Source: a virus. From it: a stretch of DNA of 64,000 nucleotides. The translations under genes and the position numbers were made by a program. Within the stretch, counting starts at the first letter, position 1; each line of letters opens with the position of its first letter. The notes under the pieces are model-generated. The model ran no database searches. It had not been told where the DNA came from and was given only the letters and a program-made list of their open reading frames with translations. Location of the stretch: the IMG/VR virus record IMGVR_UViG_3300045988_187372. The stretch is one strand, 5' to 3'. Shown piece after piece: positions 1 to 64,000 of this stretch.

Positions 1-78
1 ACTTTTTCTTTGTATTGTTGTATTTGTAAATCATTCATGTAATCACCTCCAAGGAAAGTTAAATTTCTTTTCATTTGT

Positions 79-456
79 TTAAAAATCAACTTCTTTTTCT
101 TCAAAGCATCCTACTCCATCTCTAAACCATGATACTTTATTAGTTTTCTGTTTCGTTTGTAGTTTTGTAATCTCATCTTGTAGTTTTTCTATCTGCTTTG
201 AATAATAAGTAGCGAAAATATCAGAAGCTTTTTTATCATCTCTACCAACCAAAATAATCGTATTATCATATAACACTTTTTCTATGTCACAACTATTTAT
301 GCGATTTTTAAATCCATAATAATTTTCATCTTTTAAGCCATAATAAATACTAGAGTTATTTTCCCCACCATAAGATCCTTCATATACATCGAAATATAAT
401 TCTGTATTCACTTTATTGTAAATATATAATTCAATTCTGTTATTTTTATTTTCCAT
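79..456 (-). CDS. hypothetical protein
   Basis: 125-aa ORF in track; no recognisable motif. Confidence 0.45.
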   Translation of the reverse strand: MENKNNRIELYIYNKVNTELYFDVYEGSYGGENNSSIYYGLKDENYYGFKNRINSCDIEKVLYDNTIILVGRDDKKASDIFATYYSKQIEKLQDEITKLQTKQKTNKVSWFRDGVGCFEEKEVDF

Positions 457-671
457 ATGTTCTATTCTCCATTCAAAATAAATTTAGATTTCTTAGTATT
501 AAAACTGTGACCGAATTGTTATCTTTAATACACCACCTGTAATGTCCCAACTCTTAACTGTGGAATATCCATAGGAAAAAATTGCTTCCTGTTTATGATT
601 ATATTTTTTTATATTTAAGTAGTGTCTGAGTGTTTTAAAATAATCACTCCTTTATTTTTTAATTAATTATT

Positions 672-884
672 TTATTTGACTAATATTGGATTGCAATCAT
701 AATCATAAGAATACTTTTCATAGGATTTTGTGAATGTCTTTTCAACCTTATACTTTTTTCCACATATATCACATTCTTTTATAATATCAATCTGGCATTC
801 TTCATTATTCATATAATTAATTTCTTTCTCAATGATTTCATCATCATTCCCATCAGAATGACCGCAAAATGGACAACCAAGCAT
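672..884 (-). CDS. small Cys-rich zinc-ribbon protein
   Basis: 70 aa with CPFCG...CDICGKKY double CxxC; RBS AAAGGAAAGAGAGG upstream. Confidence 0.5.
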   Translation of the reverse strand: MLGCPFCGHSDGNDDEIIEKEINYMNNEECQIDIIKECDICGKKYKVEKTFTKSYEKYSYDYDCNPILVK

Positions 885-914
885 ATTTAATACCTCTCTT
901 TCCTTTTATTCATA

Positions 915-1352
915 TTATTTAATATATTCCTTTACAACTTCTGATGCAACTTTACTGTCTAACAATGCTCCAAACTTGAGCTTAAGTGATTTCATACATA
1001 TTCCCATATTCTTTTCAATATGAGAGTCTAATAAATACTCCGCAATTACCTGATTTGATACAGATTTAGGTAAAAAATTATTTACAACAGCAATGCTTTC
1101 TGTAAGCTCTGAAAATCTCTTTGGATCACTCTCATTTGTAATATATGAAAGTGTATCCTCAAGCTGCTTTAATTCCTTTCTTGCTGCTCTTATTATATAT
1201 TCATCAGCAATTACATCACATTTATTTTCTTTTGCATCTTTCTGAGCCTTGTCTAATACATTTTTGTATACAGAATAATGAATACTATTTTTTGTTTCAA
1301 TCTTTTCCTTTAAAGAAATTTTTATATTGTTTCTTAAATCATCAATTAACAT
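915..1352 (-). CDS. GatB/YqeY-domain protein
   Basis: 145 aa; C-terminal 'NFLPKS...AEYLL...NMGICMKSLKLKFGALLDSKVASEVVKEYI' resembles YqeY C-terminus; promoter motif at 1388-1403. Confidence 0.45.
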   Translation of the reverse strand: MLIDDLRNNIKISLKEKIETKNSIHYSVYKNVLDKAQKDAKENKCDVIADEYIIRAARKELKQLEDTLSYITNESDPKRFSELTESIAVVNNFLPKSVSNQVIAEYLLDSHIEKNMGICMKSLKLKFGALLDSKVASEVVKEYIK

Positions 1353-1387
1353 AATAAATTCTCCTTTATATAATATATTTTCCTATA

Positions 1388-1403
1388 TTATATGACAGAA
1401 AAT
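1388..1403 (-). promoter_or_regulatory. conserved promoter motif (gene-sense TTTTCTGTCATAT[A/T])
   Basis: + strand reads TATATGACAGAAAATT ~35 nt upstream of start of 915..1352; -10-like CATATAAT in gene sense. Confidence 0.6.
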
Positions 1404-1526
1404 TAAATAAATTATTTGACATAAAATATTTGTTTTTAATATCTTTTTTAATGGTTCTTGTATTTATTTTTGCCATTTAATTATATACAATGCCAACAAT
1501 ATTTATAGTATTAAAATGTATCAGAA

Positions 1527-1553
1527 AAGCCGGCTACAAAAGTAACCGGCTTA
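1527..1553 (-). terminator. intrinsic terminator
   Basis: AAGCCGGTTACTTTTGTAGCCGGCTT followed by TTTCTGAT on minus strand. Confidence 0.55.
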
Positions 1554-1567
1554 AAGATATTTATATT

Positions 1568-1867
1568 TTATTTTAATCCTGCATTATTAAATGCATCTGA
1601 ATCACATTTTACACCACTAGCTTTTAAAGCACTGGATAAGCTACTTTTAGTTGTATATGTAGTTCCTTTATATATTACGCTTGTTAAATTAGTACATTTA
1701 TTAAATGCATACATACTTATGGCTTTTACACTATCTGGTATTGTTATTTCTGTTAATCCTGTGCAATTACTAAATCCTGTTATTTTTGTTAAACCAATAC
1801 AATTATTAATGCCTACAATTTATGTTAAATTTGTACAATTTTCGAAAGTATCAGAATTTTTTATCAT
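1568..1867 (-). pseudogene. BspA-type leucine-rich-repeat protein fragment interrupted by in-frame TAA (at 1820-1822)
   Basis: Translation MIKNSDTFENCTNLT*IVGINNCIGLTKITGFSNCTGLTEITIPDSVKAISMYAFNKCTNLTSVIYKG...; classic F.nC..Lt.i.ip LRR periodicity continues across the stop; RBS AGGAAACAAAAAATG; terminator hairpin at 1527-1553. Confidence 0.5.
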
Positions 1868-2027
1868 TTTTTGTTTCCTTTCTTATTTTTTGATTTTATT
1901 AATAACTAATAATTTGCTGGGAATTACATAAAAACCCTCTTGGTTTTCCATAAAATTATAAAAACAATACTCATTATTGTTATTATAATTAAATATAAAA
2001 CTGCTTCCTGAATTAAAAGAAGTTTCA

Positions 2028-2432
2028 TTACTTGCTTGAAGTTTTGTTCCATCCGGTAATGTATATGTAGTTATTTTGATATTCCCACATGTCAAATTCA
2101 GCATTTTCTCCATATTTTTCTTTTACTTCTTGATTAATAGTTTCAGGGTCTGTAGGACCATCATAAGAAATTGATTCAGTATTGATTGTTACCGGTAATG
2201 TATTGGCATTTAATAAAGCTTCAGCTTCTTCTTCACTGTTTATAACTATTTTGTCATATTCTTTGTTATCAATATAAGTCTGATTATTGTTTGAAACAGT
2301 ACTTTCCTCTGTAACTATATTAATTGGTTGTACACTATTATTAAATAATCCACATCCTGATAACAACAGACAAATTGCCGGAAAACAAAAAAACATTTTT
2401 TTGCTTCTTTTTAATAATTGTATTTTACTCAT
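2028..2432 (-). CDS. lipoprotein
   Basis: signal peptide with lipobox LLSGC; promoter motif 2468-2483. Confidence 0.5.
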   Translation of the reverse strand: MSKIQLLKRSKKMFFCFPAICLLLSGCGLFNNSVQPINIVTEESTVSNNNQTYIDNKEYDKIVINSEEEAEALLNANTLPVTINTESISYDGPTDPETINQEVKEKYGENAEFDMWEYQNNYIYITGWNKTSSK

Positions 2433-2467
2433 TTTTATTTCCTTTCTTGTTTATATTTTTCATTTAT

Positions 2468-2483
2468 TAATATGACAGAATAA
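2468..2483 (-). promoter_or_regulatory. conserved promoter motif
   Basis: AATATGACAGAATAAA upstream of 2028..2432. Confidence 0.55.
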
Positions 2484-2734
2484 AAAAATATTTAAATTTT
2501 TTATTCAGAAATTTAAATTGTTAAAGTTAATATGGCAGAATTTTAAATTAAATTTTTGACATAAAAAGCATATATTATTAAGTGTGTATATTTTCAAGTA
2601 ATATCAGTAATCTTGCCGAAGCTTTAAGTTACTAATCTATGGTTTGATGGGAAATCCATATGTAAAAAAATAAGCATATGATCTGATATCCAAACAGAAG
2701 TATCTGAATGTCAGAGAAAAACATAAAATACCCT

Positions 2735-2790
2735 GTTAACATTAAGAGCTATACATGTGTTTAGCAGTTTAATGTAACAGGGTATGGATT
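2735..2790. other. 14-bp inverted repeat in GC-richer gene-free region 2476-2951
   Basis: CCCTGTTAACATTAA ...23 nt... TTAATGTAACAGGG. Confidence 0.3.
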
Positions 2791-2951
2791 CCGTCATCTT
2801 CTATACAAGAATCAGATTGTATTTAGTTTTAATGTGGTATGTCAGGATGTAAATTCTAAAGTGCAAATTTAATACTATATAAGATAGCGGATCAAGTTAT
2901 ACTGAGTACAAGGTATAAGTGAATCTTCAAAGGTTTAGCTTCTTAATACAT

Positions 2952-3473
2952 TCAATATATATATTTTATAGGAACATACAAAATTATATTTAATGTATTT
3001 TTGTCATAAGTTAAATCAAAGTTATCTGATTCAGAATATTTTATTTCACTTAAAGGTAACTTATATTCAGAATATATGCTGCTATTTTTTTTTAAATAAA
3101 CAAGTTCTGTAAAATCTGATTGAAAATATACTTCTTTATTCATGTCTATTTCTTGAATAACCTTTTTTAAAGCTATTATTTTATCCCAATATTCTGAATT
3201 TTTAATACCTATAACTATGGAATCAATGTCTTTACTGATACATATAAATAAGCTTAAATATATAAAAACACTAAAACCTATTAATGTAATTATTGAAATA
3301 AATGTAAGTTTTATAATCAAACTTATAATACTTAAAATAAAACATATAAGAATACCTGCTAAAACAATTTTAGTTATTCGTTTTTTTAATAAAGATTTAT
3401 TGATATTTTCATCAGTCGCATTATCAAAATTAATATTCAAATATTCGTTATGTGTTTTTAATTTTAAATTCAT
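2952..3473 (-). CDS. membrane protein
   Basis: 173 aa with central hydrophobic segment. Confidence 0.45.
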   Translation of the reverse strand: MNLKLKTHNEYLNINFDNATDENINKSLLKKRITKIVLAGILICFILSIISLIIKLTFISIITLIGFSVFIYLSLFICISKDIDSIVIGIKNSEYWDKIIALKKVIQEIDMNKEVYFQSDFTELVYLKKNSSIYSEYKLPLSEIKYSESDNFDLTYDKNTLNIILYVPIKYIY

Positions 3474-3589
3474 AACTTATTTTTAGTAGTAGACTGTATC
3501 GTATGTATGAAAGTATTGTAAAATAAGCATTTATTACTTCTTTTACATAAAATACTGTCTACTACGTTCTCCTTTTCTAAAATTATTCT

Positions 3590-4162
3590 TCATCCAATAG
3601 CCTGTTTATCTGTTTTAGTTTTTGTTTCTTTTGAAAACTCTTTCTTTATTTCAGGTTGCAAGTATTTATCAAATATTTCAACAATTATATTTGCTCCTGA
3701 CGGATAATCTTTTTCAATATAAATACTTTCCCAATCTATATCCGGGACAATACTTTTTACACTTTCATAGAAATAATGTTCATCCCATGTATCAATATCT
3801 AAAATTTCATTTTTAATATCTTCCCATTCTTTTTCAGTTTTAATGCCATATTCTTCAAAGCCATTAGTTTCAATATTTTCGATTGTTCCTTTCTTGCTTT
3901 TTTCAAGAAGAAATATGTTTCTGTTTGAAATCTTATTTACCAGATAATATTTATCAATCCGGCTCATAAGATGCATGAAATCTTCATGTTCATTATATCC
4001 CCAGCGATATGAATAATCTCCGGCATCACTATTAATTGTGAGAATCCCTGCATCACAGTCAAATGTAAATCTAGCCCAAAAGCATAATGAATAAATTTCA
4101 TCATCTTTAGAAGCCTTTAAGTTGTATGTATATATTCTTGGATTTATTTTTGTTATTTCCAT
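3590..4162 (-). CDS. hypothetical protein
   Basis: 190-aa ORF, acidic, no motif recognised. Confidence 0.5.
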   Translation of the reverse strand: MEITKINPRIYTYNLKASKDDEIYSLCFWARFTFDCDAGILTINSDAGDYSYRWGYNEHEDFMHLMSRIDKYYLVNKISNRNIFLLEKSKKGTIENIETNGFEEYGIKTEKEWEDIKNEILDIDTWDEHYFYESVKSIVPDIDWESIYIEKDYPSGANIIVEIFDKYLQPEIKKEFSKETKTKTDKQAIG

Positions 4163-4371
4163 AGTTTTTCCTTTCTTGCTATTAAACTGTTGTTACAAAC
4201 TAATATTGATTTCTTTTTCTATTGTATTTTTAGGAACATACAGTTTAATTTCTTTAATTCCTAAAGAATTGTTCTTTATTAAATAACTTCATATCCAGAG
4301 CAGTTTTAAGCAGATGTTCAAAAATAATATAAACCTCCTTGCTATGATCTGCCCTGCCTCTGTTGCATGTA

Positions 4372-5043
4372 TTAATATGATGTAATTAAAGAGCCTTCAT
4401 CCATATCAAAAGTTACTGTTTTGCCTTTCTTTAACTGGCAAAATAAATCAGCTCTGTCATCTCCAAATCCAAATGGAAGATAATCATAACTTTCTATTTC
4501 ATTCCTGATAAGAAAATCTTTATTAAGCTTAAATGATTCATTCCATATTCTTTTTACTGTTTTTGTTATCATTTTCATATCATCAACTGAAAAGATTACG
4601 CTGCCATCAAAATACTTCATCTGTTTTGTAAGGTAGTCTGTATAGCTTTCGGGAGTATCTTCAATTAATCCTTCATTTATAGCTTCTCTTACTTCATCTG
4701 CTGTTAATGGCAGATATGTGTATCGTTTTACGGCTGTTATATGTGTTATTCCGGTTACTATTGCTATTACAATCATGCCTATAATAGCAAAAGCAACTAA
4801 CAGTATGAAAATAATGCCAACTAGATATATGCCACCTATAGTTGTTTTTATCAAAAATATTGCAAACTTACTATTTACATCTTCTATATACGAATTTATT
4901 TCTTTTTCGTTTATGTATGGCAATATCAGATTTCCTATAATGGCAGATAAGGCAATATATATCATAATTGCCCCGGCTACTATTACTCCTGTACACTCAT
5001 TAAAAAATTCTTTCCAAAATGATTTCTTTTTCTTAAATTTCAT
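4372..5043 (-). CDS. membrane protein
   Basis: 223 aa, two TM segments near N-terminus; RBS GGAG 7 nt upstream; TAAgttATG coupling to upstream gene. Confidence 0.5.
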   Translation of the reverse strand: MKFKKKKSFWKEFFNECTGVIVAGAIMIYIALSAIIGNLILPYINEKEINSYIEDVNSKFAIFLIKTTIGGIYLVGIIFILLVAFAIIGMIVIAIVTGITHITAVKRYTYLPLTADEVREAINEGLIEDTPESYTDYLTKQMKYFDGSVIFSVDDMKMITKTVKRIWNESFKLNKDFLIRNEIESYDYLPFGFGDDRADLFCQLKKGKTVTFDMDEGSLITSY

Positions 5044-5046
5044 AAC

Positions 5047-5337
5047 TTATCTCCTTTTTAGTATTAATTCATATATTTTAAAATCTGCATCTTCTGTAAT
5101 AATAAATCCATCCTTATAAGACTCCTTATACTTAAGTGATTTTAAAAATGTTATCTGTTCTTCCCTTGATAATTGCTTCTTAAAGGCAATAATCTCATCA
5201 TGGCTGCAATCAGTACATTGCTCAATAAGACTATATAGAAATGACTTCTCTTTTACTCTGTCAATTAAATCAATAATTGATTTAAACAGCATTATTACCA
5301 TAAAAGTTACAACAAACGAAAGTATAATAATCTTCAT
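5047..5337 (-). CDS. membrane-anchored hypothetical protein
   Basis: 96 aa with N-terminal TM helix. Confidence 0.5.
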   Translation of the reverse strand: MKIIILSFVVTFMVIMLFKSIIDLIDRVKEKSFLYSLIEQCTDCSHDEIIAFKKQLSREEQITFLKSLKYKESYKDGFIITEDADFKIYELILKRR

Positions 5338-5361
5338 AAATAGCCCCCATTTATCATATTT

Positions 5362-5637
5362 CTAATAACCGCCATGCTGTTCAATATATTTCATTAATTC
5401 GGGCGAAAATAAACACAGCCCTTTAATGCCCTGCTTATCAAGTTTTTTCTTTATCTTTTCATACTTCTGTATATTAAGAATCCTGCCATCCTTATTTACA
5501 TAGAATGAATTATCAGAAGTAAAATTATTACAGTCTGATGTAAACCATTCCCCGGATTTATCCTTAAAAATATATCACCAATATCCAGTTTGCTGTGCTA
5601 TTTTTCTTGCTTTTTTTCTTGCTTCTTTAAATGTCAT
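5362..5637 (-). pseudogene. small protein gene interrupted by in-frame TGA
   Basis: ATG at 5637 with RBS AGGAGAAAAATA; reads MTFKEARKKARKIAQQTGYW-TGA-YIFKDKSGEWFTSDCNNF...QHGGY* in one frame (92 codons); not in ORF track because of the internal stop. Confidence 0.45.
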
Positions 5638-5775
5638 TATTTTTCTCCTAAAAAAGACATGTCCAAATTCTTTATATCAGCTTCATACCCATTATGAATA
5701 TCCCTTAAAGTTATATTCTTAGATATATTTCAATCATTTATCACCTTTCCTCCTTTTTGTTTTCCCTTATACAAA

Positions 5776-6180
5776 TCACTCAATAATTTTAATACTCGCA
5801 TTATCTACTAATGGATATACAACTATCTTTCTGTCTTTAATATCATAACCGTATGTTGTATTATTGCTTGTGAACTTATTGTCTTTCTTAATGAAGGAAG
5901 CATCTTCATATTCTCTTCTAATAGCAGTCTGTATATTCTGTTCATTATCACAGGTGCAGCCTATTATTGGTAAAATTATAATTAAAACTCCAACAATAAT
6001 CGTTATCATTCCTGATATAGTCTGAATTCCTTGAATATCAAATCCTGATTTGATATAATTCGCCACGCCTATTCCCCATAAAATAACTCCTGCTATAATT
6101 ATTAAAAGCCCTATTAATACGCCTACTGTCCAATTAGAATCCCCGTAATCCATAAATATCTTTGACAAATTATGTACCAT
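5776..6180 (-). CDS. membrane protein
   Basis: 134 aa with two long hydrophobic helices. Confidence 0.5.
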   Translation of the reverse strand: MVHNLSKIFMDYGDSNWTVGVLIGLLIIIAGVILWGIGVANYIKSGFDIQGIQTISGMITIIVGVLIIILPIIGCTCDNEQNIQTAIRREYEDASFIKKDNKFTSNNTTYGYDIKDRKIVVYPLVDNASIKIIE

Positions 6181-6206
6181 ATGTTTATCCTTCTTTCTTA
6201 TTTAGC

Positions 6207-7073
6207 CTATACTCTTAGCCAAAATATCTTTAATGCCATTTGAATTTCTTCAGGAGTAAATTCATTGTATTTACATATCAACAGAATATGTGCTGTAACA
6301 GGAACAATGTATAAATTTGTTTTCAGTTCCTCTGAAATATTTTTAAGCAAATTATTGTTCAGAATTGCACTTGTATTATAAAAGTCGATTACATTTTGAA
6401 TTACATATATTCCTTTAATACATTTGCTCTCAAACCCACCAGAATTACTTAGAAAAGATAATTCTTTCTTTGTCTTTTCATAATTATCATCATCTGCCAG
6501 TTGCGTCAAAAAATAATCACCTAATACACTGATAAAATATTTGTTGGAATATATTGAATGAATTGCAAGATTGTACAATTCGTTTTCATCAATTTTCAGT
6601 ATGTCCCTCATATAGTTATTATCAATTACAAACATTGTACCTTCTGAATTTTCTTTAGGTATGATCACATTATAAATTATTTCGAACTCATAAAATGGCC
6701 TATGAGGAATGCCGTTTAAATCTTCCATATTGTCCGGCTTTTGTATTAATTGAGGCATAATATAGTGTTTTATATCATTTGAATTAATTTCTGGAGCTAA
6801 ATTATTAAGTTTATATTCACTACCATTAGAATTTTTGTTTCTATAAAATGCTTCAGATATTGACAATGCAATTTCTTTTATTGACGAATTATTTAAATAT
6901 TGTTTATATAATTGATTTAATTTAAATTCTAAGGGACGCATAAACTGATTTTTAGAATGAAAAATAAGCTTATATGATGTGTAAACTATATCTGTTGGTG
7001 TAATATCTTCAATATTTTGAAGTAATTCGAATTTAAGATGTTTAAGAAAATCTTCGTAATTCATTTTTTGCAT
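6207..7073 (-). CDS. hypothetical protein
   Basis: 288-aa ORF; promoter motif 7108-7123. Confidence 0.55.
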   Translation of the reverse strand: MQKMNYEDFLKHLKFELLQNIEDITPTDIVYTSYKLIFHSKNQFMRPLEFKLNQLYKQYLNNSSIKEIALSISEAFYRNKNSNGSEYKLNNLAPEINSNDIKHYIMPQLIQKPDNMEDLNGIPHRPFYEFEIIYNVIIPKENSEGTMFVIDNNYMRDILKIDENELYNLAIHSIYSNKYFISVLGDYFLTQLADDDNYEKTKKELSFLSNSGGFESKCIKGIYVIQNVIDFYNTSAILNNNLLKNISEELKTNLYIVPVTAHILLICKYNEFTPEEIQMALKIFWLRV

Positions 7074-7107
7074 ATAATTAGTTCTCCTTTTATTTAGTTA
7101 TATTTTT

Positions 7108-7123
7108 AATATGACAGAAAAAA
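7108..7123 (-). promoter_or_regulatory. conserved promoter motif
   Basis: AATATGACAGAAAAAA upstream of 6207..7073. Confidence 0.6.
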
Positions 7124-7264
7124 TGAATTATTATTTTACATAAAATAATTGATGTGTATGAAAATAAGACAGTAACTAAATGTAAATGCCTTTTATTTAT
7201 TAAAATATCCCGTTTTTGTGTTTTTCTAAGCACTTTATTGGGTATACTATGCCTTCGCTTGTAA

Positions 7265-7530
7265 AAAATAATAACAATATATTGTACGTTTATTGTTATA
7301 TATTAGTTTAATATGTTAACTTTATTAACAATATATAGTTATTTAAGATTTATTAAAATATAGCTAAGATACAAAAATAATAACAATATATAGATATAAA
7401 ATATGATTTAATATACATTAAAATTAACATCATTATGTTATAGAATAGAAGAACTTGTGCAATAAAATTAACAATATATAGCTAAATATTTGATACATAA
7501 ATGTAATAATGATAACAATATGTAGTAATG
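7265..7530. repeat. iteron array, candidate origin of replication
   Basis: (A/T)TAACAATATATAG copies at ~7271, 7326, 7381 (55-bp spacing), 7469, 7513 plus TAATTGGG(T/A) repeats further right, inside a 1.28-kb gene-free region. Confidence 0.5.
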
Positions 7531-8352
7531 TATTATCCGTTGCATAGCCAATAAAATGCCTTATATGTGTCAGAATAATACCATGATGTAGTTATCATAT
7601 GCTGATTTAAGAGATAAAAAATGTTAATTTGATAACATATAATTGGTAATATTAGCAATTATATATGGATTAATTGGGTACAATAGACTGAATGATCAGT
7701 GAGAAAAATAAATATAACTGATTAATGGGATATAATTATTATTTACTAAAGTTAATTAATGGAATTACTGGAAACACATATAGGAATGATAGAGTAAAGG
7801 AAATAGATCTAAGAACAAATAAGAAAGAATTAGTGTATATGAATGCATCTATTGAGACAGAAATGGAATTATTGGGTTTACTAAGGCATTTGCAGGGCGA
7901 AGAATAGATTTACAGGAATCTAGTAATCATAATTTTTGTAATTATCATATATTATATATGAGGGAATTATATTATTTATTAGTGTATTAAAGGCATTAAT
8001 TGGGATAAATGAAGTGCTTGCTAGAGACAGGTAAGGAATTGCCAGGGAAATAAACACAAGATGTATTAAGCTGATAAATGATATTGTATAAGGATATAAC
8101 AATAATAGTTATACGCTTTTAATCCTTAATAATGTTCTGGCGGTTATTATATTAAGTCTTAAAACGCTATTAAGGAATAATCAAATGTATTATATAAGGC
8201 TCTAATTTTTATATTTTATTAATAAAAAGCGTATCAATGAAAAAGAAAATAATAGAAGGGCTTTGAAGAAGGTGTATGACATATTACACTTAAAGGAAGT
8301 GTAATCATAAAAAAATACAGCTACCTATTGATAACTGCATTTTATTTATATA

Positions 8353-9381
8353 TTACATAAAAGATTGTATACTATATCCTTTCCGTCTGAAACGAACTCT
8401 AATCTTTTTTATTGCTTTTGATTCAATCTGTCTGATTCGTTCTCTGGAAACATTCCATTCAGTACCTATATCTTTTAAAGTTTTAACCTTTGAACCATAT
8501 CCCATTCTACTCTTAATTACATATAATTCTCTAGGAGTGAGACAATCTTCAACTTCTTTCCAAAGCAGTTCATTCATTTCTTTTTGAATAATCGTATCTT
8601 CAACTTTAGGTTCAGGAGCTTCTATATAATCAGCCAAACACGAATCGTCATGGCCTTCGTCACTTTGAATAGGTGCATCTAATGAAACCAATTCATTAAA
8701 GCTCTGAATATGTACAAGCATTTCTTTAGTTAAAAGAGGATATCTTTGTTTTACTACATCATATAATTCATCAATTGTAGGTTTTCTTTGAAGTTTATTA
8801 GTTAAATCCACAAATGTAGTCTTAACAAAAGAATCCTGTTCTCTTACATGTACAGGGAATCTAACTAATAAATCATAATTGGCTAATTCTCTATATATAC
8901 TCTGTCTAATCCAATGAGTTGCATAAGTTGAAAATGCATATCCTAATTTATAATCAAACATTTGTATAGCTCTGTATAACCCGAAAATACCGGCCTGACA
9001 TAAATCATCCATTTCAAAACTTTGCGTTTTAGCTGTAACAGCTTTAGCAATACTGATGACTAAACGCATATTAGATAAAATCAATTTTTCAGTTATTTCT
9101 TTTTTCTTTTTAGGATGTTTTTTTATCTCTTCAAATAATTTAAGAGTTTCATCTTTGGATAAAACCGGATAATCAGCGAATGATTTAATATAATAAGTTA
9201 TATTATTTTCTAATAATAGTTTCTCTTTTTCATTTAAAATCTCTTTATCATTTAAAATATCGGTATAATTATCCTCTGATAAAATATTTATGTTTTCTAC
9301 TGATTTATTTGTGTCAAATAATTCATCAACATATTCATCTTTATTGTTTTTTTTATTTAATAATAAATTCTTATCTGCCAT
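8353..9381 (-). CDS. sigma-70 family RNA polymerase sigma factor
   Basis: Region 2 'DLCQAGIFGLYRAIQMFDYKLGYAFSTYATHWIRQSI' and region 4 HTH 'LKDIGTEWNVSRERIRQIESKAIKKIR'. Confidence 0.8.
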   Translation of the reverse strand: MADKNLLLNKKNNKDEYVDELFDTNKSVENINILSEDNYTDILNDKEILNEKEKLLLENNITYYIKSFADYPVLSKDETLKLFEEIKKHPKKKKEITEKLILSNMRLVISIAKAVTAKTQSFEMDDLCQAGIFGLYRAIQMFDYKLGYAFSTYATHWIRQSIYRELANYDLLVRFPVHVREQDSFVKTTFVDLTNKLQRKPTIDELYDVVKQRYPLLTKEMLVHIQSFNELVSLDAPIQSDEGHDDSCLADYIEAPEPKVEDTIIQKEMNELLWKEVEDCLTPRELYVIKSRMGYGSKVKTLKDIGTEWNVSRERIRQIESKAIKKIRVRFRRKGYSIQSFM

Positions 9382-9393
9382 AAAAATCTCCTC

Positions 9394-9789
9394 TTAACAT
9401 TGATGTCCTAGCATTTTTAATTCATTATTTGCTTCTATTTTCATTGTACATATTCTACTAATTGCATTATATGTAAATTTAGATTGCTCTTCAAAGGTTC
9501 CTAATATATCTCGTTTAATCATAAGCTCTTTACATTTATCTGAAGACTCTTTGTGTAATTTCATTTCTTTTACCATTGAATCTAAAATAGAATGCATTGA
9601 GGAAAAATAGGTAAAATAATTTCCTACTTCACTCAATAAATTTCCTATTTCCAATAAATCTATTTCATCTGATCTAGGAATTTCTTTCTTAAAATTAATT
9701 AAATACCATTCATATAAATCCGTTGAAGAAGCTTCAAGGATATCACTTATAGACTTATTTTTTAATTCATTATTCATATTTGTTTCCAT
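9394..9789 (-). CDS. hypothetical protein
   Basis: 131-aa ORF with RBS AAGGAG; translationally coupled to neighbours. Confidence 0.5.
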   Translation of the reverse strand: METNMNNELKNKSISDILEASSTDLYEWYLINFKKEIPRSDEIDLLEIGNLLSEVGNYFTYFSSMHSILDSMVKEMKLHKESSDKCKELMIKRDILGTFEEQSKFTYNAISRICTMKIEANNELKMLGHQC

Positions 9790-9792
9790 AAA

Positions 9793-10704
9793 TTATTGCT
9801 CCTTAATTTCTATATTGATATTTTCAAAACACTTAATTACAAAATAAATTAAACTCATTATGCAGACTATTAAAATGCATACCTGTAAATATATATTTGT
9901 TATAAAAAACGTAAATGGTATTAATGCCACACAGTTTATTAGAATATGATATAAGCTGCTAAGTTTAATACCATATTTATCTCTTACAGCACCTAACAAA
10001 TATCCGCCAAAAGCATATATAGGGAATAAAATAAAATTAAAATGAATTATTCCAAATAAAACTGCTTGGATTATATTTGCACATAATTTATTGTTGCTTG
10101 CTTTATATGCATAGCCATAAATTATATATCTAAAAGTCAATTCCTCAATAATAGGTGCCACAAAAGTTGCTATTATTGTAGATATAATTGTTTTTATTCC
10201 TAAACTTCCATAATCAATATCTGATACATTTACAAAATGCATTTGGATTCCTGAAATAAGCTGCAATATTACAGAAATTAATATGAAACAAAATACAAAA
10301 TTCCAATTTACTACTAATTTATTTTTCATAAACAAATCTTTTTTATAATTGTAAAATGAGCTTTTTATACAAATAATGCACATAACAAACATTAATGTAT
10401 ATGTTGATATTGTGTAAATTAATCGAAATCCTTCATAATCTATTTTAGTTGAAATTCCTCCTGCATCATTCATATACATATTTAATAGACTGTCTATAAA
10501 TGTTGCAATAAACATTGAAAATAAAATTATAAAAACAGAAATAATAAATGGAATAAAAATCTTTATATACTGTTTTGATTTTGAAAAGAAAGAATTACTT
10601 TTCATTTTGTTTTTTGCCATAAAATCCATATAAGAATTTAAATCATGCTTATTTTTTTTATTTCTTAATTCCTTAATATTACTGTTATTGTTACTAAGTA
10701 TCAT
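9793..10704 (-). CDS. CPBP-family (CAAX/Abi) intramembrane metalloprotease
   Basis: polytopic membrane protein with EELTFR and FGIIHF motifs. Confidence 0.7.
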   Translation of the reverse strand: MILSNNNSNIKELRNKKNKHDLNSYMDFMAKNKMKSNSFFSKSKQYIKIFIPFIISVFIILFSMFIATFIDSLLNMYMNDAGGISTKIDYEGFRLIYTISTYTLMFVMCIICIKSSFYNYKKDLFMKNKLVVNWNFVFCFILISVILQLISGIQMHFVNVSDIDYGSLGIKTIISTIIATFVAPIIEELTFRYIIYGYAYKASNNKLCANIIQAVLFGIIHFNFILFPIYAFGGYLLGAVRDKYGIKLSSLYHILINCVALIPFTFFITNIYLQVCILIVCIMSLIYFVIKCFENINIEIKEQ

Positions 10705-10732
10705 ATATTTTCCTCCAACCTTTCTAATATAT

Positions 10733-10746
10733 ATATGACAGATACA
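10733..10746 (-). promoter_or_regulatory. conserved promoter motif
   Basis: ATATGACAGATACA upstream of 9793..10704. Confidence 0.55.
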
Positions 10747-10772
10747 ATTTTAAAAATCTTTACATAAAAAAA

Positions 10773-10795
10773 TACCGCTGCAATAAACAGCGGTA
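10773..10795 (-). terminator. intrinsic terminator
   Basis: TACCGCTGTTTATTGCAGCGGTA + TTTTTT on minus strand, after DnaE C-fragment. Confidence 0.65.
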
Positions 10796-10816
10796 AAACA
10801 TAAAATAAATATTAAA

Positions 10817-12502
10817 TTAGCATTTGCGTACTATTGAAGGGGCTGACATATCAGGGTTAATGAATTTCTTACATAAATGTTCAATTCCAGTTGTTGAATC
10901 AAGCCAATATAAATAATCTCCATCAACGTCCACCAAATATTCATTAATAGAATCAAGAACATCGTTTACTTCGGAAACAGTACAAATAAATCTATATGAA
11001 GACTTATTTTTCTTTAAAGGTTTAACAGATTTAACAATAATCTGATATACAATTTCGTCATCTGAAGATCTAAAATCATCTACTTGAATTTTTCCTGATA
11101 AACATAATTTAGCATCATTAACAAGTAAGTCTCTAATATTTGCATAATCCTTAGAAAAACATACACCATTAATAGAACCTGTTTTATCTTCTACCTCAAA
11201 AGTTACCCATTCGTATCCATTTCTATCCTTTCTTACAACAAGATTTTTAATTATACCAGATACATCGTTAACTTCTGTTGAAATATCAGAAATGGGATCT
11301 GTATAAATATTATACTCATCAATTGGATGCCCTGTAATATAAACACCTAACACTTCTTTTTCATCATTTAGAATCTGACCTAAATCATCTTCTACATAAT
11401 CAATATCTATATTTTCAAGATCATCTTCTAAGCTTTCTATAACTGTCTTAGCTGAATTGATACGTTTAATTATGGAATCCTTAGTTGGCATCTTTTTTGA
11501 AGTAACTTGAAAGGAAATATTTTCTTCTGAAATTCTTTCCTTAAACTCATCAAGATCAATATAATCTTCCACAAATTCAATAACTTTACTTGCGTTTTCA
11601 ATAAACTTACTCTTTTCTCTGATTTTCTTGATTGTATCCTGAATTTCTTTCATACAAATCATATCTAATGATATCATTGTTCTTGTATAACCAAGGCAAT
11701 CGAAAGCACCTGCTTTAATTAAGGAACTTAATGCTTCTGCATTAATATTTGTTCGTTTGATAAAATCTTTAATATCAGAATATTCGCCATTAGCATTTCT
11801 ATCTTCAACAATTTTAGCTGCTTCTGCTCCAACATTCTTAATATTACTCAGACCATATAAAATATTTCCATCTACAACATCACAATGTAAATTTGAAGCA
11901 TTAATGTCCGGGGGCAATACCTTTACTCCAAAATCAAGAGCATCACTAATATCATCAGCGACTTCATCAATTTTATCAGTATGATTTATTACATTTGTAA
12001 GATAATAAGCCGGATAATAATACTTAAGAAAAGCAGTCCAATATGATGTAACAGCATAAGCAGTGGCATGTGACTTATTAAACGCATACTTAGCAAAGTC
12101 AACCATTGCATCCCAAATCTTATGAGCTATAACTTCTGGAATTCCATTTGCAATACAACCTGGTACTAATGCTTCATTTTCTTTTTTAGTATCAGCATTA
12201 CCATATACAAAAGTGTGTCTTTCAGCATCAATCTCATCCTGATGTTTTTTTGACATAGCTCTACGGACTAAATCAGAACGCCCCCATGTATATCCTGCTA
12301 AATCACGAACAATCTGCATTACCTGTTCCTGATAAACTATCTGTCCATAAGTAGTTGACAAAATTGGCTCTAATTGAGGACATAAATATTTAATCTTAGA
12401 TGCATCCTTTTTACCTTCTATGAAATCAGGTATAAACTTTTCAGGACCAGGACGATATAAAGCATTCATTGCTATTAAATCTTCAATACCTGTTTTATTC
12501 AT
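10817..12502 (-). CDS. dnaE: DNA polymerase III alpha subunit, C-terminal fragment (fingers/HhH/OB)
   Basis: begins ...DLIAMNALYRPGPEKFIPDFIEGKK, then RRAMSKKHQDEI, FNKSHATAYAVTSYWTAFLKYYYPAYY, HhH GLSNIKNVGAEAAKIV; own promoter motif 12538-12553 and terminator 10773-10795. Confidence 0.85.
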   Translation of the reverse strand: MNKTGIEDLIAMNALYRPGPEKFIPDFIEGKKDASKIKYLCPQLEPILSTTYGQIVYQEQVMQIVRDLAGYTWGRSDLVRRAMSKKHQDEIDAERHTFVYGNADTKKENEALVPGCIANGIPEVIAHKIWDAMVDFAKYAFNKSHATAYAVTSYWTAFLKYYYPAYYLTNVINHTDKIDEVADDISDALDFGVKVLPPDINASNLHCDVVDGNILYGLSNIKNVGAEAAKIVEDRNANGEYSDIKDFIKRTNINAEALSSLIKAGAFDCLGYTRTMISLDMICMKEIQDTIKKIREKSKFIENASKVIEFVEDYIDLDEFKERISEENISFQVTSKKMPTKDSIIKRINSAKTVIESLEDDLENIDIDYVEDDLGQILNDEKEVLGVYITGHPIDEYNIYTDPISDISTEVNDVSGIIKNLVVRKDRNGYEWVTFEVEDKTGSINGVCFSKDYANIRDLLVNDAKLCLSGKIQVDDFRSSDDEIVYQIIVKSVKPLKKNKSSYRFICTVSEVNDVLDSINEYLVDVDGDYLYWLDSTTGIEHLCKKFINPDMSAPSIVRKC

Positions 12503-12537
12503 TTTAAATTTCTCCTTTCAATTCATAACTATATAAT

Positions 12538-12553
12538 TTATGACAGAAAATTA
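12538..12553 (-). promoter_or_regulatory. conserved promoter motif
   Basis: TTTATGACAGAAAATT upstream of DnaE C-fragment. Confidence 0.6.
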
Positions 12554-12557
12554 AAAA

Positions 12558-12579
12558 AAGCGTCCAATTTTGGACGCTT
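12558..12579 (-). terminator. intrinsic terminator
   Basis: AAGCGTCCAAAATTGGACGCTT + TTTTTT. Confidence 0.65.
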
Positions 12580-12588
12580 GCATGAATA

Positions 12589-12894
12589 TTAAAAAGAATA
12601 CTTATTACATATATTTTCTTTTATATAAGTGATCAAATTTTTAGCATAATCTATTCTGTCTTTTAATTTATCAATATCATTAATATCATATGAAACATTA
12701 CCAGTAATACTAATATAAAAATCATCTTTTATGGTTTTAATTTCAATATCATAATATGGAATCTTTGGAGTAAAAAAGAATCTTATGACTTTACCTGTTC
12801 TTAAATCTCTTCTTAATAGAATTCTATATGTTTTATTATCGTATTCATCTATTATCCATGGACCGGATTCATATGTTCTAATAAAAGTTACCAT
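12589..12894 (-). CDS. hypothetical protein
   Basis: 101-aa ORF. Confidence 0.5.
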   Translation of the reverse strand: MVTFIRTYESGPWIIDEYDNKTYRILLRRDLRTGKVIRFFFTPKIPYYDIEIKTIKDDFYISITGNVSYDINDIDKLKDRIDYAKNLITYIKENICNKYSF

Positions 12895-13475
12895 TATCTT
12901 ACTTCTTCCTCTCTGTTATCTTTATTAATTTCAGTATGAATTACATCTGGCATAATTTTATCTTCATCATCTTCTCCTCCTAAATCTAAATCAATATCTG
13001 ATAGTTCATTTGTGTCAATATTGTTTGTTATATTACTAATATTAACACTTTTACAATTTTGAGTCATTGCCTTTATAACATCATCTATAGTTTTAGCATC
13101 TCTACCGATTCCGTCAAGATAAAAAGCAGCCGTTACCTGGGCGCAAAAATCTGCGATTATATGTCTATCAGTTGTTTCAGGGCAAAACTTAGGAACATTA
13201 TAATATTCACAATCTCTATTGATTTGGGAACACGCAGCTATTGCAGCTTCATGTTTAATTCTCCGATTTTTATCCATAGACTGAATAGCTTCTCGTAATT
13301 CTTCTCCCTCAAGTGTAGCATATTTAATTGGAGTTGAATAGTTTTGATGATAAACAATCTGTACATATTCTCCAAATGCGGCCATATTGTAATTTAACAT
13401 ATCTAAATCATTCTCTCTATATTCATTATCTGGCGAATTTATTGCATTTACTAATTCCTTAAATTCTTTAATCAT
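12894..13475 (-). CDS. hypothetical protein
   Basis: 193-aa ORF; promoter motif 13513-13527. Confidence 0.5.
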   Translation of the reverse strand: MIKEFKELVNAINSPDNEYRENDLDMLNYNMAAFGEYVQIVYHQNYSTPIKYATLEGEELREAIQSMDKNRRIKHEAAIAACSQINRDCEYYNVPKFCPETTDRHIIADFCAQVTAAFYLDGIGRDAKTIDDVIKAMTQNCKSVNISNITNNIDTNELSDIDLDLGGEDDEDKIMPDVIHTEINKDNREEEVR

Positions 13476-13512
13476 ATTTTTTACTCTCCTTCCATTTATT
13501 GTTATAATAAAT

Positions 13513-13527
13513 AAATGACAGAAAAAT
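13513..13527 (-). promoter_or_regulatory. conserved promoter motif
   Basis: AAATGACAGAAAAAT upstream of 12894..13475. Confidence 0.55.
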
Positions 13528-13531
13528 AAAA

Positions 13532-13559
13532 TAACAAGTACCCATTAATAGGTACTTGT
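13532..13559 (-). terminator. intrinsic terminator
   Basis: AACAAGTACC-TATTAATG-GGTACTTGTT + ATTTTATTTTT. Confidence 0.55.
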
Positions 13560-13574
13560 TATTAAGCATTTGTT

Positions 13575-14021
13575 TTAATTTGAATTACTCTTATCATGTA
13601 CAAAATATAATTTTTGTATTAATTCAGATTTTCTTTTTTCATACTGAAATAAATCATTACATTTACATGATAAAAAACTTGCAGCAGAATCAATCTGTTT
13701 TACAATTTCCTTTACTATACAATCGATGATTTCCTTTGGTGATTCCAATAGTTTAATTAAGCCTAAATGCTCCCCTTCATGAATTATGAAAGCTGTATCT
13801 GGTGTCAAAACTAGCGTTGCTGTAGAGCCTTAAGAATCAAAATAACAGGATGCCGTATTATTGTTATAATAATTAATGCACATATCTAATAAGTCATTTG
13901 GGACATCGGTTAAATATGAAGCGTTTACTCTACAATTTGTCTTTTCGAATTTAATATTACACCAACCATTTGTTAAAATTTCAATTATCATGATTTTCTC
14001 CTTAAATATAATTATAGGCAA
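13575..14021 (-). pseudogene. reading frame interrupted by in-frame TAA (13830-13832)
   Basis: ORFs 13830..14021 and 13575..13808 are in the same frame separated by a single TAA; downstream part has no ATG anywhere and no RBS (track start is TTG). Confidence 0.4.
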
Positions 14022-14893
14022 ACAATGTTGCCATTTTTAAGTATACTTATAATACTGTTAAGTTCATACAAACCTAATATCTGCTCACTAATTTCATTTA
14101 ACATATTATCTGATACATTAGCGTTATAAGCATCAAGTTCTACATCTGTTTTTATTGTTGCTAAAATTTTTGACAACAAAATATTATCTTCACTATTTAT
14201 TAAACAAGTTGAAATACTTTTTCCTTTAGACATATTAGATTCAATATCTGAAATATTCATATATATGTTAAACAAATTTCCATACTTATGTATTAGTTTA
14301 CTTGCAGTTTTAGGACCAATACCTGCAGCTCCAGGAATATTATCCGATTTATCTCCCATTAATGTTTTTACATCAATAAACTGTTTAGGAGTAACGGAAT
14401 ACTCATTCATAATTTCTACCGGAGTCCAAATATCTTCCGGGTTGTTTGGAACAACTAATGATACTAAATCATTACATAATTGTAACAAATCATGATCTGC
14501 AGATATAATATTAACCTTATTTCCGGCTTTACTTTCAATAGTTGAAATTGTTCCTATAATATCATCTGCTTCATATCCTTCTTTTTCAATAACACATATA
14601 TTCATTGTTTTAAGAATAGGAACAATAGCCTGTCTCTGAATCTTAAATTCTTCCGGTGCAGGATCTCTAGTTGCCTTATACCCGTTATACATTAAATGCC
14701 TGAAAGTTGGCTTTGCAGTATCAAACGCAACAATTAATTCATCAGGACTATACTTTTCTTTCATATATAGAATTGTATTTAAAGCTCCTTTAATTGCATT
14801 AGTCGGAAATCCCTTTGAGGTTTTTAATTCTGGAACACCGTAAAAAGATCTTCTGAGAATGTAATTCCCATCAAAAATCATAATATTTTTCAT
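14012..14893 (-). CDS. 5'-3' exonuclease / flap endonuclease (Pol I N-terminal domain-like)
   Basis: MKNIMIFDGNYILRRSFYG... typical FEN N-terminus; true start ATG 14893 with RBS AAAGGAGAAAAATTA; promoter motif 14925-14940 lies inside the longer track ORF. Confidence 0.8.
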   Translation of the reverse strand: MKNIMIFDGNYILRRSFYGVPELKTSKGFPTNAIKGALNTILYMKEKYSPDELIVAFDTAKPTFRHLMYNGYKATRDPAPEEFKIQRQAIVPILKTMNICVIEKEGYEADDIIGTISTIESKAGNKVNIISADHDLLQLCNDLVSLVVPNNPEDIWTPVEIMNEYSVTPKQFIDVKTLMGDKSDNIPGAAGIGPKTASKLIHKYGNLFNIYMNISDIESNMSKGKSISTCLINSEDNILLSKILATIKTDVELDAYNANVSDNMLNEISEQILGLYELNSIISILKNGNIVCL

Positions 14894-14924
14894 TAATTTT
14901 TCTCCTTTATAATTTTTAATATAT

Positions 14925-14940
14925 TTATGACAGAAAAAAA
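14925..14940 (-). promoter_or_regulatory. conserved promoter motif
   Basis: TTTATGACAGAAAAAAA upstream of FEN start 14893. Confidence 0.6.
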
Positions 14941-15001
14941 GCAGGAAACATAAGTCTCCCGCTTTCAAAAAATCTTATTCAGTTATGAAAAATTAAAATA
15001 T

Positions 15002-15259
15002 TCAATTTCTTTCACTTAAGAATTTTTCCACAGCATCTTCAACAGCTTCATATTCAGTAAGACCGTTACCTTCTGCGTAAGTATCATAAGCTGCTTCACC
15101 AATATCAATATAATCATTCTCAGTAATATCAGAATGATACTGAGGCTGAATAATCTCTTTAGCTGTATTAATCATCCATGTTGAAACAAATTCCTTATGA
15201 GCAGCATAAATTTCGTCATATGTTAATTTTATTTCCTTACCATTTCTTATTATTGTCAT
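15002..15259 (-). CDS. small acidic protein
   Basis: 85-aa ORF. Confidence 0.5.
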   Translation of the reverse strand: MTIIRNGKEIKLTYDEIYAAHKEFVSTWMINTAKEIIQPQYHSDITENDYIDIGEAAYDTYAEGNGLTEYEAVEDAVEKFLSERN

Positions 15260-15272
15260 GTCTTATTCTCCT

Positions 15273-15479
15273 TTAGTTGTTATTATTTTCGTCAGAATTA
15301 TCATATATGACGCTTTCAATTATATTAACCGCTGTATTTACATAAATAACTTCCTCGCCATCATCGTTAGAATATCCATCGTCATCATATGTACTTTCAG
15401 TCAACCAACTTGTCTCAGAGACTTCTATAGAAGCTTCTGAAATCTCACTTATTAAAGTATTTTTAATGATATTTAACAT
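15273..15479 (-). CDS. small highly acidic protein (DNA-mimic-like composition)
   Basis: 68 aa rich in D/E; preceded by repeat element copy 1. Confidence 0.45.
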   Translation of the reverse strand: MLNIIKNTLISEISEASIEVSETSWLTESTYDDDGYSNDDGEEVIYVNTAVNIIESVIYDNSDENNNN

Positions 15480-15510
15480 ATTCTTTTCTGTTTCTGATTC
15501 TGAAGTTTTA

Positions 15511-15570
15511 ATGAACTACTCACAACCGACATTAGTCGGATGGAGTTTTCTTGCAATTCTTCGATAATAT
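15511..15570. repeat. 60-nt conserved structured repeat, copy 1
   Basis: ATGAACTACTCACAACCGACATTAGTCGGATGGAGTTTTCTTGCAATTCTTCGATAATAT. Confidence 0.7.
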
Positions 15571-15598
15571 TTAAAGTTTTCATGAAATCCCTTTCTTT

Positions 15599-16057
15599 TT
15601 ACAATGTACTTTTTATAACTTTAACAGGTTCTAATCTGCCATTTATAAATGAAGCCGTTCCTAATGTTTTGTCAGTATTTTCAGAAGATTCAAAGAAATC
15701 ATTTGCCATATCCTCATTTGAAAAATATGAATATTCTCCTGAATTGTCTCCACTATCTGACTCATATCCTATCCATACATAATATAATGAAAAGCTTTCA
15801 AGGCTATCACTGTCTTCAGGGATTTCTCCATCCCAATCATCATTTTCTTTTATATCTTCTTCTAATTCATATTTAAACTCGCTCATCATATTAGGATCGT
15901 CTAAATATACACATTTATGGTAATTATCAACTGCAATTGCGCATTTCTGTCCTAATGGATGCAATAAATAATTCTTAGGCACTTCCAATAATGCTTTTAT
16001 CATATCATTTACTGTTTCTAAGTTGTTTTCCTTAATTTCAAATGCGTTAGTTTTCAT
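15599..16057 (-). CDS. acidic hypothetical protein
   Basis: 152-aa ORF; promoter motif 16093-16106; terminator 16113-16135. Confidence 0.5.
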   Translation of the reverse strand: MKTNAFEIKENNLETVNDMIKALLEVPKNYLLHPLGQKCAIAVDNYHKCVYLDDPNMMSEFKYELEEDIKENDDWDGEIPEDSDSLESFSLYYVWIGYESDSGDNSGEYSYFSNEDMANDFFESSENTDKTLGTASFINGRLEPVKVIKSTL

Positions 16058-16092
16058 AATTTTATTCTCCTTTTTAAATTTTATAATAATAC

Positions 16093-16106
16093 AATGACAG
16101 AAAAAT
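16093..16106 (-). promoter_or_regulatory. conserved promoter motif
   Basis: CAATGACAGAAAAA upstream of 15599..16057. Confidence 0.55.
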
Positions 16107-16112
16107 AAAAAA

Positions 16113-16135
16113 ACTGGCTACTAATAGTAACCAGT
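16113..16135 (-). terminator. intrinsic terminator
   Basis: ACTGGTTACTATTAGTAGCCAGT + TTTTTTT, immediately followed by promoter motif. Confidence 0.65.
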
Positions 16136-16141
16136 TTAATT

Positions 16142-17131
16142 TTATAACTTTACAATTTTCTCATTGATTTTCATTCTAAATGTATTGATTTTGTCTATAT
16201 CTGGCTCATCTGGCAATACAGAGTTTTTACATGCATTTTCAAACTTATTCTTGTATTCATCTACTATTTCAAAAAACTGTTTATTAGGGATTCCATTTTC
16301 ATCAAGATATACACCATTTCTAATATCCATCAACAAATCATGTTCTTTAATTCTTTTCGTTTGAATTTTCCCTTCAGAAACTAAATCAATTCCCATCATA
16401 TACAATCTAAGTAAATGCATACTATGTTTTGCTATTTTACCATGATTTAATGCATGTTCATTCCTTTTACTTGTTTTCCGGTAATCTCTTAAAGTGTTAT
16501 TAAATTCTGAAAGCATTCCTAACAAATCTTCCATTGAACACTGTGTTGCAATAATATTACATTTGATTTTGCCATCAAACAAATAAAAAGACACATTATT
16601 TTCATCTAAATTGTACTTATCATTCATTTTCTTGGACATATTATTAAGCACTCCAGAAATGTGTCTATTTAATTCTTCCTCAGTTAAAGCAGCGTTGGTC
16701 TTCTGCTGCATACGGTATAACTGTTGTAATGCATATTCACTAAATGTATTAATACATCTATTCGATAAAAAAATATCTTTATTTTTTAATAAAAGCTCCC
16801 CAATTTCATTTTTATAAATATAATCATCTGTATCTAATCCTAAAAGTTCAATAGTGTTTGGATTGCATTTTGTTAATAAATCAATAATTTTGTCAAAACT
16901 ATAAATAGTTGTATCTGTATTAACATCTACAAAATTTTCAAAATCATTACCTAACAAGATATCTTCTTTTCTTCTAACAGCAACTCCTCTTATATCAATA
17001 TCGCTTTCTGGAAGATTTGTCCCATATGCTCTGCTACCACCTAATCCAAGTATACAAATATTCTTATCTAAATTTTGATTTTCCTTTAAAAATGAATACT
17101 CAGGCATATTTAATATATTTTTATTTATCAT
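16142..17131 (-). CDS. Pol-beta superfamily nucleotidyltransferase
   Basis: GLGGSRAYGTNLPESDIDIRGV = GS-x(9-13)-DxD minimal NTase signature; repeat element copy 2 in 5'UTR. Confidence 0.6.
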   Translation of the reverse strand: MINKNILNMPEYSFLKENQNLDKNICILGLGGSRAYGTNLPESDIDIRGVAVRRKEDILLGNDFENFVDVNTDTTIYSFDKIIDLLTKCNPNTIELLGLDTDDYIYKNEIGELLLKNKDIFLSNRCINTFSEYALQQLYRMQQKTNAALTEEELNRHISGVLNNMSKKMNDKYNLDENNVSFYLFDGKIKCNIIATQCSMEDLLGMLSEFNNTLRDYRKTSKRNEHALNHGKIAKHSMHLLRLYMMGIDLVSEGKIQTKRIKEHDLLMDIRNGVYLDENGIPNKQFFEIVDEYKNKFENACKNSVLPDEPDIDKINTFRMKINEKIVKL

Positions 17132-17154
17132 ATTCTCTTTCCTATCCTTGTAAT

Positions 17155-17213
17155 TGAACTACTCGCAACCGGCTATTGTCGGTTGGAGTTTTCTTGCTTA
17201 ATTGCGATAATAT
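17155..17213. repeat. 60-nt conserved structured repeat, copy 2
   Basis: TTGAACTACTCGCAACCGGCTATTGTCGGTTGGAGTTTTCTTGCTTAATTGCGATAATAT. Confidence 0.7.
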
Positions 17214-17220
17214 CATTCTT

Positions 17221-17853
17221 TTATTTTCTAACAATAGCAGAAAAATCTACTGACTGTAAAATCTTAATGATATCTTCTACTTCAGGACTTCTCCATGCAG
17301 TCATAGCATAGGTATGAGCGTACTCATCATAATGATAATGATTTGCTTTTAGGTGTTCAGCGGCTGCCTTTTCTGTTAAAAACATTGTGTTTTCATAAAT
17401 TTTATCTCTATATGCATAACAGGTGAAAGTATATCTGCCATAATTATGCTCATTCAACCAAGTCTTTAAATCATCAAGATCAGTTAAGTATTCCTCATAA
17501 TCATTATCTTCTTTTGATGTGATATAATATCCATCATATTCTTTTGAAATAACCCAAGAGTCACCGTTTTCTTCAAATTCCTTATTAAAAAATACAATTG
17601 CATCATCAATATTATCAGCAACTTCTTCTACAGCTTCATTATCGATTAGTGTTACACCGTCTTCATATCCTTCTGGAACAATACACTTTTCTTTTCCCAT
17701 AATAACCCAAAATCGAGGATCAGCTTGTCCTACATGGTCCTGTGTATTTAATTCATGCTGCAAATCAGACAAAAATTTGATTTCTTTATCTGTAATTTTA
17801 TGTTTCTCTACTGTGTCTGGATGGTATTGTAAATGTTCATAAAATATTGCCAT
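17221..17853 (-). CDS. acidic hypothetical protein
   Basis: 210-aa ORF. Confidence 0.55.
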   Translation of the reverse strand: MAIFYEHLQYHPDTVEKHKITDKEIKFLSDLQHELNTQDHVGQADPRFWVIMGKEKCIVPEGYEDGVTLIDNEAVEEVADNIDDAIVFFNKEFEENGDSWVISKEYDGYYITSKEDNDYEEYLTDLDDLKTWLNEHNYGRYTFTCYAYRDKIYENTMFLTEKAAAEHLKANHYHYDEYAHTYAMTAWRSPEVEDIIKILQSVDFSAIVRK

Positions 17854-17880
17854 ATTTTTCTCCTTAAACTTTATTTATTT

Positions 17881-18117
17881 TTATTCAGTATAGTATTGGA
17901 ATGCACAATCATACATTTGTTTCCCAGTTATCTGATCTGTGAATATAGGACAATGCCAATCCTTATCAAATCCTGTTTCCTTACACCATTCATTAATAAC
18001 TCTAGTAGTAATTGGTGTGACAAACACATATAAATCTGATTCATGGTGAAAGATATCTTTTTCAGAATATCCAGCCTCAATAAGCCGTTGCATAAGAGTT
18101 TTATTATTTTTCTCCAT
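17881..18117 (-). CDS. hypothetical protein
   Basis: 78-aa ORF; promoter motif 18155-18169. Confidence 0.5.
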   Translation of the reverse strand: MEKNNKTLMQRLIEAGYSEKDIFHHESDLYVFVTPITTRVINEWCKETGFDKDWHCPIFTDQITGKQMYDCAFQYYTE

Positions 18118-18154
18118 AATATTGTTCTCCTTTATTTATTATAATTTAAAAGAA

Positions 18155-18169
18155 ATATGACAGAAAAAA
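18155..18169 (-). promoter_or_regulatory. conserved promoter motif
   Basis: AATATGACAGAAAAA upstream of 17881..18117. Confidence 0.6.
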
Positions 18170-18221
18170 CGCACATCATAATGACATGCGTTTTAATACA
18201 AAATATTCAATTAACTATTCA

Positions 18222-20771
18222 CTATGAACATAACTTCTTAAGGTTATTCCTCATACCGGCTGACTCAAACTGGAAAACATTCTTAGTTCTTCCTTTTGCA
18301 TATACTTCTTTGTATACCTTATCAGCTTTAGGACCCTCTAATGGAATATTCATTACATCAATTACTTCTCCTGTATCTCTCTGAATCATTCTGAGTGTGT
18401 CGGTAATAATTGTAAGAGTTTTTAATCCAAGAAAATCCATTTTTAATAATCCATTAGCTTCGCACTGAATCATATCCATTTCTGTAGTTTTAATTCCCTT
18501 TTTTCCATCTCTAATAGGAATATAATCAGTAACATCATTACTATCATAAATAATAACACCTGCGGCATGTTGTCCGTATGTCGTAAGCATACCTTCACAA
18601 TGAGCTGCAATATTAAGAATAGAAATAGCATCTGGATTACTATTATATTCATCCTTTAAGAAATCTAACAAAGAAATGCTGTCCTGAATATTAATGCCTA
18701 ATTCATCAACCTTATTAGTATCTTTCATGCCAACAATATCTTCAAAATTAGTTGCTTTAGCAGGCACTTTCTTACGAATCTGATCTCCTAAAGATAAGAA
18801 TTTCTTTTCATCATCATAAGCTTTCTTTCCATAATATCTTGCAGCATCTCTGATAGCACCTTTAGCCTGCTGTCTTGATTCTGTAATAATTCCAACAACA
18901 GCTTCACTACCATATTTAGCTCTTACATACTCAATTGTCTTTTCTCTTACTCCAAGAGCAAGATCACTATCGATATCAGGCATACTTACTCTTTCTGGAT
19001 TTAAGAATCGTTCAAAAATCAGATTATACTTAAATGGATCAATTCCGGTAATACCAAGTAAATATGTAACCAATGAACCGGCACCTGAACCTCTTCCAAT
19101 GCCTATTCCAATTCCGGTATTATAATTGTGAGCCTTAACATACTCTTTTGCACCTTCAATTGTTAAAGGTACTTCTGATAGTTTATCCATAGGTACTAAT
19201 CCACAAATTCTTCCATATTCCAGGAAGTCCTTTACAATTAAATGATAATCGGCAAAGCCCATCTGAATGATAATATTAAGTTCGTATTCCATTCGTTTCT
19301 GATGTTCTTCATCCCATCCTTTTCCGTTAGGATATCTCCAATTAATTCCCTTAATTGCTTCAGATCTTAATAATTCGTTTGAGTCCTTGTTCTTATCAAA
19401 TACTGGATAATGATTAGATTTTTCTGGAATATAAGCACATCTTTTTCCAATTACATTTAAGTTATTGAGTGCTTCTGCAACCTGATCATCTGTTAATATA
19501 GCTGATAAGGCCTGAGCAAGTTCGTAAGGTGTTTTTACATATAACTCTTTATCTGATTCCGACTCACTTATCTTAATAAATCTTAAAAATTTAGCTACAT
19601 TACGCATATCAATACTTCTATCAGAATTATCTGCCATATGTGCATCATTAGCAGCAACTAATGGGATATTATGCTTCCTTGCTAACTGAGCTAACACAGG
19701 ATATGTTCTGCTTTCCATTTCAAGCCCATGATTCTGAACTTCAATGTAATAATTACCTGCTCCAAAAATTTCCTGATAAAAAAGCATTGTCTTTTCTGCT
19801 TCAGACATTAATTCTATTGGGCTTTTCTTTAATGATTCATAATGCTGTATCTTATTTTCATGATTAATATATTCCTCTACTTTAAGACTTATATCCTTTA
19901 ACTCGGCTTTCTTAGCATTAACTAATTTTCTGACATTAGGAATTTTATCTTTAGCTTCCAGAATTTTATTATTTATCTCCTCATATTCGTTAATCAGTTT
20001 AATAAGCTCTGGATCATCATCATTTAAACACTTTCTTGCATCTCTTAATTTTCTTGAAATCTGTGTTCTTTCTGATTTAAGTTCCTTGGAATCACGAATA
20101 TTAATCAATTCATCTAAATCTGCCGATACCCTTTCAAATTCATCTTTAGCTGAAAGATATTCTTTATCATCAGGACTTATACAATCACGTATAACTAGCT
20201 CGTCTTTTTCAGTAGTATGCTGCTGTGCTTTTCTTTCTCTGTTAATCATTTTATCCAAAACATCATCTGATAATAATTGCAGAGCTGGTGCACCCGAAAC
20301 GCAAGCTGAAGTTGCTATTATATCACCGTTAAAGTTATATTTCTTTAAATCTGATATTGTAATAACAGGCTTTCCCATTCTTTTTTCAGAAGCCTTAGAA
20401 TTTAACTTATCAATAATATGCTTGCCTCTTTCTGAAGTGGCTAACATAATAATATGGCCAATCTGTTCATTTATCTTAAATGGTGGCACTTCAATATAAG
20501 CCTCTACGCCATAAATGATATTAAATGGATGTTCCTCAGTACTTATTTTCTTAGCGTAATCAATACATGTTTGCATTGCTGAAAATGATGCATGGTCCGT
20601 AACAGCAAATTTAGTATATCCTGCATTAAATGCAGCATCTAAATAACTTTTAGGTTCATCTACGGCATCAAACAAAGAGCCTCCTGGATGGTTATGTTCA
20701 CACACTGTAACTCCTGATTCAATAACCTTTTTTGTTAATTCTCCAATTTTTACATGTTCAAACATTGACAT
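18222..20771 (-). CDS. dnaE: DNA polymerase III alpha subunit, N-terminal fragment (PHP + palm)
   Basis: AVTDHASFSAMQ (PHP), YIEVQNHGLEME...PLVAANDAHM, PDIDSDLAL, KMDFLGLKTLTII, ends QFESAGMRNNLKKLCS* exactly where the C-fragment gene resumes; promoter 20805-20820. Confidence 0.9.
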   Translation of the reverse strand: MSMFEHVKIGELTKKVIESGVTVCEHNHPGGSLFDAVDEPKSYLDAAFNAGYTKFAVTDHASFSAMQTCIDYAKKISTEEHPFNIIYGVEAYIEVPPFKINEQIGHIIMLATSERGKHIIDKLNSKASEKRMGKPVITISDLKKYNFNGDIIATSACVSGAPALQLLSDDVLDKMINRERKAQQHTTEKDELVIRDCISPDDKEYLSAKDEFERVSADLDELINIRDSKELKSERTQISRKLRDARKCLNDDDPELIKLINEYEEINNKILEAKDKIPNVRKLVNAKKAELKDISLKVEEYINHENKIQHYESLKKSPIELMSEAEKTMLFYQEIFGAGNYYIEVQNHGLEMESRTYPVLAQLARKHNIPLVAANDAHMADNSDRSIDMRNVAKFLRFIKISESESDKELYVKTPYELAQALSAILTDDQVAEALNNLNVIGKRCAYIPEKSNHYPVFDKNKDSNELLRSEAIKGINWRYPNGKGWDEEHQKRMEYELNIIIQMGFADYHLIVKDFLEYGRICGLVPMDKLSEVPLTIEGAKEYVKAHNYNTGIGIGIGRGSGAGSLVTYLLGITGIDPFKYNLIFERFLNPERVSMPDIDSDLALGVREKTIEYVRAKYGSEAVVGIITESRQQAKGAIRDAARYYGKKAYDDEKKFLSLGDQIRKKVPAKATNFEDIVGMKDTNKVDELGINIQDSISLLDFLKDEYNSNPDAISILNIAAHCEGMLTTYGQHAAGVIIYDSNDVTDYIPIRDGKKGIKTTEMDMIQCEANGLLKMDFLGLKTLTIITDTLRMIQRDTGEVIDVMNIPLEGPKADKVYKEVYAKGRTKNVFQFESAGMRNNLKKLCS

Positions 20772-20804
20772 TAAATTTCCTCCTTTATAAATTTTATAAT
20801 TAAT

Positions 20805-20820
20805 ACATGACAGAAAAAAT
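20805..20820 (-). promoter_or_regulatory. conserved promoter motif
   Basis: ACATGACAGAAAAAAT upstream of DnaE N-fragment. Confidence 0.6.
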
Positions 20821-20849
20821 ACACCAGTTGACTAATCTCAACTGGTGTA
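20820..20849 (-). terminator. intrinsic terminator
   Basis: TACACCAGTTGAGATTAGTCAACTGGTGTA + TTTTTT. Confidence 0.65.
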
Positions 20850-20882
20850 TAAATACACATTATTTAATTGTTAATTATTTTA

Positions 20883-22034
20883 TTATTCTACCTTAACAAC
20901 GTCTCCTCTATCTGATGTTTCAGTAATAACAATATACTTGATTTCCATATTGTCGTTTGCAAGAGCAATTCTTGTTACATTATCTTCCTTACTTGTATCG
21001 ACAATCCAATCATATCCTTCAACTGCAGACATTATCTTTGAATCAGTAATGATTTTATCAACATACTCTCCAATCATAATTCTGTCTTCAAGTCTGATAA
21101 AATCAGCACTATTCCAACCAATTGAAACAGATTTAATATGTGAAGGGATATTAATACTATTGAGCCTCATTAATGTACCACCATTAAGAGCAATCATTTC
21201 TGCTTTAATATGATCCATTTCGATTAATTCCTTAGTATTAGTAATTGTATCTAAATGATAATCACAATTATTGCATTCATCATAATCTCCACAATCATTT
21301 TCGCAGTCATAACCACAATCACAATCAGGATTATAATAATTATTATCACATACCTGCTCTGTATATTCAATGACCCATGTAGGTACATTCATTGAATTTC
21401 TTACAGTAATGACATTATTGATTGGTGCGTCAAGCATTAAATAACTTGAAATATAATTCTTTGCACCATCATAAACGATAATTTCAGCATTATCAAAATA
21501 TTCAGCGAAAATATCTTTTCCATTAAAATCCTTCTTTGTTTCAAAGTGTGTATAGGAAGTCTTTAGTATCACATATTTGTCACATACACCTATAACTTCC
21601 GGCATTGGAATTGAAACTGGAATAAGTTTCTTAAACTTATCCTCATCCGGCTTATAAGCAAATAAATCAATATAATTATCATGTTCTGTTGTGTTTTCTC
21701 TAGGTAATACAGATAATAAAAGCTTACCTGGAACAGATGTAACGATACTCTTAATTACCAGTGAACCCTGCTGTGTAGCAGCAACACCATCCTTAAGTAA
21801 AATTCCGTCTTCTACTGAATATCCATCTGGAATATCTGGAATATTAGGATTGCTGATAAGTCTAAAAGCAATTGCGTTAGATGATGATATCATAACAGAT
21901 ATATCCTCGTTTACTTCACCATTTTCTAAAAGACAAGCCGTTCCTACGCCATCGGTAACAGATGTAATTAAATACTGTCTGTTGTCAACCTTGTTTAATA
22001 CTGTTACATTTTCTAAAATTTTGTTTTCTCTCAT
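20883..22034 (-). CDS. paralog family protein with Cys/Asp-rich insertion
   Basis: N- and C-terminal thirds similar to 22167..23216 product; unique CDNNYYNPDCDCGYDCENDCGDYDECNNCDYH segment. Confidence 0.6.
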   Translation of the reverse strand: MRENKILENVTVLNKVDNRQYLITSVTDGVGTACLLENGEVNEDISVMISSSNAIAFRLISNPNIPDIPDGYSVEDGILLKDGVAATQQGSLVIKSIVTSVPGKLLLSVLPRENTTEHDNYIDLFAYKPDEDKFKKLIPVSIPMPEVIGVCDKYVILKTSYTHFETKKDFNGKDIFAEYFDNAEIIVYDGAKNYISSYLMLDAPINNVITVRNSMNVPTWVIEYTEQVCDNNYYNPDCDCGYDCENDCGDYDECNNCDYHLDTITNTKELIEMDHIKAEMIALNGGTLMRLNSINIPSHIKSVSIGWNSADFIRLEDRIMIGEYVDKIITDSKIMSAVEGYDWIVDTSKEDNVTRIALANDNMEIKYIVITETSDRGDVVKVE

Positions 22035-22071
22035 AATGAAAAATCTCCTTTTTTTATTTTATTCAAATAAA

Positions 22072-22086
22072 ATATGACAGAAAAAT
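22072..22086 (-). promoter_or_regulatory. conserved promoter motif
   Basis: ATATGACAGAAAAAT upstream of 20883..22034. Confidence 0.6.
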
Positions 22087-22166
22087 TAAAACAAAATAGG
22101 ATTAAAGCATATACATGCCTTAACCCTACTTTTTAAATTAATTATAGAGAATTCCGTTAATATCAA

Positions 22167-23216
22167 TTACTCTATGGTTATAATGTCTCCTCTATCTCTT
22201 GTTTCAGAAATAACAAGAGTCTTTATCTCCATAGTATTTGTATTAGCAAGAGAAATTCTTGTAACATGATCCTTAGATGTAATATCCACAATTACATTAT
22301 AACCTGCAAGCTCAGCAACTATCTTATCTGGGATCTTATATGTGATATCATTAATATACCACTTGCCTGAAGAAGCTTTAATCAGGCTTGCATTATATCC
22401 CTTTGAAATTGATTCTGGAACACTGTCAATTGCTGTTGTCTTATAAAGACTTAATGAATGACCTTCAGAAGCAACAAATCTTAATGTAATATAATCATCT
22501 TCCTTGATAACTCCGTCAGAATCGACTACTGTATCTGCTTCAATTGCGAAAATTGTTTCATTAGGTGCCTTAACAGAATCTACAGCCTTAATTGGCTCCG
22601 CAAAAGAAACATGATCAACAACTGCATCAGACATTACATCATATAACATGATTGCTGCAGCATCAAAGATATTATCTGTTTCAATAGTTCCATCTTCAAG
22701 CTTCTTATCCTTAGTATAAGTTCTTGAATATGTCATATATAACTGCATCTTATTCTCAGAAGAAGCAATGATTGTAACTTCTGGAATAGATCTTCTGATA
22801 AGCTTATTAAACTTATCTGACTCAACTGTATATGACATAATATCGAAATAACCTTCTCTTGGCTCTCTTGGTTCAACAGATAAAATAAGCCTTCCTGCAA
22901 CACCTGCAATAATACTATTAATTACTAGTGAACCCTGTTCTGTAGCAGGGACTCCATCCTTAAGCAAAATTCCGTTTTCTACAGTATATCCAGTTGGAAC
23001 ATCTGGAATATTAGGATCATCAATCAGCTTGTAAGCTATTGCATTATTAGCTGTAATTACTGCAGTAACCGAATCATCAAGTGAACCATCCTCTTTGATT
23101 AACTTGGCTGTTCCTTTAATGGAATCACCTGAACCATCAACATTAATTATCTGGTAATTCTTACGGTCTACCTTGTTTAATACTGTTACATTAGTCTTAA
23201 TCTTGTTTATTCTCAT
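22167..23216 (-). CDS. paralog family protein
   Basis: MRINKIKTNVTVLNKVD... / ...EIKTLVISETRDRGDIITIE conserved with upstream paralog. Confidence 0.6.
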   Translation of the reverse strand: MRINKIKTNVTVLNKVDRKNYQIINVDGSGDSIKGTAKLIKEDGSLDDSVTAVITANNAIAYKLIDDPNIPDVPTGYTVENGILLKDGVPATEQGSLVINSIIAGVAGRLILSVEPREPREGYFDIMSYTVESDKFNKLIRRSIPEVTIIASSENKMQLYMTYSRTYTKDKKLEDGTIETDNIFDAAAIMLYDVMSDAVVDHVSFAEPIKAVDSVKAPNETIFAIEADTVVDSDGVIKEDDYITLRFVASEGHSLSLYKTTAIDSVPESISKGYNASLIKASSGKWYINDITYKIPDKIVAELAGYNVIVDITSKDHVTRISLANTNTMEIKTLVISETRDRGDIITIE

Positions 23217-23254
23217 GATTAAGTCCTCCTTTTATTTTTTATTTAATACAAATT

Positions 23255-23271
23255 ACATATGACAGAAAAAT
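23255..23271 (-). promoter_or_regulatory. conserved promoter motif
   Basis: ACATATGACAGAAAAAT upstream of 22167..23216. Confidence 0.6.
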
Positions 23272-23327
23272 AAAAATAAACAAAAAATAGGACTTGTTTT
23301 TTTTGTAAATCCTATTTTTATTAATTA

Positions 23328-23945
23328 TTAAAATTTATTTAAATTAATTGATTGCTGATATTTACTTCTTTTATCATTTATTTTATATGATTTTTGCTTT
23401 TCTGTATCATACTTTTTTGCCAAAGAATCTACATATTCATCAAAATCAGTTCTTAAATTCTGAGAATTATTATTAGCATAATCAGCTTTTTCTAATTCTT
23501 CATTTACAAGATCTGATAGTGATGTCTTAAGAACATGCTCCATTTTTTCCTTTTCAGTTTTTCTTTTTTCATTATTCTTACGAATTATATTACCGATAAC
23601 TATTATCGCAATAACAATAACTATAAAAATACCTATACAAATTAATATACCCTTAATCGGAATATTAGTTAAAACATCTGATATGCTATTTCCAATATTA
23701 TCTGTAGCTTCTGTAGTACTTTCCGAATCTGTTTGTGAAATATTATATTCGGTTCTTAAAATTGAAATTAAAATAGAAAATATATATCTTGAAAAAATCA
23801 AGATTGTCCCCACTATACAGTTACCAACTCCAATAGATACTCCTGACTCATCATCATTTAAAACTGATCCAAGTATATTAGAAAAACCTGTAGCAACAAT
23901 GATAACCCCTAAGCAGCCTAAACATGTGCTTATTACATTTAACAT
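23328..23945 (-). CDS. membrane protein
   Basis: 205 aa, two TM helices, K/E-rich tail. Confidence 0.5.
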   Translation of the reverse strand: MLNVISTCLGCLGVIIVATGFSNILGSVLNDDESGVSIGVGNCIVGTILIFSRYIFSILISILRTEYNISQTDSESTTEATDNIGNSISDVLTNIPIKGILICIGIFIVIVIAIIVIGNIIRKNNEKRKTEKEKMEHVLKTSLSDLVNEELEKADYANNNSQNLRTDFDEYVDSLAKKYDTEKQKSYKINDKRSKYQQSINLNKF

Positions 23946-24208
23946 AAAAACTCCTTACATTTAAATATACTCTAAAACTATAATTTAAAAATTAACTTAG
24001 AGTTTTAAAATAGCATTTTTAATACTTCAATATCATCATATACAAATAAACATCGACTGAAATCCCATCTTCAGATATTTCACTGGCAACGGCATGTATT
24101 CCATCGATGAACGTCTTATTCACCTCATTTTATTGTTCAAAATATCAGCTATAGTTATAACCTTTATTGTCAATCAACACTACCCCAAAACACATCACAC
24201 ATCAATTA

Positions 24209-24376
24209 CTATTCATTTGCACAGTTCTCTACTGCAGCTTCTGTCTGCTGTGTTTCAACATTCGTATTCTTAGCTGTATTTATAACACCATAACCTACCG
24301 CAAACATTATTGCACTAACCCAAATAACAACTATTATAACAACATAAATGCCACAATCATGCAAAAAATCTAACAT
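24209..24376 (-). CDS. small membrane protein (55 aa, not in ORF track)
   Basis: MLDFLHDCGIYVVIIVVIWVSAIMFAVGYGVINTAK...; RBS GGGAGGGACAGATT-ATG. Confidence 0.4.
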   Translation of the reverse strand: MLDFLHDCGIYVVIIVVIWVSAIMFAVGYGVINTAKNTNVETQQTEAAVENCANE

Positions 24377-24523
24377 AATCTGTCCCTCCCATTTTATTTC
24401 TTCTTCTCTAATCTTTATTATTAAAATCCTGCCTTTTACAGGTAAGCAAAATGCTTAGGTTGAGTTTCACTATTTACTTTTATTGAAAAACAATAAAGGA
24501 AAATGTTAAAGCTGAATAATAAA

Positions 24524-24637
24524 TTATTCTGCCTTATTATTTTTCTTCTTGTTTTCTTCCTTTTCCTTTAAAAGACTATTCTCCATCTTTACAAAAATTG
24601 ATTTCTTCTTGCCAAAAGGCTTTGCTGTAATTCCCAT
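24524..24637 (-). CDS. small basic peptide (37 aa)
   Basis: MGITAKPFGKKKSIFVKMENSLLKEKEENKKKNNKAE; weak RBS; promoter motif ~24684. Confidence 0.25.
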   Translation of the reverse strand: MGITAKPFGKKKSIFVKMENSLLKEKEENKKKNNKAE

Positions 24638-24757
24638 TTGTTAAATCCCTTCTTAATTAAAATATTTTTTAAAGACATTTAATATATGACAGATTTAATT
24701 ACTCATTTTTTTACATAAAAAAAGAGATGGTTTTTGCCACCTCTTTTTTAAAATAAT

Positions 24758-25321
24758 TCAAAAATATTTCGAATAAAATAAATCAACCTGATGATACAAA
24801 TATTGCAAATCCTTATCGTTAGATATTAAGAAATTATAATCTTTTGATTTTTTGTATTCATCAAATTCCTCTCTTTCACTCTCTAAGCGTATTCGCAAAG
24901 TATCAGGATTATCTCCTCTTAGAAGCCCTCTTTTAATTATTTTATTTTCAGCCAAATCAACATATACACAAATCAAATTAAACAAATTATACTTATTATG
25001 CTCTTTTAACCATTTAACGCCATCGGGGTTTATAATGTATACGCATATATTTGAAGGTAAAGCTTCTAATGCAGCACAATATTCTATTCCAGTTTTATTA
25101 TTTTTTGTATAAGCTATAATTGTTTTTTCTTTTAAAACATTGCTCATTTCTTCCTTTGAAATAAATACATGTTCCACACCATTTGTTTCATATTCTCTTT
25201 TGGGCCTTGTTGTCATTGAAACAACTGAAGGAATTCCATACTTTTCATTTAATACCTTTGCGACTGTATCTTTGCCACTTGATGTTTTCCCTATAACTGC
25301 AATTATTGTCTTTTTATCCAT
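24758..25321 (-). CDS. guanylate kinase-like nucleotide kinase
   Basis: P-loop IAVIGKTSSGKDT and TTRPKREYETNGVEHVFIS (TTRxxRxxExxGxxYxFxS). Confidence 0.7.
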   Translation of the reverse strand: MDKKTIIAVIGKTSSGKDTVAKVLNEKYGIPSVVSMTTRPKREYETNGVEHVFISKEEMSNVLKEKTIIAYTKNNKTGIEYCAALEALPSNICVYIINPDGVKWLKEHNKYNLFNLICVYVDLAENKIIKRGLLRGDNPDTLRIRLESEREEFDEYKKSKDYNFLISNDKDLQYLYHQVDLFYSKYF

Positions 25322-25347
25322 ATTGAAATTCTCCTAATAATTAATAA

Positions 25348-25497
25348 CTAATGCCATAAGCAATTATATAATTCATCAATGCGGTTCTGGCATCTGTCAG
25401 CTTCTAATTCATTACCGGATTCCGAATACTGGTCCCTTTTAATTTCCCAATTTTGAATTTCTTTTTTTATTCTTGTATATTTACCATTTTCTTTCAT
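25348..25497 (-). CDS. small protein (49 aa, not in ORF track)
   Basis: MKENGKYTRIKKEIQNWEIKRDQYSESGNELEADRCQNRIDELYNCLWH; strong RBS AAAAGGAG; promoter motif 25531-25547. Confidence 0.45.
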   Translation of the reverse strand: MKENGKYTRIKKEIQNWEIKRDQYSESGNELEADRCQNRIDELYNCLWH

Positions 25498-25530
25498 ATA
25501 TTAACTCCTTTTATCTTAAAATTTATTAAA

Positions 25531-25547
25531 TATATGACAGAAAAAAA
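25531..25547 (-). promoter_or_regulatory. conserved promoter motif
   Basis: TATATGACAGAAAAAAA upstream of small gene 25348..25497 and gmk-like gene. Confidence 0.55.
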
Positions 25548-25593
25548 GTCCCATTAATTAAATGGGACTAAAAATTATTTTTATGAATTAATG

Positions 25594-25848
25594 CTATTTA
25601 TCATCCATATTTTCATTAATATTATCAATATTAATGACATCATTTTTATCAGCTATTATTATATAAGATGATATTATTTTTGCAATAAATAAAGCATTAA
25701 CTACAATTAAAATAACTCCTGGAATTATGTTATCAAAGTGCTTAATAACATCAAAAGCAATATCAGGAATGAACATAAAAGCTTCAATTATACAAGAAAA
25801 TATTACACTATCTATTCCTTTTCTTATGCCTACTATATATTTATCCAT
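25594..25848 (-). CDS. small membrane protein
   Basis: 84 aa, two TM helices; RBS AAAAAAGGAG. Confidence 0.5.
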   Translation of the reverse strand: MDKYIVGIRKGIDSVIFSCIIEAFMFIPDIAFDVIKHFDNIIPGVILIVVNALFIAKIISSYIIIADKNDVINIDNINENMDDK

Positions 25849-25875
25849 GATGTTCTCCTTTTTTTTCTTTCCATA

Positions 25876-26772
25876 CTAAATTACTGCACATTGCAAATTT
25901 AACCGGTTTATTATACTTGCTACATGCTCCTTACATTTTTCAATTAAAATACATTTCCTTTTTTTATTAAGACATGCTTCTCCTGTAACGCCACTCCCTG
26001 CAAATTGATCTAAAACTAATTCACCAGGTAAAGTAAAATATTCTAACAACTGTTCAAATAAAGCAACTGGTTTTTCTGTCTGGACATTCTTTAATTTATT
26101 AGGAATGGCCTGCACATTAAATTCAGTAGGCAGCATTCCATTAGCTCCACTCATAAATCTGGTAGGTACTCCATTTATAACGCCTCTTTGCTTATCTGGT
26201 CTTAATGCTCTTGGCTTACCTTTACTAAAAATCATTATGTCTTCTGTATTTTTAGCTTTTCTGCCTGTATTACTTACAAATGTACCTTTTTTCCATGCAA
26301 CTTTTGCATAATACTTAAATCCTGCCTGTTCTGCCATCTTCTTAATCTCATACAAATAATCAAAATTATTCTCATTTTCTGCAGGTAAAATTTCTACTAA
26401 GAAACTGCCTTCCTTTAATACCCTAGCTTTTTCCATAAAATCTGATAAGGTATATTTAAAACAATCATACTGAGCTAAATGTCTTGTTCCACCATTATTA
26501 GATTTTTTATCATCCCATGGATGATCAGTAATTATGCAATCCATAGATTCACTTTCAAAAACAGATAAATCTCTTCCATCGCCTTCAATAAGAACTACAT
26601 CATCTGTTACATATAGTCCTTTTGATAGTTTCTTAAATTCTTTACCTAAATTTTCATAAATTCTTGCTCTGACTGACTCTTTTGGATATGAGGGATTAAC
26701 AGCATATGCTTCTTTTAGTGTAAACTGCTTCCCTGGTTTAAAAGCCGCTAACAGATTTGATAAAACACTCAT
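25876..26772 (-). CDS. DNA methyltransferase (beta-class, N4-C or N6-A)
   Basis: IITDHPW (DPPY-like motif IV) followed by VLDQFAGSGVTGEA (FxGxG motif I). Confidence 0.75.
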   Translation of the reverse strand: MSVLSNLLAAFKPGKQFTLKEAYAVNPSYPKESVRARIYENLGKEFKKLSKGLYVTDDVVLIEGDGRDLSVFESESMDCIITDHPWDDKKSNNGGTRHLAQYDCFKYTLSDFMEKARVLKEGSFLVEILPAENENNFDYLYEIKKMAEQAGFKYYAKVAWKKGTFVSNTGRKAKNTEDIMIFSKGKPRALRPDKQRGVINGVPTRFMSGANGMLPTEFNVQAIPNKLKNVQTEKPVALFEQLLEYFTLPGELVLDQFAGSGVTGEACLNKKRKCILIEKCKEHVASIINRLNLQCAVI

Positions 26773-26785
26773 AATATATTCTCCT

Positions 26786-27652
26786 TTATTTTGTTTGATA
26801 AAGAAGATATGACAGAAAATTATTTACATTAGAATGTGAACTGTTATTTCTTATTACTAAAATATTTCTGATAACAATTATGAAAAATATAATACTCATT
26901 ACGATTAGACAAATATTTTGTAACATAACAGGCATAAAAGAGTACAATACACTACTTGCATTAACTCCAATATGAATTAAAATAGAGGACAATAAATTAT
27001 CTGTTTTTATATATACATAGGCTAATATAATACCGAAAATAAATGCATAAGTGCTTTGAATAATATTAAAATGCACTAATCCAAAAACGAAAGCTGATAT
27101 ATAAATTGAGCTTACATCTGGTTTCTTAAAGAATTTGTTTTGCTTTATTATTTTTGTAATACCGTATCTAAATATTAATTCTTCAACAACTGGCGTAATA
27201 ACACCTGTTATTAAGAGTACTTGAAGCCAATTTCCGGTTACAGCAACATTCATCAAAGAATTATATGAATTAGAAACCAAATTATTAGGTAAGGAATCTA
27301 TTACCACAGAAGCTAAAAAATTCATAATAATGCCTGTTAAAATAAATGTCTTGACATCTTTTAATGATAATTTTGAAATAAATATGATTGATTTATTAAC
27401 TTTATATTCTTTAAGCACAACAAACCCAAGTATTATAATGTCAGAAACAAATAATGCAGGCATAATTAATTCACTGAGCATACTAAGATAACTATATGAA
27501 AGTAAATTACCTGTTTCTATACATACATATAAATTATCATACCATTGTGAGTCAGAAAACAATTTAAAAATAAATACACCCAATGTACATATAATTTGAG
27601 TAATAAGAAAAACAAATACTATTCCAATCATCTTTGTAATTTGTTTAATCAT
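26786..27652 (-). CDS. CPBP-family (CAAX/Abi) intramembrane metalloprotease
   Basis: EELIFRYGITK and FGLVHFN motifs in polytopic membrane protein. Confidence 0.7.
   Translation of the reverse strand: MIKQITKMIGIVFVFLITQIICTLGVFIFKLFSDSQWYDNLYVCIETGNLLSYSYLSMLSELIMPALFVSDIIILGFVVLKEYKVNKSIIFISKLSLKDVKTFILTGIIMNFLASVVIDSLPNNLVSNSYNSLMNVAVTGNWLQVLLITGVITPVVEELIFRYGITKIIKQNKFFKKPDVSSIYISAFVFGLVHFNIIQSTYAFIFGIILAYVYIKTDNLLSSILIHIGVNASSVLYSFMPVMLQNICLIVMSIIFFIIVIRNILVIRNNSSHSNVNNFLSYLLYQTK
26806..26820 (-). promoter_or_regulatory. conserved promoter motif
   Basis: GATATGACAGAAAAT upstream of methyltransferase. Confidence 0.6.
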
Positions 27653-27939
27653 TTTTTAGTTGACCTCCATTTTGCCTTATTTTTATTTTGATATGATTTT
27701 TCAATTTCCAAATGGTCTTTTATCTGCTGCATACAATCTTCTAATGAAGCTTTTGTTTTTGCTGTATTAATATCCTTTTGTGTTATTTGTTTTACATGCT
27801 CTTTAGCTAAATTTTCATCCGAATAATAAGTTTGTGTTGATTCACTATATTTTATTACCGCAATATTCTTTTCTTCATTTCTTGTATTAAAAGCTTTGTT
27901 TAATTGTATTGCAATATTAAATTTTTGATTCAAGTCCAT
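27649..27939 (-). CDS. basic hypothetical protein
   Basis: 96-aa ORF; promoter-motif variant ATATGACGGAG at ~27980. Confidence 0.45.
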   Translation of the reverse strand: MDLNQKFNIAIQLNKAFNTRNEEKNIAVIKYSESTQTYYSDENLAKEHVKQITQKDINTAKTKASLEDCMQQIKDHLEIEKSYQNKNKAKWRSTKK

Positions 27940-28055
27940 TATTATAATTCCTTCCTAAAAAAAGTTTATATATATTAATATGACGGAGTGAAACAAAAAA
28001 AATAGCAGGAATTAACCTGCTATTTTTTATTATATTCAATTGTATTAAATATTGA

Positions 28056-30977
28056 TTAAGATACTGACTTCTTATTTTTAGGCTTAGTACTATACGCTGC
28101 AGCGATTTTTTTAGTATCAATTTTTGTAAGTGCTGATGAATTCTTCTTAGCTTTGGCAGGAGAAGATGCATGAGAATTAGCTCTTACCTTTTTAATCTTA
28201 GCATCCTGTTCTCTTAACTTAGCAGCTTCCTTTAATGCCTTGTTTGGATCAATAGGAACATAATTAGTATTAGTTACATCAAATACTTCCTTAAGGAATG
28301 TGTTATATATTTCTCCATGTTCCTTATCTGAATAACAAACATATTGACCTGTTATAAATAATTCATCCTTTGCTCTGGTTAAGGAAACAAATAATAATCT
28401 TCTCATTTCCTCAATTTCTTTTTCATGATTAACTTTATTACGGATGCTATGCAAATGCTTGCTATCATACTTTGTAACACTGTTAAATATAACCGGCCAT
28501 TCAAGTCCTTTTGATGAGTGAGCTGTTGTAAGTACAACACCTTCATAAGTCTGTTCCATTTTCTTGCAGCAATTAGTTCCAAATACTTTAAAATCCTGAA
28601 TATACTCTAACTCAGACTGTAAATCCTCATTTGCATATACTAAATCTAAGAAATACTCATAGATTTCATCGCCTTCATCTCCCTTAAGTGCATCAAGCAT
28701 ATTATGGAAGATTTGTCTCTGAGACGGAATCGCTATCATATCCATATTCATAAACTGCTGCTTTAGTTTAGAGATTTCATCATTAATATCATTAAATGAT
28801 AAAAGATTTAATATTTCTCCATTATATTTCGCAGCTAGATAATCTAAATAAAGCTTATCTGCTTCAGGCTGATAAAATGCATCAGCTAAAGATAATGCAG
28901 CTTTAACCTTTCCGTTTTCAGCTAATGGCATTGGATTCATCATAACCCAAGGAATATTTGCTTTTGATAATGCGGCCCCAATAGAAACAAGTTCAGCCTT
29001 TGTATATGTAAGCACTGCAATGTCTTCTGGAATATGTTCGTTTAAATCCAACATCTCTTTAATTGTATCTACAATATACTCAATTTCTTCATCTTTGCTA
29101 TAAAAGCCCTTTACTGTTACAGGTGCACCATGATCCTTACATGGATTCATAGCTTTAATAAGTCTTTCCTTATTAAGTGCTTCTATATCAGTTGCAACCT
29201 TAAGTATTTCAGGAGTACTTCTTCTATTAACTGATAAATTAATATCTATACCTTTTATGCCTAACTTATCGAAGAAATGAATCATATTTTCCGGAGATGT
29301 ATGTCTGAACCCATAAATACTCTGAGAATCATCACCTACAACCATTAAAGACTCAAAACATTTACAATTACATAACTCCTTTATTGTATCCATCTGAATG
29401 TCATTAGAATCCTGAAACTCATCTACTATAATATGCTTAAAACCTAATCTTTCTAAATAACCCGGATGCGCATTGATAATGTTAAACATCATTGGCTCCT
29501 GATCAGCAAATGTAATAAGTGAATCTTCAAGTAGCTGTTTCTGGTATTCAGAATATAAATCCATTAACTGTGTAACAGCAATACCAGTGCCCATAAATCT
29601 TGAATAACCTTTATCTCTTAAAAGTTCTGTAAGCTGATTATTTGCATCTGGAAGTGTAATATCAACATGTTCAGTTTTAATCAACTCAAAGCATTTTTCA
29701 GCACAAGCTAATGCACCTCTTAAGTTCGGTGTATCTGTCATAAAGTTCAAGTAATCGATTCCGTTAATATGATTATCAGTTAATAATTGAGTAATAATCT
29801 TACGATTTCTTACATCATCAATTACAACAGGAGGATTTGTAAATCCCAATTCCTTATACTCAAATTTAACAATATTATAAGCAAAACTATTAAAAGTCAT
29901 TGCCTGAATATCGTCAGGACTTACAGAAAGTCCATAAGTTAAACACTTACTTGCGATCCTTGTTTTCATTTCTGCTGCACCTGCGTCTGTAAATGTTATA
30001 AATAACATTTCTTCCGGCTTGACACCTTCAACAAACATTTGTGCTCCTCTTTCAGTAACACATTCTGTTTTACCTGCACCGGCTGTAGCAATTACTCTTG
30101 CAATTCCTTTTCTAAAATCAACTATCTGCTGCTGTTCGTCTGATAAAATAATTTTGTCTCTCTTCTTAAGCGTTTTCTTTTCGAAATGTGCAGGAGTTTT
30201 TGTATAATGGCAAAGCATATTATAAGAACATGTTTTACAATCATCTTCTGTACACTGAATATGGCCCTGCTCAGATAAATTGATCTGCTTAATATAATCT
30301 AATTCTTCTCCACAAAGGCTATCTTTACCCCATTCAACTTCTTTTTCAAATGAAACAACATTACCACCATAGCCTGAAAAGAAATCAGCATCAGTCATAC
30401 TTTTAGAAGTATCTGTGCTTTTTCTTAAGTAATAATAAGATCCTTTAATAATCTTTTTTTCACCTGGTTTAAGTAATGATTTTGCATATAAATATAATGC
30501 ATATATTTCCGGACACTTTAAAACAGATAAATCCTGTTTCTTGCCTGAGACAGTTACCACGGGCTTTGAAGCAAAAAACTTGATTGCTTCAATTTCATTT
30601 TTATTAACAGAAACAGCATCAGGTCTAATATGAATTGCATAATCCTGACTTACAGGAATATCCTTAGCATCAACTTCAACTTCAAGTTTTCTTTTTTCGC
30701 AAGACGCATATCTTGTAAGAATTTCTGTAAGACGCTTAATTCTTCCTTCATTAGTTTCTGTAGGCAAATTATTCTCTTCAACACCTTCAGACACTAAATC
30801 GTGAAATTCATTAATCTGAAACTCACCTTTTAAATAGCCCATAATAATCTGCTTGATGATAATAGCATTATCATAATTGTCATTTTTCTTTGTAGTAACT
30901 TCAATTTCCTTTTTTAAGTTCTTCATAAGACGACAATGATACTTGCCTCTTAACTCTTCTGATTTTAATACTTTCAT
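28056..30977 (-). CDS. helicase-nuclease: N-terminal PD-(D/E)XK Cas4/RecB-like Fe-S nuclease fused to UvrD-like SF1 helicase
   Basis: RPDAV...EIEAIKFF (D..ExK) and C-x5-C-x2-C-x5-C cluster CTEDDCKTCSYNMLC; Walker A ATAGAGKTE; VDEFQDSN motif II. Confidence 0.8.
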   Translation of the reverse strand: MKVLKSEELRGKYHCRLMKNLKKEIEVTTKKNDNYDNAIIIKQIIMGYLKGEFQINEFHDLVSEGVEENNLPTETNEGRIKRLTEILTRYASCEKRKLEVEVDAKDIPVSQDYAIHIRPDAVSVNKNEIEAIKFFASKPVVTVSGKKQDLSVLKCPEIYALYLYAKSLLKPGEKKIIKGSYYYLRKSTDTSKSMTDADFFSGYGGNVVSFEKEVEWGKDSLCGEELDYIKQINLSEQGHIQCTEDDCKTCSYNMLCHYTKTPAHFEKKTLKKRDKIILSDEQQQIVDFRKGIARVIATAGAGKTECVTERGAQMFVEGVKPEEMLFITFTDAGAAEMKTRIASKCLTYGLSVSPDDIQAMTFNSFAYNIVKFEYKELGFTNPPVVIDDVRNRKIITQLLTDNHINGIDYLNFMTDTPNLRGALACAEKCFELIKTEHVDITLPDANNQLTELLRDKGYSRFMGTGIAVTQLMDLYSEYQKQLLEDSLITFADQEPMMFNIINAHPGYLERLGFKHIIVDEFQDSNDIQMDTIKELCNCKCFESLMVVGDDSQSIYGFRHTSPENMIHFFDKLGIKGIDINLSVNRRSTPEILKVATDIEALNKERLIKAMNPCKDHGAPVTVKGFYSKDEEIEYIVDTIKEMLDLNEHIPEDIAVLTYTKAELVSIGAALSKANIPWVMMNPMPLAENGKVKAALSLADAFYQPEADKLYLDYLAAKYNGEILNLLSFNDINDEISKLKQQFMNMDMIAIPSQRQIFHNMLDALKGDEGDEIYEYFLDLVYANEDLQSELEYIQDFKVFGTNCCKKMEQTYEGVVLTTAHSSKGLEWPVIFNSVTKYDSKHLHSIRNKVNHEKEIEEMRRLLFVSLTRAKDELFITGQYVCYSDKEHGEIYNTFLKEVFDVTNTNYVPIDPNKALKEAAKLREQDAKIKKVRANSHASSPAKAKKNSSALTKIDTKKIAAAYSTKPKNKKSVS

Positions 30978-31008
30978 AAAATATCTCCTTTATTATTTTG
31001 ATAAAGAA

Positions 31009-31025
31009 AATATGACAGAAAAAAT
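31009..31025 (-). promoter_or_regulatory. conserved promoter motif
   Basis: AATATGACAGAAAAAAT upstream of helicase-nuclease. Confidence 0.6.
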
Positions 31026-31202
31026 ATTTAAGAGTAACAATAATTCCATCTTGAAATTTAATATCAATATCCATAGCACCTCTTATTTCATTAACTTAGT
31101 TTTAAATTAGTTTCTTTATGCAATATTGCTTTATTTCCAAGACTTTTATTATAAAAAAGACAGGCTGATTATACTTCAACCTGTCCTTAAAATTATATAT
31201 TT

Positions 31203-32777
31203 TTACTTAGTAGAATTCTTTTCTGACTTAGACACTTTTTCAGGAACATTCTTTACAGTTACCTTAATCTCCGGATCAGCATCTTCTGGAATGCCTGTAA
31301 AGTTCACATTCTTTGTTGTCTTGGCATCATATGTATTAGCCTTCATTACTTCTGTAAGATCAAAACCGGTTGTTTCCTTAACAGATTCAATTGTCTTTGC
31401 AAGTACTGATGGTACATTACTGCTAAATGAACCTACTCCGGTTTCTCCATTACCACTATCAATAATTGTTACCTTATCAATAGCTTCTAATGGCTTTGCA
31501 ATAGCTCCTGCCATCTCAGGAAGTACCTTGATAATCATTTCAGTCATGGCAGCCTTACCATACTTAGCCATTGCATCTGCTTTCTTCTCCATAGCTTCAG
31601 CTTCAGCTAATCCCCTTGCCTTAATACTTTCAGCATCAGCAACACCTTTTGCCTTAATACTCTCTGCTTCTGCAAAGCCCTGTGCCTTAACTGCTTCAGC
31701 TTCCTGTTCCTTAGCAAATCTGTCTGCTTCTGCCTGTGATTTCTTAGCTTCAGCCTGCTTCTGAATTTCAAACTGCTTTGCTTCTGCTTCCTTCTGTCTC
31801 TGATAAAGTTCTGCATCTGCCTTCTGCTGTGCTGCATACTTTTCAGCTTCAGCCTGCTTACGGATATCAGCATCAAGTGTCTTTTCCTTAACAGTGATTT
31901 CCTTTTCTCTTAATTCAATTTCCTTTTCCTGCTTTGCAATATTAGCATTGGCAGTTGTAATTTCAATTGTCTTTCTCTGTTCCTGCTGCTGGATTTCATA
32001 TGCCGCATCAGCTTCAGCCTTCTTGACATCTGCTGCTCTCTTTAATTCCTGCTTCTTAATCTCAAGTTCATTATTTCTTTCTGCAATAGCTGTCTCAGCT
32101 TCAATTCTTGCATCATTAGCCTGCTTTTCAGCATTAGCCTTTGCAACTGCAATATCTCTTTCTGATTCTGCTCTTGATATCTGTGCTGACTTACTGATAC
32201 TTACAACCCTGTCAATACCAAGGTTTTCAATAACATTACCTTCATCAGTAACATTCTGAACATTAAAGCTTACAATTTCAAGACCCATTCTTTCCATATC
32301 AGGAGCAGCATTCTCCTGTACCTTTTCAGCAAATAACTTTCTGTCCTGTACAATATCCTCAAGCTTCATCTGTCCTATAATTTCACGGACATTACCTTCA
32401 AGTACATCTACAACTGATTCTCTGATATAATCTGAATTTTTATTAAGGAAGTTACTTGCCGCTTTCCCAAGCATTTCAGGTGATGAACCAATCTTAATCT
32501 TTACAGCAGAATCAATATTAACATTGATATACTCATTTGTTGGTACTGATTCCTTTGTCTTGACATCAACAGAAATCATCTTTAAATCAAGTTTATCAAC
32601 TCTCTGTAAAAATGGTATCTTAAGTGATGACCTTCCAATTACATACTTAGGTGTCTTTCTAAGTCCTGATACAATAAGTGCCTTGTCTGTCGGAGCCTTA
32701 ATATAACTTGCAAATAATAATGCAATTAATACTACAACCACCGCTACTACAATTCCAATCGTTACTTCAATTCCCAT
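31203..32777 (-). CDS. flotillin / SPFH (band-7) domain protein
   Basis: N-terminal TM helix, SPFH core (KALIVSGLRK...ISVDVKTKE...), long Ala/Glu/Lys-rich coiled coil. Confidence 0.8.
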   Translation of the reverse strand: MGIEVTIGIVVAVVVVLIALLFASYIKAPTDKALIVSGLRKTPKYVIGRSSLKIPFLQRVDKLDLKMISVDVKTKESVPTNEYINVNIDSAVKIKIGSSPEMLGKAASNFLNKNSDYIRESVVDVLEGNVREIIGQMKLEDIVQDRKLFAEKVQENAAPDMERMGLEIVSFNVQNVTDEGNVIENLGIDRVVSISKSAQISRAESERDIAVAKANAEKQANDARIEAETAIAERNNELEIKKQELKRAADVKKAEADAAYEIQQQEQRKTIEITTANANIAKQEKEIELREKEITVKEKTLDADIRKQAEAEKYAAQQKADAELYQRQKEAEAKQFEIQKQAEAKKSQAEADRFAKEQEAEAVKAQGFAEAESIKAKGVADAESIKARGLAEAEAMEKKADAMAKYGKAAMTEMIIKVLPEMAGAIAKPLEAIDKVTIIDSGNGETGVGSFSSNVPSVLAKTIESVKETTGFDLTEVMKANTYDAKTTKNVNFTGIPEDADPEIKVTVKNVPEKVSKSEKNSTK

Positions 32778-32811
32778 AAATTTTATTCCTTTCTTTTAGT
32801 AAAAATAAGCA

Positions 32812-32871
32812 TGAACTACTCACAATCTACATTAATCAGGTGGAGCTTTCTTGCTTGATTGCGATAAACGT
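32812..32871. repeat. 60-nt conserved structured repeat, copy 3 (degenerate stem)
   Basis: ATGAACTACTCACAATCTACATTAATCAGGTGGAGCTTTCTTGCTTGATTGCGATAAACG in flotillin 5'UTR. Confidence 0.65.
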
Positions 32872-32905
32872 CTTTTAAATTATTTTGTTTACGCCAATCA
32901 TTAGT

Positions 32906-32920
32906 AATATGACAGATATT
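32906..32920 (-). promoter_or_regulatory. conserved promoter motif
   Basis: AATATGACAGATATT; transcript passes through repeat copy 3 before flotillin start. Confidence 0.55.
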
Positions 32921-32994
32921 TAATTTATTTTTTTTACATAAAAAAATGGCTATGTTTTCACATAGCCATTCAGGAGGGAGGTTTAAATTTATTG

Positions 32995-33420
32995 TCAAGC
33001 ATACAGTGCATAAGTATGCTTATGAGTCAAATTTTTAGCTGCATCAATATCTCTTTTAATAAATTCCTTGTCAATTCTTCTCTCGTAAGATTTGACAATA
33101 TTCTTAAAATTATGTAAGCAGCTTTCAATTGATGACTGCATCTCTGAATATATACAGTCATTTTTCATATCAATATTATCAGAATTAATAAAAATACTGA
33201 CAACATTGCAATCTGGTTCAGGCATTCCGTCATCTGTATAATAGCAATCGCTACCCATAAAAAGCACATATTTACCTTCACCAAACACTAATTTTTTATC
33301 CATATAAATGTAAGATTCATCTTCATCTATATAGACCTCTGTTTCTCCAATTGATTCATCAAACATATTATTTTCAAATATGTCAATGTCTTCTTCTTTT
33401 ATATCAAATAAATCTAACAT
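32995..33420 (-). CDS. hypothetical acidic protein
   Basis: likely start MLDLFDIKEE at 33420 with RBS AAAAGGAGGACATACAGT; promoter-motif variant at ~33465 lies inside longer track ORF. Confidence 0.5.
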   Translation of the reverse strand: MLDLFDIKEEDIDIFENNMFDESIGETEVYIDEDESYIYMDKKLVFGEGKYVLFMGSDCYYTDDGMPEPDCNVVSIFINSDNIDMKNDCIYSEMQSSIESCLHNFKNIVKSYERRIDKEFIKRDIDAAKNLTHKHTYALYA

Positions 33421-33530
33421 ACTGTATGTCCTCCTTTTAAATTGATTTATCTTATATATGACTGAAAAATAAAATAAGATAAACAAAAAATGCATTTCTA
33501 TTTATTAATATAGAAATGCATTTAACACAA

Positions 33531-34469
33531 TTAAATATATTCAATTTTTAATTCTTCAGTTTTAAGCCATGCATTCATGATTTTGTTATATAATTCTTTA
33601 AGTCTCTTTATTTCTTTTTTTGTTAAATGAACAACATTAACTAACATTTTATTTGAAGAACCTGCTAATTTATTCAAGATAACCTGTTTATCTTTAATTA
33701 GATAAACAATTCGTGTACAAGCCAAATTTACTGCACAATCTGGATTTTCCTGAATCAAATCATTGAATGTAAATCTTGAGTTAATGCCATTTTTTTTAAT
33801 TAACCAAACGGCTTCAAGAGTTTCATCAAATTTTACATTTAAAGCTTTCTTATCTGTACTATAAACATAATCCTTTTCTGCAACACAATTATCCGGTATA
33901 TCAATTATAGACGGTTCATATTGCAAGCAATCTATTATAGAACCATTTTTATCAAATATATTTAATGGATAATCCTGAATTCCTATTAATTTTAAGTCTT
34001 CAGATGTAAATATATTTTTAATAGGATTATCAATAACTTTAGATTTTTCTTCATTAGAATTATTATTTTTAACAGATAACTTTCCTGAAGAATCTATAGA
34101 AACAATACCCCAAGATGATTTATTATTTGTTTCTTCTAATGCGTAGTTTGACTTATCTCCAGGACATAATTCAGCAAGCCAATTTAATGTCTGTCCATAA
34201 TTTAGCCCTGTTTTTAATTGGACCAGTTTAATTACATTCCAACTTTCTCCACAAGCAAAGCAATGGATTCCCTTAAAATGCTTTTTTGAATCCACATATA
34301 TACTTGCTGAACCAAAATGTTTATCATTATGAAACGGACATAAAATTTCTCGTTTATTCCCAGTAACTATATCCGTTCCTGCAGTAGCATTTGAAATTTT
34401 AATATTAAGCTTGTTTATAACATCTAGCATATTAATGCTATCTACAATAGCTTGTCTATCATATCTCAT
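33531..34469 (-). CDS. DnaG-type CHC2 zinc-finger protein (primase-like)
   Basis: CPFHNDKHFGSASIYVDSKKHFKGIHCFACGESWNVIKL = primase zinc-ribbon signature; no clear TOPRIM. Confidence 0.6.
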   Translation of the reverse strand: MRYDRQAIVDSINMLDVINKLNIKISNATAGTDIVTGNKREILCPFHNDKHFGSASIYVDSKKHFKGIHCFACGESWNVIKLVQLKTGLNYGQTLNWLAELCPGDKSNYALEETNNKSSWGIVSIDSSGKLSVKNNNSNEEKSKVIDNPIKNIFTSEDLKLIGIQDYPLNIFDKNGSIIDCLQYEPSIIDIPDNCVAEKDYVYSTDKKALNVKFDETLEAVWLIKKNGINSRFTFNDLIQENPDCAVNLACTRIVYLIKDKQVILNKLAGSSNKMLVNVVHLTKKEIKRLKELYNKIMNAWLKTEELKIEYI

Positions 34470-34738
34470 GCAACTGCCTCCACAACAACTTCATTACCTT
34501 CAATATGCGCATTGCTGCAATATCCGCCAATTGCTTTAAGGGATTCAACAACCAGATCCTTTGTAGCATATAAATGATCTCCAGGAGCTAAATAAAAAAC
34601 ATTTTCTTCACTGTTTATTAATTCAATGCCTTCTGATGAAGAAACATTTTTGCATACATATGGGTAATTATCCTCCTTATTTTTATTAACTTCTACTGCT
34701 AAAGCCTTTCTCCATGGCGTAAAATCGAATTTATTCAT
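34466..34738 (-). CDS. hypothetical protein
   Basis: 90 aa; RBS AAGGAGG; promoter 34773-34789. Confidence 0.5.
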   Translation of the reverse strand: MNKFDFTPWRKALAVEVNKNKEDNYPYVCKNVSSSEGIELINSEENVFYLAPGDHLYATKDLVVESLKAIGGYCSNAHIEGNEVVVEAVA

Positions 34739-34772
34739 AACAAATTCCTCCTTTAAATTTTTGATATAAAGG

Positions 34773-34789
34773 ATATGACAGAAAAAAAA
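34773..34789 (-). promoter_or_regulatory. conserved promoter motif
   Basis: ATATGACAGAAAAAAAA upstream of 34466..34738. Confidence 0.6.
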
Positions 34790-34823
34790 TCATTAATGAA
34801 AGGAGATTCTAAATTCATGATGA

Positions 34824-34999
34824 TATAACAAAAGCAGGAGATGCTTGCTTATCTCCTGCTAAAATATTAATTTCTAAATTGTTTTATAAACTATTCACAA
34901 CCGATTATTGTCGGATGAAGTTTTCTTGCTATTCTTCGATAATATAGAAATATAATTGATTTTTCCTTTTTAATTGGATATTTTATATATGACAAAAAA
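34824..34999 (-). ncRNA. candidate small RNA unit: promoter - repeat copy 4 - terminator, no ORF
   Basis: promoter motif 34985-34999, terminator hairpin AGCAGGAGATGCTTGCTTATCTCCTGCT + T-run 34824-34851 on minus strand. Confidence 0.35.
34888..34946. repeat. 60-nt conserved structured repeat, copy 4
   Basis: AACTATTCACAACCGATTATTGTCGGATGAAGTTTTCTTGCTATTCTTCGATAATAT; flanked by promoter motif (34985-34999) and terminator (34824-34851). Confidence 0.65.
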
Positions 35000-35001
35000 T
35001 A

Positions 35002-35436
35002 TCATTTAATCAAAATTCTAATCAAATTAGAATCTGCATCTGCTACAAAGTTTTCTATTAAAACTATTTTTATAATGTTGCTTTTGTTATCCACGAATGT
35101 ATATGTTAATACTGGATTTTCTAATACCGACTTATCTAAATCATAATATTTAATTAGTAAATTTCTTAACTTATCATAAATCATTATGAATTTATCTTTG
35201 TAATCATTTTGAACGATATGAACCTTCTTATCTTTAGCGTTAAATTTTATTCTGTCTTCCGAAATTGTAAATGCAGAAATTCCATTGTATATATTAAAAT
35301 TATAACTAAAAATATATTCATAATTAATTTCTGAAATGAAATTATTGATTATCTGGTTTAATTCATATCTAATTTTTTGTCTTGACACTTGTTTTTGTTT
35401 TGTTTTTCTCATAATTTTAAGCATAAAGTCCTCCAT
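35002..35436 (-). CDS. hypothetical protein
   Basis: 144-aa ORF; promoter 35461-35476. Confidence 0.5.
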   Translation of the reverse strand: MEDFMLKIMRKTKQKQVSRQKIRYELNQIINNFISEINYEYIFSYNFNIYNGISAFTISEDRIKFNAKDKKVHIVQNDYKDKFIMIYDKLRNLLIKYYDLDKSVLENPVLTYTFVDNKSNIIKIVLIENFVADADSNLIRILIK

Positions 35437-35460
35437 AATTAAAAAATATATTATATTTTT

Positions 35461-35476
35461 AATATGACAGAGGAAA
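35461..35476 (-). promoter_or_regulatory. conserved promoter motif
   Basis: AATATGACAGAGGAAA upstream of 35002..35436. Confidence 0.55.
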
Positions 35477-35526
35477 TAAAAAAACTGTCAGGACGATTCC
35501 TGACAGTTTAATTGTAAAATAATAAA

Positions 35527-38061
35527 CTATAATTCTAATTCGTCATCAAATATTCTATTTTCCTTATGTTCTACTTTAGATAAATTCTTTAAATCTAACT
35601 CATCTGCTGCCTTTACTGTTACTTTTTCTAATTCCTTATTGGCAACAGGATTATCTAATTTTTCAGATTTACCGCAAAATTCATTAGAAATATAATCAAG
35701 GTCATACGATGATACTACCTTTGCATTCTCTTTCAGACCTTCTTTTTGAACATCTAGTGGATATAATGAGAACACTGTATCAGCCTCTTTTATATCAGTT
35801 GTAAGCTCTCCGCAGCCTTCGGCATATAAATCAAATAATTGTTTCATATCTGGAATAGCGTTATTTAATATATATCCTAATTCAACTGATGTCTGTTTAT
35901 TTAAATCATTTGAAACAACATTCTGCCCTAAATTTAAACTGCCTACATGGTCAATCCAATATGTCGCATCATTTTCTACATCATAAACACATGGAGTTGC
36001 CATGGTTGATGCTGCATTTATTTTAATTGGATGCTCAATCTGTGATATTTCGAACTGTTTTCCAAGGAAAATAACAGATCGTTCATCTTTAATAAAATCA
36101 ATAACCTCATCATAATCATCATATTCAGCATCATGATCCCTATGACATGCTTTTCTTGTATCCATATACTCACCTAAAGAACCCTCTTTTTCCATTTCAA
36201 TAAATTTAAGTCCTTCAGCTTTATTAAATGGCACTGAGAATCCATGAATTTCTACAACAGCATATTTAATACCGGCATCTTTCATAGCTTTTTTATCTAA
36301 TAAAACCATTTCAGTAGCACCATTTGGGGCATCTGTATAATCGCCACTATGTACACCAAATTTTCCGGATTTTAAATTATAATAATACAGGGTATCAACT
36401 GTTATGTTTTTATCATTATAAAACTTAACACTTAAATCAATGTCCCCTCTTACTTCATGTCCATTATTATCCTTATAATTTTTCCAGTATATTCCATAAG
36501 CTAATAAGTTTTTATCCTGATCACCTGATAATCTACTATATGGAGTAATAATATTACCTGCAGAACAATCTCTCATATCTCTTAAAGGAATTTTAATATC
36601 TTCTAATTTAGGGTCAATATATACTTTACCCAACTGTTTTGTATCTGAAATGTTATGAACAATAGTCTGTCTAATAATATTTCTTATATTATTCATTTGA
36701 GCATCTGAAAGATGTAACGGTTTATTATCTGAAACTAATAATTTTCCATTTTTATTCTTATAAATTCTATTCTCATGTTCTTTATTTCTTAATTCAAACG
36801 AATTATACATAGTAAGCATTGATTGCACAGGAACATTACAATACATAATTTTGTTTGCAATTGAAGTTAAAGCTAAACCATTACCTTCTTTTGCTGCTTC
36901 ATCAACATACTGAATATAATGTTGAACAAAATACCCAGGGAAATTATCCGCAAGTTTATTAAATTTTTGTACATTTTCAAATGATGAAACTTTAATAAGA
37001 TTATCTATCGCTTTTTCAAACTGTCTTGGGACTGGAATAATATCCTTACCGTTTTCATCCTTTTTTATTTTATTAGCAAGATTATCAAACGCTTTTACTA
37101 CTCTTTCAGGACCAGTATGTGAATCAATTCTATTCATTAATCTCTTATATAATCCTTCATCCTTCCAGATATCATAGTAAAGATTTGGACAGTTATTTAA
37201 CATATCCTTTATTAACCTTTTGTCTGAATTGGTTAACTTATATTTAACTTTGCCGTTCTTATTTGAAACTGTTTTCTTAGTATTTAATGATATATCATTA
37301 ACTTTGCTTCCAAAATTCTGATTTGAAAGTTCTGCTGCAAATCTTAATACATCTTTAGAATCCTTTATCATATTAACTGCTGAATTTCTTGCACCCAGTT
37401 TATATAATAGACTAGCTGTTTTAACTAAATTTTCTTTACTCTGATAAGGTATCTCGGTTGAAACAATTTGGTCAATTTTAAATGGATATTCACGAAAATA
37501 TGTTTCAACATCTTTCAAGTTTTCTTCATTCATACCTTTTGGCGCATGAATTCTATTTACCATTAATTCATCTAATTCTTTTATATTTGTATTATTAATT
37601 ACCTTTAATTTGTCAGGGAAGTTTTCCAATAATGGAAGCCTGTCAATTTTTTCCTCAGTTACAGAATCTCTTATCATTTGTGCTATCGTTTTACATCTTT
37701 CATCATCTGTCTGGGAAAATGTATAATATAATAACGAATTAATATATAATGCTTCCTCAGATTTATCCATGACTTCTTCCGGGAAATTAGGATAGAATAA
37801 CTCAACAGAATTAAATTCATCAATCCCTTTATATTCTTTAATAATATCTGTCAAATCATTATATACCCCACATATTTCCTGTGCAGGCAATTTAGCTAAT
37901 GCGGATATAGCATCCGTGCTTAATGTATAACCATAACTTTCCAAATTTCTATTGACTGATAAAGCCATATTAATGTTTTCATATTCAATATCAATGGGAT
38001 TTTGTGGGATTGAAAACTTAGATAGATTGTTAAATAAAATAGAATTAATAGATTTGTTCAT
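35527..38061 (-). CDS. large hypothetical protein (844 aa)
   Basis: long uninterrupted ORF with RBS GGAGG; no motif recognised. Confidence 0.6.
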   Translation of the reverse strand: MNKSINSILFNNLSKFSIPQNPIDIEYENINMALSVNRNLESYGYTLSTDAISALAKLPAQEICGVYNDLTDIIKEYKGIDEFNSVELFYPNFPEEVMDKSEEALYINSLLYYTFSQTDDERCKTIAQMIRDSVTEEKIDRLPLLENFPDKLKVINNTNIKELDELMVNRIHAPKGMNEENLKDVETYFREYPFKIDQIVSTEIPYQSKENLVKTASLLYKLGARNSAVNMIKDSKDVLRFAAELSNQNFGSKVNDISLNTKKTVSNKNGKVKYKLTNSDKRLIKDMLNNCPNLYYDIWKDEGLYKRLMNRIDSHTGPERVVKAFDNLANKIKKDENGKDIIPVPRQFEKAIDNLIKVSSFENVQKFNKLADNFPGYFVQHYIQYVDEAAKEGNGLALTSIANKIMYCNVPVQSMLTMYNSFELRNKEHENRIYKNKNGKLLVSDNKPLHLSDAQMNNIRNIIRQTIVHNISDTKQLGKVYIDPKLEDIKIPLRDMRDCSAGNIITPYSRLSGDQDKNLLAYGIYWKNYKDNNGHEVRGDIDLSVKFYNDKNITVDTLYYYNLKSGKFGVHSGDYTDAPNGATEMVLLDKKAMKDAGIKYAVVEIHGFSVPFNKAEGLKFIEMEKEGSLGEYMDTRKACHRDHDAEYDDYDEVIDFIKDERSVIFLGKQFEISQIEHPIKINAASTMATPCVYDVENDATYWIDHVGSLNLGQNVVSNDLNKQTSVELGYILNNAIPDMKQLFDLYAEGCGELTTDIKEADTVFSLYPLDVQKEGLKENAKVVSSYDLDYISNEFCGKSEKLDNPVANKELEKVTVKAADELDLKNLSKVEHKENRIFDDELEL

Positions 38062-38105
38062 AATATAACCTCCAAAAAAATAAACACAATAGTTCTTACA
38101 AAAAA

Positions 38106-38145
38106 AGTCTTAATATCATAGTTTATTTACTATGACATTAAGACT
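38106..38145 (-). terminator. hairpin + T8 immediately upstream of the 844-aa gene
   Basis: AGTCTTAAT / ATTAAGACT 9-bp stem with 23-nt loop containing TATGACAT, followed on minus strand by TTTTTTTT. Confidence 0.45.
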
Positions 38146-38202
38146 CAAATAATATAATAATCAGCGTTAAACAAAAAAAATAATTTTCCATAATTTGAAA
38201 TA

Positions 38203-38465
38203 AAAGTAGGATGTTTAGCATAGATATTATTATATATTTTTATATTTTAATACATCAGCATATAGCAAAAGGATCTATGATTATAACAAGTTTATTCTTT
38301 ATTTAATCCCGCAGGATGTCTCAAAAGAAAACCTGATATAATCATACTTACTATCAGAATATTAAAAAGTAGGATGCTATATATATTATGCCTTAAAATA
38401 TAAATCTGAGTCAGCTTACAACAAATATAATAACCAAATTGTTTTTTATTTTAAAAAGTAGGATG
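38203..38465. repeat. three direct AAAA(A)GTAGGATG repeats in 480-bp noncoding region
   Basis: copies at 38203-38214, 38364-38376, 38453-38465, each followed 12-16 nt later by TATATT/TAAATA-like AT hexamer. Confidence 0.5.
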
Positions 38466-38508
38466 TTGTAAATAATACTCAAAATACTCCATTAATTTGA
38501 AAGCATAT

Positions 38509-38526
38509 ATAATATGACAGAAATAA
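38509..38526 (-). promoter_or_regulatory. conserved promoter motif
   Basis: TAATATGACAGAAATAAA immediately downstream of recA stop; faces the repeat-containing noncoding region. Confidence 0.5.
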
Positions 38527-38544
38527 AAAATAATATGATGATTT

Positions 38545-39639
38545 TTACTCATCAATTACATTTTTTATATTTTTTTCGGTAAAGGATGTAATATTTTCTT
38601 CTCCCTTAAGTCTTTTTCTGATTAAAGTTTCTAATTTATCTTTATATTCCGAGTGCTCTTCTATATATAATTTAGCATTTGCTCTGCCCTGCCATCTTAA
38701 ACTAGAATCTTCTGCATCTGTAAACCAAGCTCCAGTTTTATTGATAAATCCATGTTCAACAGCTAAATCAATTATTTCACCATTCTTGTCTATACCTTTA
38801 CCAAATGAAATTTCAAATGTTGCCTCCTTAAATGGAGGGGCTATTTTATTTTTAACTACCTTTGCTTTTGTTCTGTTAGCAACAATGGCTCCGCCTTCCT
38901 TAATTGACTCAATTCTTCGTACATCAATTCTTACAGAAGAGTAAAACTTTAATGCTCGTCCCCCAGTTGTTGTTTCTGGGTTGCCAAACATAATTCCAAC
39001 CTTTTCTCTTAACTGATTAATAAAAATAACTGAACAATTACTTTTACTTACAACGGGAGTCAATTTCCTTAAAGCCTGCGACATAAGTCTTGCTTGTAAT
39101 CCAACATGTGAATCCCCCATTTCTCCATCAATTTCTGCCTTAGGTACAAGAGCTGCTACAGAATCTATTACAACCAAATCTAAAGCTCCGGATCTTACCA
39201 TTGTTTCTGCTATTTCTAAAGCCTGTTCTCCGCTGTCTGGCTGTGAAATATATAAATTATTTATATCCACACCTAAATTAGAAGCATAAACAGGGTCTAA
39301 TGCATGTTCAGCATCAATAAACCCGGCAATTCCACCATTTTTTTGTGTTTCTGCAATCATATGCAAGGTTAAGGTTGTTTTACCACTTGATTCCGGGCCA
39401 AATACTTCTACAATTCTTCCTTTTGGAATTCCTCCGCCTAAAGCCTGATCCAGTGCTAAGGAACCTGATGAAAATGTTTCAACATTTAATTTCTTTGTAT
39501 CACCTAATTTAAAAACAGAACCTTTACCATAAGTCTTTTCAATTTCTAACATTGCAGCATCAAGTGCTTTTAATTTGTCATTTGAAATTGATTCGTTACC
39601 CTGTGTTTCGGCATTAATATTCTTTGGTGGTCTTCCCAT
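38545..39639 (-). CDS. recA: recombinase RecA
   Basis: [20 protein letters not shown] Walker A, L2/L1 loop regions, full-length 364 aa. Confidence 0.9.
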
Positions 39640-39674
39640 ATTTAATTCCTCCTAAAAAATGATTTATACATTGA

Positions 39675-39690
39675 TATATATGACAGTTTT
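39675..39690 (-). promoter_or_regulatory. conserved promoter motif
   Basis: TATATGACAGTTTTTG upstream of recA. Confidence 0.55.
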
Positions 39691-39729
39691 TGTTGAACAA
39701 TTTTTTACATAAATTAATTTAATTTATAT

Positions 39730-40221
39730 TTAAGAGACATTTTGTTTAAGCAACTCTTCTCTCTTTTTATCTAAATAGACTACACCAACAGCATATGAAG
39801 CCCAGATATCTTTTTTAAAGCCATAAAACCATCCCGGATTCTTTTTAGTTCCTACAATTCCAAATCTATCTATTAATGCTTGCCTTATATTCGCATCCTT
39901 TGCTCTCGAATCATGGCAAATAAATTGTTTTTCTTCTATTCTGTATATTTGCGTCCATTTAATATTTCTGCTTTCAGTTACTTGAATGAATCTGCCAATC
40001 CATACACATGTATCAAATACAGTTTTTCCTACTGCCATACCATATGAAGCTATCATTTCTATTGCTAAAATATCAAAATCAATTTTATTCATTAATTTTA
40101 ATAATTCATTATTATCTAATAATCCTTTGTCCAATATATGATAATTACTATCTAATAATGAATAAGCCGATTTAACATCTCCTGGATCTATTGCTAATAT
40201 AATCTGTCTATTATTTTCCAT
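39730..40221 (-). CDS. RuvC-like Holliday junction resolvase (putative)
   Basis: ILAIDPGDVKSAYSL N-terminal catalytic Asp motif and downstream AIEMI acidic residue; 163 aa. Confidence 0.5.
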   Translation of the reverse strand: MENNRQIILAIDPGDVKSAYSLLDSNYHILDKGLLDNNELLKLMNKIDFDILAIEMIASYGMAVGKTVFDTCVWIGRFIQVTESRNIKWTQIYRIEEKQFICHDSRAKDANIRQALIDRFGIVGTKKNPGWFYGFKKDIWASYAVGVVYLDKKREELLKQNVS

Positions 40222-40252
40222 ATTTTTCCTCCAATATATATAACTTTATATT

Positions 40253-40268
40253 AAAAATATGACAGCTT
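40253..40268 (-). promoter_or_regulatory. conserved promoter motif
   Basis: AATATGACAGCTTAAA upstream of RuvC-like gene. Confidence 0.55.
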
Positions 40269-40351
40269 AAAAAGAAAAATAAGACAATCTCAAATCAATG
40301 AAATTGCCTTATTTATTAAAATATTTAGTTGCTGTGTTGTGTATTCAGATA

Positions 40352-42127
40352 TTAATAATCAATATCTTCGAAAATAATCTGTGGAGTTGTTACGCCATTC
40401 CATGTATTTTCACTTAATCTTCCATATAAAGTTAAAACAGTTGGTTCTCCAAGCTTTTCAAATTTTTCAACTAACCCGCCAAAATTAATTGCGTTAGCCT
40501 GATTATTAAAGAGTTTTAAAACCTTTTTTTCAGCACCCAAAAGCTGATAATATACACCTTTTCTTAGTTCTGTCATATAAGAAATTTTATATCTTGGCTC
40601 TTCAAATCCTTTTCCAAAAATGTAATTATGAAAGGCTTCCTGCTCTTCCTTTACCTGCTCTACTGTAATATCGTAATCATAATACTTGTAATTGAACTCT
40701 TTTGGCTTTTCTCCTGCAGCTTCATGTATAGCTTCAATAAACTTATCCATATTTTCAGCTTTAACTTCTGAAATACCTGCTGCATACGGATGTCCTCCAT
40801 AATTACCCATATACTGCTTAACCTGATCTAATAATAACTTCATATTAACATTTGCCCCTTCAATTTCTGGTGCTCTTGCAGAACCTTTATAGGCGGTACC
40901 ATTATTTATTGGAGCAAATACAATAACAGAAGTATTGTATTCTTCCTGTAACTTACCGGCAATTAAGCCAATAACTCCCGGATGTATTTCTCCTTCCTTA
41001 CCACATATAACAATAGGATAGTCATTTTCCATATGAGCTTCCTCTATACGCTGTTTTAAAACAGGTAAAAGGTCATTAGTATATGCCTTTCTTTTTTCGT
41101 TTGCTTCTACTAGAACCTTTGCTTTTGCAATTGCTGTAACAAAGTCATTGTCATTCTGAAGGAAAAGGTCTACTACCTGATTAGAACCAAAAGTTTCCAG
41201 TCTTGAAATAGCGTTAATGGTAGGACTTATTAAATAAGCTAAATCATCAGTTGTTACAACAGTTTCAAGATCAGGTTTAAGACCTACAAGTAAGCAGAAC
41301 ATTCCGGTTGTACGTCCAGAATTCTGTGTTAATGTGAATAGCCCGTTCTTGAGTATTAAATAATTATCATATCCATATACTCCATTAATATTTTCAATTA
41401 AATTAACACTATCACCAACAGTTGCAATAGCAGCAAGACCGTTTATCTTATCTATTGTTTCATCTTTAATATACCATTCTGGCAAATTTAATTGCTTAAT
41501 ATGCTGAGCAAATTTATATACAAGCCCTGCACCACAATAATCTGAGAATTTTGCACCACAATCAACTGCATGAGGATCAATAATTACATCTGCAGGTGGC
41601 AATATTTTTTTTTTATTGGTTTCGTCAATAACTGGAAGGTGATGATCTAAAATAAGAACACTCCAACCTAATTCTTTTGCCTTTGTTATTGCATCAAGAG
41701 CTGCGATACCATTATCTACAGTTATTAATAATCCTGTATCATAATTTTTTATAACTGGTAAACCATGAATTGATATTTCGTTACATAAATATTCTACAAT
41801 ATTTGCAGAAGCTCCATATCCATCTAATTCTCTATCTGGTATATACCATTTTACATCTGAGAATTTAAGGTCTAATAACATAAGATTTAATTCAGATGTT
41901 GAACATATTCCATCGGTATCATAATCTCCTATTATTCTAACTGGCTTATATTTAAATAAACTAAGTAAATTAAACGCCTTGTCAAAATCGGAAATTTTAT
42001 AATATTCAGATGTTTCTCTACCATTATTAAAATCAGCAAAATATTTATTTGCTTTTTCAATAAAATTTACCTCATCAGTATTTTTCTTCTTCCATGTTAT
42101 ACACATATAATTTGTTCTCCTTTTCAA
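40352..42127 (-). CDS. RecJ-like DHH-family ssDNA exonuclease
   Basis: IIGDYDTDGI (DxD), ILDHHLP (DHH), YGGHPYAAGI (DHHA1 GGH). Confidence 0.75.
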   Translation of the reverse strand: MKRRTNYMCITWKKKNTDEVNFIEKANKYFADFNNGRETSEYYKISDFDKAFNLLSLFKYKPVRIIGDYDTDGICSTSELNLMLLDLKFSDVKWYIPDRELDGYGASANIVEYLCNEISIHGLPVIKNYDTGLLITVDNGIAALDAITKAKELGWSVLILDHHLPVIDETNKKKILPPADVIIDPHAVDCGAKFSDYCGAGLVYKFAQHIKQLNLPEWYIKDETIDKINGLAAIATVGDSVNLIENINGVYGYDNYLILKNGLFTLTQNSGRTTGMFCLLVGLKPDLETVVTTDDLAYLISPTINAISRLETFGSNQVVDLFLQNDNDFVTAIAKAKVLVEANEKRKAYTNDLLPVLKQRIEEAHMENDYPIVICGKEGEIHPGVIGLIAGKLQEEYNTSVIVFAPINNGTAYKGSARAPEIEGANVNMKLLLDQVKQYMGNYGGHPYAAGISEVKAENMDKFIEAIHEAAGEKPKEFNYKYYDYDITVEQVKEEQEAFHNYIFGKGFEEPRYKISYMTELRKGVYYQLLGAEKKVLKLFNNQANAINFGGLVEKFEKLGEPTVLTLYGRLSENTWNGVTTPQIIFEDIDY

Positions 42128-42141
42128 TATTATTTAACAAA

Positions 42142-42157
42142 TTAATGACAGAAAAAT
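42142..42157 (-). promoter_or_regulatory. conserved promoter motif
   Basis: TTAATGACAGAAAAAT upstream of RecJ-like gene. Confidence 0.55.
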
Positions 42158-42211
42158 AAAATAAAAAGCATACATTATATTGTTTTATGCAATACAATGT
42201 ATACTTCTGAA

Positions 42212-42598
42212 TCATAAATAGAAAAACAACCCTGAATAATAATACTTAGGAAGTTTATCTATCTCTTTACAAATTTGAATAATTCTTTCATCCACTAAAA
42301 AAGAATATTGTTTTACTCTTCTTACATCAGATTTAAAATAATGTACATCATTTATAAATCCTATAAGAAAAGTAAAGAATATAACATAAGACAAAATACT
42401 TATTATACTTAATATAATATGTATTAAACCTGTAGTTAATAAATTCAAATTTGTAAAAATAGAAATTAACAAAGTTACACATAACTTTGTCTGCTGCATA
42501 GCTGTATATTTTTCAATATCACGCCAATAAGTTGTATAACCTGCAGCAACAGAGTTATATTTCTTTAAGAAAAAATGATTTAATATATTTTTATTCAT
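42212..42598 (-). CDS. membrane protein
   Basis: 128 aa with TM helices. Confidence 0.5.
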   Translation of the reverse strand: MNKNILNHFFLKKYNSVAAGYTTYWRDIEKYTAMQQTKLCVTLLISIFTNLNLLTTGLIHIILSIISILSYVIFFTFLIGFINDVHYFKSDVRRVKQYSFLVDERIIQICKEIDKLPKYYYSGLFFYL

Positions 42599-42642
42599 TA
42601 TTTCTTCTCCTTTATTAATTATATTCTGATAGATATATGACA

Positions 42643-42658
42643 GAAAAATTAATAGGAG
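42643..42658 (-). promoter_or_regulatory. conserved promoter motif
   Basis: ATATATGACAGAAAAA upstream of 42212..42598. Confidence 0.6.
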
Positions 42659-43004
42659 TATGTATATAATTTTTATTCCCTTATTACAATAAATGATAAA
42701 GTAATTTTTAGACTTAATTTAATTAATATGAAAATATCAAATTTATTAATAATAGAGTATGGAGTTTTACTATAATTTTTATAAAATTACATTTTAGAAA
42801 ACAAATAATTACTAAAATATAAATCAGCTTATTAATAGATTAATTTGTATATCAAAAATATTCAAAAATATAATTCTGGGTGCTGTTGATATTTTTAAAA
42901 TTCATAAAAATAATATATGAAATGATTCATTTGCTTTTAGGGTAACTTTAATAAGAATACCGTGTATACGCTATTCAAAATCCTAAAATATTGAAATTAT
43001 TTTT

Positions 43005-44771
43005 TTATAAATCAAATACTAGCCTGTAATTTGCATTAAGAGCAATACTTACGTCATTATGACTTAAGCTATGTTTATTCATAAATCCGCAGGCATCAAG
43101 TTTAAAGATGATATCGTCAACATCATCTTTCCATAGTCCCCATTTTTTATCCTGATAATATATTTTTTCAAATAAATTAAAAAAGCTTGAATTTAAAATA
43201 AATTCCTTTATTTTCTTTTTAAGTATTCTATATTTGTTTGCATATTTTTTTATTGTATCTAACTTTTCTTTATATTTTTTTACAAGCTTTTGTTTGTCTA
43301 CTATGGGATTCCTCCGTGTAGCGCTAACAATTTTTCTTTTATTAACCTCTTTGATATTATTTTTTATCTGTTCAAGTCTGTCAGCATCTTCAGTAAGCTT
43401 TCGTGAAATTACATTTGAAGATACATGCAATTCTTTCATTATTTCCTTATATGTTTTACCCATTGCATATAATTCTACAATTTTATTATATTTAAATTCT
43501 CTTCGTTTTTTGTTTCTTTCTACCTGTTCTTTTTTCTTTAACTTTTCTTCCATTCTATAGCCTTCAAGATTTTTAAGGCCATATTCTCTTCTTGCTGTAA
43601 GTGGATCCAATCCTAACCCTTTTATGAAGGTCGTTGTTTTAAATTTACACCAATTCACATTATTAACATTATTAAAATCTTTGAATGTAAATAATTCTAA
43701 TTCATCAATTGATAATGGCTCTGAAGTTTTATTTGTTAGCTTCAGCATTTCCTTTTTGGCAGTTTCATCATCATATGCTGCTCTTAAAGTATTATATGCG
43801 TAATAGGCAAAATCTAATTTATCAACATACTTAGGAACAGCATCCTTAGCAAAATTATTAAGGAATTCTATTCTGTTTATTAAATTATCCTGTAAATATG
43901 AAGGAAGATTTAATTTATTGCTGTTTTTGCTGTCTGAATCTTCATAGTTTACAATATCATGCAATCTATCATTATTCTTTATAAAATATAAAGGATGTAA
44001 TGTGTTATATAAATCATGTACAGTTGTTTTATTCTTATTAATAAATAATAATGTTGGAGTCTCAAAATTTATTGCATCATAAGTTCCAGGTACACGAATT
44101 AAAGAGTCACATTTTACTGACTCTTTGTCTACTTCAGGGAAACCTAATGAAATTCCATTCATGTCTATTTGTTTATTTATAACCTGTGACAATACCTTTC
44201 CTACCAGATTATATTTCCACAAGAGATCCTTTGATAATTCTTCAATGCCATATATTAATTCAACTTCATTATATATAGCGTTAATAATATTAGGCTTTGG
44301 GGCATCTCCTAAAATACAATCATAGTTATTGAGGAAATATTGAATATTGTCTTTATAATCTTCTTCTGGCCATATTATTCTTACACATATAGCTTTTAGA
44401 CAGAATATATTTTTTTCACACCTAGCCATTCGCTTTTGTATTCTACTATGTGGTGTCTTACCAGTACTATACCCTGAAGTAGAAAAACCTATTTCAATTT
44501 TGTCGTAGAATTCTTTATCTGAAACAACAGATGTCTTTAATGGGTTAATGCACATATATCTATTATATTCTTCGTTCAAATAATCCTTATTGAGATTAGA
44601 AAGCACATCTTCTGCATTAGACCTAAAAACTGCTGTCTTAGATGAATCATTAACATTTAATGCAACAAATTGATAATGGCATTGATACTGCTTATTCTCT
44701 TGTTCTGTTATAAATTTAATAGCTCTCTTCTCATTTTTATCTGCACAATTTAAAAATTTTTGTTTTGTCAT
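43005..44771 (-). CDS. replication protein with PriCT-like motif and C-terminal HTH (putative)
   Basis: likely start MTKQKFLN at 44771 (promoter motif 44805-44820 sits inside the longer GTG-started track ORF); LIRVPGTYDAINFE resembles PriCT RvPGt.N motif; HTH YAMGKTYKEIMKELHVSSNVISRKL. Confidence 0.45.
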   Translation of the reverse strand: MTKQKFLNCADKNEKRAIKFITEQENKQYQCHYQFVALNVNDSSKTAVFRSNAEDVLSNLNKDYLNEEYNRYMCINPLKTSVVSDKEFYDKIEIGFSTSGYSTGKTPHSRIQKRMARCEKNIFCLKAICVRIIWPEEDYKDNIQYFLNNYDCILGDAPKPNIINAIYNEVELIYGIEELSKDLLWKYNLVGKVLSQVINKQIDMNGISLGFPEVDKESVKCDSLIRVPGTYDAINFETPTLLFINKNKTTVHDLYNTLHPLYFIKNNDRLHDIVNYEDSDSKNSNKLNLPSYLQDNLINRIEFLNNFAKDAVPKYVDKLDFAYYAYNTLRAAYDDETAKKEMLKLTNKTSEPLSIDELELFTFKDFNNVNNVNWCKFKTTTFIKGLGLDPLTARREYGLKNLEGYRMEEKLKKKEQVERNKKRREFKYNKIVELYAMGKTYKEIMKELHVSSNVISRKLTEDADRLEQIKNNIKEVNKRKIVSATRRNPIVDKQKLVKKYKEKLDTIKKYANKYRILKKKIKEFILNSSFFNLFEKIYYQDKKWGLWKDDVDDIIFKLDACGFMNKHSLSHNDVSIALNANYRLVFDL

Positions 44772-44804
44772 AAATAACCTCGCTATGAAAATCTTATATA
44801 TATC

Positions 44805-44820
44805 TTTATGACAGACAAAA
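44805..44820 (-). promoter_or_regulatory. conserved promoter motif
   Basis: TTTATGACAGACAAAA upstream of start 44771. Confidence 0.5.
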
Positions 44821-44882
44821 AAATTTTTTTTCTTACACAAAAAAAATAGTGCCATTTCTGACACTATTAAAACTTGGATATA

Positions 44883-46808
44883 TTAGTAATTATACGAAAA
44901 TGACATATGATTATTTAAATGTTTTAAATATGGGGTAAGATATACTTTACGTTCATGATATATTTCTGGGACACATAAGTACATTTGTTTTTTTGCTCTT
45001 GTAATAGCAACATAGAATACTCTTAGATTTTCCTGTCTTTCTTCTTCAGCCATGCTCATAGCATTAAATCCTGGGTAAACTCCTGTAACACAATCAAGTA
45101 CAAATACATATTCCCATTCCAAACCTTTTGCTGAATGTACTGTTGAAATAACCAAGCCCTCTTCTTCATCTTTGTTATCCATCCCTAAAGTTAAATTATC
45201 AAGAAAAGCGTTTAAAGATTTGTGATTATTAAACACTGTACATAATTCATACAACTGTTTTAAAATATTTTTATCATCATCTAATTTATCCTGTTCATTT
45301 ATTTTTTGCTCTTCATTTAATTTAGCATTTTCCAATAATTCTTTTCTTTGTTCAATATAATATTCATTTATTTTTAGCACAAGATCAGGGATACTTAACT
45401 GGTTCCTATAATACTTGATTCTAAAATTCAAAATTGTATTATGCAATTTTTCCATGTCTTGATGAAATTTTTTTGTTGGATATTCATGCAGCAAGAAATC
45501 TTTTTCTGTTACATGTTCTACAATATTCCTTGCATATGTATCACCAATTCCATATATTAATTGCAATATTCTAAACCACGCTAATGTGTCAATTGGATTA
45601 GCAATAACTCTTAAATAGGCTAAGATATCCTGGACAGCTTCTCTTTCAAAAAATTTAGGGCCGCCAACTTTTTTGTATGGAATATTATTATTCATTAACA
45701 ATGTTTCCAATATAGCTGAATCTCTGGAATACTTCTCTAGCACTGCTATATCCTTATATGGGACATTTTTATTATGCAGCTTAATTATTCTATTTAAAAT
45801 GCAGGTTGCCTCTTCTGCCTGATTTTGAAGACTTATGACTTCAGGCATAGTTCCTTGTTTATTATTACTTGTCATATTCTTAGGATATCCAAAATTAGCA
45901 TACCGGTTCATAACTGAATTTGCTAAATTAAGTATTTCTGTAGTGGAACGATAATTCTTTTCAAGTTTTATTACTTTGCAATTTTTATGCTTTTTAGGGA
46001 AATTAATAAAGTTAGACACATTGCTTCCTCTGAAAGCATAGATGCTTTGATAATCATCTCCTACAACTGCTAGATTCTCATATTTCTGAGCCATTTTAAA
46101 TATAATTCTTTCCTGCAGATTATTGGTATCTTGATACTCATCTACCATAATGTATTTATAACTGCTTGAAATTTGATTTCTGACAGCTTTATTATCTAAT
46201 AATTCGTTAAAGTATATTAACAAATCATCATAATCTACCAGATTATTTTCCTTTTTATAATTTTTGTATTTTTCAAACAGCTCAGTATATATATATGATA
46301 AAAATGCCAAGTTACTATCTTTAAGCCCAATAACTGTTTCTAATGGTAAATCTTGATTAATTGACATGCTAAATATTTTGGCGATTTCAGATACAGAGAA
46401 GCCGCTTTTTATTTTATATTTTTCTGGATTTTCAGCTATAAGAAGTTTAATTGTATTTACAACATCGCTCTCAGAAAGTATAGTAAAGTTTTTTCTTAGA
46501 CCAACTAAAACTCCATATATCCTTAACATTTTGGCACAAAAAGAATGATATGTACATGCAGTAATTTTATTGCATCTTTCATCTAATATTTGTGCAGCTC
46601 TTTCACTCATTTCATTAGCTGCCTTATTAGTGAATGTTAAAAGCAGAATACTCTGAGGTGGAATTCCATTTTCTATCATATATGCAACTCTATGTATTAA
46701 TGTTGCTGTTTTGCCTGTACCTGCTCCTGCAATAATAAGTAATGGCCCATCAATTGTTGTAGCAGCTTCATATTGCTGCTCATTTAAAACAGCTTTATAA
46801 TCAATCAT
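44883..46808 (-). CDS. UvrD/Rep-like SF1 DNA helicase
   Basis: IIAGAGTGKTATL Walker A, MVDEYQDTN motif II, YRST, VHSAKGLEWEYVFV motif VI region. Confidence 0.85.
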   Translation of the reverse strand: MIDYKAVLNEQQYEAATTIDGPLLIIAGAGTGKTATLIHRVAYMIENGIPPQSILLLTFTNKAANEMSERAAQILDERCNKITACTYHSFCAKMLRIYGVLVGLRKNFTILSESDVVNTIKLLIAENPEKYKIKSGFSVSEIAKIFSMSINQDLPLETVIGLKDSNLAFLSYIYTELFEKYKNYKKENNLVDYDDLLIYFNELLDNKAVRNQISSSYKYIMVDEYQDTNNLQERIIFKMAQKYENLAVVGDDYQSIYAFRGSNVSNFINFPKKHKNCKVIKLEKNYRSTTEILNLANSVMNRYANFGYPKNMTSNNKQGTMPEVISLQNQAEEATCILNRIIKLHNKNVPYKDIAVLEKYSRDSAILETLLMNNNIPYKKVGGPKFFEREAVQDILAYLRVIANPIDTLAWFRILQLIYGIGDTYARNIVEHVTEKDFLLHEYPTKKFHQDMEKLHNTILNFRIKYYRNQLSIPDLVLKINEYYIEQRKELLENAKLNEEQKINEQDKLDDDKNILKQLYELCTVFNNHKSLNAFLDNLTLGMDNKDEEEGLVISTVHSAKGLEWEYVFVLDCVTGVYPGFNAMSMAEEERQENLRVFYVAITRAKKQMYLCVPEIYHERKVYLTPYLKHLNNHMSFSYNY

Positions 46809-46840
46809 AAATTATTACAATCCTTTCCATTATTAAATTT

Positions 46841-46899
46841 ATGAACTACTCACAACCGACTATTGTCAGATGGAGTTTTCTTACTATTTTTCAATAAAA
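46841..46899. repeat. 60-nt conserved structured repeat, copy 5
   Basis: ATGAACTACTCACAACCGACTATTGTCAGATGGAGTTTTCTTACTATTTTTCAATAAAAA in helicase 5'UTR. Confidence 0.7.
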
Positions 46900-46910
46900 A
46901 TCTTTTATTT

Positions 46911-46926
46911 AAAATATGACAGATTT
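46911..46926 (-). promoter_or_regulatory. conserved promoter motif
   Basis: AAATATGACAGATTTA; transcript passes through repeat copy 5 before UvrD-like helicase. Confidence 0.55.
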
Positions 46927-46960
46927 ATAGTGGATTTTTCTTACATAAAAAAAGAGAAGC

Positions 46961-47704
46961 TTATTGCTCCTCTTTTTCAATTCTTATTTCAACAATCTCA
47001 CCTTTGAAATAATCATTAACAGATTCAATATTACCTGAATGTATTACTTTATTATCCAATAATGGAGTATCTACAATAAATTCTATTACAGATCCATTTG
47101 GATTCTGCCTATGCGTCAGTTTATCTGTATGTTCATCAGATTTAGCTTCAGCAAAAATACAGGGAATAATAGTTCCGTTTTCTAAAACCACATCAATTTT
47201 TTTACCTATAATCTTTGTATAATATGAACCTACTGCTATACAATATCTATCATTTACCATTCTAAGACCAGTATTAACATCAGTATAAGCTTCGTTATTC
47301 TGTATATCAAATTGCTTAGATGTTTTATCTGTAATTGTTCTATAATCCATAAAGGATTTGAAATGGCAATTATCAGGAGTATCATATAATTCATATTCAG
47401 ATAAATAAATATTAGGAATATCGTTTTTATCCGAATCGGATTCTAAATCTGAATTATCTTCATTAACTTCAACTTCTTCAATTGTTTGGCAATTAACATC
47501 ATCATCTAATGAATTATCTGATATTTTCTTTTGAATTGTTGTAAAAAAAGCTGATTGATTAAGCTTTATTGTATGGTTTGTAAAATTAGAACATCTTTTG
47601 TTTTCAGCAGCATACACATATGGCTTAAAATTACATAAGCAAATACACAGTGAAAATAAAAATAAACTTAAAGTAACATTGAATTGTTTTAAAAATTTTT
47701 TCAT
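46961..47704 (-). CDS. secreted protein, possible 3D/DPBB-like cell-wall-associated domain
   Basis: signal peptide; C-terminal YCIAVGSYYT...IDVVLENGTIIPC...FIVDT. Confidence 0.4.
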   Translation of the reverse strand: MKKFLKQFNVTLSLFLFSLCICLCNFKPYVYAAENKRCSNFTNHTIKLNQSAFFTTIQKKISDNSLDDDVNCQTIEEVEVNEDNSDLESDSDKNDIPNIYLSEYELYDTPDNCHFKSFMDYRTITDKTSKQFDIQNNEAYTDVNTGLRMVNDRYCIAVGSYYTKIIGKKIDVVLENGTIIPCIFAEAKSDEHTDKLTHRQNPNGSVIEFIVDTPLLDNKVIHSGNIESVNDYFKGEIVEIRIEKEEQ

Positions 47705-47734
47705 AATGTTTCTCCATCAATATATTGTTCATTA

Positions 47735-47752
47735 TATATATGACAGAGAAAA
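47735..47752 (-). promoter_or_regulatory. conserved promoter motif
   Basis: TATATATGACAGAGAAAA upstream of 46961..47704. Confidence 0.55.
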
Positions 47753-47792
47753 AAGTCTTTATGCGATTAAACACAAAGACTTTTACAATAGT

Positions 47793-48413
47793 TTATCTGG
47801 ATATATCTTCTTCCATATTTTTTATATTTAATTGTTTATTTTGTGTCTTTTGAATAGATTTAATAATTTTAATTCTATCATCTGGGGACAGGCTTTGTGA
47901 TAATTCAGCAAGCTTTTTAAAAGAACAATACTCCTGACCGTTAATTATCATAATATCTCCTTTTTCAATATATCCTTCATCCTCTTTTAATAAATCGAAT
48001 ACATTACTGTTTATATTTTGTTTTATTTCAGATTTATTATTATTTAAATTATCATCTTTATTAACAACTTCAGAATCAATTTTATTATTCCATTGTGAAC
48101 TTATATTGATTTCATCATCATTAATTGTATAGATCACAGTACCTTCATTATCTTCAAATATTACTTTTTCCCAAAATAATCCACAATCAAAATCATTTAC
48201 TATAATATTCAGTTCTTCATCTAAAAATCTTGTGTCGCTATCATATTCATCTGCTGCATCTCCTAAAATTTCAGCTTCTGAACATTCAAAGTATTCTTCA
48301 TCTTGAGTTTCAGAATCACTAATATTTATTAAAACAGATTGATTATTTTTAAGTTTTATTTCCATATATTCAGGAATATTCATATAGTTATTTGCATAAC
48401 ATTTTATTTTCAT
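47793..48413 (-). CDS. acidic hypothetical protein
   Basis: 206-aa ORF. Confidence 0.5.
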   Translation of the reverse strand: MKIKCYANNYMNIPEYMEIKLKNNQSVLINISDSETQDEEYFECSEAEILGDAADEYDSDTRFLDEELNIIVNDFDCGLFWEKVIFEDNEGTVIYTINDDEINISSQWNNKIDSEVVNKDDNLNNNKSEIKQNINSNVFDLLKEDEGYIEKGDIMIINGQEYCSFKKLAELSQSLSPDDRIKIIKSIQKTQNKQLNIKNMEEDISR

Positions 48414-48435
48414 ACGGCCTCCTAAAAAATTGGTT

Positions 48436-49755
48436 TTAATGAGTAATAATATTAGATAATGCAGTCATAATTTCTTCATTATTTTCTATTATTTGGTTTT
48501 TATCAAAGCCAATTATATACTGAACATAAAAATTATAAAGTACATCATAACTGATTTTGTAATCTAAAATTGACTTATCATTAATAACAGGGGCAAAATT
48601 ATATTCTATGCATAATTGCAATGACTTTAAATTTGCATATTTACCTTTAATAGCCTTTGAAATATCATTAATCCATAAAACATTATGTCCTGCTTCAAAT
48701 TGATTCATACGCAAAGCTGTATATTCAATTTGGAATAATGACTTCTGTTCTTCAGCGGTAAATAATTTTTCAGGCTCAGCATATAATTTTTTAATATTTA
48801 TAATATTATTTGACATAAATTCAAGAATATTACAAATAATTCCACTACCAGTTATTGCTGTTACATTATCAATAGACGATGCTAAAATAGCGTGTTCTTT
48901 TAATTTTCCCTCTGGAATATCAATTAAAAGATTATTTGCTACAGAATTCATTTCTTTTGTTAATGTTTTCTTTATCTGTTTAATAATTTTTGCTTCAAAA
49001 TATGTCGCTTTTATCATACTAAGTTCCTTAATATGATATTTTTCATATAATTCCACACCTAATATTTTTTGTAAATTATGTTTTGCTTCTATATCAGGGA
49101 CAATAATGGTTTTGTTTTCATCAGTCTTTATATATAAAGAATATCTGAACACAGAAAAAGGGATACTTTTTATTGAACCGTAATTTTTATATATATTTAT
49201 TCTTTCATTTAAAAAATTTGTTATATTATTTAATTCATCTTCTGTAAGATTTGATTTTTTCTCATTAACACTATAATGAGCTAAGAAATCTCTTATTGTA
49301 TTTCCTCCATAAATTTCAGTGCCGTTATGATTTTTTATGACATTACCGGCATTAATAATTTTGTCAGGAGTCATAAAATAATTTAAATCTAATCCTTTTA
49401 ATTTAAATACCAAACCCTTATAAATCATTCCATAAGCTAAATCGGCTAATTCGATAATAGAGCGTGTAGGTAAATTTTCAATATTTAATTTAACAACATC
49501 ATCATATTTAAATAAATTAATGAGTGCATTCTTTTTTGCATTATATCCATTTTGTAAATTATAAATATGTAATGGTGATAATTCTAATATATGCCTGCCG
49601 CACATATATCCATACATTGTTTTATAAAAAATATCACATTTGTTATAATCATATTTAAATGCTTTTAAAATTTCTTTAGGATATTTCCTATTTGCTCTTT
49701 TTTTTACATTATTGTTTTTATTACTATTTTCCTTAAATTCAACTTTTGTTATCAT
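48436..49755 (-). CDS. hypothetical protein
   Basis: 439-aa ORF; promoter 49815-49830. Confidence 0.55.
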   Translation of the reverse strand: MITKVEFKENSNKNNNVKKRANRKYPKEILKAFKYDYNKCDIFYKTMYGYMCGRHILELSPLHIYNLQNGYNAKKNALINLFKYDDVVKLNIENLPTRSIIELADLAYGMIYKGLVFKLKGLDLNYFMTPDKIINAGNVIKNHNGTEIYGGNTIRDFLAHYSVNEKKSNLTEDELNNITNFLNERINIYKNYGSIKSIPFSVFRYSLYIKTDENKTIIVPDIEAKHNLQKILGVELYEKYHIKELSMIKATYFEAKIIKQIKKTLTKEMNSVANNLLIDIPEGKLKEHAILASSIDNVTAITGSGIICNILEFMSNNIINIKKLYAEPEKLFTAEEQKSLFQIEYTALRMNQFEAGHNVLWINDISKAIKGKYANLKSLQLCIEYNFAPVINDKSILDYKISYDVLYNFYVQYIIGFDKNQIIENNEEIMTALSNIITH

Positions 49756-49814
49756 ATAAATCCTCCAAAATATATTAATCTTATATTGTTTGATAGAAAA
49801 TTAATTCTATATAA

Positions 49815-49830
49815 TATATATGACAGAACA
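49815..49830 (-). promoter_or_regulatory. conserved promoter motif
   Basis: TATATATGACAGAACA upstream of 48436..49755. Confidence 0.55.
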
Positions 49831-49881
49831 AAATAAAAAACAGGGCAATATATACCCTGTTTTAAATCATTAATTTACATT

Positions 49882-50241
49882 TTAAATATTTATTTCTAAA
49901 TATTTTTCTTGTTCATCATTTAATGCATCATATATTTCCGTAGAAGGAATTACTTCACAATTCATTAAACTATTATGATATGATTTTTTAGAAACATCAT
50001 GACGTAAATGATCAATAGGCACTCTTAGATTCCACATTTTTATTGCTTCATCTTTAGTCTTACCCATTCCACCGCTGGCTCCACAGCCTCCTTTTGCGTA
50101 ATCGCAAGTAATCTTAAAGCCATTAGTTTTAATAGGGATAATACTCATTGAGTCCCACTTTCTACAAAATGGACATCTTTTGAGTCCTACCTTATTTGTC
50201 TTATTTATTGCATTTGTTGACACTGTTGCTGTTGTTACCAT
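49882..50241 (-). CDS. Lar-family restriction alleviation protein
   Basis: CPFCRKW...C..GGCGASGG...KDEAIKMWNLRV matches Lar family CPFCG...eAi.aWNrR pattern. Confidence 0.6.
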   Translation of the reverse strand: MVTTATVSTNAINKTNKVGLKRCPFCRKWDSMSIIPIKTNGFKITCDYAKGGCGASGGMGKTKDEAIKMWNLRVPIDHLRHDVSKKSYHNSLMNCEVIPSTEIYDALNDEQEKYLEINI

Positions 50242-50271
50242 TATTGTATTCTCCTTTTTTCTAGTTGTTTT

Positions 50272-50784
50272 TTAAATTGATGAATTCGAAGAAGTAATTG
50301 TATGTTCGATATTTTCAATTCTTATATTATCATCAAATAATTTTTCTATTGGTGATTTATCTTTGTCTGAAATCAGATTATATTTATTTGCAATTCTTGG
50401 CATCATTCTATGTAAATCTTCAAGTTTAAAACTTCCGTAAAAACTCAGAAAATTCTCACGATTCATACTATAATTGCTATTAGAGTTTTTATAAAATTGA
50501 TTTATTTCTCTTCTTAAAGCTTCTTGTATTATACTCGGAAGCTCTGATACACATGTATGTCGATCTACTATACCTGCATCATACCAGTTGTACTTTTCTA
50601 AATCAGCCTTAGAAATAATAGTTTTGGATAATAAAAATCCAAATGCAGTTATTCTTTCTGACTTTTCAGATTCATGCTTCTTTATAATGATATCTTTAGC
50701 TTCATTAAAATTTTGAAAAGCTATTGGCTCAATTGAATCTGGGATTTCCTCTATAGTATCCTTTAAAGCATAATATTTATACAT
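50272..50784 (-). CDS. hypothetical protein
   Basis: 170-aa ORF; RBS GGAGG. Confidence 0.5.
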   Translation of the reverse strand: MYKYYALKDTIEEIPDSIEPIAFQNFNEAKDIIIKKHESEKSERITAFGFLLSKTIISKADLEKYNWYDAGIVDRHTCVSELPSIIQEALRREINQFYKNSNSNYSMNRENFLSFYGSFKLEDLHRMMPRIANKYNLISDKDKSPIEKLFDDNIRIENIEHTITSSNSSI

Positions 50785-50796
50785 AAAATTACCTCC

Positions 50797-51012
50797 TTAA
50801 GATGCCAATACAGTTGCATCAATAATATCAATTACTTTTCTCAATCCATCATTATATGTTTTGCTTCCGCAAATAATATTAATAATAGAATCCTGAGTTC
50901 TGTTATCATTTAATACACAAAAATCATCTGCTATTACCATTAATTGTTGTGCATCTGTAATTGGCATTAATATTTTTCTGTCACCTATCATTTTTTGATA
51001 TCTCTTCTTCAT
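50797..51012 (-). CDS. hypothetical protein
   Basis: 71-aa ORF; promoter 51046-51060. Confidence 0.45.
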   Translation of the reverse strand: MKKRYQKMIGDRKILMPITDAQQLMVIADDFCVLNDNRTQDSIINIICGSKTYNDGLRKVIDIIDATVLAS

Positions 51013-51045
51013 AATTTTTCTCCTTTGGCTTTGTTATCATATATA

Positions 51046-51060
51046 TTGAATGACAGAAAT
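51046..51060 (-). promoter_or_regulatory. conserved promoter motif
   Basis: TTGAATGACAGAAAT upstream of 50797..51012 / Lar operon. Confidence 0.5.
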
Positions 51061-51127
51061 ATAAAATAAGATAAAAAATATAATACTGTTTCTTAAATTA
51101 AAATCTTAAATGCTGTGATTGTTTAAA

Positions 51128-51742
51128 TTAGTGTTTAGAAAACCATTCTATCCATTTACTTGTGTCTTGTAATTCTATGAATTTACTAGAATATTTTACG
51201 CAATCATAGTGCCCTATTGTGATTAGCGCATAAATAATAAAATTATTTTCATCGTTACTAATTTTGCAATTATAAGATATATTTCTTTTATTCTTTTCTA
51301 AGCAAAAGAATTTATTGTATATTTTTGTTTCATAATTAATTGACTGTAATACAACAACAATAATTTTATTATTTTTTTTGATACACATAAGGTTTTTATT
51401 AAATAATTTTGATTCATATAATGAATAGACATTTTCTCCATCTCTAATTGTTCTATAGAAATATTTTTTTCGTTCATAATAACTTTCTTCCTGATCAATA
51501 ATATAAAAATCGCTTGATTGAAAATTAAAAATGAATAATCTGTTTTTATCTGAAAATAAATTATAATAATTATTGTTATATGCAAGTGTTCCACTTAAAT
51601 CAATTTTGTTATTTTCAGAAAGTCTTGAATTTTGTATTATATGCTTTTTGTTTTCTTGTATGATATTTGGGAATTTTAATTCATATGAATACAGCCTATT
51701 TTCTTTTTTGGTATTTTCAATACATGGTATATTAATAAACAT
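51128..51742 (-). CDS. hypothetical protein
   Basis: 204-aa ORF; promoter 51783-51797. Confidence 0.5.
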   Translation of the reverse strand: MFINIPCIENTKKENRLYSYELKFPNIIQENKKHIIQNSRLSENNKIDLSGTLAYNNNYYNLFSDKNRLFIFNFQSSDFYIIDQEESYYERKKYFYRTIRDGENVYSLYESKLFNKNLMCIKKNNKIIVVVLQSINYETKIYNKFFCLEKNKRNISYNCKISNDENNFIIYALITIGHYDCVKYSSKFIELQDTSKWIEWFSKH

Positions 51743-51857
51743 AATATCTGTTTAACTCCTTAAATTAAAATCTTAATTAATAAATATATGACAGTTTAAA
51801 AAAATATTTTTCGAAAAACAATATAAAAAACAGCCATCAAATGATGACTGTTTTTGC

Positions 51858-52529
51858 TTAAGATTTTTTATTTTTAACTTTTTTAATTATGTTCCAATCC
51901 TCTTCTGTGAAATATGGATACATATCATAGACTGCAAATTCTCCATCTTTTTTAGAAATTGTATATTCTAAAACAATATGAAGTCCATGACAGTCAAAAG
52001 GAATATCATAGTTTGTACCTTTTACAATTCCTTTTCCTATAACCGTATTAGATACTATATCTATAACTAAACGATTATGTCTTCTATCGTTGTAATAAAT
52101 ATCTCTATCCTCACACCAGTTCTGAATTTTAGAAATAATAGAGGTATTATTTGAAGCAATTAAAACTCTCTCTAATGCTTCAGATGCACTTTCTAATGAA
52201 CCAAACCATGTAGGATGAAAGGTACCATTCTTAGCACCTTTCATCCCTTTCTTTTCTTTTGTAGCTTCAGAAATTTTATTTATAGCCCATGAAATTTCTG
52301 GAGCTATATGTTGTAGCACATGAGGAGTATGTTCCTCAACATAATCATTTGCTCCTGATCTGGTTTCAACCAAATCATTAGCTTCAAAATTAAAGAGATA
52401 TTCTTCTGCATCATAAAATTTTTCGATATATGATGCTACATTAAAAAAATCCTTTTTATATGTGCCAGCCTTTTTGTCTGACATAATTTCATTTAATTCT
52501 GCCATAGTGCAGCGTTCCTTTCTTCGCAA
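51858..52529 (-). CDS. hypothetical protein
   Basis: 223-aa ORF. Confidence 0.5.
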   Translation of the reverse strand: MRRKERCTMAELNEIMSDKKAGTYKKDFFNVASYIEKFYDAEEYLFNFEANDLVETRSGANDYVEEHTPHVLQHIAPEISWAINKISEATKEKKGMKGAKNGTFHPTWFGSLESASEALERVLIASNNTSIISKIQNWCEDRDIYYNDRRHNRLVIDIVSNTVIGKGIVKGTNYDIPFDCHGLHIVLEYTISKKDGEFAVYDMYPYFTEEDWNIIKKVKNKKS

Positions 52530-52606
52530 TGTGCGAACAAAAAAGCTACCCTAAAAAGTCTATAAAGACATTTTAAGGTAGCTAAACAAATAGTTCTCAA
52601 AATTAT

Positions 52607-52894
52607 TTAATCTGGATTATATGGATATTCTATAAAGAATTCATATTCCGGATTGTCGCTCATTAAGCGGGCAATATTTTCTGCTTTGGATACATAATAT
52701 GTATGTCTGTTATCCAACCCATCCTTTTCATTAAGCATTTCGCACTTAGCTCGTGTAACAATCTTATGAAACTGATTACCAGATAAATCTACAATTATTT
52801 CGTTATCTCTATAGAAATAATCAATATTTTTTCTTTCAAGAATTTTGTTAATATAAGGAATTAATTCTTCTTTTGCCTTCTTAAAATGTCTCAT
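52607..52894 (-). CDS. hypothetical protein
   Basis: probable start MRHFKKAKE at 52894 with RBS AAGGGAG; promoter 52945-52962 inside longer track ORF. Confidence 0.45.
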   Translation of the reverse strand: MRHFKKAKEELIPYINKILERKNIDYFYRDNEIIVDLSGNQFHKIVTRAKCEMLNEKDGLDNRHTYYVSKAENIARLMSDNPEYEFFIEYPYNPD

Positions 52895-52944
52895 ATATAA
52901 GACTCCCTTCTTGGAGTTATTCTCCATTAAATTTATTGATAAAA

Positions 52945-52962
52945 AATATATGACAGAAAAAA
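52945..52962 (-). promoter_or_regulatory. conserved promoter motif
   Basis: AATATATGACAGAAAAAA upstream of 52607..52894. Confidence 0.55.
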
Positions 52963-52979
52963 CAGTATATGTTAAAGAT

Positions 52980-55313
52980 TTATCCAAACTGTTGTCTTTT
53001 TATTAAAATATTATTATATATTTCATCCCAGTATTTATTTATAGCATCAATTTCTTGTTGATCAGTTAATGCGTTCTTATCGATAATAACATCATCAAGA
53101 CTTTTTATAACAGTATTAGCAGTTTTATAATCTGAAATATTAGTATTCTCAGCTTCTTTTAAAGCATCATATGCTTTTTTGTAACAAAAACTGGCATTTT
53201 CATAATTAGGAAAATCGATTTGGAAAAAATCTTTTTTACCAGAATTATAATTACATTTTTTTCCTTCCCAGTCAATATAATGCTCATAAATAGTTTCAGG
53301 TTTCTCAAATTCCTTATTATCTAAATTCTGGTGCAAATATTCATTAAACTGCTTCCATATTTCTCCACATATTGCTGAACCATTATCAAAATTTTTAGGA
53401 ATATCATATCCGGTCCATATACATGTTGTGTAATATGGTGTATATGCACATAGCCAAGAGTCCTTGTTATCATTCGTTGTTCCAGTTTTTCCTGCACAAA
53501 TCTGATTATCTATTTGATAATTTTTGACGTATCCTTCTGTAAAATTTGAAATTAAACAATCTGTCATCATATAAGCGGTGCCTTTTTTATATACTTGAAT
53601 ATCTTCTTTATTTTGATATATTTCTTCATTTTGACGCAACATATGTTTGATGCATGTATTATTATTGTATTTACCATTATTAGCTAATGCATTGTATGCT
53701 TTAGTCATGTTTTCTACTGTTACACCATTTGTAAAACCACCTATGGCAATTGCAGCATTATTATTATCTTCATATGAAATATTATAAAAGTGCATTTTAT
53801 TTAAATACTCTAAACAATTATTTATTCCAACATTCATTAATGTTTTAACAGCCGTTGTATTGACTGATTGTAATAAAGCTGTTCTTACTGAAATATTGCC
53901 TCTGTAATATCCATCATGATTTTTAGGCTGATATTTACCCTCAAGTGGAGAATCCAAAATCATAGATGATGGATGATAGTCTAAAATATCAAAAGCCGGA
54001 GCATAATCTAATATTGGTTTAATGGAAGAGCCTGGTTGTCTAGGAGATTGATATGCTCTATTTATATATTCATTATCTTCTTGTCCACCTATAATTGCTC
54101 TAACATATCCAGTTTCATTATCAATACACATGGATGATGTTTGAAGAAGATGCCGCCCATCCTCGGATAAGCTGTTATCATATTGTGATAAAACATTTTT
54201 TGAAATTTGTAATAGCTCAAGCTGCTTATCTTTATCTATTGAAGTATATATCCTGTATCCTCCAGTTAATATTTCTTCTTTGTACTTAGAGTATATTTTA
54301 TTATATTGATTAATATAATCTTGCTCATCTTCTGAAGAATCAAAAAGGTATTTAAAATTAAATCTATTTATTTCCATAAGATATTCAATAGAACATTTAA
54401 GTGTATATGAAAATTCATAAGATGTTGGTAAATCAGATGTTTCTTTATATAAAATTAAATCAAGAGGATCTTCTAATGCTTCATTGTATTGTTTTTCTGT
54501 AATTATTTTCTGATTATACATTGTATTAAGGACTTGATTTCTTTTACATATTGCTAATTCATAATTTGTTTCAGGATTATATTTTGTAGGGGCATTTGAA
54601 ATACCTATTAACATTGCGGCCTGAGATATTGTTACATCAGATGCATCACATCCAAAATAATATTTACAAGCTGCCTGAATTCCGTAACAATTGCTGCCAT
54701 AGAAATTAGAGTTTAAATACATTTCAAGTATTTGTTCTTTAGAATATGATTTTTCCATTTCAAGTGATGCTATTATTTCAGTAAGTTTTCTATCTATTGT
54801 TTTGTTTGAATTTTTTATAACAATATTTTTTACAACTTGTTGTGTGATTGTACTGCCGCCCTGAGTTATTTTCCCTTTATTCTTTATATAAGCCAAAGAA
54901 GCTCGTAACAATGCTTTAGCATCAATACCTTTATGAATATAGAAATTCTTATCTTCCACAGCAATATATCCTTGTATTATATAATCACTGACATCGCTGA
55001 TATTAACATATTCATAAGAGCCGTTAATATTAGCTGCCATTAATGTACCGTCATCATAATAAAAGTATGTATTCAGTTCTTTATTAAATTCATCTTGGTT
55101 CATATTTTGTAATGACTCATACGCATTCTCCTGTGCCAATTTGAATTTACTATAAAATTTGATATAAAATACTGATAATGATATTAAAGATAATAATATG
55201 ACTATCATAATAATCAATATAAAAATTTTAAATATGGTTAAAAGATGATTTTTCTGTTTTTTTAGTGGAATATTTTTATCATCATTATAAAGTGGTTGTT
55301 TTTTAGAACTCAT
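52980..55313 (-). CDS. class A penicillin-binding protein (glycosyltransferase + transpeptidase)
   Basis: N-terminal TM anchor; GT51 motifs [12 protein letters not shown] and GGSTITQQ; transpeptidase SxxK (PGSSIKP), SVN, KTGTT. Confidence 0.85.
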
Positions 55314-55344
55314 AATTATTCTCCTTTATATTTATTTACACAAT

Positions 55345-55360
55345 AAATATGACAGAGAAT
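55345..55360 (-). promoter_or_regulatory. conserved promoter motif
   Basis: AAATATGACAGAGAAT upstream of PBP gene. Confidence 0.6.
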
Positions 55361-55368
55361 AACAAAAA

Positions 55369-55391
55369 GCTCCCACCATTAAGGTGAGAGC
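55369..55391 (-). terminator. intrinsic terminator
   Basis: GCTCTCACCTTAATGGTGGGAGC + TTTTTGTT. Confidence 0.6.
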
Positions 55392-55577
55392 TATAATCAA
55401 AGTTGCTAGTAGAATTGTAAAATTCTATTAAAGTGTATTTTACGACAAAATTACCGGCTTTAACAAAAGTGCTAGTCTTTGAGGAGGCATATATGTATGC
55501 CTAATATGTACCGACAATATTTTATCACATTGTAAATTATAATACAATATTGATTTAATCATTATATGACAGATTTT
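55385..55577 (-). ncRNA. candidate small RNA unit between two promoter motifs
   Basis: promoter motif 55563-55577, hairpin AGGCATATATGTATGCCT, terminator 55369-55391, then second promoter 55345-55360 for PBP gene; only a 16-codon ORF without RBS. Confidence 0.35.
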
Positions 55578-55590
55578 TGATTGCAAATTT

Positions 55591-56724
55591 TTACATAATT
55601 TTATTTTTGCCTGTTCTTTTAGCTTTATACAAATTTTTATCTGCTGCATCAAATAAATCGTGAACGGTATTATTTTTCTTATATTCTGTTATTCCTCCAG
55701 AGAAAGTAAATTGCTGCGGAATATTCTCATATTTAATATTGTTGAATTTAATTCTGATATCGTTAATTATATTATACGCCTCAGTATATTCATAATCTGC
55801 AAATAATATTCCGAATTCTTCGCCTCCATATCTGGCGACAAAAATATTTGATTGGTTAATATTTTGAAGTTCCTTAGCTAAATTAATTAAAACAGTATTT
55901 CCAAATTCATGTCCATATGTATCGTTAACTGATTTAAAATCATCTATATCTATTATACAAAAATAAAGTTTTTTCTTATATGATATCCATTTCTTTGTTG
56001 TATTAAAAAGAGACATATAATTATCTAATCGAGTTAATCCATCTTGTGAAATTTCTTTTAGTAATTGTGCATTTCTATTTTCAGATAAAACCAGTTTAAG
56101 TTCTTTTTCTTTCTCATATTTAATAACAAGTCTCGAATAAATATATGCAAATATTGTTATGATACATGATAAAAACATATATATTAAATAATTTGATGGT
56201 AACTTATTTAATTCAGAGATTGATGATAATGAAATTGTAATAATTTCAAATTGACTTATCAAAAATAATTGCCAATTAACCTTGTTACTACCATATACAA
56301 TACACATAAAAATTGGGCAGGCTATTAATGTATATAATACCGGATAATTATAATGAATGATAATTGAAACCACTATAATTAAAGTTAAAATATACAAAGG
56401 CATGGCTTCATATATTTCTGGTTTAATATTATCTTGATATTTTCTTATAATATGTCTACCGGTAAACCATATTATTAAATTAGATGTAGTAGGTATAAAT
56501 ACATTCAATATAATATAAGATAATATATTTATTGTTTGTTTTTCTATTATTATATGTATTGGTATAAATAATAATTCAAAAACAAATATTGTGATTATTA
56601 TAAGAAGGTTAATAGCCATTATTTTATTTTGAAATTTATTATACAAATATGCATATAAACTGGTTTGTTTTTCTGTATGCTCTATTGTATTATCTTGTAT
56701 TTTAATTTTTTCTATTGTTTTCAT
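55591..56724 (-). CDS. membrane-anchored GGDEF diguanylate cyclase
   Basis: multi-TM N-terminus; DIDDFKSVNDTYGH...RYGGEEFGILFAD. Confidence 0.85.
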   Translation of the reverse strand: MKTIEKIKIQDNTIEHTEKQTSLYAYLYNKFQNKIMAINLLIIITIFVFELLFIPIHIIIEKQTINILSYIILNVFIPTTSNLIIWFTGRHIIRKYQDNIKPEIYEAMPLYILTLIIVVSIIIHYNYPVLYTLIACPIFMCIVYGSNKVNWQLFLISQFEIITISLSSISELNKLPSNYLIYMFLSCIITIFAYIYSRLVIKYEKEKELKLVLSENRNAQLLKEISQDGLTRLDNYMSLFNTTKKWISYKKKLYFCIIDIDDFKSVNDTYGHEFGNTVLINLAKELQNINQSNIFVARYGGEEFGILFADYEYTEAYNIINDIRIKFNNIKYENIPQQFTFSGGITEYKKNNTVHDLFDAADKNLYKAKRTGKNKIM

Positions 56725-56865
56725 AATAATATTTATTAATCACTGAATCCCTTATCTGAAGATAAGGGAAGAAGCAATTCTCCTTTCTGCCATATTGCAT
56801 CTTTTTGTTTCTAATATATGAGCATTTTACAAAGTTATTATCATTTTTTTTAATTAAATCTAACA

Positions 56866-58080
56866 TTACTCTGTTGCATCATAAAATTCTTTCTCCGGAT
56901 ACAATTCATTCAAATTTTCTGCTAAATCAATTTCTTCAAGTAAAGCATTATAATTCATTTTGATTTTTTCAGATTTAATTAAACTTAACATAGCATCTGC
57001 AATTACAGGATCAAATTGAGTACTTTTACCTTTTTCAAGCTCATTGATTACAATTATTGAATCTAAATGTTTTCTATATACTCTGTCACTTGTCATTGCG
57101 TCAAAGGCATCTGCCACAGAAATAATCCTTGCAATATAAGGTATTTGTTCTCCCTTTAAGCCATCTGGGTATCCTTTTCCGTCATATCTTTCATGATGAT
57201 ATTTTGCTCCTAAATCAATGTCCTTAAGCATTGACATATCTTTTAAGATATTTCCGCCTATTACTGTGTGGTTCTTCATTACTTGGTACTCTTCATTTGT
57301 TAATTTTCCTGGTTTGTTTAATATGCTATCCGGAATTCCTAGTTTTCCTATATCATGCAATAGTGCTATTGAATGAATATCTTCAATCTCATTTTTATTC
57401 ATTCCTAATTTATATGCTAATAAGGCTGTATAATCTGCTACTCTGGTTGAATGGCCTTTGGTGTAATTATCTCTGGCATCGATAATATTTGCTATAGTTG
57501 TAACTGTTTGGAGAGACATTTTATTAATTTGTTCTATTTGATTTATTATTGTTTGTGTATTTTGCAAATTTAGGTCTGTATTTCTTTTATAAAACTTTGA
57601 AACAATATATGCTGCAGCAAAGCATAAAATAATTATTGCAAGTTGTATCTCCATGTCTTTGCCACCTGATTTATCAATTTTATTATATGTTTTAATAAAT
57701 ATTGCCGTAATATTCAACACTGTCGAAAATAAACCGGTTACTATAATTAAAGTTGGATCATAATATAAAATTAAAAGCAGGATAATTGGGAATATATAAG
57801 TAAAACATAAAACAGTATTTCCTGTAAATAAGGTAAATGTATACATTATTAAAAACGAGAATGTTACAAAATATTTTAAAAATAGCCAGTTTTTATTATA
57901 AATAAAAACCAACCACCCTGTTAAATTCGGGATACTAATTAATATAGCAAATATTGCAAAATATGGTGGTGATATAGCATGTTTTAACATTTCACCAAAA
58001 TAAATGCCTAATAGTGTTATTGTTATTACTGACCAACCACATAAAAGTGATGTATTTAATCTTTCTTGTTCTCTATCCAT
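56866..58080 (-). CDS. membrane-anchored HD-GYP phosphodiesterase
   Basis: multi-TM N-terminus; HSTRVA...LLHDIGK...HHERYDGKGYPDGL. Confidence 0.85.
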   Translation of the reverse strand: MDREQERLNTSLLCGWSVITITLLGIYFGEMLKHAISPPYFAIFAILISIPNLTGWLVFIYNKNWLFLKYFVTFSFLIMYTFTLFTGNTVLCFTYIFPIILLLILYYDPTLIIVTGLFSTVLNITAIFIKTYNKIDKSGGKDMEIQLAIIILCFAAAYIVSKFYKRNTDLNLQNTQTIINQIEQINKMSLQTVTTIANIIDARDNYTKGHSTRVADYTALLAYKLGMNKNEIEDIHSIALLHDIGKLGIPDSILNKPGKLTNEEYQVMKNHTVIGGNILKDMSMLKDIDLGAKYHHERYDGKGYPDGLKGEQIPYIARIISVADAFDAMTSDRVYRKHLDSIIVINELEKGKSTQFDPVIADAMLSLIKSEKIKMNYNALLEEIDLAENLNELYPEKEFYDATE

Positions 58081-58116
58081 AGGTCCTCCTTATAGTCAAA
58101 AAAAGTTATATTAATA

Positions 58117-58133
58117 TATATATGACAGATAAT
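58117..58133 (-). promoter_or_regulatory. conserved promoter motif
   Basis: TATATATGACAGATAAT upstream of HD-GYP gene; no motif between HD-GYP and GGDEF genes (operon). Confidence 0.6.
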
Positions 58134-58141
58134 ATTAAAAA

Positions 58142-58252
58142 AAGAGTTCAACGTGACTAAGTAAGATCATGCTTACCGTTACCGCTGAACCCTTTTTATA
58201 AAAATATAATTAGCTCCTTTATTTTTAGCTAATAATAATATGACAGAATTAA
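58142..58252 (-). ncRNA. candidate small RNA unit: promoter - ~50-nt imperfect hairpin - T-run
   Basis: promoter motif 58236-58252; long hairpin 58142-58193 (AGAGTTCAACG...CGCTGAACCCT with inner GTAAG/CTTAC) flanked by A-run and T-run; next promoter 58117-58133 drives HD-GYP gene. Confidence 0.35.
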
Positions 58253-58261
58253 AATAAATAA

Positions 58262-58288
58262 AGCGTAGAATAATTAATTCTACGCTTT
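58262..58288 (-). terminator. intrinsic terminator
   Basis: AAAGCGTAGAATTAATTATTCTACGCTTT + ATTTATTTT after small gene/PARP operon. Confidence 0.55.
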
Positions 58289-58297
58289 ACACAATCA

Positions 58298-58441
58298 TTA
58301 TTTATTAATTTTTTTCTGATGTAAATTATTTATAAAAGTGATTGCCTCAGGAGGCAATGGAGAAAATCTATATACTTTTTTCATTTCTTCTTCGCAGCAT
58401 ATACCTGCTCTTTTTAATTCATATATATTTTTCTTTTTCAT
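58298..58441 (-). CDS. small protein (47 aa, not in ORF track)
   Basis: MKKKNIYELKRAGICCEEEMKKVYRFSPLPPEAITFINNLHQKKINK; strong RBS AAGGAGG; terminator 58262-58288. Confidence 0.4.
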   Translation of the reverse strand: MKKKNIYELKRAGICCEEEMKKVYRFSPLPPEAITFINNLHQKKINK

Positions 58442-58453
58442 AAAATTTCCTCC

Positions 58454-59740
58454 TTACTGAGCTGCTGTAAATTCAACAAAATATTCTATAGTACTTTGCT
58501 GATCCTGATATACAATAATTTCATCATTACATAAACTATGGCCCGCATGAGCAAAAGTACAATGAGCGCCAGGACATCTCTGTTGTAAAACATTATAAGT
58601 TAAATCACTTTCAGCAGATGTTACATCATATGTTTTACCAGTAGCCACTTTGAAAATGCCTAAATATCCAATTGCTTCACTACCATGAGTCCAATAAGAA
58701 CCGGAGCTTGAAGTATATCCCATCGATTTTTTTGCCTTATTAGCAAAATATGTACCTAATCCAAACATCTTTCCATTAGTTACAACTCCAACTGGATTTA
58801 TTGTTAAACCATTAGTTATAATGGACCAGAAGTTTTCTGATCTTGAACCATGAAATAAATGAGATATTCCATTATTTTCATCACTTAAATTTTCTTTAGC
58901 ACAATATTCATTGAAAGCCTTTTCGGTCTTTTTATTAATGATTCTCCAAGCATTTTTATATTGCTTTGCATTTTCTCCCATAAGCTTCTTGATTTTAGTC
59001 TCTTCTTCGTCAGATACAGGTCTCCATTCAAGTCCATAGGCCTGAAGAACTGTTGGCATAGTGTCATATTTAGCTAAATTACTATTAGATCTTACCTGAG
59101 AATACACAATATCAAACAGTTCCTGCTCTTTGTCAATGATATCAACAAATTCAATCTTTCTTTTAGCCAAATGTTTAGATAAATTATCCATTCTTCTAGG
59201 AATTGCAGCATATAATACTTTTAATTTATTATTAAACTCTGCAATTGACATAGAATCATGGTTCTTAGCTAATTCAATCAAAATCGAATTACCATATTCA
59301 AGCATCTCATCTGAAATATCTTCAACTGAAGTTGAATAATTATCTGAAATAACCTTATTAGCGTATGAAAGCAGTTTTGTTATAATAGAATCAACAGAGA
59401 AAATTCCAGTCTGTGCATATGTACCGCCATTAAAACTTAAACCTTTTTTTGTAATCTTTTTTTTCTCCATTTTTTGAGTCTTTGTAAGCAACCAACCTCT
59501 ATTTACCTTAGACAAATAAAAAGAATCCCAATTAGTCATAGGAAGTGAATATGTCCTTGGCCTGTTCCTTCCTATCCTGATTCCAATTCTACCTTCAGTA
59601 ACATCAAAAACATTCTTATTATTGGCATTAACCTGCATAATAATCTGTTGATTATTACCTTTACCTGTAGCTGTTTCTGCAACATAATTAAGTTCCAAAT
59701 ATTCATGATTTGGTATTGTATTTATATCTGCCTGTTTCAT
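58454..59740 (-). CDS. PARP-like ADP-ribosyltransferase (WGR-like N-term + catalytic domain)
   Basis: LFHGSRSENFWSIITNGL...GKMFGLGTYFA...NDEIIVY parallels PARP1 LLWHGSRTTNFAGILSQGL...GYMFGKGIYFA...YNEYIVY (H-Y-E triad present). Confidence 0.8.
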   Translation of the reverse strand: MKQADINTIPNHEYLELNYVAETATGKGNNQQIIMQVNANNKNVFDVTEGRIGIRIGRNRPRTYSLPMTNWDSFYLSKVNRGWLLTKTQKMEKKKITKKGLSFNGGTYAQTGIFSVDSIITKLLSYANKVISDNYSTSVEDISDEMLEYGNSILIELAKNHDSMSIAEFNNKLKVLYAAIPRRMDNLSKHLAKRKIEFVDIIDKEQELFDIVYSQVRSNSNLAKYDTMPTVLQAYGLEWRPVSDEEETKIKKLMGENAKQYKNAWRIINKKTEKAFNEYCAKENLSDENNGISHLFHGSRSENFWSIITNGLTINPVGVVTNGKMFGLGTYFANKAKKSMGYTSSSGSYWTHGSEAIGYLGIFKVATGKTYDVTSAESDLTYNVLQQRCPGAHCTFAHAGHSLCNDEIIVYQDQQSTIEYFVEFTAAQ

Positions 59741-59756
59741 AAATCCTCCTTATATA

Positions 59757-59957
59757 TTACGCAATTTTATCTTTAAATTTTTCGAAAGCTTCTTTTGTAA
59801 ATTGTGTATACATCCCAGAATCATTTCTTACTGATACGAAATCGCCAAATGCTATACATTCATATGTATGCCCTTTTGTCCAGCATCCATAGAATGATTC
59901 ATTAGTATCAGATAAAGTTTTATTTGCCTGCACATTAAAAACAATATGTTCTATCAT
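59757..59957 (-). CDS. hypothetical protein
   Basis: 66-aa ORF first in operon with PARP; promoter variant ATATGTCAGAAAAAT 59993-60009. Confidence 0.45.
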   Translation of the reverse strand: MIEHIVFNVQANKTLSDTNESFYGCWTKGHTYECIAFGDFVSVRNDSGMYTQFTKEAFEKFKDKIA

Positions 59958-60083
59958 TTTGAATACGCCTCCTTTAATTAATTGATGTAATATATATGTC
60001 AGAAAAATAAAATTGGATATAAATTTGTAAATTCATTTTATATATAGTATATTATTAAATATTGTAAAATTAAGGAGAGTAAA

Positions 60084-60482
60084 ATGAATATGAACAAACT
60101 TAATATTTTTTCAATTGAATTTGGAAATGGAAAAATGTTTTTTGTTGGAAAGAATGAGTCTATCAAATATATAAAAAATCATTTTAATTGGAAAGATACT
60201 CATAACGATGTGGTTAATATAAATGTAATGACCGATTTAGCAATAAAAAACAATGTATTTGTTAATATAATGCCTAATAATATTAAGGATAAATTATATG
60301 CAAAATTATTTATTATTTCTAAACTAAAGAAACATAAATTATGGATGTCTTTTGATCAATATTTAGCTGTTATGTGTTTTACGGAAAACGGTAAAAAAGA
60401 AATAAAAATGTTATTGAATATGTCTGATGATGACATAGATTTAATCTGTAAAAATTCAGAATGGAATAAAATTTTAAAATAA
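60084..60482 (+). CDS. hypothetical protein
   Basis: 132 aa; RBS TTAAGGAGAGTAAAATG; bidirectional terminator 60487-60530. Confidence 0.55.
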   Translation: MNMNKLNIFSIEFGNGKMFFVGKNESIKYIKNHFNWKDTHNDVVNINVMTDLAIKNNVFVNIMPNNIKDKLYAKLFIISKLKKHKLWMSFDQYLAVMCFTENGKKEIKMLLNMSDDDIDLICKNSEWNKILK

Positions 60483-60486
60483 ATAA

Positions 60487-60530
60487 AAAGACTTAGTATG
60501 ATACATATTATAAACATACTAAGTCTTTTT
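60487..60530. terminator. bidirectional intrinsic terminator
   Basis: AAAAAGACTTAGTATG...CATACTAAGTCTTTTT between convergent genes 60084..60482(+) and 60594..61310(-). Confidence 0.6.
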
Positions 60531-60534
60531 CTAT

Positions 60535-60593
60535 CTGAACTACTCACAACCAACTATTGTTGGATGGAGTTTTTTGCTTAATTGCGATAATTA
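60535..60593. repeat. 60-nt conserved structured repeat, copy 6
   Basis: CTGAACTACTCACAACCAACTATTGTTGGATGGAGTTTTTTGCTTAATTGCGATAAT; CCAAC/GTTGG compensatory stem. Confidence 0.7.
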
Positions 60594-61310
60594 TTATTTT
60601 GTTGAAGTAGTTACTTTTATATTTGGTTTATCAATTGTAATATCCATCCTATCAGAATCGTTTAGTTTTTTTGCCATTTCGTCTTTAACCATTTTTATAT
60701 TTTGTTCTAAATCAGGCATTTCAGTAGATTCAGTAACTATATCTATATTATTTGAATCATTATTTTTTTCTTCTGGTTTATCAGCTAAACAATTATTTAA
60801 TTCATTAATATATTGCCTTTTTTTGAATTCCTGCAATTCTAATAATATTTTGTTTTTTAATTCCTTATTAGCAATATAAAATTTGTATTTATCAAGTGCT
60901 TCATAATTAAGTTTTGCTGCAGGTTTATGTTTTATAATACCTGTTACTGTTAAACCATCAAATGTTTCTTTAATATGGTCAATTTGTTCAACTTTATAAT
61001 CTGTCATTTTGTCAATTCCAGGTACAAAATAGCTAAAATCAATATATTCATTATATATTTCAAATCTAGCCTGAGGGTACCAATTAATAACATTTTTAAG
61101 AATCAAAAAGCATAATAAATTTGAACCCGCAATTATTCCGCTGGCAATTACACCTGCAAAATTTTCTGTTCCGTAAAAAATAATTTCGCAAACAAGTCCA
61201 CCTATAATAAGTGCAAGATTAAAAATAATAATAAGAGAATGAACTGGCCTGATATCCGGTAGTCTACTCAACATATTATATGAATTAATTGGGTTATTTT
61301 TATTGTTCAT
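60594..61310 (-). CDS. membrane protein
   Basis: 238 aa with two TM helices; promoter 61393-61406. Confidence 0.55.
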   Translation of the reverse strand: MNNKNNPINSYNMLSRLPDIRPVHSLIIIFNLALIIGGLVCEIIFYGTENFAGVIASGIIAGSNLLCFLILKNVINWYPQARFEIYNEYIDFSYFVPGIDKMTDYKVEQIDHIKETFDGLTVTGIIKHKPAAKLNYEALDKYKFYIANKELKNKILLELQEFKKRQYINELNNCLADKPEEKNNDSNNIDIVTESTEMPDLEQNIKMVKDEMAKKLNDSDRMDITIDKPNIKVTTSTK

Positions 61311-61392
61311 AAATTACTACCTTGTTGCTATATTAGCAACTTCCTTTCTAAAATAATATTGAAGTTTTTATTACACAAAACATCTAAAAATA

Positions 61393-61406
61393 ATATGACA
61401 GACATA
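61393..61406 (-). promoter_or_regulatory. conserved promoter motif (minus) of a divergent pair
   Basis: AATATGACAGACAT upstream of 60594..61310; mirrored + motif 61414-61428. Confidence 0.55.
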
Positions 61407-61413
61407 AAAAATA

Positions 61414-61572
61414 AAATCTGTCATATATATAAATAGCGTTTTATTAAAGGAGGAAATGTTATGTAGTTTTTTTGATTAAAAATTAATTTAGTATTGTAGA
61501 TTCAAAGACGGGTGAATTTGCAATAATTAAACATAAAAAAGGTTGAGCTTTATTGCCCAACCTTTTTTTTCT
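61414..61572 (+). ncRNA. plus-strand mini transcription unit with start-stop micro-ORF
   Basis: + oriented promoter motif AAATCTGTCATATAT 61414-61428, strong RBS AAAGGAGGA, ATG-TAG (61461-61466) at optimal spacing (or 7-codon ORF from 61456), terminator hairpin + T8 at ~61538-61572. Confidence 0.35.
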
Positions 61573-61763
61573 TAAGCTGTTATACAGCCTGTTATATGAG
61601 AATCATTAATATTGATTCTAATATTATTGTCTTCCAATTCCTTCGCTAAATCGAAAATGGAAAGCATTTCCAGATATTCTAAATATGAAATCATTTGTTT
61701 TCTTCCCTTAAGTAACATATCAACATACTCACTTGTACTCATATATACTTTCTCCTTTTCATT

Positions 61764-62633
61764 TTACATATCAAAGTTTCTGGTTATTCTTGCCGTTCTA
61801 AGGATAATGTCCTTTGTATTCTGATCAAGATTTTCTGCATTAATAATAACTGCTGTCTTATCATTGCTAAGCTTCATTTCTGGAGTAATCTTAGCATACA
61901 TTAATGTGGCTTCAAGACCGCCTATAACTGTATCTGCATTTTTATTAGCAGAAATCTTTAATACCATTTCAGAATCATCTGAACTATCATTAGGTGTTAC
62001 TGGAACCGAGGATTCTGATTCTGATGATTCTTCTACTGGGTCAACATTTACTGCGTCTGATACATCAGTATTTGAATTATTGTAAACAGCTTCAGATACA
62101 TCTTCATTTTCACTTGAAACTAATTCATCATCGACCTGTTCATTATATTCTGGGACCTCTGTAATAACTGCTGTACTTTCTGATACCTGTGAATCATTAT
62201 TTGCTTCTTCATTAATAGGTTCATTAATGGTATCAACAATAGTGTCAGCAACAGAATCATTAGAAGTATCATCCTGATTCCAAGGCAATTCCTTTTCATC
62301 TAAAACTGGTTCTTCAACCATTTCAGTTATTTCTGATTCAGCAATTTTAGAAGAAATTTCTTCTTTTTCTGCATTAATATCTTCAAGTGTTGGGGCGATT
62401 TCCTTTGCAACAACAGGAGCTTCTACATCTAAAACTGACTCCTTTGTATTTGCTCCAACATTATTAATTAATAATGCTGCCATTAGATTCTTTATTTCTT
62501 CAATTTTTGTATTTGGAATAACAATATGTACTCCATTGCCCTCTTCAAAAAGGCTTATTGTCTGCATATTCATACTATATATGCTCCTTTCATTTTTTAT
62601 TACTAAATAATGTATGACAGAAAAAAAAATCAA
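61764..62633 (-). CDS. acidic, low-complexity (D/E/S/V-rich) protein
   Basis: 289 aa; promoter 62612-62630. Confidence 0.55.
   Translation of the reverse strand: MIFFSVIHYLVIKNERSIYSMNMQTISLFEEGNGVHIVIPNTKIEEIKNLMAALLINNVGANTKESVLDVEAPVVAKEIAPTLEDINAEKEEISSKIAESEITEMVEEPVLDEKELPWNQDDTSNDSVADTIVDTINEPINEEANNDSQVSESTAVITEVPEYNEQVDDELVSSENEDVSEAVYNNSNTDVSDAVNVDPVEESSESESSVPVTPNDSSDDSEMVLKISANKNADTVIGGLEATLMYAKITPEMKLSNDKTAVIINAENLDQNTKDIILRTARITRNFDM
62612..62630 (-). promoter_or_regulatory. conserved promoter motif
   Basis: GTATGACAGAAAAAAAAAT upstream of 61764..62633. Confidence 0.55.
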
Positions 62634-62665
62634 ACTGCAAAATTAATAAAAAAATAAATTAATTA

Positions 62666-62685
62666 TAAGTGTATATATACACTTT
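62666..62685. promoter_or_regulatory. perfect 20-bp palindrome between divergent promoters (candidate operator)
   Basis: TAAGTGTATATATACACTTA located between minus motif 62612-62630 and plus motif 62692-62706. Confidence 0.45.
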
Positions 62686-62691
62686 ATTATT

Positions 62692-62706
62692 TTTTCTGTC
62701 ATATCT
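62692..62706 (+). promoter_or_regulatory. conserved promoter motif in + orientation
   Basis: TTTTTCTGTCATATC ~35 nt upstream of relaxase start 62740. Confidence 0.55.
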
Positions 62707-62739
62707 TAATTAATATTATTTGAAAGTTGAGGTATTTGA

Positions 62740-63945
62740 ATGTCAGATAAATCTTATACAATTTGCAAAATCATGAAATTAAATTCACTAAATGCTAATG
62801 GCAGATATAGTGTTAGATCTGCAGGCGAACATAATTTAAGGGAGTATGTACCATATAATTGTGATTCTGAAAAACAAAATTTAAATAAAGATATTGTTGA
62901 ACTTCCTAAAATGCTTAATGGAAGCCATTACTCCTATCAGACTGTTGTAAAAAATGCAATTAAAGAAATTCAAGATAATGGTACAATGGGAAAAGTTCGT
63001 CCTGATGCAGTTTATGCATTTGAAATTTGTCTAGGTTTTAATCCGGCAGATGGAAAGGACTGGAAAGATATTATTTCAGAAAAAGACCTAGATAAATGGT
63101 GTCAGGAAAATAAAAAATGGCTTGAAGAGCGTTTTGGTAAAAACAATTTAAAGCATTTAGTATTACATATGGATGAATCAACTCCTCATTTACATGCTTT
63201 AATTGTTCCTATTAATAATAAAGGTAGGTTAAGTGCTAAATCATTTATTAATGGCCCGACTGATTTATCAAAATTGCAGACTGAATATGCCAAGAAAGTA
63301 GGCTTACAATTTGGGTTGTCAAGAGGTGTTTCTAAAAAAGAAATAAGAGCTTCTAAAGAATTGGAAAATAAATTATATCCTAACTATTCTGATATGTCTA
63401 AATTCAAAAAAGCCACTCTTGGTAAAATAAAGGATGAAAGTGAAATAATAAAGGTTAACCCGAAAGAATTAGATAGTAATGGGCATATTTTGCCATCTTA
63501 CGAAGAAAGAGTGTTAGGTGAATTTCAGAATGTAAAATATCATTATTTAACTTTAGAAAATTCATTACGCCAGGAATTAAAAGAAGAACTAAAGCAAGAA
63601 ATAAAAAAAGTAGATACAGACTTTGAAAGGATTGCACTTGAAAAAGAAGAATTTGAAAAAGAAAAAAAGAAAAAAGATGCAGAGTTAAAACAAAAAGAAG
63701 AGGAACTTATTTCAAAAGAACATGAGTTACAGAAGCTATTAGGTGTATTAGAAAGTACAAAAAAATCAATCAGGGAAATCAAAAAAGATTATACATATTT
63801 TGAAACATTAAATCGTGCCCTTAAGCATGAATCTAATAAGGATATTGCTAAAGATTTATATAAACAGTTAAATAAGTTAGTTGAAGAACAGCATAAAAGA
63901 GATAAAGAAAATATTCATGCAATTAAACAATTTGATATAAGATAA
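62740..63945 (+). CDS. MobV-family relaxase (plasmid recombination enzyme Pre/Mob)
   Basis: LVLHMDESTPHLHALIVPI = HxDE...PHxH motif III; N-terminal ...NLRE; C-terminal coiled coil; + strand promoter motif 62692-62706; terminator hairpin 63946-63985. Confidence 0.75.
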   Translation: MSDKSYTICKIMKLNSLNANGRYSVRSAGEHNLREYVPYNCDSEKQNLNKDIVELPKMLNGSHYSYQTVVKNAIKEIQDNGTMGKVRPDAVYAFEICLGFNPADGKDWKDIISEKDLDKWCQENKKWLEERFGKNNLKHLVLHMDESTPHLHALIVPINNKGRLSAKSFINGPTDLSKLQTEYAKKVGLQFGLSRGVSKKEIRASKELENKLYPNYSDMSKFKKATLGKIKDESEIIKVNPKELDSNGHILPSYEERVLGEFQNVKYHYLTLENSLRQELKEELKQEIKKVDTDFERIALEKEEFEKEKKKKDAELKQKEEELISKEHELQKLLGVLESTKKSIREIKKDYTYFETLNRALKHESNKDIAKDLYKQLNKLVEEQHKRDKENIHAIKQFDIR

Positions 63946-64000
63946 AAAATATGAGGGTAGTACATAATTGTATTATCCTCATATTTTAAAATTACATATT

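Follow-up and report, generated by a model that had tools for sequence, protein, structure and literature searches.

Hairpin repeat in the window

We analyzed a 64-kb stretch of DNA (hereafter, the window), the host replicon of which looks like a conjugative-type extrachromosomal element of 340–590 kb rather than a plain phage. RecA, RecJ and UvrD-type proteins are encoded by this replicon.

A repeat search of the window detected a six-member family at plus-strand positions 15507, 17150, 32807, 34882, 46837 and 60531. All six copies lie on the minus strand, which is the gene-sense strand, are 52–53 nt in length and have TTAT immediately on their 5΄ side (Table 1). Using a 20-mer from the repeat core, we obtained four matches with at most three mismatches, compared with none in 100 shuffles. 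A hidden Markov model (HMM) built from the six copies recovered exactly those six in the window (E ≤ 50, filters off), and the next matches (E > 0.2) were the palindrome read on the opposite strand. The repeat search, the shuffle control and the HMM accordingly agree that the six-copy repeat proposed in the first-pass annotation is real; the refined limits differ by 0–2 nt from the starts given there.

Table 1. Repeat copies, parts of copy 1 and an empty target site in the window
Feature	Position	Strand	Remarks
Copy 1	15511–15563	minus	53 nt; TTAT target 15564–15567
Copy 1, left-end leader	15563–15546	minus	CGAAGAATTGCAAGAAAA; 18 nt
Copy 1, hairpin	15545–15519	minus	CTCCATCCGAC-TAAT-GTCGGTTGTGAG
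Copy 1, right-end tail	15518–15511	minus	TAGTTCAT
Copy 2	17154–17206	minus	53 nt; TTAT 17207–17210; degenerate tail TAGTTCAA
Copy 3	32811–32863	minus	53 nt; TTAT 32864–32867
Copy 4	34886–34938	minus	53 nt; TTAT 34939–34942
Copy 5	46841–46893	minus	53 nt; first dinucleotide CG changed to TG; TTAT 46894–46897
Copy 6	60535–60586	minus	52 nt, leader one A short; TTAT 60587–60590
Empty target site	25336–25348	minus	Upstream of guanylate-kinase gene 24758–25321

Copy 1 is intergenic within an operon, and copy 2 is located between the stop codon of the open reading frame (ORF) 17221–17853 and the ribosome-binding site of an RlaP-type nucleotidyltransferase gene (16142–17131). Copies 3 and 5 each lie between a TCTGTCATAT motif (32907–32916 and 46914–46923, respectively) and a gene, which encodes a Band_7/Flot flotillin-like protein in the former case (31203–32777) and a UvrD-like helicase in the latter (44883–46808). 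Copy 4 is downstream of the ORF 35002–35436 and a TTTGTCATAT motif (34987–34996) and upstream of a terminator-like hairpin (34860–34833), and copy 6 is found between the stop codon of the ORF 60594–61310 and a terminator-like hairpin. The TCTGTCATAT motif is always outside the repeat, at a distance of 2–45 nt, and is absent at copies 1, 2 and 6. These gene and motif positions match the contexts previously claimed for each copy, and the description of a hairpin repeat co-oriented with genes in untranslated or intergenic stretches is borne out for all six. The preference for a nucleic-acid site over a peptide also stands. The loop varies between 3 and 4 nt in length, and every reading frame is thereby broken.

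Homology to both ends of an insertion sequence

Insertion sequences (IS) of the IS200/IS605 family encode a Y1 ‘HUH’ transposase, TnpA, and an RNA-guided nuclease, TnpB. We found a full-length relative from this family in three bacterial contigs (L164, L166 and L167). Its left end (LE) follows the plan TTAT, CG...AGCAAGAAAA and then the hairpin, and reads TTAT, CGTAACTTAGCAAGAAAACTCCATCCGAC-AACT-GTCGGTTGTGAG and ATGAATTGCAC... in that order. After the LE come, in order, the remnant of a tnpA gene carried on the other strand (Pfam Y1_Tnp, E = 2e-7) and tnpB (Pfam OrfB_IS605 and Cas12f1-like_TNB), and the right end (RE) closes with ...CATAGAAACTCCATCCGAC-GTTA-GTCGGTTGCGAG-TAGTTCAT. The two ends carry nearly the same imperfect 27-nt hairpin.

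In the alignment, every window copy follows the LE as far as the hairpin and switches to the RE beyond it. When examined by blastn, copies 1, 2, 4, 5 and 6 matched both the LE (IS positions 8–60, 83–86%) and the RE (1829–1871, 82.5–89%), and the decayed copy 3 matched the LE only (75.5%). No IS interior was detected when the IS was compared with the 64-kb window by blastn, and no similarity to tnpA, tnpB or Y1 was present in these 64 kb; an intact tnpA was not recovered, the only tnpA seen being the remnant of 73 aa from a bacterial contig. Of the omega-RNA, the window copies retain no more than the final ~42 nt of the RE region, and neither a complete scaffold with its guide nor a tnpB 3΄ end was found in the window. 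The same RE trails the TnpB C-terminus in contig L019 and a 5΄-truncated tnpB in a contig of 29% G+C (L169), as in the window's replicon type. Similarly, a second TnpB, 39% identical, ends with the hairpin and GAGTAGTTCA in contig L041. A TnpB fragment had 756 homologues annotated as IS200/IS605 TnpB, with 60% identity in Butyrivibrio.

Target site and presence or absence of copies

For comparison, we assembled 50 distinct repeat sequences from ~30 genomic sites, and TTAT adjoined the 5΄ end in 47 of them. Insertion 3΄ of the target without duplication is the rule in the IS200/IS605 family (PMC5027513). For example, contig L085 contains a 237-nt derivative of intermediate form (LE...RE), and contig L019 lacks an insertion at the corresponding position: the sequence is GAGTATTAT-AACCG in the latter and GAGTATTAT-(CG...TTCAT)-AACCG in the former, such that the 237 nt are inserted exactly 3΄ of TTAT without target duplication.

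Two 53-nt sites were also filled or empty among near-identical genomes. The site of copy 1 is empty in L014 and L054, and the site upstream of the guanylate-kinase gene reads GGCATTAGTTAT-TAATTAT-TAGGAG in the window and GGCATTAGTTAT-(53-nt element)-TAGGAG in L155, L157, L003, L006, L072 and L074. The empty alleles at both are not simple empty sites and contain an additional 7 or 12 A/T nucleotides that terminate in TTAT, which is retained in both alleles. Copies 3 and 5 were present in all ~10 relatives inspected and, given this presence, may be retained for a host function. The element was further found at unrelated loci in Lachnospiraceae metagenome-assembled genomes (40–42% G+C), namely at thiD–thiC, downstream of a TPP riboswitch, and at a position following a PBP1A terminator.

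Origin of the 53-nt form

On the basis of the homology to the IS at the LE as well as the RE, the TTAT rule, the 237-nt filled/empty pair, the presence or absence of copies at two sites and the lack of covariation described below, we conclude with high confidence that the copies are non-autonomous miniature derivatives of an IS200/IS605-family insertion sequence (TnpA/TnpB). The 53-nt repeat consists of the LE leader (CG..AGCAAGAAAA), one hairpin and the RE tail (TAGTTCAT), which is what would remain once everything between the LE and RE hairpins had been lost. TTAT would be the target tetranucleotide typical of the family and likewise the TAM of TnpB, and the terminal ...TCAT would be the right-end cleavage motif. 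Because the hairpin is common to both IS ends, it would represent the single-stranded DNA recognition structure of the transposase, and not an RNA evolved for regulation; as single-stranded DNA, the single hairpin had folding energies of –8.3 to –8.9 kcal/mol (z = –3.5 to –4.7).

TnpA may have delivered the copies to the lagging-strand template by single-strand ‘peel-and-paste’; such a route would account for their single common orientation. The active strand of the family prefers this template (PMC5027513), and the uniform orientation of the copies fits such a bias. In 31 of 32 site groups, and everywhere in the window, the top strand was the one rich in G, which would fit the same preference, with orientation, GC skew and gene direction mutually confounded. 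In IS608, the cleavage sites lie 19 nt upstream of the hairpin at the LE and 10 nt downstream of that at the RE; the corresponding distances between the predicted ends and the hairpin in the window element are 18 and 8 nt. As in IS608 and ISDra2, imperfect hairpins are subterminal on an active strand (PMC5027513, PMC3597680), which here too would lie on the lagging-strand template, and as in IS608, a target of 4 nt immediately adjoins the LE (TTAC in IS608, TTAT here) and a tetranucleotide is found 5΄ of the hairpin foot (AAAG in IS608, AAAA here). By analogy, the latter would fit the published guide/target pairing. Unlike these two elements, the window element is gene-less and has a single hairpin.

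Gene-less minimal IS200/IS605 derivatives (PATEs) have already been described in Geobacillus stearothermophilus (Meers et al., PMC10055086), and the palindrome-associated transposable elements, or PATEs, of Haloquadratum are also gene-less (PMC3119063). The window repeat resembles them in being non-coding, in sharing LE and RE homology with a TnpA/TnpB IS, and in its hairpin, its fixed adjoining tetranucleotide (here TTAT) and the lack of target duplication; in both cases, mobilisation in trans is presumed. However, in PATEs the LE and the RE each retain a hairpin of their own and the whole omega-RNA is often present, whereas the 53-nt element has, in place of two subterminal hairpins, one fused hairpin common to its LE and RE parts, and its share of the omega-RNA region is limited to the final ~42 nt. 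The 237-nt derivative in L085 has the form of a conventional PATE, and the window copies are reduced still further.

Given an IS origin, we lean toward mobilisation of the 53-nt form itself, in trans, by a TnpA whose gene lies elsewhere. This mobility is putative, since known PATEs keep two hairpins and the TnpA dimer works with two. Somewhat less probably, the copies could be scars, each produced when the two end hairpins (LE and RE) of a formerly full-length element recombined with one another. If so, they would be similar to the solo LTRs of retroelements, in which near-identical terminal repeats recombine to leave one hybrid copy; this is an analogy only, as LTRs belong to another element class and the segments here are hairpins of 27–38 nt.

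Folding, stem variation and a possible RNA function

The first-pass annotation regarded compensatory variation in the stem as a sign of selection on RNA structure. The stem variants that it quoted (CCGGC/GTCGG, CCGAT/GTCGG and CCAAC/GTTGG) were found, the last of these being a double change in copy 6. Under this explanation, the repeat would be a cis-acting structured RNA maintained by selection on structure, with a hairpin bound or cut by a factor of the host or the element, for example, as an RNase III-type site (T7, SP82), a nut/put-like antiterminator or a stabiliser. All copies are indeed co-oriented with transcription (long ORFs around the sites amount to 131.7 kb on the same strand and 19 kb on the opposite strand), and they follow promoter motifs or precede ribosome-binding sites or terminators. 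RNA folding was stronger than in shuffles for four of the six copies (z = –2.3 to –3.2), and copies 3 and 5 are kept in every relative inspected. The loop was the most variable part and the stems were 86–98% conserved, in a sample skewed to well-preserved copies and with inflated conservation at some columns, since the metagenome search pattern fixed 9 + 12 bases flanking the inner stem.

However, covariation among the 50 distinct sequences was not above that of shuffles: 93.7% of cells were paired compared with 93.5% (the observed value was reached in 153 of 500 shuffles), and the covariation score was 0.092 compared with 0.088 (84 of 500), low variation limiting the power of these comparisons. 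Double changes in the stem numbered 3, with 1.5 expected. G·U pairs on the transcribed strand (32) were about as frequent as A·C mismatches (30), which are G·U on the other strand, and, as DNA, the two strands form the hairpin equally well. Copies 3 and 4 folded no better than shuffles as RNA (z = –0.3 and –0.2, respectively), and the inner stem of copy 3 has decayed (CTGAT/GTAGA), with two broken pairs that are intact in the L002 orthologue. In addition, the element diverges as fast as its flanks (3.4% compared with 3.5% and 4.5%), copies are gained and lost between near-identical genomes, and the distance from the promoter motif ranges from 2 to ~45 nt. A search of Rfam 15 gave no match in the window at the gathering score, only chance-level sub-threshold hits around copy 4 (best, rteR, 26.5 bits with a gathering score of 72) and nothing on the IS right ends. 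The IS ends account for the whole sequence, and strand-specific transposition explains the orientation equally well. We therefore consider a structured RNA unlikely. The larger alignment on which the first-pass annotation had proposed to examine covariation revealed none beyond shuffles, and the combination that it had named as contradicting its reading, no covariation together with an insertion-sequence remnant, is what we observed.

The RNase III hairpins of T7 and SP82 and the PeSL of T4 likewise recur as conserved hairpins in the intergenic regions of a large mobile replicon and can mark cassette boundaries. They differ from the window element, the sequence of which is explained by IS ends and inside which no early promoter, as in PeSL-type cassettes, was found. 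It is very unlikely that the copies are recombination modules of this T4 type, mainly acting as dispersed identical stretches through which homologous exchange would swap small gene cassettes among related replicons, their IS origin being incidental. Two events are suggestive, in a replicon with RecA, RecJ and UvrD-type proteins: L041 has the element on both sides of a ~300-nt cassette, whereas the same outer flanks enclose a single element in L017, and 164 nt directly after copy 1 in the window are missing in L063. However, just these two were observed, and each is also compatible with TnpA-type cutting at T(C/T)AT, the 164-nt deletion extending from the end of TCAT to the end of TTAT. Recombination would moreover leave the TTAT rule, the one-strand orientation and the copies on bacterial chromosomes unexplained, and describes a consequence of the repeats rather than their origin.

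A REP-type identity, with a domesticated RAYT transposase acting on the repeat instead of an IS-borne TnpA, is scarcely credible: the repeat shares with REPs (PMC3333891, PMC3116915) a REP-like size, a single imperfect palindrome, intergenic and 3΄-end positions and a GTAG tetranucleotide (GAGTAGTTC), and REPs resemble IS200/IS605 end hairpins (PMC3333891), have an evolutionary link to them and can incidentally affect mRNA, but the GTAG is 3΄ of the hairpin and not at a 5΄ head, the copies are few (six in 64 kb, in one orientation, and ~8 on the loci examined from a 322-kb contig), neither inverted doublets nor a flanked RAYT was seen, the window has no Y1 gene, and both leader and tail correspond to those of a genuine tnpA/tnpB IS.

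Any effect of the IS200/IS605 derivatives on host mRNAs, such as that of a REP-like stabilising hairpin, would be secondary. Because it is made of a transposon left end, an end hairpin and a right-end tail, the repeat is not demonstrably a regulatory RNA and is selfish-DNA debris.

Six copies of a hairpin repeat in the window

A repeat search of the window returned one family of six members, and an HMM built from the six copies retrieved exactly those six, even with filters switched off. The copy number claimed by the first-pass annotation was thus confirmed, and the genomic contexts that it assigned to the copies were correct. The core 20-mer had four matches at ≤3 mismatches in the window, compared with none in shuffles. 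Because nearly all window genes lie on the minus strand, we read the repeat on that strand, as TTAT^CG(A/C)A..(A/T)AGCAAGAAAA-CTCCATCCGAC-NNNN-GTCGGTTGTGAG-TAGTTCAT^ (^, element boundary).

Coordinates of the repeat copies, empty alleles and replicon genes in the window
Feature	Position	Strand	Remarks
c1	15511-15563	minus	repeat copy
c2	17154-17206	minus	repeat copy
c3	32811-32863	minus	repeat copy
c4	34886-34938	minus	repeat copy
c5	46841-46893	minus	repeat copy
c6	60535-60586	minus	repeat copy
12-nt filler AAATAATTTTAT	15511-15567 (c1 site)		empty allele in L014 and L054
7-nt filler TAATTAT	25336-25348		empty allele in the window, compared with L155 and L157
Mob_Pre relaxase ORF	62740-63945	plus	Pfam E = 4e-30
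Sigma70_r2/r4 gene	~8.35-9.38 kb	minus	synteny with L161

A peptide reading of the repeat was rejected: most copies contain stops in all three sense frames, 3-nt loops in two metagenome loci (L133 and L141) shift the frame, and ORFs that start at an internal GTG ('VSSS...') or run into the element are by-products. Stop-codon recoding, considered for TAG or TGA codons in the element that sometimes break longer frames, was dropped, as window genes are long under the standard code. A tRNA/tmRNA scan found none.

Homology to the ends of IS200/IS605 elements

Two Lachnospiraceae MAGs (40-42% G+C) also contain the repeat, each in an ordinary setting on a bacterial chromosome: one copy occupies the thiD-thiC interval behind a TPP riboswitch, and the other follows a PBP1A gene and its terminator, where the neighbouring genes converge. 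In the metagenome locus L019, the 3' ~42 nt of the repeat begin 50 nt downstream of the stop codon of a TnpB-type protein. This TnpB fragment has 756 homologues annotated as IS200/IS605 TnpB, with Butyrivibrio proteins at 60% identity among them, and these homologues carry the Pfam OrfB_IS605 domain and a Cas12f1-like TNB domain; no relatives of the fragment were found in a scan of viral contigs. The entire IS was seen in three contigs with an 83%-identical TnpB (L164, L166 and L167). Together, the chromosomal copies, the TnpB in L019 and the full elements led away from a regulatory RNA.

The left end (LE) of the reference IS reads TTAT^CGTAACTTAGCAAGAAAACTCCATCCGAC-AACT-GTCGGTTGTGAG, then ATGAATTGCAC..., and is followed by a decayed gene for the Y1 transposase (TnpA) on the opposite strand (Y1_Tnp, E = 2e-7) and then by tnpB, while the right end (RE) reads ...CATAGAAACTCCATCCGAC-GTTA-GTCGGTTGCGAG-TAGTTCAT^; the hairpin is therefore common to both ends. 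Each window copy consists of the LE leader, the common hairpin and the RE tail (alignment A3). In blastn comparisons, five of the six copies matched both IS ends, the decayed c3 matched the left end only, and no copy matched the IS interior.

Further IS200/IS605 material is present in relatives of the replicon. L041 encodes an apparently intact TnpB of a second subfamily (416 aa, 39% identical; minus strand, 7267-8517), whose downstream region ends ...CTCTGAC-TTCTATAA-GTCGGAG-TAGTTCAC, the common plan being a hairpin and then GAGTAGTTCA. In L169 (2960-3907), a 5'-truncated tnpB with an intact RE adjoins an NAD-dependent DNA ligase gene. We consider it highly probable that the repeat represents a miniature derivative of IS200/IS605, with a hairpin that is the structure recognised as ssDNA by the transposase.

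Gene-less minimal relatives in this family, the palindrome-associated transposable elements (PATEs), are already known (PMC10055086; PMC3119063), and REPs have been recognised as kin of IS200/IS605 end hairpins (PMC3333891). The element therefore belongs to a known kind, within which its single-hairpin architecture is unusually reduced.

Target site, empty alleles and orientation

Locus L085 contains a 237-nt internally deleted copy, composed of LE, a small part of the interior, the final ~160 nt of tnpB and RE, and L019 is empty at the same site (GAGTATTAT^CG...TTCAT^AACCG in L085 vs GAGTATTAT^AACCG in L019). The insertion lies exactly 3' of TTAT and produced no duplication. These junctions agree with the rule given for the IS200/IS605 family, namely insertion directly 3' of the target without duplication, the target of IS608 being TTAC (PMC5027513). 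TTAT directly precedes 47 of the 50 distinct copies. L124 and L024 have a 2.4-kb insert where L085 carries its copy; considered as a possible full-length IS, it proved to be an unrelated two-gene cassette.

For the 53-nt form, two sites were polymorphic among nearly identical genomes: a site upstream of the guanylate-kinase gene is filled in relatives and empty in the window, and c1 is absent from two loci. At both sites, TTAT is kept on the left in either allele. Where the element ends in TCAT, the empty alleles carry 12 or 7 nt of A/T-only bases ending in TTAT, and these fillers resemble the element tail GAGTAGTTCAT with G/C replaced by A/T. They could have arisen by aberrant TnpA cutting at a nearby TTAT, as old haplotypes, or by chance in AT-rich DNA. 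In addition, L063 lacks a 164-nt segment directly after c1 that spans TCAT^ to TTAT^, and in L041 an element-cassette-element arrangement takes the place of the single element of L017. Three indels have T(C/T)AT at their boundaries (roughly p ~ 0.01), which is only suggestive, as the last two bases of this motif are common to both alleles and the DNA is 72% A+T.

All copies lie on the gene sense strand, which is the G-rich strand across the whole window and at 31 of the 32 site groups. Provided that the G-rich strand corresponds to the leading-strand sequence, the active strand of the element would sit on the lagging-strand template, although this skew is confounded with gene direction. Excision and insertion in the IS200/IS605 family prefer an active strand in that position (PMC5027513).

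Test for selection on RNA structure

The first-pass annotation had read compensatory changes in the stem as a sign of selection on structure, and had favoured a structured RNA or DNA site. We scanned metagenomes using a pattern that put no constraint on the inner stem and loop, and then searched the fetched loci with the HMM, which together yielded 87 instances, representing 51 distinct sequences in 32 distinct-flank groups. Among 50 aligned distinct sequences, in which variation is low and columns outside the inner stem were fixed by the search pattern, 93.7% of positions in the 14-pair hairpin were paired, compared with 93.5% with shuffled partners, and 153 of 500 shuffles reached the observed value; double-change cells numbered 3 vs 1.5 expected. 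One-sided changes preserving G.U pairing in the transcribed strand (32) were matched by A.C mismatches, which are G.U on the other strand (30). Within orthologous-site groups, divergence of the element was 3.4%, compared with 3.5% and 4.5% for the two 150-nt flanks. The hairpin, whose most variable part is the loop, folds as RNA in four of the six copies and as DNA on both strands. The hairpin is real; selection for RNA pairing is without support, and the compensatory reading was not borne out by the larger alignment. A secondary, REP-like effect of the element on host mRNAs is possible.

Rfam searches of the window at the gathering score, and of c4 and the IS right ends at E-value thresholds, returned nothing meaningful. 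A weak match to the rteR sRNA (window 34830-34909, minus strand; 26.5 bits vs a gathering score of 72, E = 0.029), which covers the 3' part of c4 and the next terminator hairpin, was regarded as chance. Lambda nut and HK022 put sites, T7/SP82 RNase III sites, mycobacteriophage stoperators, integron attC sites and plasmid ssDNA promoters were also considered, and were set aside when the IS homology was found.

Origin of the 53-nt form

The 53-nt form may have originated in either of two ways. The first is transposition of the mini-element in trans: identical copies occupy different sites (for example, in L055 and L035), and the same minimal form occurs at ~28 sites, where no full-length counterpart was seen. 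Furthermore, its leader (18 nt) and tail (8 nt) are near the distances from the end hairpins at which IS608 is cleaved. However, a TnpA dimer normally uses two hairpins. The second is a solo scar, left by recombination between the near-identical end hairpins of once full-length copies. We regard it as a rather doubtful possibility that the single-hairpin LE/RE fusion is an active substrate of a Y1 transposase in trans; if so, TnpA-type cutting at T(C/T)AT beside these hairpins would additionally bring about the replacement of small segments and the gain or loss of cassettes in a giant extrachromosomal element of the gut. The TTAT-ending fillers, the 164-nt deletion and the L041 arrangement are candidate traces of such cutting.

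Features of the replicon

The window is not obviously a phage. It encodes a Mob_Pre relaxase; just past its end (L162/L163, 2024-4972) lie a TraG/VirD4-type coupling protein (982 aa) and a NERD protein, and contigs of 340-586 kb and ~28% G+C from the human gut carry the same proteins. The UvrD-like protein is indexed, as an exact match, in 748 blocks of the collection. The replicon has the look of a giant extrachromosomal element of conjugative type rather than that of a plain phage, and may be related to 'Inocle'-type elements (PMC12340149). IMG/VR lists 95-103 kb pieces of it as viral, and only two IMG/VR contigs carry the repeat. Searches of PLSDB plasmids (with the 58-nt repeat consensus and the window end) and of a phage collection (with window 44.0-51.9 kb) gave no useful match.

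The decamer TCTGTCATAT (≤1 mismatch) occurs 61 times along the window (e.g. 32907-32916, 46914-46923 and 62695-62704), compared with 9.8 expected, mostly on the minus strand and some tens of nucleotides ahead of a ribosome-binding site; on the plus strand, it directly precedes the relaxase gene encoded there. The decamer probably serves the replicon's own sigma factor as its promoter element.

DNA polymerase III alpha is apparently encoded by two genes, several genes apart (window ~11.8-13.5 kb and 18222-20771, as placed from synteny with L161), one part having PHP and DNA_pol3_alpha domains (849 aa) and the separate part finger, HHH_6 and OB domains (561 aa). In some relatives, ORF 18222-20771 is split by a 425-nt insertion (L160, 7723-8147; also L063) at a site corresponding to window 18977/18978, in the motif ...SMP^DIDSD.... 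The last base of the upstream exon is T, that of the insert is G, and the insert matches Rfam Intron_gpI below the gathering score (E = 8.8e-4). It is likely a group I intron, which the window lacks. A 183-nt direct repeat of 78% identity (21697-21879 and 22864-23046) lies inside two adjacent ORFs (383 and 349 aa) that lack a Pfam match; a tandem gene duplication is its presumed source.

Implications

The six sites should be annotated as IS200/IS605-derived miniature elements, with TTAT as the target and TnpB TAM, and not as a new riboregulator; the apparent 'compensatory' changes should carry no weight as an argument for RNA structure. The strand-specific orientation provides a starting point for working out in which direction the replicon replicates. 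If mobile, the 53-nt form would establish a minimal substrate for single-strand transposition, would be among the smallest transposable units known, and would represent a REP-like element caught arising from IS200/IS605. The biological interest is modest. The finding documents traffic of TnpA/TnpB-type transposons between Lachnospiraceae-like chromosomes and a very widespread uncultivated gut replicon of 340-590 kb, and the decay series from full IS to 237-nt PATE to 53-nt single hairpin shows a possible origin of REP-like hairpin repeats.

Follow-up and report, generated by a model that had tools for sequence, protein, structure and literature searches.

Introduction

Small RNAs derived from a 3′ UTR and equipped with an internal promoter include DapZ and MicL in enterobacteria, and the C-rich, anti-Shine-Dalgarno (anti-SD) small RNAs of Firmicutes include RsaE/RoxS. 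Among mobile elements, PATEs are miniature, palindrome-associated derivatives of IS200/IS605-family elements. Insertion sequences (ISs) of this family that carry TnpB have a guide RNA at their right end (Karvelis et al. 2021, PMC8612924). In T4-type phages, small non-essential genes are flanked by PeSL cassettes, short and conserved elements that combine a promoter with a stem-loop terminator (Arbiol et al. 2010, PMC2839356; Comeau et al. 2014, PMC4122927), and recombination at PeSLs is held to drive gene insertion, deletion and replacement among close relatives (PMC2839356; PMC4122927).

Here, we describe three promoter-to-terminator stretches (units 1, 2 and 3) of a mobile element, located in a 64-kb window (the whole stretch of DNA that was analysed), which an initial annotation had put forward as three small RNAs. 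On balance, we favour the reading that they are by-products of a cassette-style genome and have three different histories. Unit 2 holds up as a plausible small RNA candidate, whereas unit 1 appears to be the scar of a transposon end and unit 3 the terminator hairpin of a cassette. We will briefly describe the element and the anatomy of the units, weigh the alternative explanations and then return to the systems named above.

The element and its promoters

Nearly all genes in the window lie on the minus strand and each unit therefore runs from high to low coordinates; all features of the units and repeats given below are on this strand. The promoter motif TGTCATAT is present 37 times against 5.7 occurrences expected (~6.5-fold enriched), with 30 copies on the minus strand, and is typically located 30-45 nt 5′ of a ribosome-binding site (RBS) and ATG. 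Two classes are distinguished: class I promoters are composed of a T-tract followed by cTGTCATAT, and class II promoters of TTATGTAAAAA, ~19 nt and then cTGTCATAT, with an element-to-motif spacing that is constant in 7/7 cases. A sigma factor gene (8353..9381) encodes the domains Sigma70_r2 and Sigma70_r4, and we infer that the cTGTCATAT promoters are read by this sigma factor of the element's own. The terminator-promoter map of the window reveals a genome architecture of cassettes with an unusual promoter motif, in which nearly every gene or small operon lies between borders made up of an intrinsic terminator and then an element-specific promoter. The gene content between these cassettes varies among related lineages, and the number of homologs of the relatives' cassette genes in the window is zero.

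The element has a GC content of 27% and its host is probably a low-GC Firmicute. It encodes a Mob_Pre relaxase (62740-63945), no virion genes are found within the window and its nature as a phage is unproven. The 'Hodor' gut megaplasmid (PMC12934698) was considered as the identity of the element and rejected (GC 44-47% vs 27% here). One protein of the element is found in 2303 indexed blocks of the collection, on contigs of up to 812 kb, and the element is very common among human gut metagenomes. IMG/VR, which classes the element as viral, contains the same element only and no diverged relatives, and INPHARED phage records gave no near match and distant protein matches only.

Architecture of the three units

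As sequence motifs, a promoter of its own, an intrinsic terminator and the lack of a translated ORF are common to all three units. The initial annotation correctly described a promoter motif leading to a hairpin and T-run at each locus, with a second promoter further downstream, and this arrangement, which also includes the lack of an ORF, is real and makes short transcripts plausible. Several of its details need to be qualified. On the minus strand, none of the units contains an ORF that has an RBS as well as a start codon, but units 1 and 3 carry the RBS-like sequences AAAAGGA and AAAGGAG, respectively, at the usual spacing from the promoter and with no start codon after them. The 'full' promoter motif ascribed to each unit is seen in units 2 and 3, whereas unit 1 lacks the near-invariant C. 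Likewise, a hairpin and T-run are present at all three loci, but the T-run of unit 1 is short. Each unit is indeed followed by a second promoter and a gene; however, this makes a weak argument for non-random placement, as units 1 and 2 are equally the 3′ ends of upstream genes. Both begin at most 7 nt past the upstream stop codon with no terminator in between, which makes them the 3′ UTRs of those genes as well. The three units are real, but the list was incomplete: a fourth stretch of the same type (38100..38519, ~410 nt), with a promoter at 38512-38519 and a terminator at 38100-38144, contains repeats of ACATCCTACTTTTTAA and no credible ORF.

Among strains of the population, the sequence conservation of every unit is about that of its flanks (97.7-100%), a level at which selection is undetectable, and all three are kept in every sampled strain. 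Small peptides encoded in the units were rejected on account of the missing combination of RBS and start codon and of frame-breaking 1-nt indels between strains, which are located within units 2 and 3. Fold prediction, one of the checks suggested in the initial annotation, showed a far better fold for units 2 and 3 than for shuffled sequences. Comparison with relatives, another of these checks, gave a mixed outcome: the layout of unit 2 is kept in L029 and L187 (labels of this type denote related lineages, contigs or strains), whereas the unit 3 hairpin is promoterless in relatives and the unit 1 site holds protein cassettes. An Rfam scan of the window at gathering thresholds gave 0 matches, E-value scans of each of the three units gave nothing near gathering scores, and no tRNA or tmRNA is found in the window. 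A c-di-GMP riboswitch in unit 2 or 3 was rejected, with zero matches even at an E-value of 10.

Unit 1 and the D2 repeat

Unit 1 (34827-34994) begins with the motif tTGTCATAT (34987..34994), which starts 7 nt past the stop codon of gene 35424..35002 and has a weight-matrix score of 11.8, compared with ~22-30 for most gene-proximal promoters. The RBS-like AAAAGGA (34964..34970) is located at the canonical distance from the promoter, and a start codon is absent after it. The terminator (34827..34860), composed of a 10-bp stem followed by TTTTGTT, also ends the 140-aa gene 35424..35002, and the class I promoter of gene 34738..34466 lies at 34773..34780. At the position of unit 1, L184 has a 70-aa gene between two near-identical terminator-plus-promoter cassettes and L185 has a 73-aa gene. 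The body of the unit was rightly recognised as copy 4 of a repeat, here termed D2 (34886..34938), and corresponds to a solo end of a TnpB-only IS605-family element, a hybrid of the left and right ends with TTAT on its 5′ flank (34939-34942). Unit 1 would be an ORF-less cassette remnant, consisting of a promoter, the RBS-like sequence, a 53-nt solo IS end and a terminator.

D2 is present in six copies in the window, every one on the gene strand. Copy 1 (15512..15563), also a solo IS end, is missing in strain L016, copy 2 (17155..17206) lies between genes 17853..17221 and 17131..16142, and copies 3 (32812..32863) and 5 (46842..46893) separate a class II promoter from the flotillin and the UvrD gene, respectively. 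Copy 6 (60536..60586) is found between the stop codon of a 238-aa gene and the terminator of this gene. Presence and absence alleles of D2 are seen in strains L012/L015 and L016. The complete IS, with a 462-aa TnpB, is found in related contigs, and the ORF between the ends in L141 matches the Pfam domains OrfB_IS605 (3.5e-17) and Cas12f1-like_TNB (2.8e-08). The left end of the IS matches the 5′ part of D2 and its right end the 3′ TAGTTCAT of D2, and a AACTCCATCCGAC..GTCGGTTGTGAG palindrome block is found at both ends of the full IS (L141, L172, L124 and L104) as well as in D2. Three pieces make up D2 (~52-53 nt): the 5′ portion of the left end, a ~30-nt hairpin block found at either end of the IS, and the terminal 8 nt of the right end. 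It may have arisen by recombination between the left and right ends of the IS or have spread as a miniature element. TTAT is found on the 5′ flank of 6/6 D2 copies in the window and 3/4 full ISs. D2-free sites hold 6-11 nt of extra AT-rich filler, so insertion or deletion of D2 is not clean. No tnpB of the D2-related IS family is present in the window, no tnpA was seen beside the inspected tnpB copies, and the right end of the full IS has no match in Rfam.

The match to insertion-sequence ends fully explains the repeat, and a solitary CRISPR repeat, a nut/put-like antiterminator and a site for an RNA-binding protein were discarded for this reason. Two further candidates were rejected on other grounds: a coding repeat, as the reading frame differs between copies, and a self-cleaving ribozyme of the hammerhead or pistol type, with zero matches to Rfam ribozyme families. 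The D2 copies show that solo ends of 52 nt, left by TnpB insertion sequences, can be recognised within the element's transcription units.

Unit 3

Unit 3 (58137-58245) is preceded directly by the terminator of a 47-aa gene (58251..58288). It consists of a class I promoter motif (58238..58245; weight-matrix score 24.8), a 5′ hairpin TTAGCT..AGCTAA (58210..58232), whose loop and 3′ arm contain the vestigial RBS AAAGGAG, and a long imperfect hairpin with a T7 run (58137..58197), and is followed by the class I promoter (58120..58127) of the HD-GYP gene 58080..56866. The 5′ part clusters with genuine promoter-RBS cassettes (repeat families D1 and D3), and a 1-nt indel in the unit is polymorphic among strains. 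The long hairpin is orthologous to one behind a 134-aa gene in L027, L030 and L188, where it is located directly 3′ of the stop codon, without a promoter of its own, and where it follows a two-gene cassette (56-aa and 134-aa genes). Across lineages, the hairpin has 16 pairs, of which 93.8% are paired and 4 are changed on both sides, and the internal loops GCGGTAA and TAGTYAC keep their sequence between lineages whose proteins are 67-68% identical. Judged by this alignment of lineages, the conservation of the loops is more than a plain terminator would need. A pattern scan of IMG/VR for unit 3 gave chance coding matches only.

In the proposed model, a normal promoter and an RBS-like AAAGGAG are fused straight to a long hairpin terminator, and unit 3 would be an emptied cassette that still gives a ~100-nt hairpin RNA if the promoter fires. 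From a comparison of two or three lineages, we infer a history in which units 1 and 3 would have been emptied of their genes; the change may also have gone in the reverse direction, with relatives gaining genes at these sites rather than the units losing them. That gene-less cassettes arise calls for caution against naming every promoter-to-terminator stub a small RNA.

Unit 2

Unit 2 (55361-55598) has a class II promoter, whose upstream element TTATGTAAAAA (55588..55598) overlaps the stop codon of the GGDEF gene and whose motif cTGTCATAT is at 55564..55571. The structured body (55410..55548) contains hairpins at 55529-55548, 55469-55502 and 55410-55427; the second of these is the AGGCATA..TATGCCT hairpin already pointed out in the initial annotation, and it is followed by an exposed CCUCCUCAAAGACUAGCAC. 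The terminator (55361..55392), a 10-bp stem with 6 GC pairs followed by TTTTTGTT, also ends the HD-GYP/GGDEF operon, and the class I promoter of the PBP gene 55313..52980 is located at 55347..55354. The unit is single-copy and has a folding z-score of -3.8.

The same layout of promoter, hairpins, terminator, promoter and PBP gene after GGDEF is found in L029 and L187 (PBP 61-62% identical), and CCUCC..AAAG..UAG..AC in an unpaired context is common to all three, the proposed homology between unit 2 and the L029 and L187 units being one of architecture and a short motif and not of a clean alignment. One compensatory pair differs between L029 and L187 in the long hairpin, and CCTCC occurs only seven times on the minus strand of the window. 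Unit 2 is absent from L027/L188 and L189, and two such lineages also lack GGDEF. The unit 2 probe pairs with ribosome-binding regions at a mean of -12.0 kcal/mol, compared with -9.7 kcal/mol for shuffled probes. The target prediction advised in the initial annotation did not bear fruit: beyond generic anti-SD pairing, the search for unit 2 targets returned no specific complementarity.

Unit 2, as a conserved promoter-to-terminator module in a separate lineage, is plausibly the sole good non-coding RNA candidate of the three. It would constitute a conserved ~200-nt structured module that extends from the class II promoter at the GGDEF stop codon to the terminator of the HD-GYP/GGDEF operon, and its RNA would probably arise in two ways, as the 3′ UTR of that operon and as a separate transcript. 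This RNA may act on ribosome-binding sites in the manner of an anti-SD RNA, or the module may insulate the PBP gene from upstream transcription. Unit 2 is one defined, testable candidate beside c-di-GMP and peptidoglycan genes.

Alternative readings

The presence of a promoter motif and a terminator without an ORF at all three units, and their retention in all sampled strains, could also mean that each is a trans-acting small RNA, transcribed from its own promoter to its own terminator and base-pairing with host or element mRNAs. The folding of units 2 and 3, far better than that of shuffled sequence, would fit, as would the classic layout of unit 3 (5′ hairpin, AU-rich linker and terminator hairpin) and the somewhat better pairing of unit 2 with ribosome-binding regions; this pairing is, however, of the generic anti-SD kind and has no specific target, the units have zero Rfam matches, and units 1 and 3 contain vestigial ribosome-binding sites. 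Given also that unit 1 has for its body a multi-copy transposon end, of which other copies lie in 5′ leaders, in 3′ UTRs or between cistrons, and that the unit 3 hairpin occurs in relatives without its own promoter, we consider this explanation quite unlikely for the three units together. Alternatively, the units could be cis-acting conditional terminators, at which antitermination by a protein, a ligand or a modified RNA polymerase leads to read-through into the PBP, HD-GYP or 90-aa gene, while the second promoter provides independent expression of the downstream gene. Every downstream gene has a good promoter of its own, though, and read-through is thus unnecessary for expression; an inspection by eye found no antiterminator that would pair alternatively with the 5′ half of a terminator stem, and no known riboswitch or leader family in Rfam, c-di-GMP classes included, matches the units. 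In favour of conditional termination, no terminator separates units 1 and 2 from the genes upstream, with which they are contiguous, and a class II promoter precedes the PBP gene in all lineages, with a terminator and class I promoter interposed in the window, L029 and L187. The loops of unit 3, conserved while the stems covary, would be in keeping with a hairpin that binds a protein or ligand ahead of HD-GYP. Taken together, we regard this explanation as doubtful.

A more ambitious joint reading gives this widespread gut mobile element a conserved regulatory RNA in the form of unit 2 and, separately, makes the unit 3 hairpin a protein or ligand site. Here, a class II promoter within the end of the c-di-GMP operon (HD-GYP/GGDEF) would drive the RNA, whose exposed CCUCC..AAAG..UAG would control translation, either of mRNAs of the host or the element or of the neighbouring cell-wall synthase gene. 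The long hairpin of unit 3, which lies upstream of HD-GYP and has covarying stems and internal loops conserved in sequence, could bind a protein or ligand instead of acting as a plain terminator. If true, unit 2 would link second-messenger and peptidoglycan modules; on the features that can be read from the DNA, we hold the combination to be unlikely. Finally, the D2 transcripts, including unit 1, could be orphan TnpB guide RNAs, the guide being the 16-20 nt downstream of ...GTAGTTCAT. D2 terminates in the same hairpin-TTGTGAGTAGTTCAT as the right end of the IS, this end forms the guide RNA end and guide start in characterised IS605-family elements (PMC8612924), and one D2 copy is flanked by the promoter and terminator of unit 1; most D2 copies, however, have no promoter or terminator of their own. 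D2 has only the last ~37-45 nt in common with the right end, the remainder of the stretch from the 3′ end of tnpB to this core being replaced by left-end sequence, and is short of the ~100-150 nt of a characterised guide RNA scaffold (PMC8612924), which covers the tnpB 3′ end and the right end and is followed by a guide taken from the flanking DNA. The window contains no tnpB of this family, and we consider a guide function of D2 highly improbable. We retain the reading of the units as by-products of a cassette-style genome.

Comparison with known systems

Like RsaE/RoxS, unit 2 and its counterparts in L029 and L187 show an unpaired CCUCC that is complementary to the element's AAAGGAGG ribosome-binding sites. 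In contrast to RsaE/RoxS, which have repeated C-rich loops, unit 2 has a single motif and shows similarity neither in sequence nor in Rfam, and pairing with translation-initiation regions is only modestly above that of shuffled probes. With DapZ and MicL, unit 2 (and formally unit 1) shares a position in the 3′ UTR of an upstream operon, a common terminator and a promoter motif at or after the stop codon; unlike DapZ and MicL, unit 2 is known from its sequence alone and has no chaperone context or identified target, and its host is probably a low-GC Firmicute and not an enterobacterium.

The D2-related IS resembles IS200/IS605-family elements in the subterminal palindromes at both ends and in a tnpB with OrfB_IS605 and a zinc-finger TNB domain, and D2 in the TTAT tetranucleotide on its left flank, its single orientation and a presence that varies by strain. 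D2 differs from two-hairpin miniature elements in having one hairpin, at ~52 nt, and in being a left/right hybrid, and the AT-rich filler at D2-free sites and the lack of a visible TnpA are unlike IS200/IS605 peel-and-paste transposition.

PeSL cassettes are the counterpart of the overall layout. In contrast to PeSLs, the promoter here is the element-specific cTGTCATAT and not sigma-70-like, and host and element are unrelated to T4. The likeness lies in cassette layout and gene content, and the empty cassettes would be our extension of it. As with PeSLs, promoter-plus-terminator composites are repeated around variable small genes, the cassette genes are lineage-specific, the 70-aa gene of L184 sits between near-identical terminator-plus-promoter cassettes, and gene content varies among lineages at the cassette borders.

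Three gene-less promoter-to-terminator stretches

The three gene-less minus-strand stretches that the initial annotation proposed as phage small RNAs (unit 1, 34827-34994; unit 2, 55361-55598; unit 3, 58137-58245) are real and non-random. In each, the high-coordinate end carries a promoter motif, and a hairpin and T-run are directly followed by a second promoter motif that serves the next gene; none holds an ORF with both a ribosome-binding site (RBS) and a start codon. Their reading as a single class of small RNAs holds in part: unit 2 is a credible candidate, whereas units 1 and 3 are most likely emptied cassettes. Single-base indels between strains inside units 2 and 3 argue against coding, and Rfam gave no family match for any of the three.

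The motif TGTCATAT occurs 37 times in the window (5.7 expected), 30 of these on the minus strand, and in its usual context has a T-tract and a C before it and an RBS and ATG 30-45 nt after it. The normal minus-strand order is gene, terminator, promoter, RBS, gene, with the T-tract as a rule supplied by the end of the preceding gene's terminator. Class I promoters consist of this T-tract and cTGTCATAT; class II promoters share cTGTCATAT and carry TTATGTAAAAA upstream at a fixed distance of ~19 nt, with identical spacing in seven of seven. A sigma-70 consensus scan found no excess of sites, and we infer from sequence that cTGTCATAT promoters would be read by the element's own sigma factor, which has regions 2 and 4 (Sigma70_r2, r4; 8353..9381, minus).

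In the unit 1 promoter the conserved C is missing, and its score of 11.8 falls below the ~22-30 of most gene-proximal promoters. The promoters of units 1 and 3 are each followed, at the customary spacing of 17-18 nt, by an RBS-like sequence (AAAAGGA and AAAGGAG, respectively), but neither leads to a start codon. No terminator separates units 1 and 2 from the stop codon upstream, at most 7 nt away, so each doubles as the 3′ UTR of the gene before it.

A fourth such stretch of ~410 nt, missed by the initial annotation, lies between recA and an 844-aa gene (38100-38519, minus). It has an RBS-like AATGGAG past the promoter, only tiny ORFs and three to four irregularly spaced copies of ACATCCTACTTTTTAA, and is ~98% conserved in strains L147 and L165 (L-numbers denote loci from the assembly collection).

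Units 1 and 3 as probable emptied cassettes

All 13 population sequences compared contain unit 1, with variation concentrated in its copy of D2, a ~52-nt repeat. At the same position, L184, whose 312-aa neighbour is 62% identical, carries a 70-aa gene between two near-identical terminator-promoter cassettes, and L185 (46% identical) carries a 73-aa gene. Unit 1 is most likely an emptied cassette with the scar of a TnpB insertion sequence.

The predicted RNA of unit 3 opens with a 5′ hairpin around the RBS-like AAAGGAG, continues through an AU-rich linker and closes in an imperfect hairpin of 50 nt with a T7 run (-28 kcal/mol, z-score -5.4). In L027, L030 and L188, where the product of the downstream HD-GYP gene (58080..56866 in the window) is 67-68% identical, a homolog of this hairpin lies, without a promoter of its own, ~13 nt past the stop codon of a 134-aa gene, itself preceded by a 56-aa gene with an ordinary cassette promoter. 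The hairpin is followed by a T-run and the HD-GYP promoter in L027 and L188, and by a pseudogene-like insertion in L030. The window contains no homologs of the 56-aa and 134-aa genes, and the simplest and most likely reading is that unit 3 is an ordinary cassette emptied of its ORFs in the window lineage; in a third lineage (L029, L031, L187) the terminator in this position is unrelated. Across the four hairpin sequences compared, the 16 pairs are 93.8% paired, with four changed on both sides and three on one side only, and the internal loops GCGGTAA and TAGTYAC are conserved in sequence; these loops may leave room for more than an emptied cassette.

D2 and the ends of TnpB insertion sequences

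All six D2 copies in the window lie on the gene strand (minus): after a class II promoter and before a gene (32812-32863, 46842-46893), between cistrons (17155-17206), upstream of an 85-aa gene (15512-15563) and before a terminator (34886-34938, in unit 1, and 60536-60586). The repeat is polymorphic, with an extra copy near window position 25340 in strains L012 and L015 and the 15512-15563 copy missing from L016; sites without D2 have 6-11 nt of AT-rich filler.

When the assembly collection was scanned with a D2 core pattern, related gut contigs of low GC proved to carry the 3′ core where a 462-aa ORF ends; this ORF encodes TnpB (OrfB_IS605 and Cas12f1-like TNB domains). The core also occurs in several Meiothermus luteus contigs, and no tnpB of this family is present in the window. 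The left end of the full insertion sequence reads 5′ TTAT/CGAAAAATAGCAAGAA, a shared hairpin block AACTCCATYCGAC..GTCGGTTGTGAG, then ATGAATTGC... (slashes mark element boundaries); the right end reads 5′ ...ACATGTAACATAGA, the shared block AACTCCATCCGAC..GTCGGTTGTGAG, then TAGTTCAT/flank; and D2 reads 5′ TTAT/CGAAGAATTGCAAGAA, the shared block AACTCCATCCGAC..GTCGGTTGTGAG, then TAGTTCAT/. This comparison shows directly that D2 consists of the left-end start, the block common to both ends and the right-end terminus. It belongs with the ends of the IS200/IS605 family, which are described together with the TnpB guide RNA in PMC8612924, and would have arisen by recombination between two direct repeats with loss of the interior, or have spread as a miniature element. 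The TnpB guide RNAs characterised to date measure ~150 nt and cover the 3′ end of tnpB and the right end (PMC8612924), whereas D2 retains only about the last 37-45 nt in common with the right end; it is thus unlikely to be a working guide RNA.

The right-end core GAAACTCCAACCAAACGCAGTTGGTTGCGAGTAGTTCAT, of a type with no Rfam entry, is multi-copy in the 66% GC Deinococcota genome of M. luteus (L046, L052, L053, L056, L057, L070), and this TnpB right-end type is thus very widely distributed. A different TnpB insertion sequence, encoding a 418-aa OrfB_IS605 protein and with the right end ...CGGTAATTCAATTACCGATGTAGTTCAC, is found in L020, L022 and L025 (positions 1-200); it corresponds to window position ~61390, between the promoter at 61400 and a 238-aa gene, and this site is empty in the window. 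In L172 (~10700-12300, minus orientation), a full TnpB insertion sequence lies directly past a cTGTCATAT promoter, RBS and ATGTTAT, at the beginning of a cassette gene, and so offers a live example of the way in which an element of this kind can disrupt a cassette.

Unit 2 as a candidate regulatory RNA

Unit 2 is single-copy and has no vestigial RBS; its class II promoter overlaps the GGDEF stop codon, and its ~200-nt body forms several predicted hairpins (-48 kcal/mol, z-score -3.8). The same order of GGDEF stop, class II-type promoter, hairpins, terminator, class I promoter and penicillin-binding protein (PBP) gene (55313..52980 in the window) recurs in L029 and L187, whose PBPs are 61-62% identical, and the L029 counterpart has a folding z-score of -5.0. 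In lineages without GGDEF upstream (L027, L030, L188; L189, L190) unit 2 is absent and a class II promoter directly precedes the PBP gene. This distribution ties unit 2 to the GGDEF-PBP junction in two lineages.

The three bodies do not align cleanly; all share CCTCC(N1-2)AAAG..TAG.(C)AC in an unpaired context. L029 and L187 have wholly dissimilar terminator stems, and one compensatory pair distinguishes their long hairpins. With seven occurrences in 64 kb, CCTCC is a rare sequence on the minus strand, and it is complementary to the AAAGGAGG ribosome-binding sites of the element; a 40-nt probe spanning it paired with translation-start regions just modestly better than shuffled probes. On comparative grounds, unit 2 alone of the three appears to behave like a conserved RNA module and is a credible candidate regulatory RNA, which may act in trans, in cis or as an insulating terminator alone. 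Opposite unit 2 (55469-55495, plus), a strong GAGGAGG is followed after 5 nt by the three-codon mini-ORF ATG TAT GCC TAA, probably no more than the CCUCC motif and hairpin read from the other strand.

The element carrying the units

GC content in the window is 27%, GC skew is negative along its whole length, and the minus strand carries almost all of the genes. 'Hodor' gut megaplasmids, at 44-47% GC, were rejected as the same element. IMG/VR holds two contigs of this element at 96-99% identity, and INPHARED gave no near match to the window. In the assembly collection, 2303 blocks index a 90-aa window protein, and the places read were in human-gut assemblies only, on contigs of 246-812 kb. The window encodes RecA, RecJ, two UvrD-type helicases, flotillin, a PARP-like protein, a Zn-ribbon DnaG-type protein, the HD-GYP/GGDEF pair and the PBP (class A). 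Its DNA polymerase (phrog_405; 18222..20771 and 10817..12502, minus) is split, as ~5.7 kb of other genes separates the two ORFs, which match positions 48-660 and 661-1103 of the one phage family, its N- and C-terminal parts. At the window edge, the other strand carries a gene for a Mob_Pre plasmid-recombination/relaxase protein (62740..63945, plus). No virion genes were seen within the 64-kb window, so the phage designation comes from IMG/VR alone, and the element may be a phage or a megaplasmid.

A 1.2-kb AT-rich stretch (7117-8350) with no ORF >60 aa, locally reversed GC skew and five or six copies of ATATATTGTTA at ~7270-7520 could be an origin of replication or a non-coding feature of another kind. 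Two adjacent minus-strand paralogues of 383 and 349 aa (20883-22034 and 22167-23216) share DNA segments that are 78% identical (repeat families D7, D16, D19) and have no match in Pfam or PHROG.

Comparison with known systems

The units would gain in importance if unit 2 or the hairpin of unit 3 proves functional. The terminator-promoter cassettes described here are comparable to the PeSL cassettes of T4-type phages (PMC2839356, PMC4122927), from which they differ in promoter and host. By analogy, unit 2 resembles two known kinds of RNA: small RNAs that lie within a 3′ UTR and have an internal promoter, and C-rich anti-SD small RNAs from Firmicutes.

Follow-up and report, generated by a model that had tools for sequence, protein, structure and literature searches.

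On the minus strand of the window (the whole 64,000-nucleotide stretch analysed, IMG/VR record IMGVR_UViG_3300045988_187372), the ORF list places a class A penicillin-binding protein (aPBP) gene at 52980..55313, with an ATG start, 777 codons for amino acids and the stop codon within those coordinates. The glycosyltransferase (GT51) domain covers aa 98 to 265 (54519..55022, minus strand), where Pfam Transgly PF00912 matches in a single unbroken stretch over profile positions 12 to 177 of 178 (2.6e-56, 190 bits against a cut-off of 27). The transpeptidase, or penicillin-binding, domain covers aa 396 to 627 (53433..54128, minus strand; PF00905, 1.9e-22, 80 bits against a cut-off of 22). A script located glycosyltransferase motifs 1 to 4 at aa 120 to 131, 152 to 159 (GGSTITQQ), 175 to 179 (RKLTE) and 192 to 201, E120 and E179 being the catalytic residues, and the transpeptidase motifs at S429-S-I-K432, S483-V-N485 and K609-T-G-T612. 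The catalytic residues E120, D121, E179, S429, K432, S483, N485, K609, T610 and G611 are invariant in alignments with 50 to 52 homologues, which bears out the original prediction that the motifs of both domains are intact. The membrane anchor that it proposed was likewise found. Hydropathy and modelling place an N-terminal transmembrane segment at about aa 24 to 50 (55164..55244, minus strand), preceded by a short basic, predicted cytoplasmic tail. The only hydrophobic stretch in the protein lies at about aa 20 to 55, Kyte-Doolittle windows exceeding 1.6 nowhere else, and the anchor region falls inside a long helix modelled by AlphaFold2 at aa 17 to 69, with the folded domains after it. In the model, then, one N-terminal helix would hold the protein in the membrane, with both catalytic domains extracellular.

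The AlphaFold2 model has a mean pLDDT of 86 and a pTM of 0.70, and its top Foldseek matches are full-length bifunctional PBPs at a probability of 1.00, among them S. aureus PBP2 (3dwk and 2olv, E ∼1e-36), A. baumannii PBP1a and E. coli PBP1b. S. aureus PBP2 is the structural archetype of Gram-positive aPBPs. It gave the best fold match, with the same catalytic motifs over ∼635 aligned columns, and a sequence match over aa 84 to 667 (1.5e-56) at 25 to 27% identity; the window protein differs in having an additional helical C-terminal tail of ∼110 aa. The NCBIfam PBP1A family model TIGR02074 is spanned in full (profile positions 3 to 535 of 535, E = 2.8e-142), which together with the Pfam domains, the model and the fold matches upholds the prediction of a full-length bifunctional enzyme. 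The TIGR02074 score of 475.2 bits falls below the curated cut-off of 508.75 for the PBP1A subfamily. Judged by sequence, the protein is a divergent PBP1A-family member slightly under that cut-off, which is probably why the names given to its relatives often go no further than "transglycosylase domain-containing protein." The C-terminal region (aa 640 to 777; 52983..53396, minus strand), delimited by alignment and modelled secondary structure, consists of a small beta-rich module followed by the helical tail. Chromosomal PBP1A proteins of gut Clostridia, such as P0116, share the domain order, the motifs and this small module, in which P672 is invariant and G684 almost invariant. They differ in their length of 925 to 1,050 aa, in a long C-terminal tail that the window protein lacks and in their housekeeping neighbours. 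Two strain variants of the gene show 23.5 to 24.5 synonymous against 6.5 to 7.5 nonsynonymous differences, giving a pN/pS of 0.06 to 0.075, the signature of a gene under purifying selection.

Upstream of the PBP gene, and also on the minus strand, are genes for a membrane-anchored diguanylate cyclase with a GGDEF domain and a GGEEF motif (55591..56724; PF00990, 3.7e-32), a membrane-anchored HD-GYP phosphodiesterase with its HD and GYP motifs (56866..58080; PF13487, 1.2e-38) and a protein with a PARP catalytic domain (58454..59740; PF00644, 1e-18). The original prediction had asked whether synteny extends to related elements, and in part it does. The window and the P0005 element share the order HD-GYP, GGDEF, PBP; in the latter, too, the GGDEF protein is directly 5' of the PBP, and the two PBPs are 62% identical. 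In the P0002 element an HD-GYP protein is encoded two genes 5' of the PBP, and in the P0019 element a GGDEF-EAL protein directly 5' of it, but the P0009 lineage has no c-di-GMP neighbours beside its PBP and none are visible in P0012. A PARP-domain protein occurs near the PBP module in two lineages, including the P0005 element, which also has a ParA-type gene (CbiA/AAA_31 matches) nearby. Since HD-GYP and GGDEF proteins lie directly 5' of the PBP in several lineages, the PBP is probably part of a module for envelope or lifestyle functions. An anti-phage defence system at the locus was considered and dropped, as PADLOC returned no match for any of ten proteins: the PBP, the GGDEF, HD-GYP and PARP proteins and six further proteins nearby.

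The PBP gene has a ribosome-binding site, AAAGGAG, at 55321-55327, and a motif search found the promoter-like sequence TCTGTCATAT (P2; 55347..55356) 33 nt 5' of its ATG, both on the minus strand. Between P2 and the GGDEF gene, a terminator scan detected an intrinsic-terminator-like hairpin (55368..55392, minus strand) with a 10-bp stem, 6 GC pairs and a T run after it. Given this terminator and the missing neighbours in P0009, the link to the c-di-GMP enzymes is positional, not operonic. The region farther upstream (55393..55573, minus strand) contains the motif once more (P1, 55564-55573), with a TTATGTAAAAA box 5' of it, and then ∼170 nt of structured non-coding leader sequence (55393-55563) up to the terminator. 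The 281-nt intergenic stretch as a whole folds at z = −5.35 relative to shuffled sequences, and the same layout recurs in lineage L013. The adjoining c-di-GMP enzymes raised the suspicion of a c-di-GMP-class riboswitch here, which was rejected: no Rfam family reached its gathering score anywhere in the window, and matches in the leader were at chance level (E ≥ 0.38).

The TCTGTCATAT motif precedes most genes of the element, with 61 matches at no more than one mismatch against 9.8 ± 3 expected. The window and the P0005, P0009 and P0012 lineages all have the motif ahead of the PBP, and P0002 has it at a greater distance upstream; its distance from the PBP start is 29 to 37 nt in lineages L013, L015 and L036 and 117 nt in L035. 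The motif is missing at the chromosomal PBP loci, in the sister clade (P0019) and at the aPBP gene of the clostridial plasmid pCLK. We infer from its position that this family-specific, promoter-like motif is a promoter. The copy in front of the PBP most likely drives transcription of that gene, in which case the enzyme would be made whenever the general gene set of the element is on, independently of host PBP regulation.

The genes around the PBP point to a conjugative replicon. On the plus strand, at 62740..63945, the window encodes a MobV-family (Mob_Pre) relaxase, a marker of mobilisable or conjugative replicons (PF01076, 3.9e-30; NF041497, 143 bits against a cut-off of 100). Related contigs supplied ∼50 kb of flanking sequence, so that the window and flanks together represent ∼115 kb, partly from other strains, of an element whose length is 246 kb or more. 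In these flanks, a VirD4 coupling protein of the CD1115 family lies 3.6 kb beyond the window end (NF045973, 446 bits against 250), and a VirB4 ATPase of the CD1110 family (NF045971, 859 bits against 325) and PrgI (PF12666, 1.6e-20) lie another 5 to 7 kb out. A relaxase, a type IV coupling protein and a VirB4-type ATPase, the set expected of a Firmicutes conjugative element, are thus all predicted. Farther to the left, the flanking sequence held nothing beyond TnpB genes and small ORFs of unknown function. Among plasmids, the VirD4 protein is matched best by the megaplasmid of Ruminococcus albus 7 (43% identity); the cellular proteins closest to the window RecA come from Lachnospiraceae (73 to 75% identity), and the nearest cellular PBP homologues are from Lachnospiraceae and other Clostridia. 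The related contigs, of 190 to 389 kb and ∼28% GC (28.0% in the window), include ERZ1314582 NODE_7 (246,483 bp), OCHC01000010.1 (322 kb) and ORTQ01000005.1 (389 kb); they are labelled human gut metagenome, and the contig names ZELL14-1 and MCDO18-1 presumably denote faecal cohort studies. By its gene content, the replicon is best read not as a phage but as a giant plasmid-like element that is conjugative and lives in Clostridia of the human gut.

The original prediction had treated the DNA as a phage-like replicon whose PBP might remodel the wall during infection, with a large plasmid carrying cell-wall functions as the alternative. A jumbo phage or phage-plasmid of that kind has some points in its favour: a 95-kb viral contig in IMG/VR carries the PBP gene at 99% identity, the PBP matches phrog_33002 at 1.2e-46, many replication genes match PHROGs and a few deposited jumbo-phage records contain aPBP-like genes, for instance mtgA of Microcystis phage MaAM05 at 30% identity. 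Set against these are the full conjugation set of MobV, VirD4, VirB4 and PrgI and the failure to find any terminase, capsid, portal or tail family among the larger ORFs scanned in ∼115 kb of the element, by PHROG in 20 window ORFs and by Pfam in those of the window and flanks. Megablast of 24 kb gave nothing in 50,697 phage records, nor in 72,556 plasmid records. Gut megaplasmids are routinely called viral by geNomad and VirSorter2 (PMC12934698), and the listing of this element in IMG/VR fits that known artefact. A prophage or structural module elsewhere on the element is possible, and yet we regard the phage explanation as very improbable; it was the plasmid alternative that the conjugation genes and the 190- to 389-kb gut contigs supported. 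No replication initiator was identified in the stretches linked to the window, and an IMG/VR scan with a 1,284-aa neighbour protein found nothing.

The window could also be host chromosome, or an integrative conjugative element within it, and the PBP one of the host's own aPBPs. RecA, DnaE, RecJ, an RpoD-like sigma factor and a PBP are typically chromosomal; the genes lie nearly all on one strand, GC skew is negative over nearly the whole window and some contigs with the same proteins reach 479 to 760 kb, so that integration or misassembly may have occurred in some samples. Several observations speak against such a location. The 64-kb window has no tRNA; ribosomal, aminoacyl-tRNA-synthetase, metabolic and other housekeeping genes were without a match among the ORFs scanned in window and flanks; and most ORFs have no family. 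The genes occur on no contig above 1 Mb, the GC content of 28% compares with 35 to 37% around the most closely related chromosomal PBP genes and the element has its own promoter motif. DnaE, moreover, is split over two ORFs. A split intein was rejected as the explanation, as the two ORFs abut exactly in phrog_405 (48 to 660 and 661 to 1103); the Pfam finger matches leave just 2 and 4 overhang residues, the C part has the finger region right at its start and no intein is evident. Finally, a search of 185,579 GTDB species representatives turned up nothing closely related to the PBP. A chromosomal location of the window is therefore highly unlikely, and the mobile nature assumed for the DNA holds.

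The PBP itself appears to be an old component of these elements. In neighbor-joining trees, the window PBP and those of P0002 to P0012 were monophyletic in 200 of 200 bootstraps, at 47 to 65% identity across element lineages. Homologues in verified chromosomal contexts are only 40 to 45% identical to the window PBP; that of P0014 adjoins alaS, and that of P0116 adjoins argininosuccinate-lyase-type (Lyase_1) and prephenate dehydrogenase genes. Phylogeny against host PBPs, proposed as a check for recent acquisition from the host, thus gave no sign of it. The PBP is kept in every sampled lineage of the family, and by these phylogenetic comparisons it is a core gene of the family, not a recent host capture.

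This depth of conservation bears on whether the PBP could be an accessory gene for resistance, giving the host tolerance to beta-lactams or moenomycin either through low affinity or simply as an additional PBP. Mobile PBPs can confer resistance, mecA being the established example, and in an antibiotic-exposed gut one more aPBP copy could make cells more tolerant of wall-directed drugs. The known mobile low-affinity PBPs are, to our knowledge, class B and not class A, however, and no mecR/blaR-like regulators or other resistance genes lie nearby. Retention of the gene over deeply diverged lineages under purifying selection fits a core function better than recently selected resistance cargo, and we consider a resistance role very unlikely.

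A role in transfer deserves similar scrutiny. Gram-positive type IV secretion systems have to breach a thick wall, and the PBP could rebuild or reinforce peptidoglycan around the secretion channel after local hydrolysis; its gene is 7.4 kb from the relaxase gene and ∼12 to 25 kb from those for VirD4, VirB4 and PrgI. Related elements, in contrast, place the PBP among replication, partition or surface-protein genes and not beside secretion genes, and it has the general promoter motif of the element rather than a transfer-specific signal. Known Gram-positive systems use hydrolases, and we know of no synthase partner described for them. A dedicated conjugation function consequently seems unlikely.

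Other giant plasmids have already been found to encode enzymes of this kind. The closest parallel is with Inocles, giant extrachromosomal elements of 245 to 395 kb and 24 to 32% GC (Kiguchi et al. 2025, PMC12340149), all four taxa of which (4/4) conserve a protein with transmembrane, transglycosylase and transpeptidase regions (PMC12340149). Compared by description only, Inocles and the gut element have in common giant size, low GC, VirB4 and VirD4, a bifunctional transglycosylase and their own DNA polymerase III, RecJ, helicases and sigma factor. Inocles are oral and rare in faeces, with Streptococcus salivarius as candidate host (PMC12340149), whereas the gut element comes from gut assemblies and has its nearest homologues in Lachnospiraceae and other Clostridia. 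The marker that defines them, InoC, is a protein of ∼454 aa with an N-terminal PF13814 replication-relaxation domain (PMC12340149); PF13814 had no match among the ORFs scanned in ∼115 kb, which is less than half of the gut element. An aPBP is also annotated on megaplasmids of C. botulinum, C. perfringens and Bacillus. In view of these and of the Inocle proteins, to call a PBP on such an element unusual, as the original prediction did, was an overstatement. The pCLK/pCLJ-type conjugative toxin plasmids of C. botulinum and C. sporogenes (257 to 274 kb) resemble the gut element in being large and low in GC and in encoding a full-length PBP1A-family aPBP, with 39% identity over 83% of the query. 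A 31-kb stretch of pCLK with that gene also encodes an HD-GYP protein, a sigma-70 factor, helicases and a topoisomerase. pCLK has no nucleotide similarity to the window, its PBP falls outside the element clade (joining it in 1% of bootstraps) and its PBP gene adjoins FtsE/FtsX-like genes. Hodors are gut Bacillota conjugative megaplasmids of >300 kb that detection pipelines likewise file as viral; they have 44.6 to 47.1% GC, a MOBH-type relaxase and Rep_3/ParAB, and a PBP is not mentioned in their description (PMC12934698). An identity with Hodors was excluded by GC content and relaxase type, 28% GC and MobV in the window element.

Weighing this evidence, we consider it likely that the gene encodes a functional aPBP and has long belonged to the core of a family of giant plasmid-like elements, conjugative and low in GC, that live in Clostridia of the human gut. 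The chemistry of GT51/transpeptidase aPBPs is established, for example for S. aureus PBP2 and E. coli PBP1b, and the element-encoded enzyme would follow it. The single N-terminal helix would hold the protein in the host membrane, the GT51 domain would make glycan strands from host lipid II with E120 and E179 and the transpeptidase domain would cross-link stem peptides via an acyl-enzyme at S429. Plasmid-bearing cells would in this way gain an extra, element-controlled peptidoglycan synthase. In Firmicutes, aPBPs supplement or repair the wall, and by analogy the element enzyme may do so for its host. A broader proposal, which we put forward tentatively and consider doubtful as a whole, is that the elements form an undescribed family of giant conjugative elements in the gut, low in GC, equivalent to the Inocles of the mouth and with Lachnospiraceae as the probable hosts. 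The family would then have its own regulon, made up of the element-encoded RpoD-like sigma factor (8353-9381) and the TCTGTCATAT promoter motif, and the aPBP, the c-di-GMP cyclase and phosphodiesterase and the leader, arranged as P1, structured RNA, terminator and P2, would act jointly as a switch by which the element controls wall synthesis or division in its host.

Recognition of giant plasmids in gut and oral Firmicutes is recent, and many have been entered as "huge phages," so that correcting an entry such as this one from phage to conjugative plasmid is relevant to the curation of viral databases. The aPBP of the gut element adds a second, independent case beside the Inocles and suggests that giant plasmids of Gram-positive bacteria have repeatedly come to supply a peptidoglycan synthase of their own. 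Clostridioides difficile depends on an aPBP for septation (PMC10693644, PMC12539705), and an element-controlled wall switch, if there is one, would matter most in hosts with such a need. If the enzyme alters wall growth, division or beta-lactam tolerance of the host, a transmissible element would modulate both the antibiotic response and the envelope physiology of abundant gut commensals.

The gene at 52980..55313 (minus strand, ATG start) encodes a 777-amino-acid class A penicillin-binding protein (aPBP; here the PBP). Pfam placed a transglycosylase domain (PF00912, 2.6e-56) at residues 98 to 265 and a transpeptidase domain (PF00905, 1.9e-22) at residues 396 to 627, both far above the gathering score. 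A script located a 12-residue motif at 120 to 131, GGSTITQQ at 152 to 159, RKLTE at 175 to 179, and a 10-residue motif at 192 to 201 in the glycosyltransferase (GT) domain, and SSIK at 429 to 432, SVN at 483 to 485, and KTGT at 609 to 612 in the transpeptidase domain. By the same approach, only one hydrophobic segment was detected, at residues ∼20 to 55. The catalytic residues are all invariant in alignments of 50 to 52 homologues, down to 29% identity. An AlphaFold2 model built from the homologue alignment (mean pLDDT, 86; pTM, 0.70) was used for a PDB fold search, which returned full-length bifunctional PBPs at the top, with Staphylococcus aureus PBP2 (3dwk and 2olv; E value of ∼1e-36) followed by Acinetobacter baumannii PBP1a and Escherichia coli PBP1b; a PDB sequence search agreed. 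The ORF, domains, motifs, hydrophobic segment, and fold matches bear out the original prediction of a full-length bifunctional class A enzyme with all catalytic motifs and an N-terminal anchor. The NCBIfam PBP1A model, TIGR02074, was matched over its whole length with 475 bits, below the cut-off of 508.75, and the protein is a divergent member of the class A PBPs. Its GT domain has no GI-type insertion, as the Pfam match is uninterrupted, and the long C-terminal tail of chromosomal homologues is missing from it in the alignment. Two strain variants differ at 23.5 to 24.5 synonymous versus 6.5 to 7.5 nonsynonymous positions (pN/pS, 0.06 to 0.075). Judged from these sequence data, the PBP is under purifying selection and shows all the features of an active aPBP.

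The replicon that carries the gene has been filed in IMG/VR as viral, and the original prediction regarded it as phage-like. The window has a GC content of 28.0%, and nearly all genes lie on the minus strand. Its replication and repair genes encode DnaE in two ORFs, a 5'-3' exonuclease, RecA, RecJ, two UvrD-type helicases, and a DnaG-type zinc-ribbon protein. Other families represented are an RpoD-like sigma factor, a DNA methylase, guanylate kinase, flotillin, two CAAX proteases, a PARP-domain protein, Lar, a GGDEF cyclase, an HD-GYP phosphodiesterase, and a MobV relaxase. Metagenomic contigs of 190 to 389 kb, labelled human gut, carry the exact PBP and its neighbours. On those contigs a VirD4-like coupling protein of the CD1115 family (982 amino acids) is encoded 3.6 kb past the window end, and PrgI and a CD1110-family VirB4 ATPase follow another 5 to 7 kb beyond; the closest plasmid relative of the VirD4-like protein is on the Ruminococcus albus 7 megaplasmid. 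Families of capsid, terminase, portal, or tail proteins were not hit when 20 window ORFs were searched with PHROG and the larger ORFs of the window and ∼50 kb of flanks from related contigs with Pfam, and megablast of 24 kb against phage and plasmid records gave no match. The conjugation genes and the lack of structural families in the ORFs scanned speak against a phage-like replicon, and the transfer genes on the long contigs support the alternative that had been offered, a large plasmid with cell-wall functions. A host chromosome is likewise not indicated, with no tRNA in the 64-kb window and no close PBP relative among 185,579 GTDB species representatives. On the basis of the conjugation genes, the lack of phage structural families among the ORFs scanned, and the GTDB result, we conclude that the element is a giant conjugative plasmid-like element, neither phage nor chromosome. 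The nearest cellular RecA homologues are from Lachnospiraceae (73 to 75% identity), and the nearest chromosomal PBP homologues are from Clostridia. Two further records, IMGVR_UViG_3300029581_000240 and IMGVR_UViG_3300045988_182851 (loci L004, L037, and L038), are 95- to 103-kb fragments of this element also filed as viral. Both geNomad and VirSorter2 systematically classify giant gut conjugative megaplasmids (Hodors) as viruses (PMC12934698, 2026 preprint), and the filing of these fragments is probably a misclassification of the same kind. Identity with the Hodors themselves was ruled out by GC content and relaxase type. Strain-variable insertions (the left flank in L010 to L012; L025, 2367-3500; L037, 15286-16404) comprise IS605-type TnpB/OrfB genes in several places and, in some strains, an HNH endonuclease gene adjoining DUF5688 that is missing from the window.

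The closest described case is that of the oral Inocles, all four taxa of which conserve a "bifunctional transglycosylase" (PMC12340149). Inocles are giant, low-GC, plasmid-like elements with VirB4, VirD4, their own DNA polymerase III, RecJ, and a sigma factor (PMC12340149), and by published description these features are common to the window element. However, Inocles are oral, whereas the window element was recovered from gut samples and its genes show affinity to those of Lachnospiraceae; in the window and the flanks read there was no hit for InoC, the Inocle marker. Conjugative plasmids of the pCLK/pCLJ type from Clostridium botulinum encode an aPBP of 39% identity in the vicinity of genes for HD-GYP, sigma-70, and helicase proteins, but share no DNA, motif, or PBP clade with the window element. 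By tblastn, aPBP-like genes were found on 626 plasmid records, which means that large plasmids carrying a PBP are not uncommon; the leads beyond the PBP are the element family, the promoter motif, a module of cyclic di-GMP (c-di-GMP) genes and PBP with a structured leader, and a split DnaE.

Within the element family the PBP is an old core gene. In the database search, relatives P0002 to P0012 showed a gradation of 47 to 67% identity, and all others were at or below 45%. A neighbor-joining tree grouped the window PBP and P0002 to P0012 as monophyletic in 200 of 200 bootstraps, with the pCLK PBP outside. Two of the next-best matches, when inspected, proved to be in ordinary chromosomal contexts: P0014 lies near alaS, and P0116 adjoins genes for a Lyase_1-family (argininosuccinate-lyase-type) protein and prephenate dehydrogenase. 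The neighbourhoods of P0002, P0005, P0009, and P0012, in contrast, are window-like, with helicases, ParA, thymidine kinase, PARP, flotillin, DUF5688, topoisomerase, 5'-3' exonuclease, and many unknowns. Because the element PBPs are monophyletic, the two next-best matches inspected chromosomal, and the relatives' contexts window-like, the gene is old in the family and does not stem from recent uptake from any sampled host, the origin that phylogeny had been proposed to check.

A family-specific promoter-like motif, TCTGTCATAT, recurs across the element. The window has 28 exact copies, and 61 with at most one mismatch versus 9.8 ± 3.0 expected. The coding strand holds 25 of the 28, and 18 lie 20 to 45 nt upstream of a start codon, usually with a visible AAAGGAG-type ribosome-binding site and often with a terminator hairpin preceding the motif. 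Examples are at 1390-1399, 7109-7118, 22072-22081, 31010-31019, 42635-42644, 58120-58129, and 62695-62704, and the copy designated P2 (55347-55356), which comes right behind a terminator-like hairpin (55368-55392), lies 33 nt before the start codon of the PBP. A second box, TTATGTAAAA, is seen ∼15 to 20 nt upstream of TCTGTCATAT in a subset of sites. The motif also precedes the PBP start in the P0005, P0009, and P0012 elements (by 29 to 37 nt) and in P0002 (by 117 nt), and is shared by lineages L013, L015, L035, L036, and L025. The chromosomal loci lack it, as do the P0019 locus of the sister clade, pCLK, and a Brachyspira locus. From the motif position we infer that PBP transcription relies on the machinery that also serves the element's genes for replication and transfer, possibly under the direction of the element's own sigma factor (8353-9381). 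At 61393-61426, in an intergenic region near the few plus-strand genes, two facing copies form an inverted repeat (ATATGACAGA ... TCTGTCATAT), a possible operator or pair of divergent promoters.

Four element lineages have genes for c-di-GMP turnover (HD-GYP, GGDEF, or GGDEF-EAL) directly or a short way upstream of the aPBP. The order HD-GYP, GGDEF, PBP is common to the window (55591-58080, minus strand) and the P0005 element (L013, 7486-9758), with a PARP gene nearby in both; the P0002 element has an HD-GYP gene two genes upstream (L035, 1624-2868), and the P0019 element has a GGDEF-EAL gene immediately upstream (L019, 8226-9860). The P0009 lineage has no such genes beside its PBP. In the window, the cyclase retains its GGEEF motif and the phosphodiesterase its HD and GYP motifs, and both have N termini that pass through the membrane several times. 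The GGDEF-PBP link is positional only, because a terminator separates the two genes. Another motif copy, P1 (55564-55573, minus strand), directly follows the GGDEF stop codon, and ∼170 nt of noncoding sequence then runs up to a strong terminator that immediately precedes the PBP's own motif (region 55393-55573, minus strand). The whole 281-nt intergenic stretch has a folding z score of −5.35 versus shuffles and no Rfam match; the P1-RNA-terminator-P2 layout recurs in L013, and this region could be an sRNA or regulatory leader. A chromosomal Clostridia PBP1A (L017) has a GGDEF-EAL gene ∼2.6 kb (three genes) upstream. PADLOC found no defence system at the PBP neighbourhood and no match for the 428-amino-acid PARP catalytic-domain protein (1e-18; 58454-59740, minus strand; L013, 14057-15346), which lies near the PBP module in two lineages. 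Two genes downstream of the PBP, a 223-amino-acid protein (51858-52529, minus strand) matches PF18431 (CdiA-CT RNase A toxin) below threshold, at 24.3 versus 27 bits.

Two minus-strand ORFs, 18222-20771 and 10817-12502, lie 5.7 kb apart and together encode DnaE, the alpha subunit of DNA polymerase III. The break is inside the finger domain, and the parts match phrog_405 positions 48 to 660 and 661 to 1103. Between them are genes for a 5'-3' exonuclease, an RlaP-type nucleotidyltransferase, and unknown proteins, and the C part has its own near-consensus TCTGTCATAT copy. A split intein was rejected: none is evident, the Pfam finger overhangs are just 2 and 4 residues, and the C part begins in the finger. 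Three other large proteins are encoded on the minus strand: one of 844 amino acids (35527-38061) with partial matches to the MXAN_6230/SCO0854 RING-domain family and to phrog_33734, one of 619 amino acids (43005-44864) with a weak sigma-70-like region, and the flotillin/SPFH protein (31203-32777), which has a conserved counterpart close to the PBP in the P0009 lineage.

GT51/transpeptidase enzymes are membrane anchored, polymerise lipid II, and cross-link stem peptides. By analogy, the PBP would be anchored in the host membrane, with E120 and E179 acting in lipid II polymerisation and S429 in stem peptide cross-linking. Relatives of the element encode huge surface proteins and an LCP ligase, and such elements would burden the envelope with a type IV secretion system (T4SS) and, in the relatives, with these products. 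The data favour none of the other roles considered, namely, a phage infection function, a chromosomal gene, a resistance determinant, or conjugation-site repair. The essential septal synthase of Clostridioides difficile is an aPBP, PBP1 (PMC10693644, PMC12539705), and if the host resembles C. difficile, an element-borne aPBP could act in division; however, the window PBP lacks both the GI-type GT insertion and the long C-terminal tail of the chromosomal homologues. Wall supplementation or repair is the most plausible role, in which plasmid-bearing cells would gain an extra synthase under element control.
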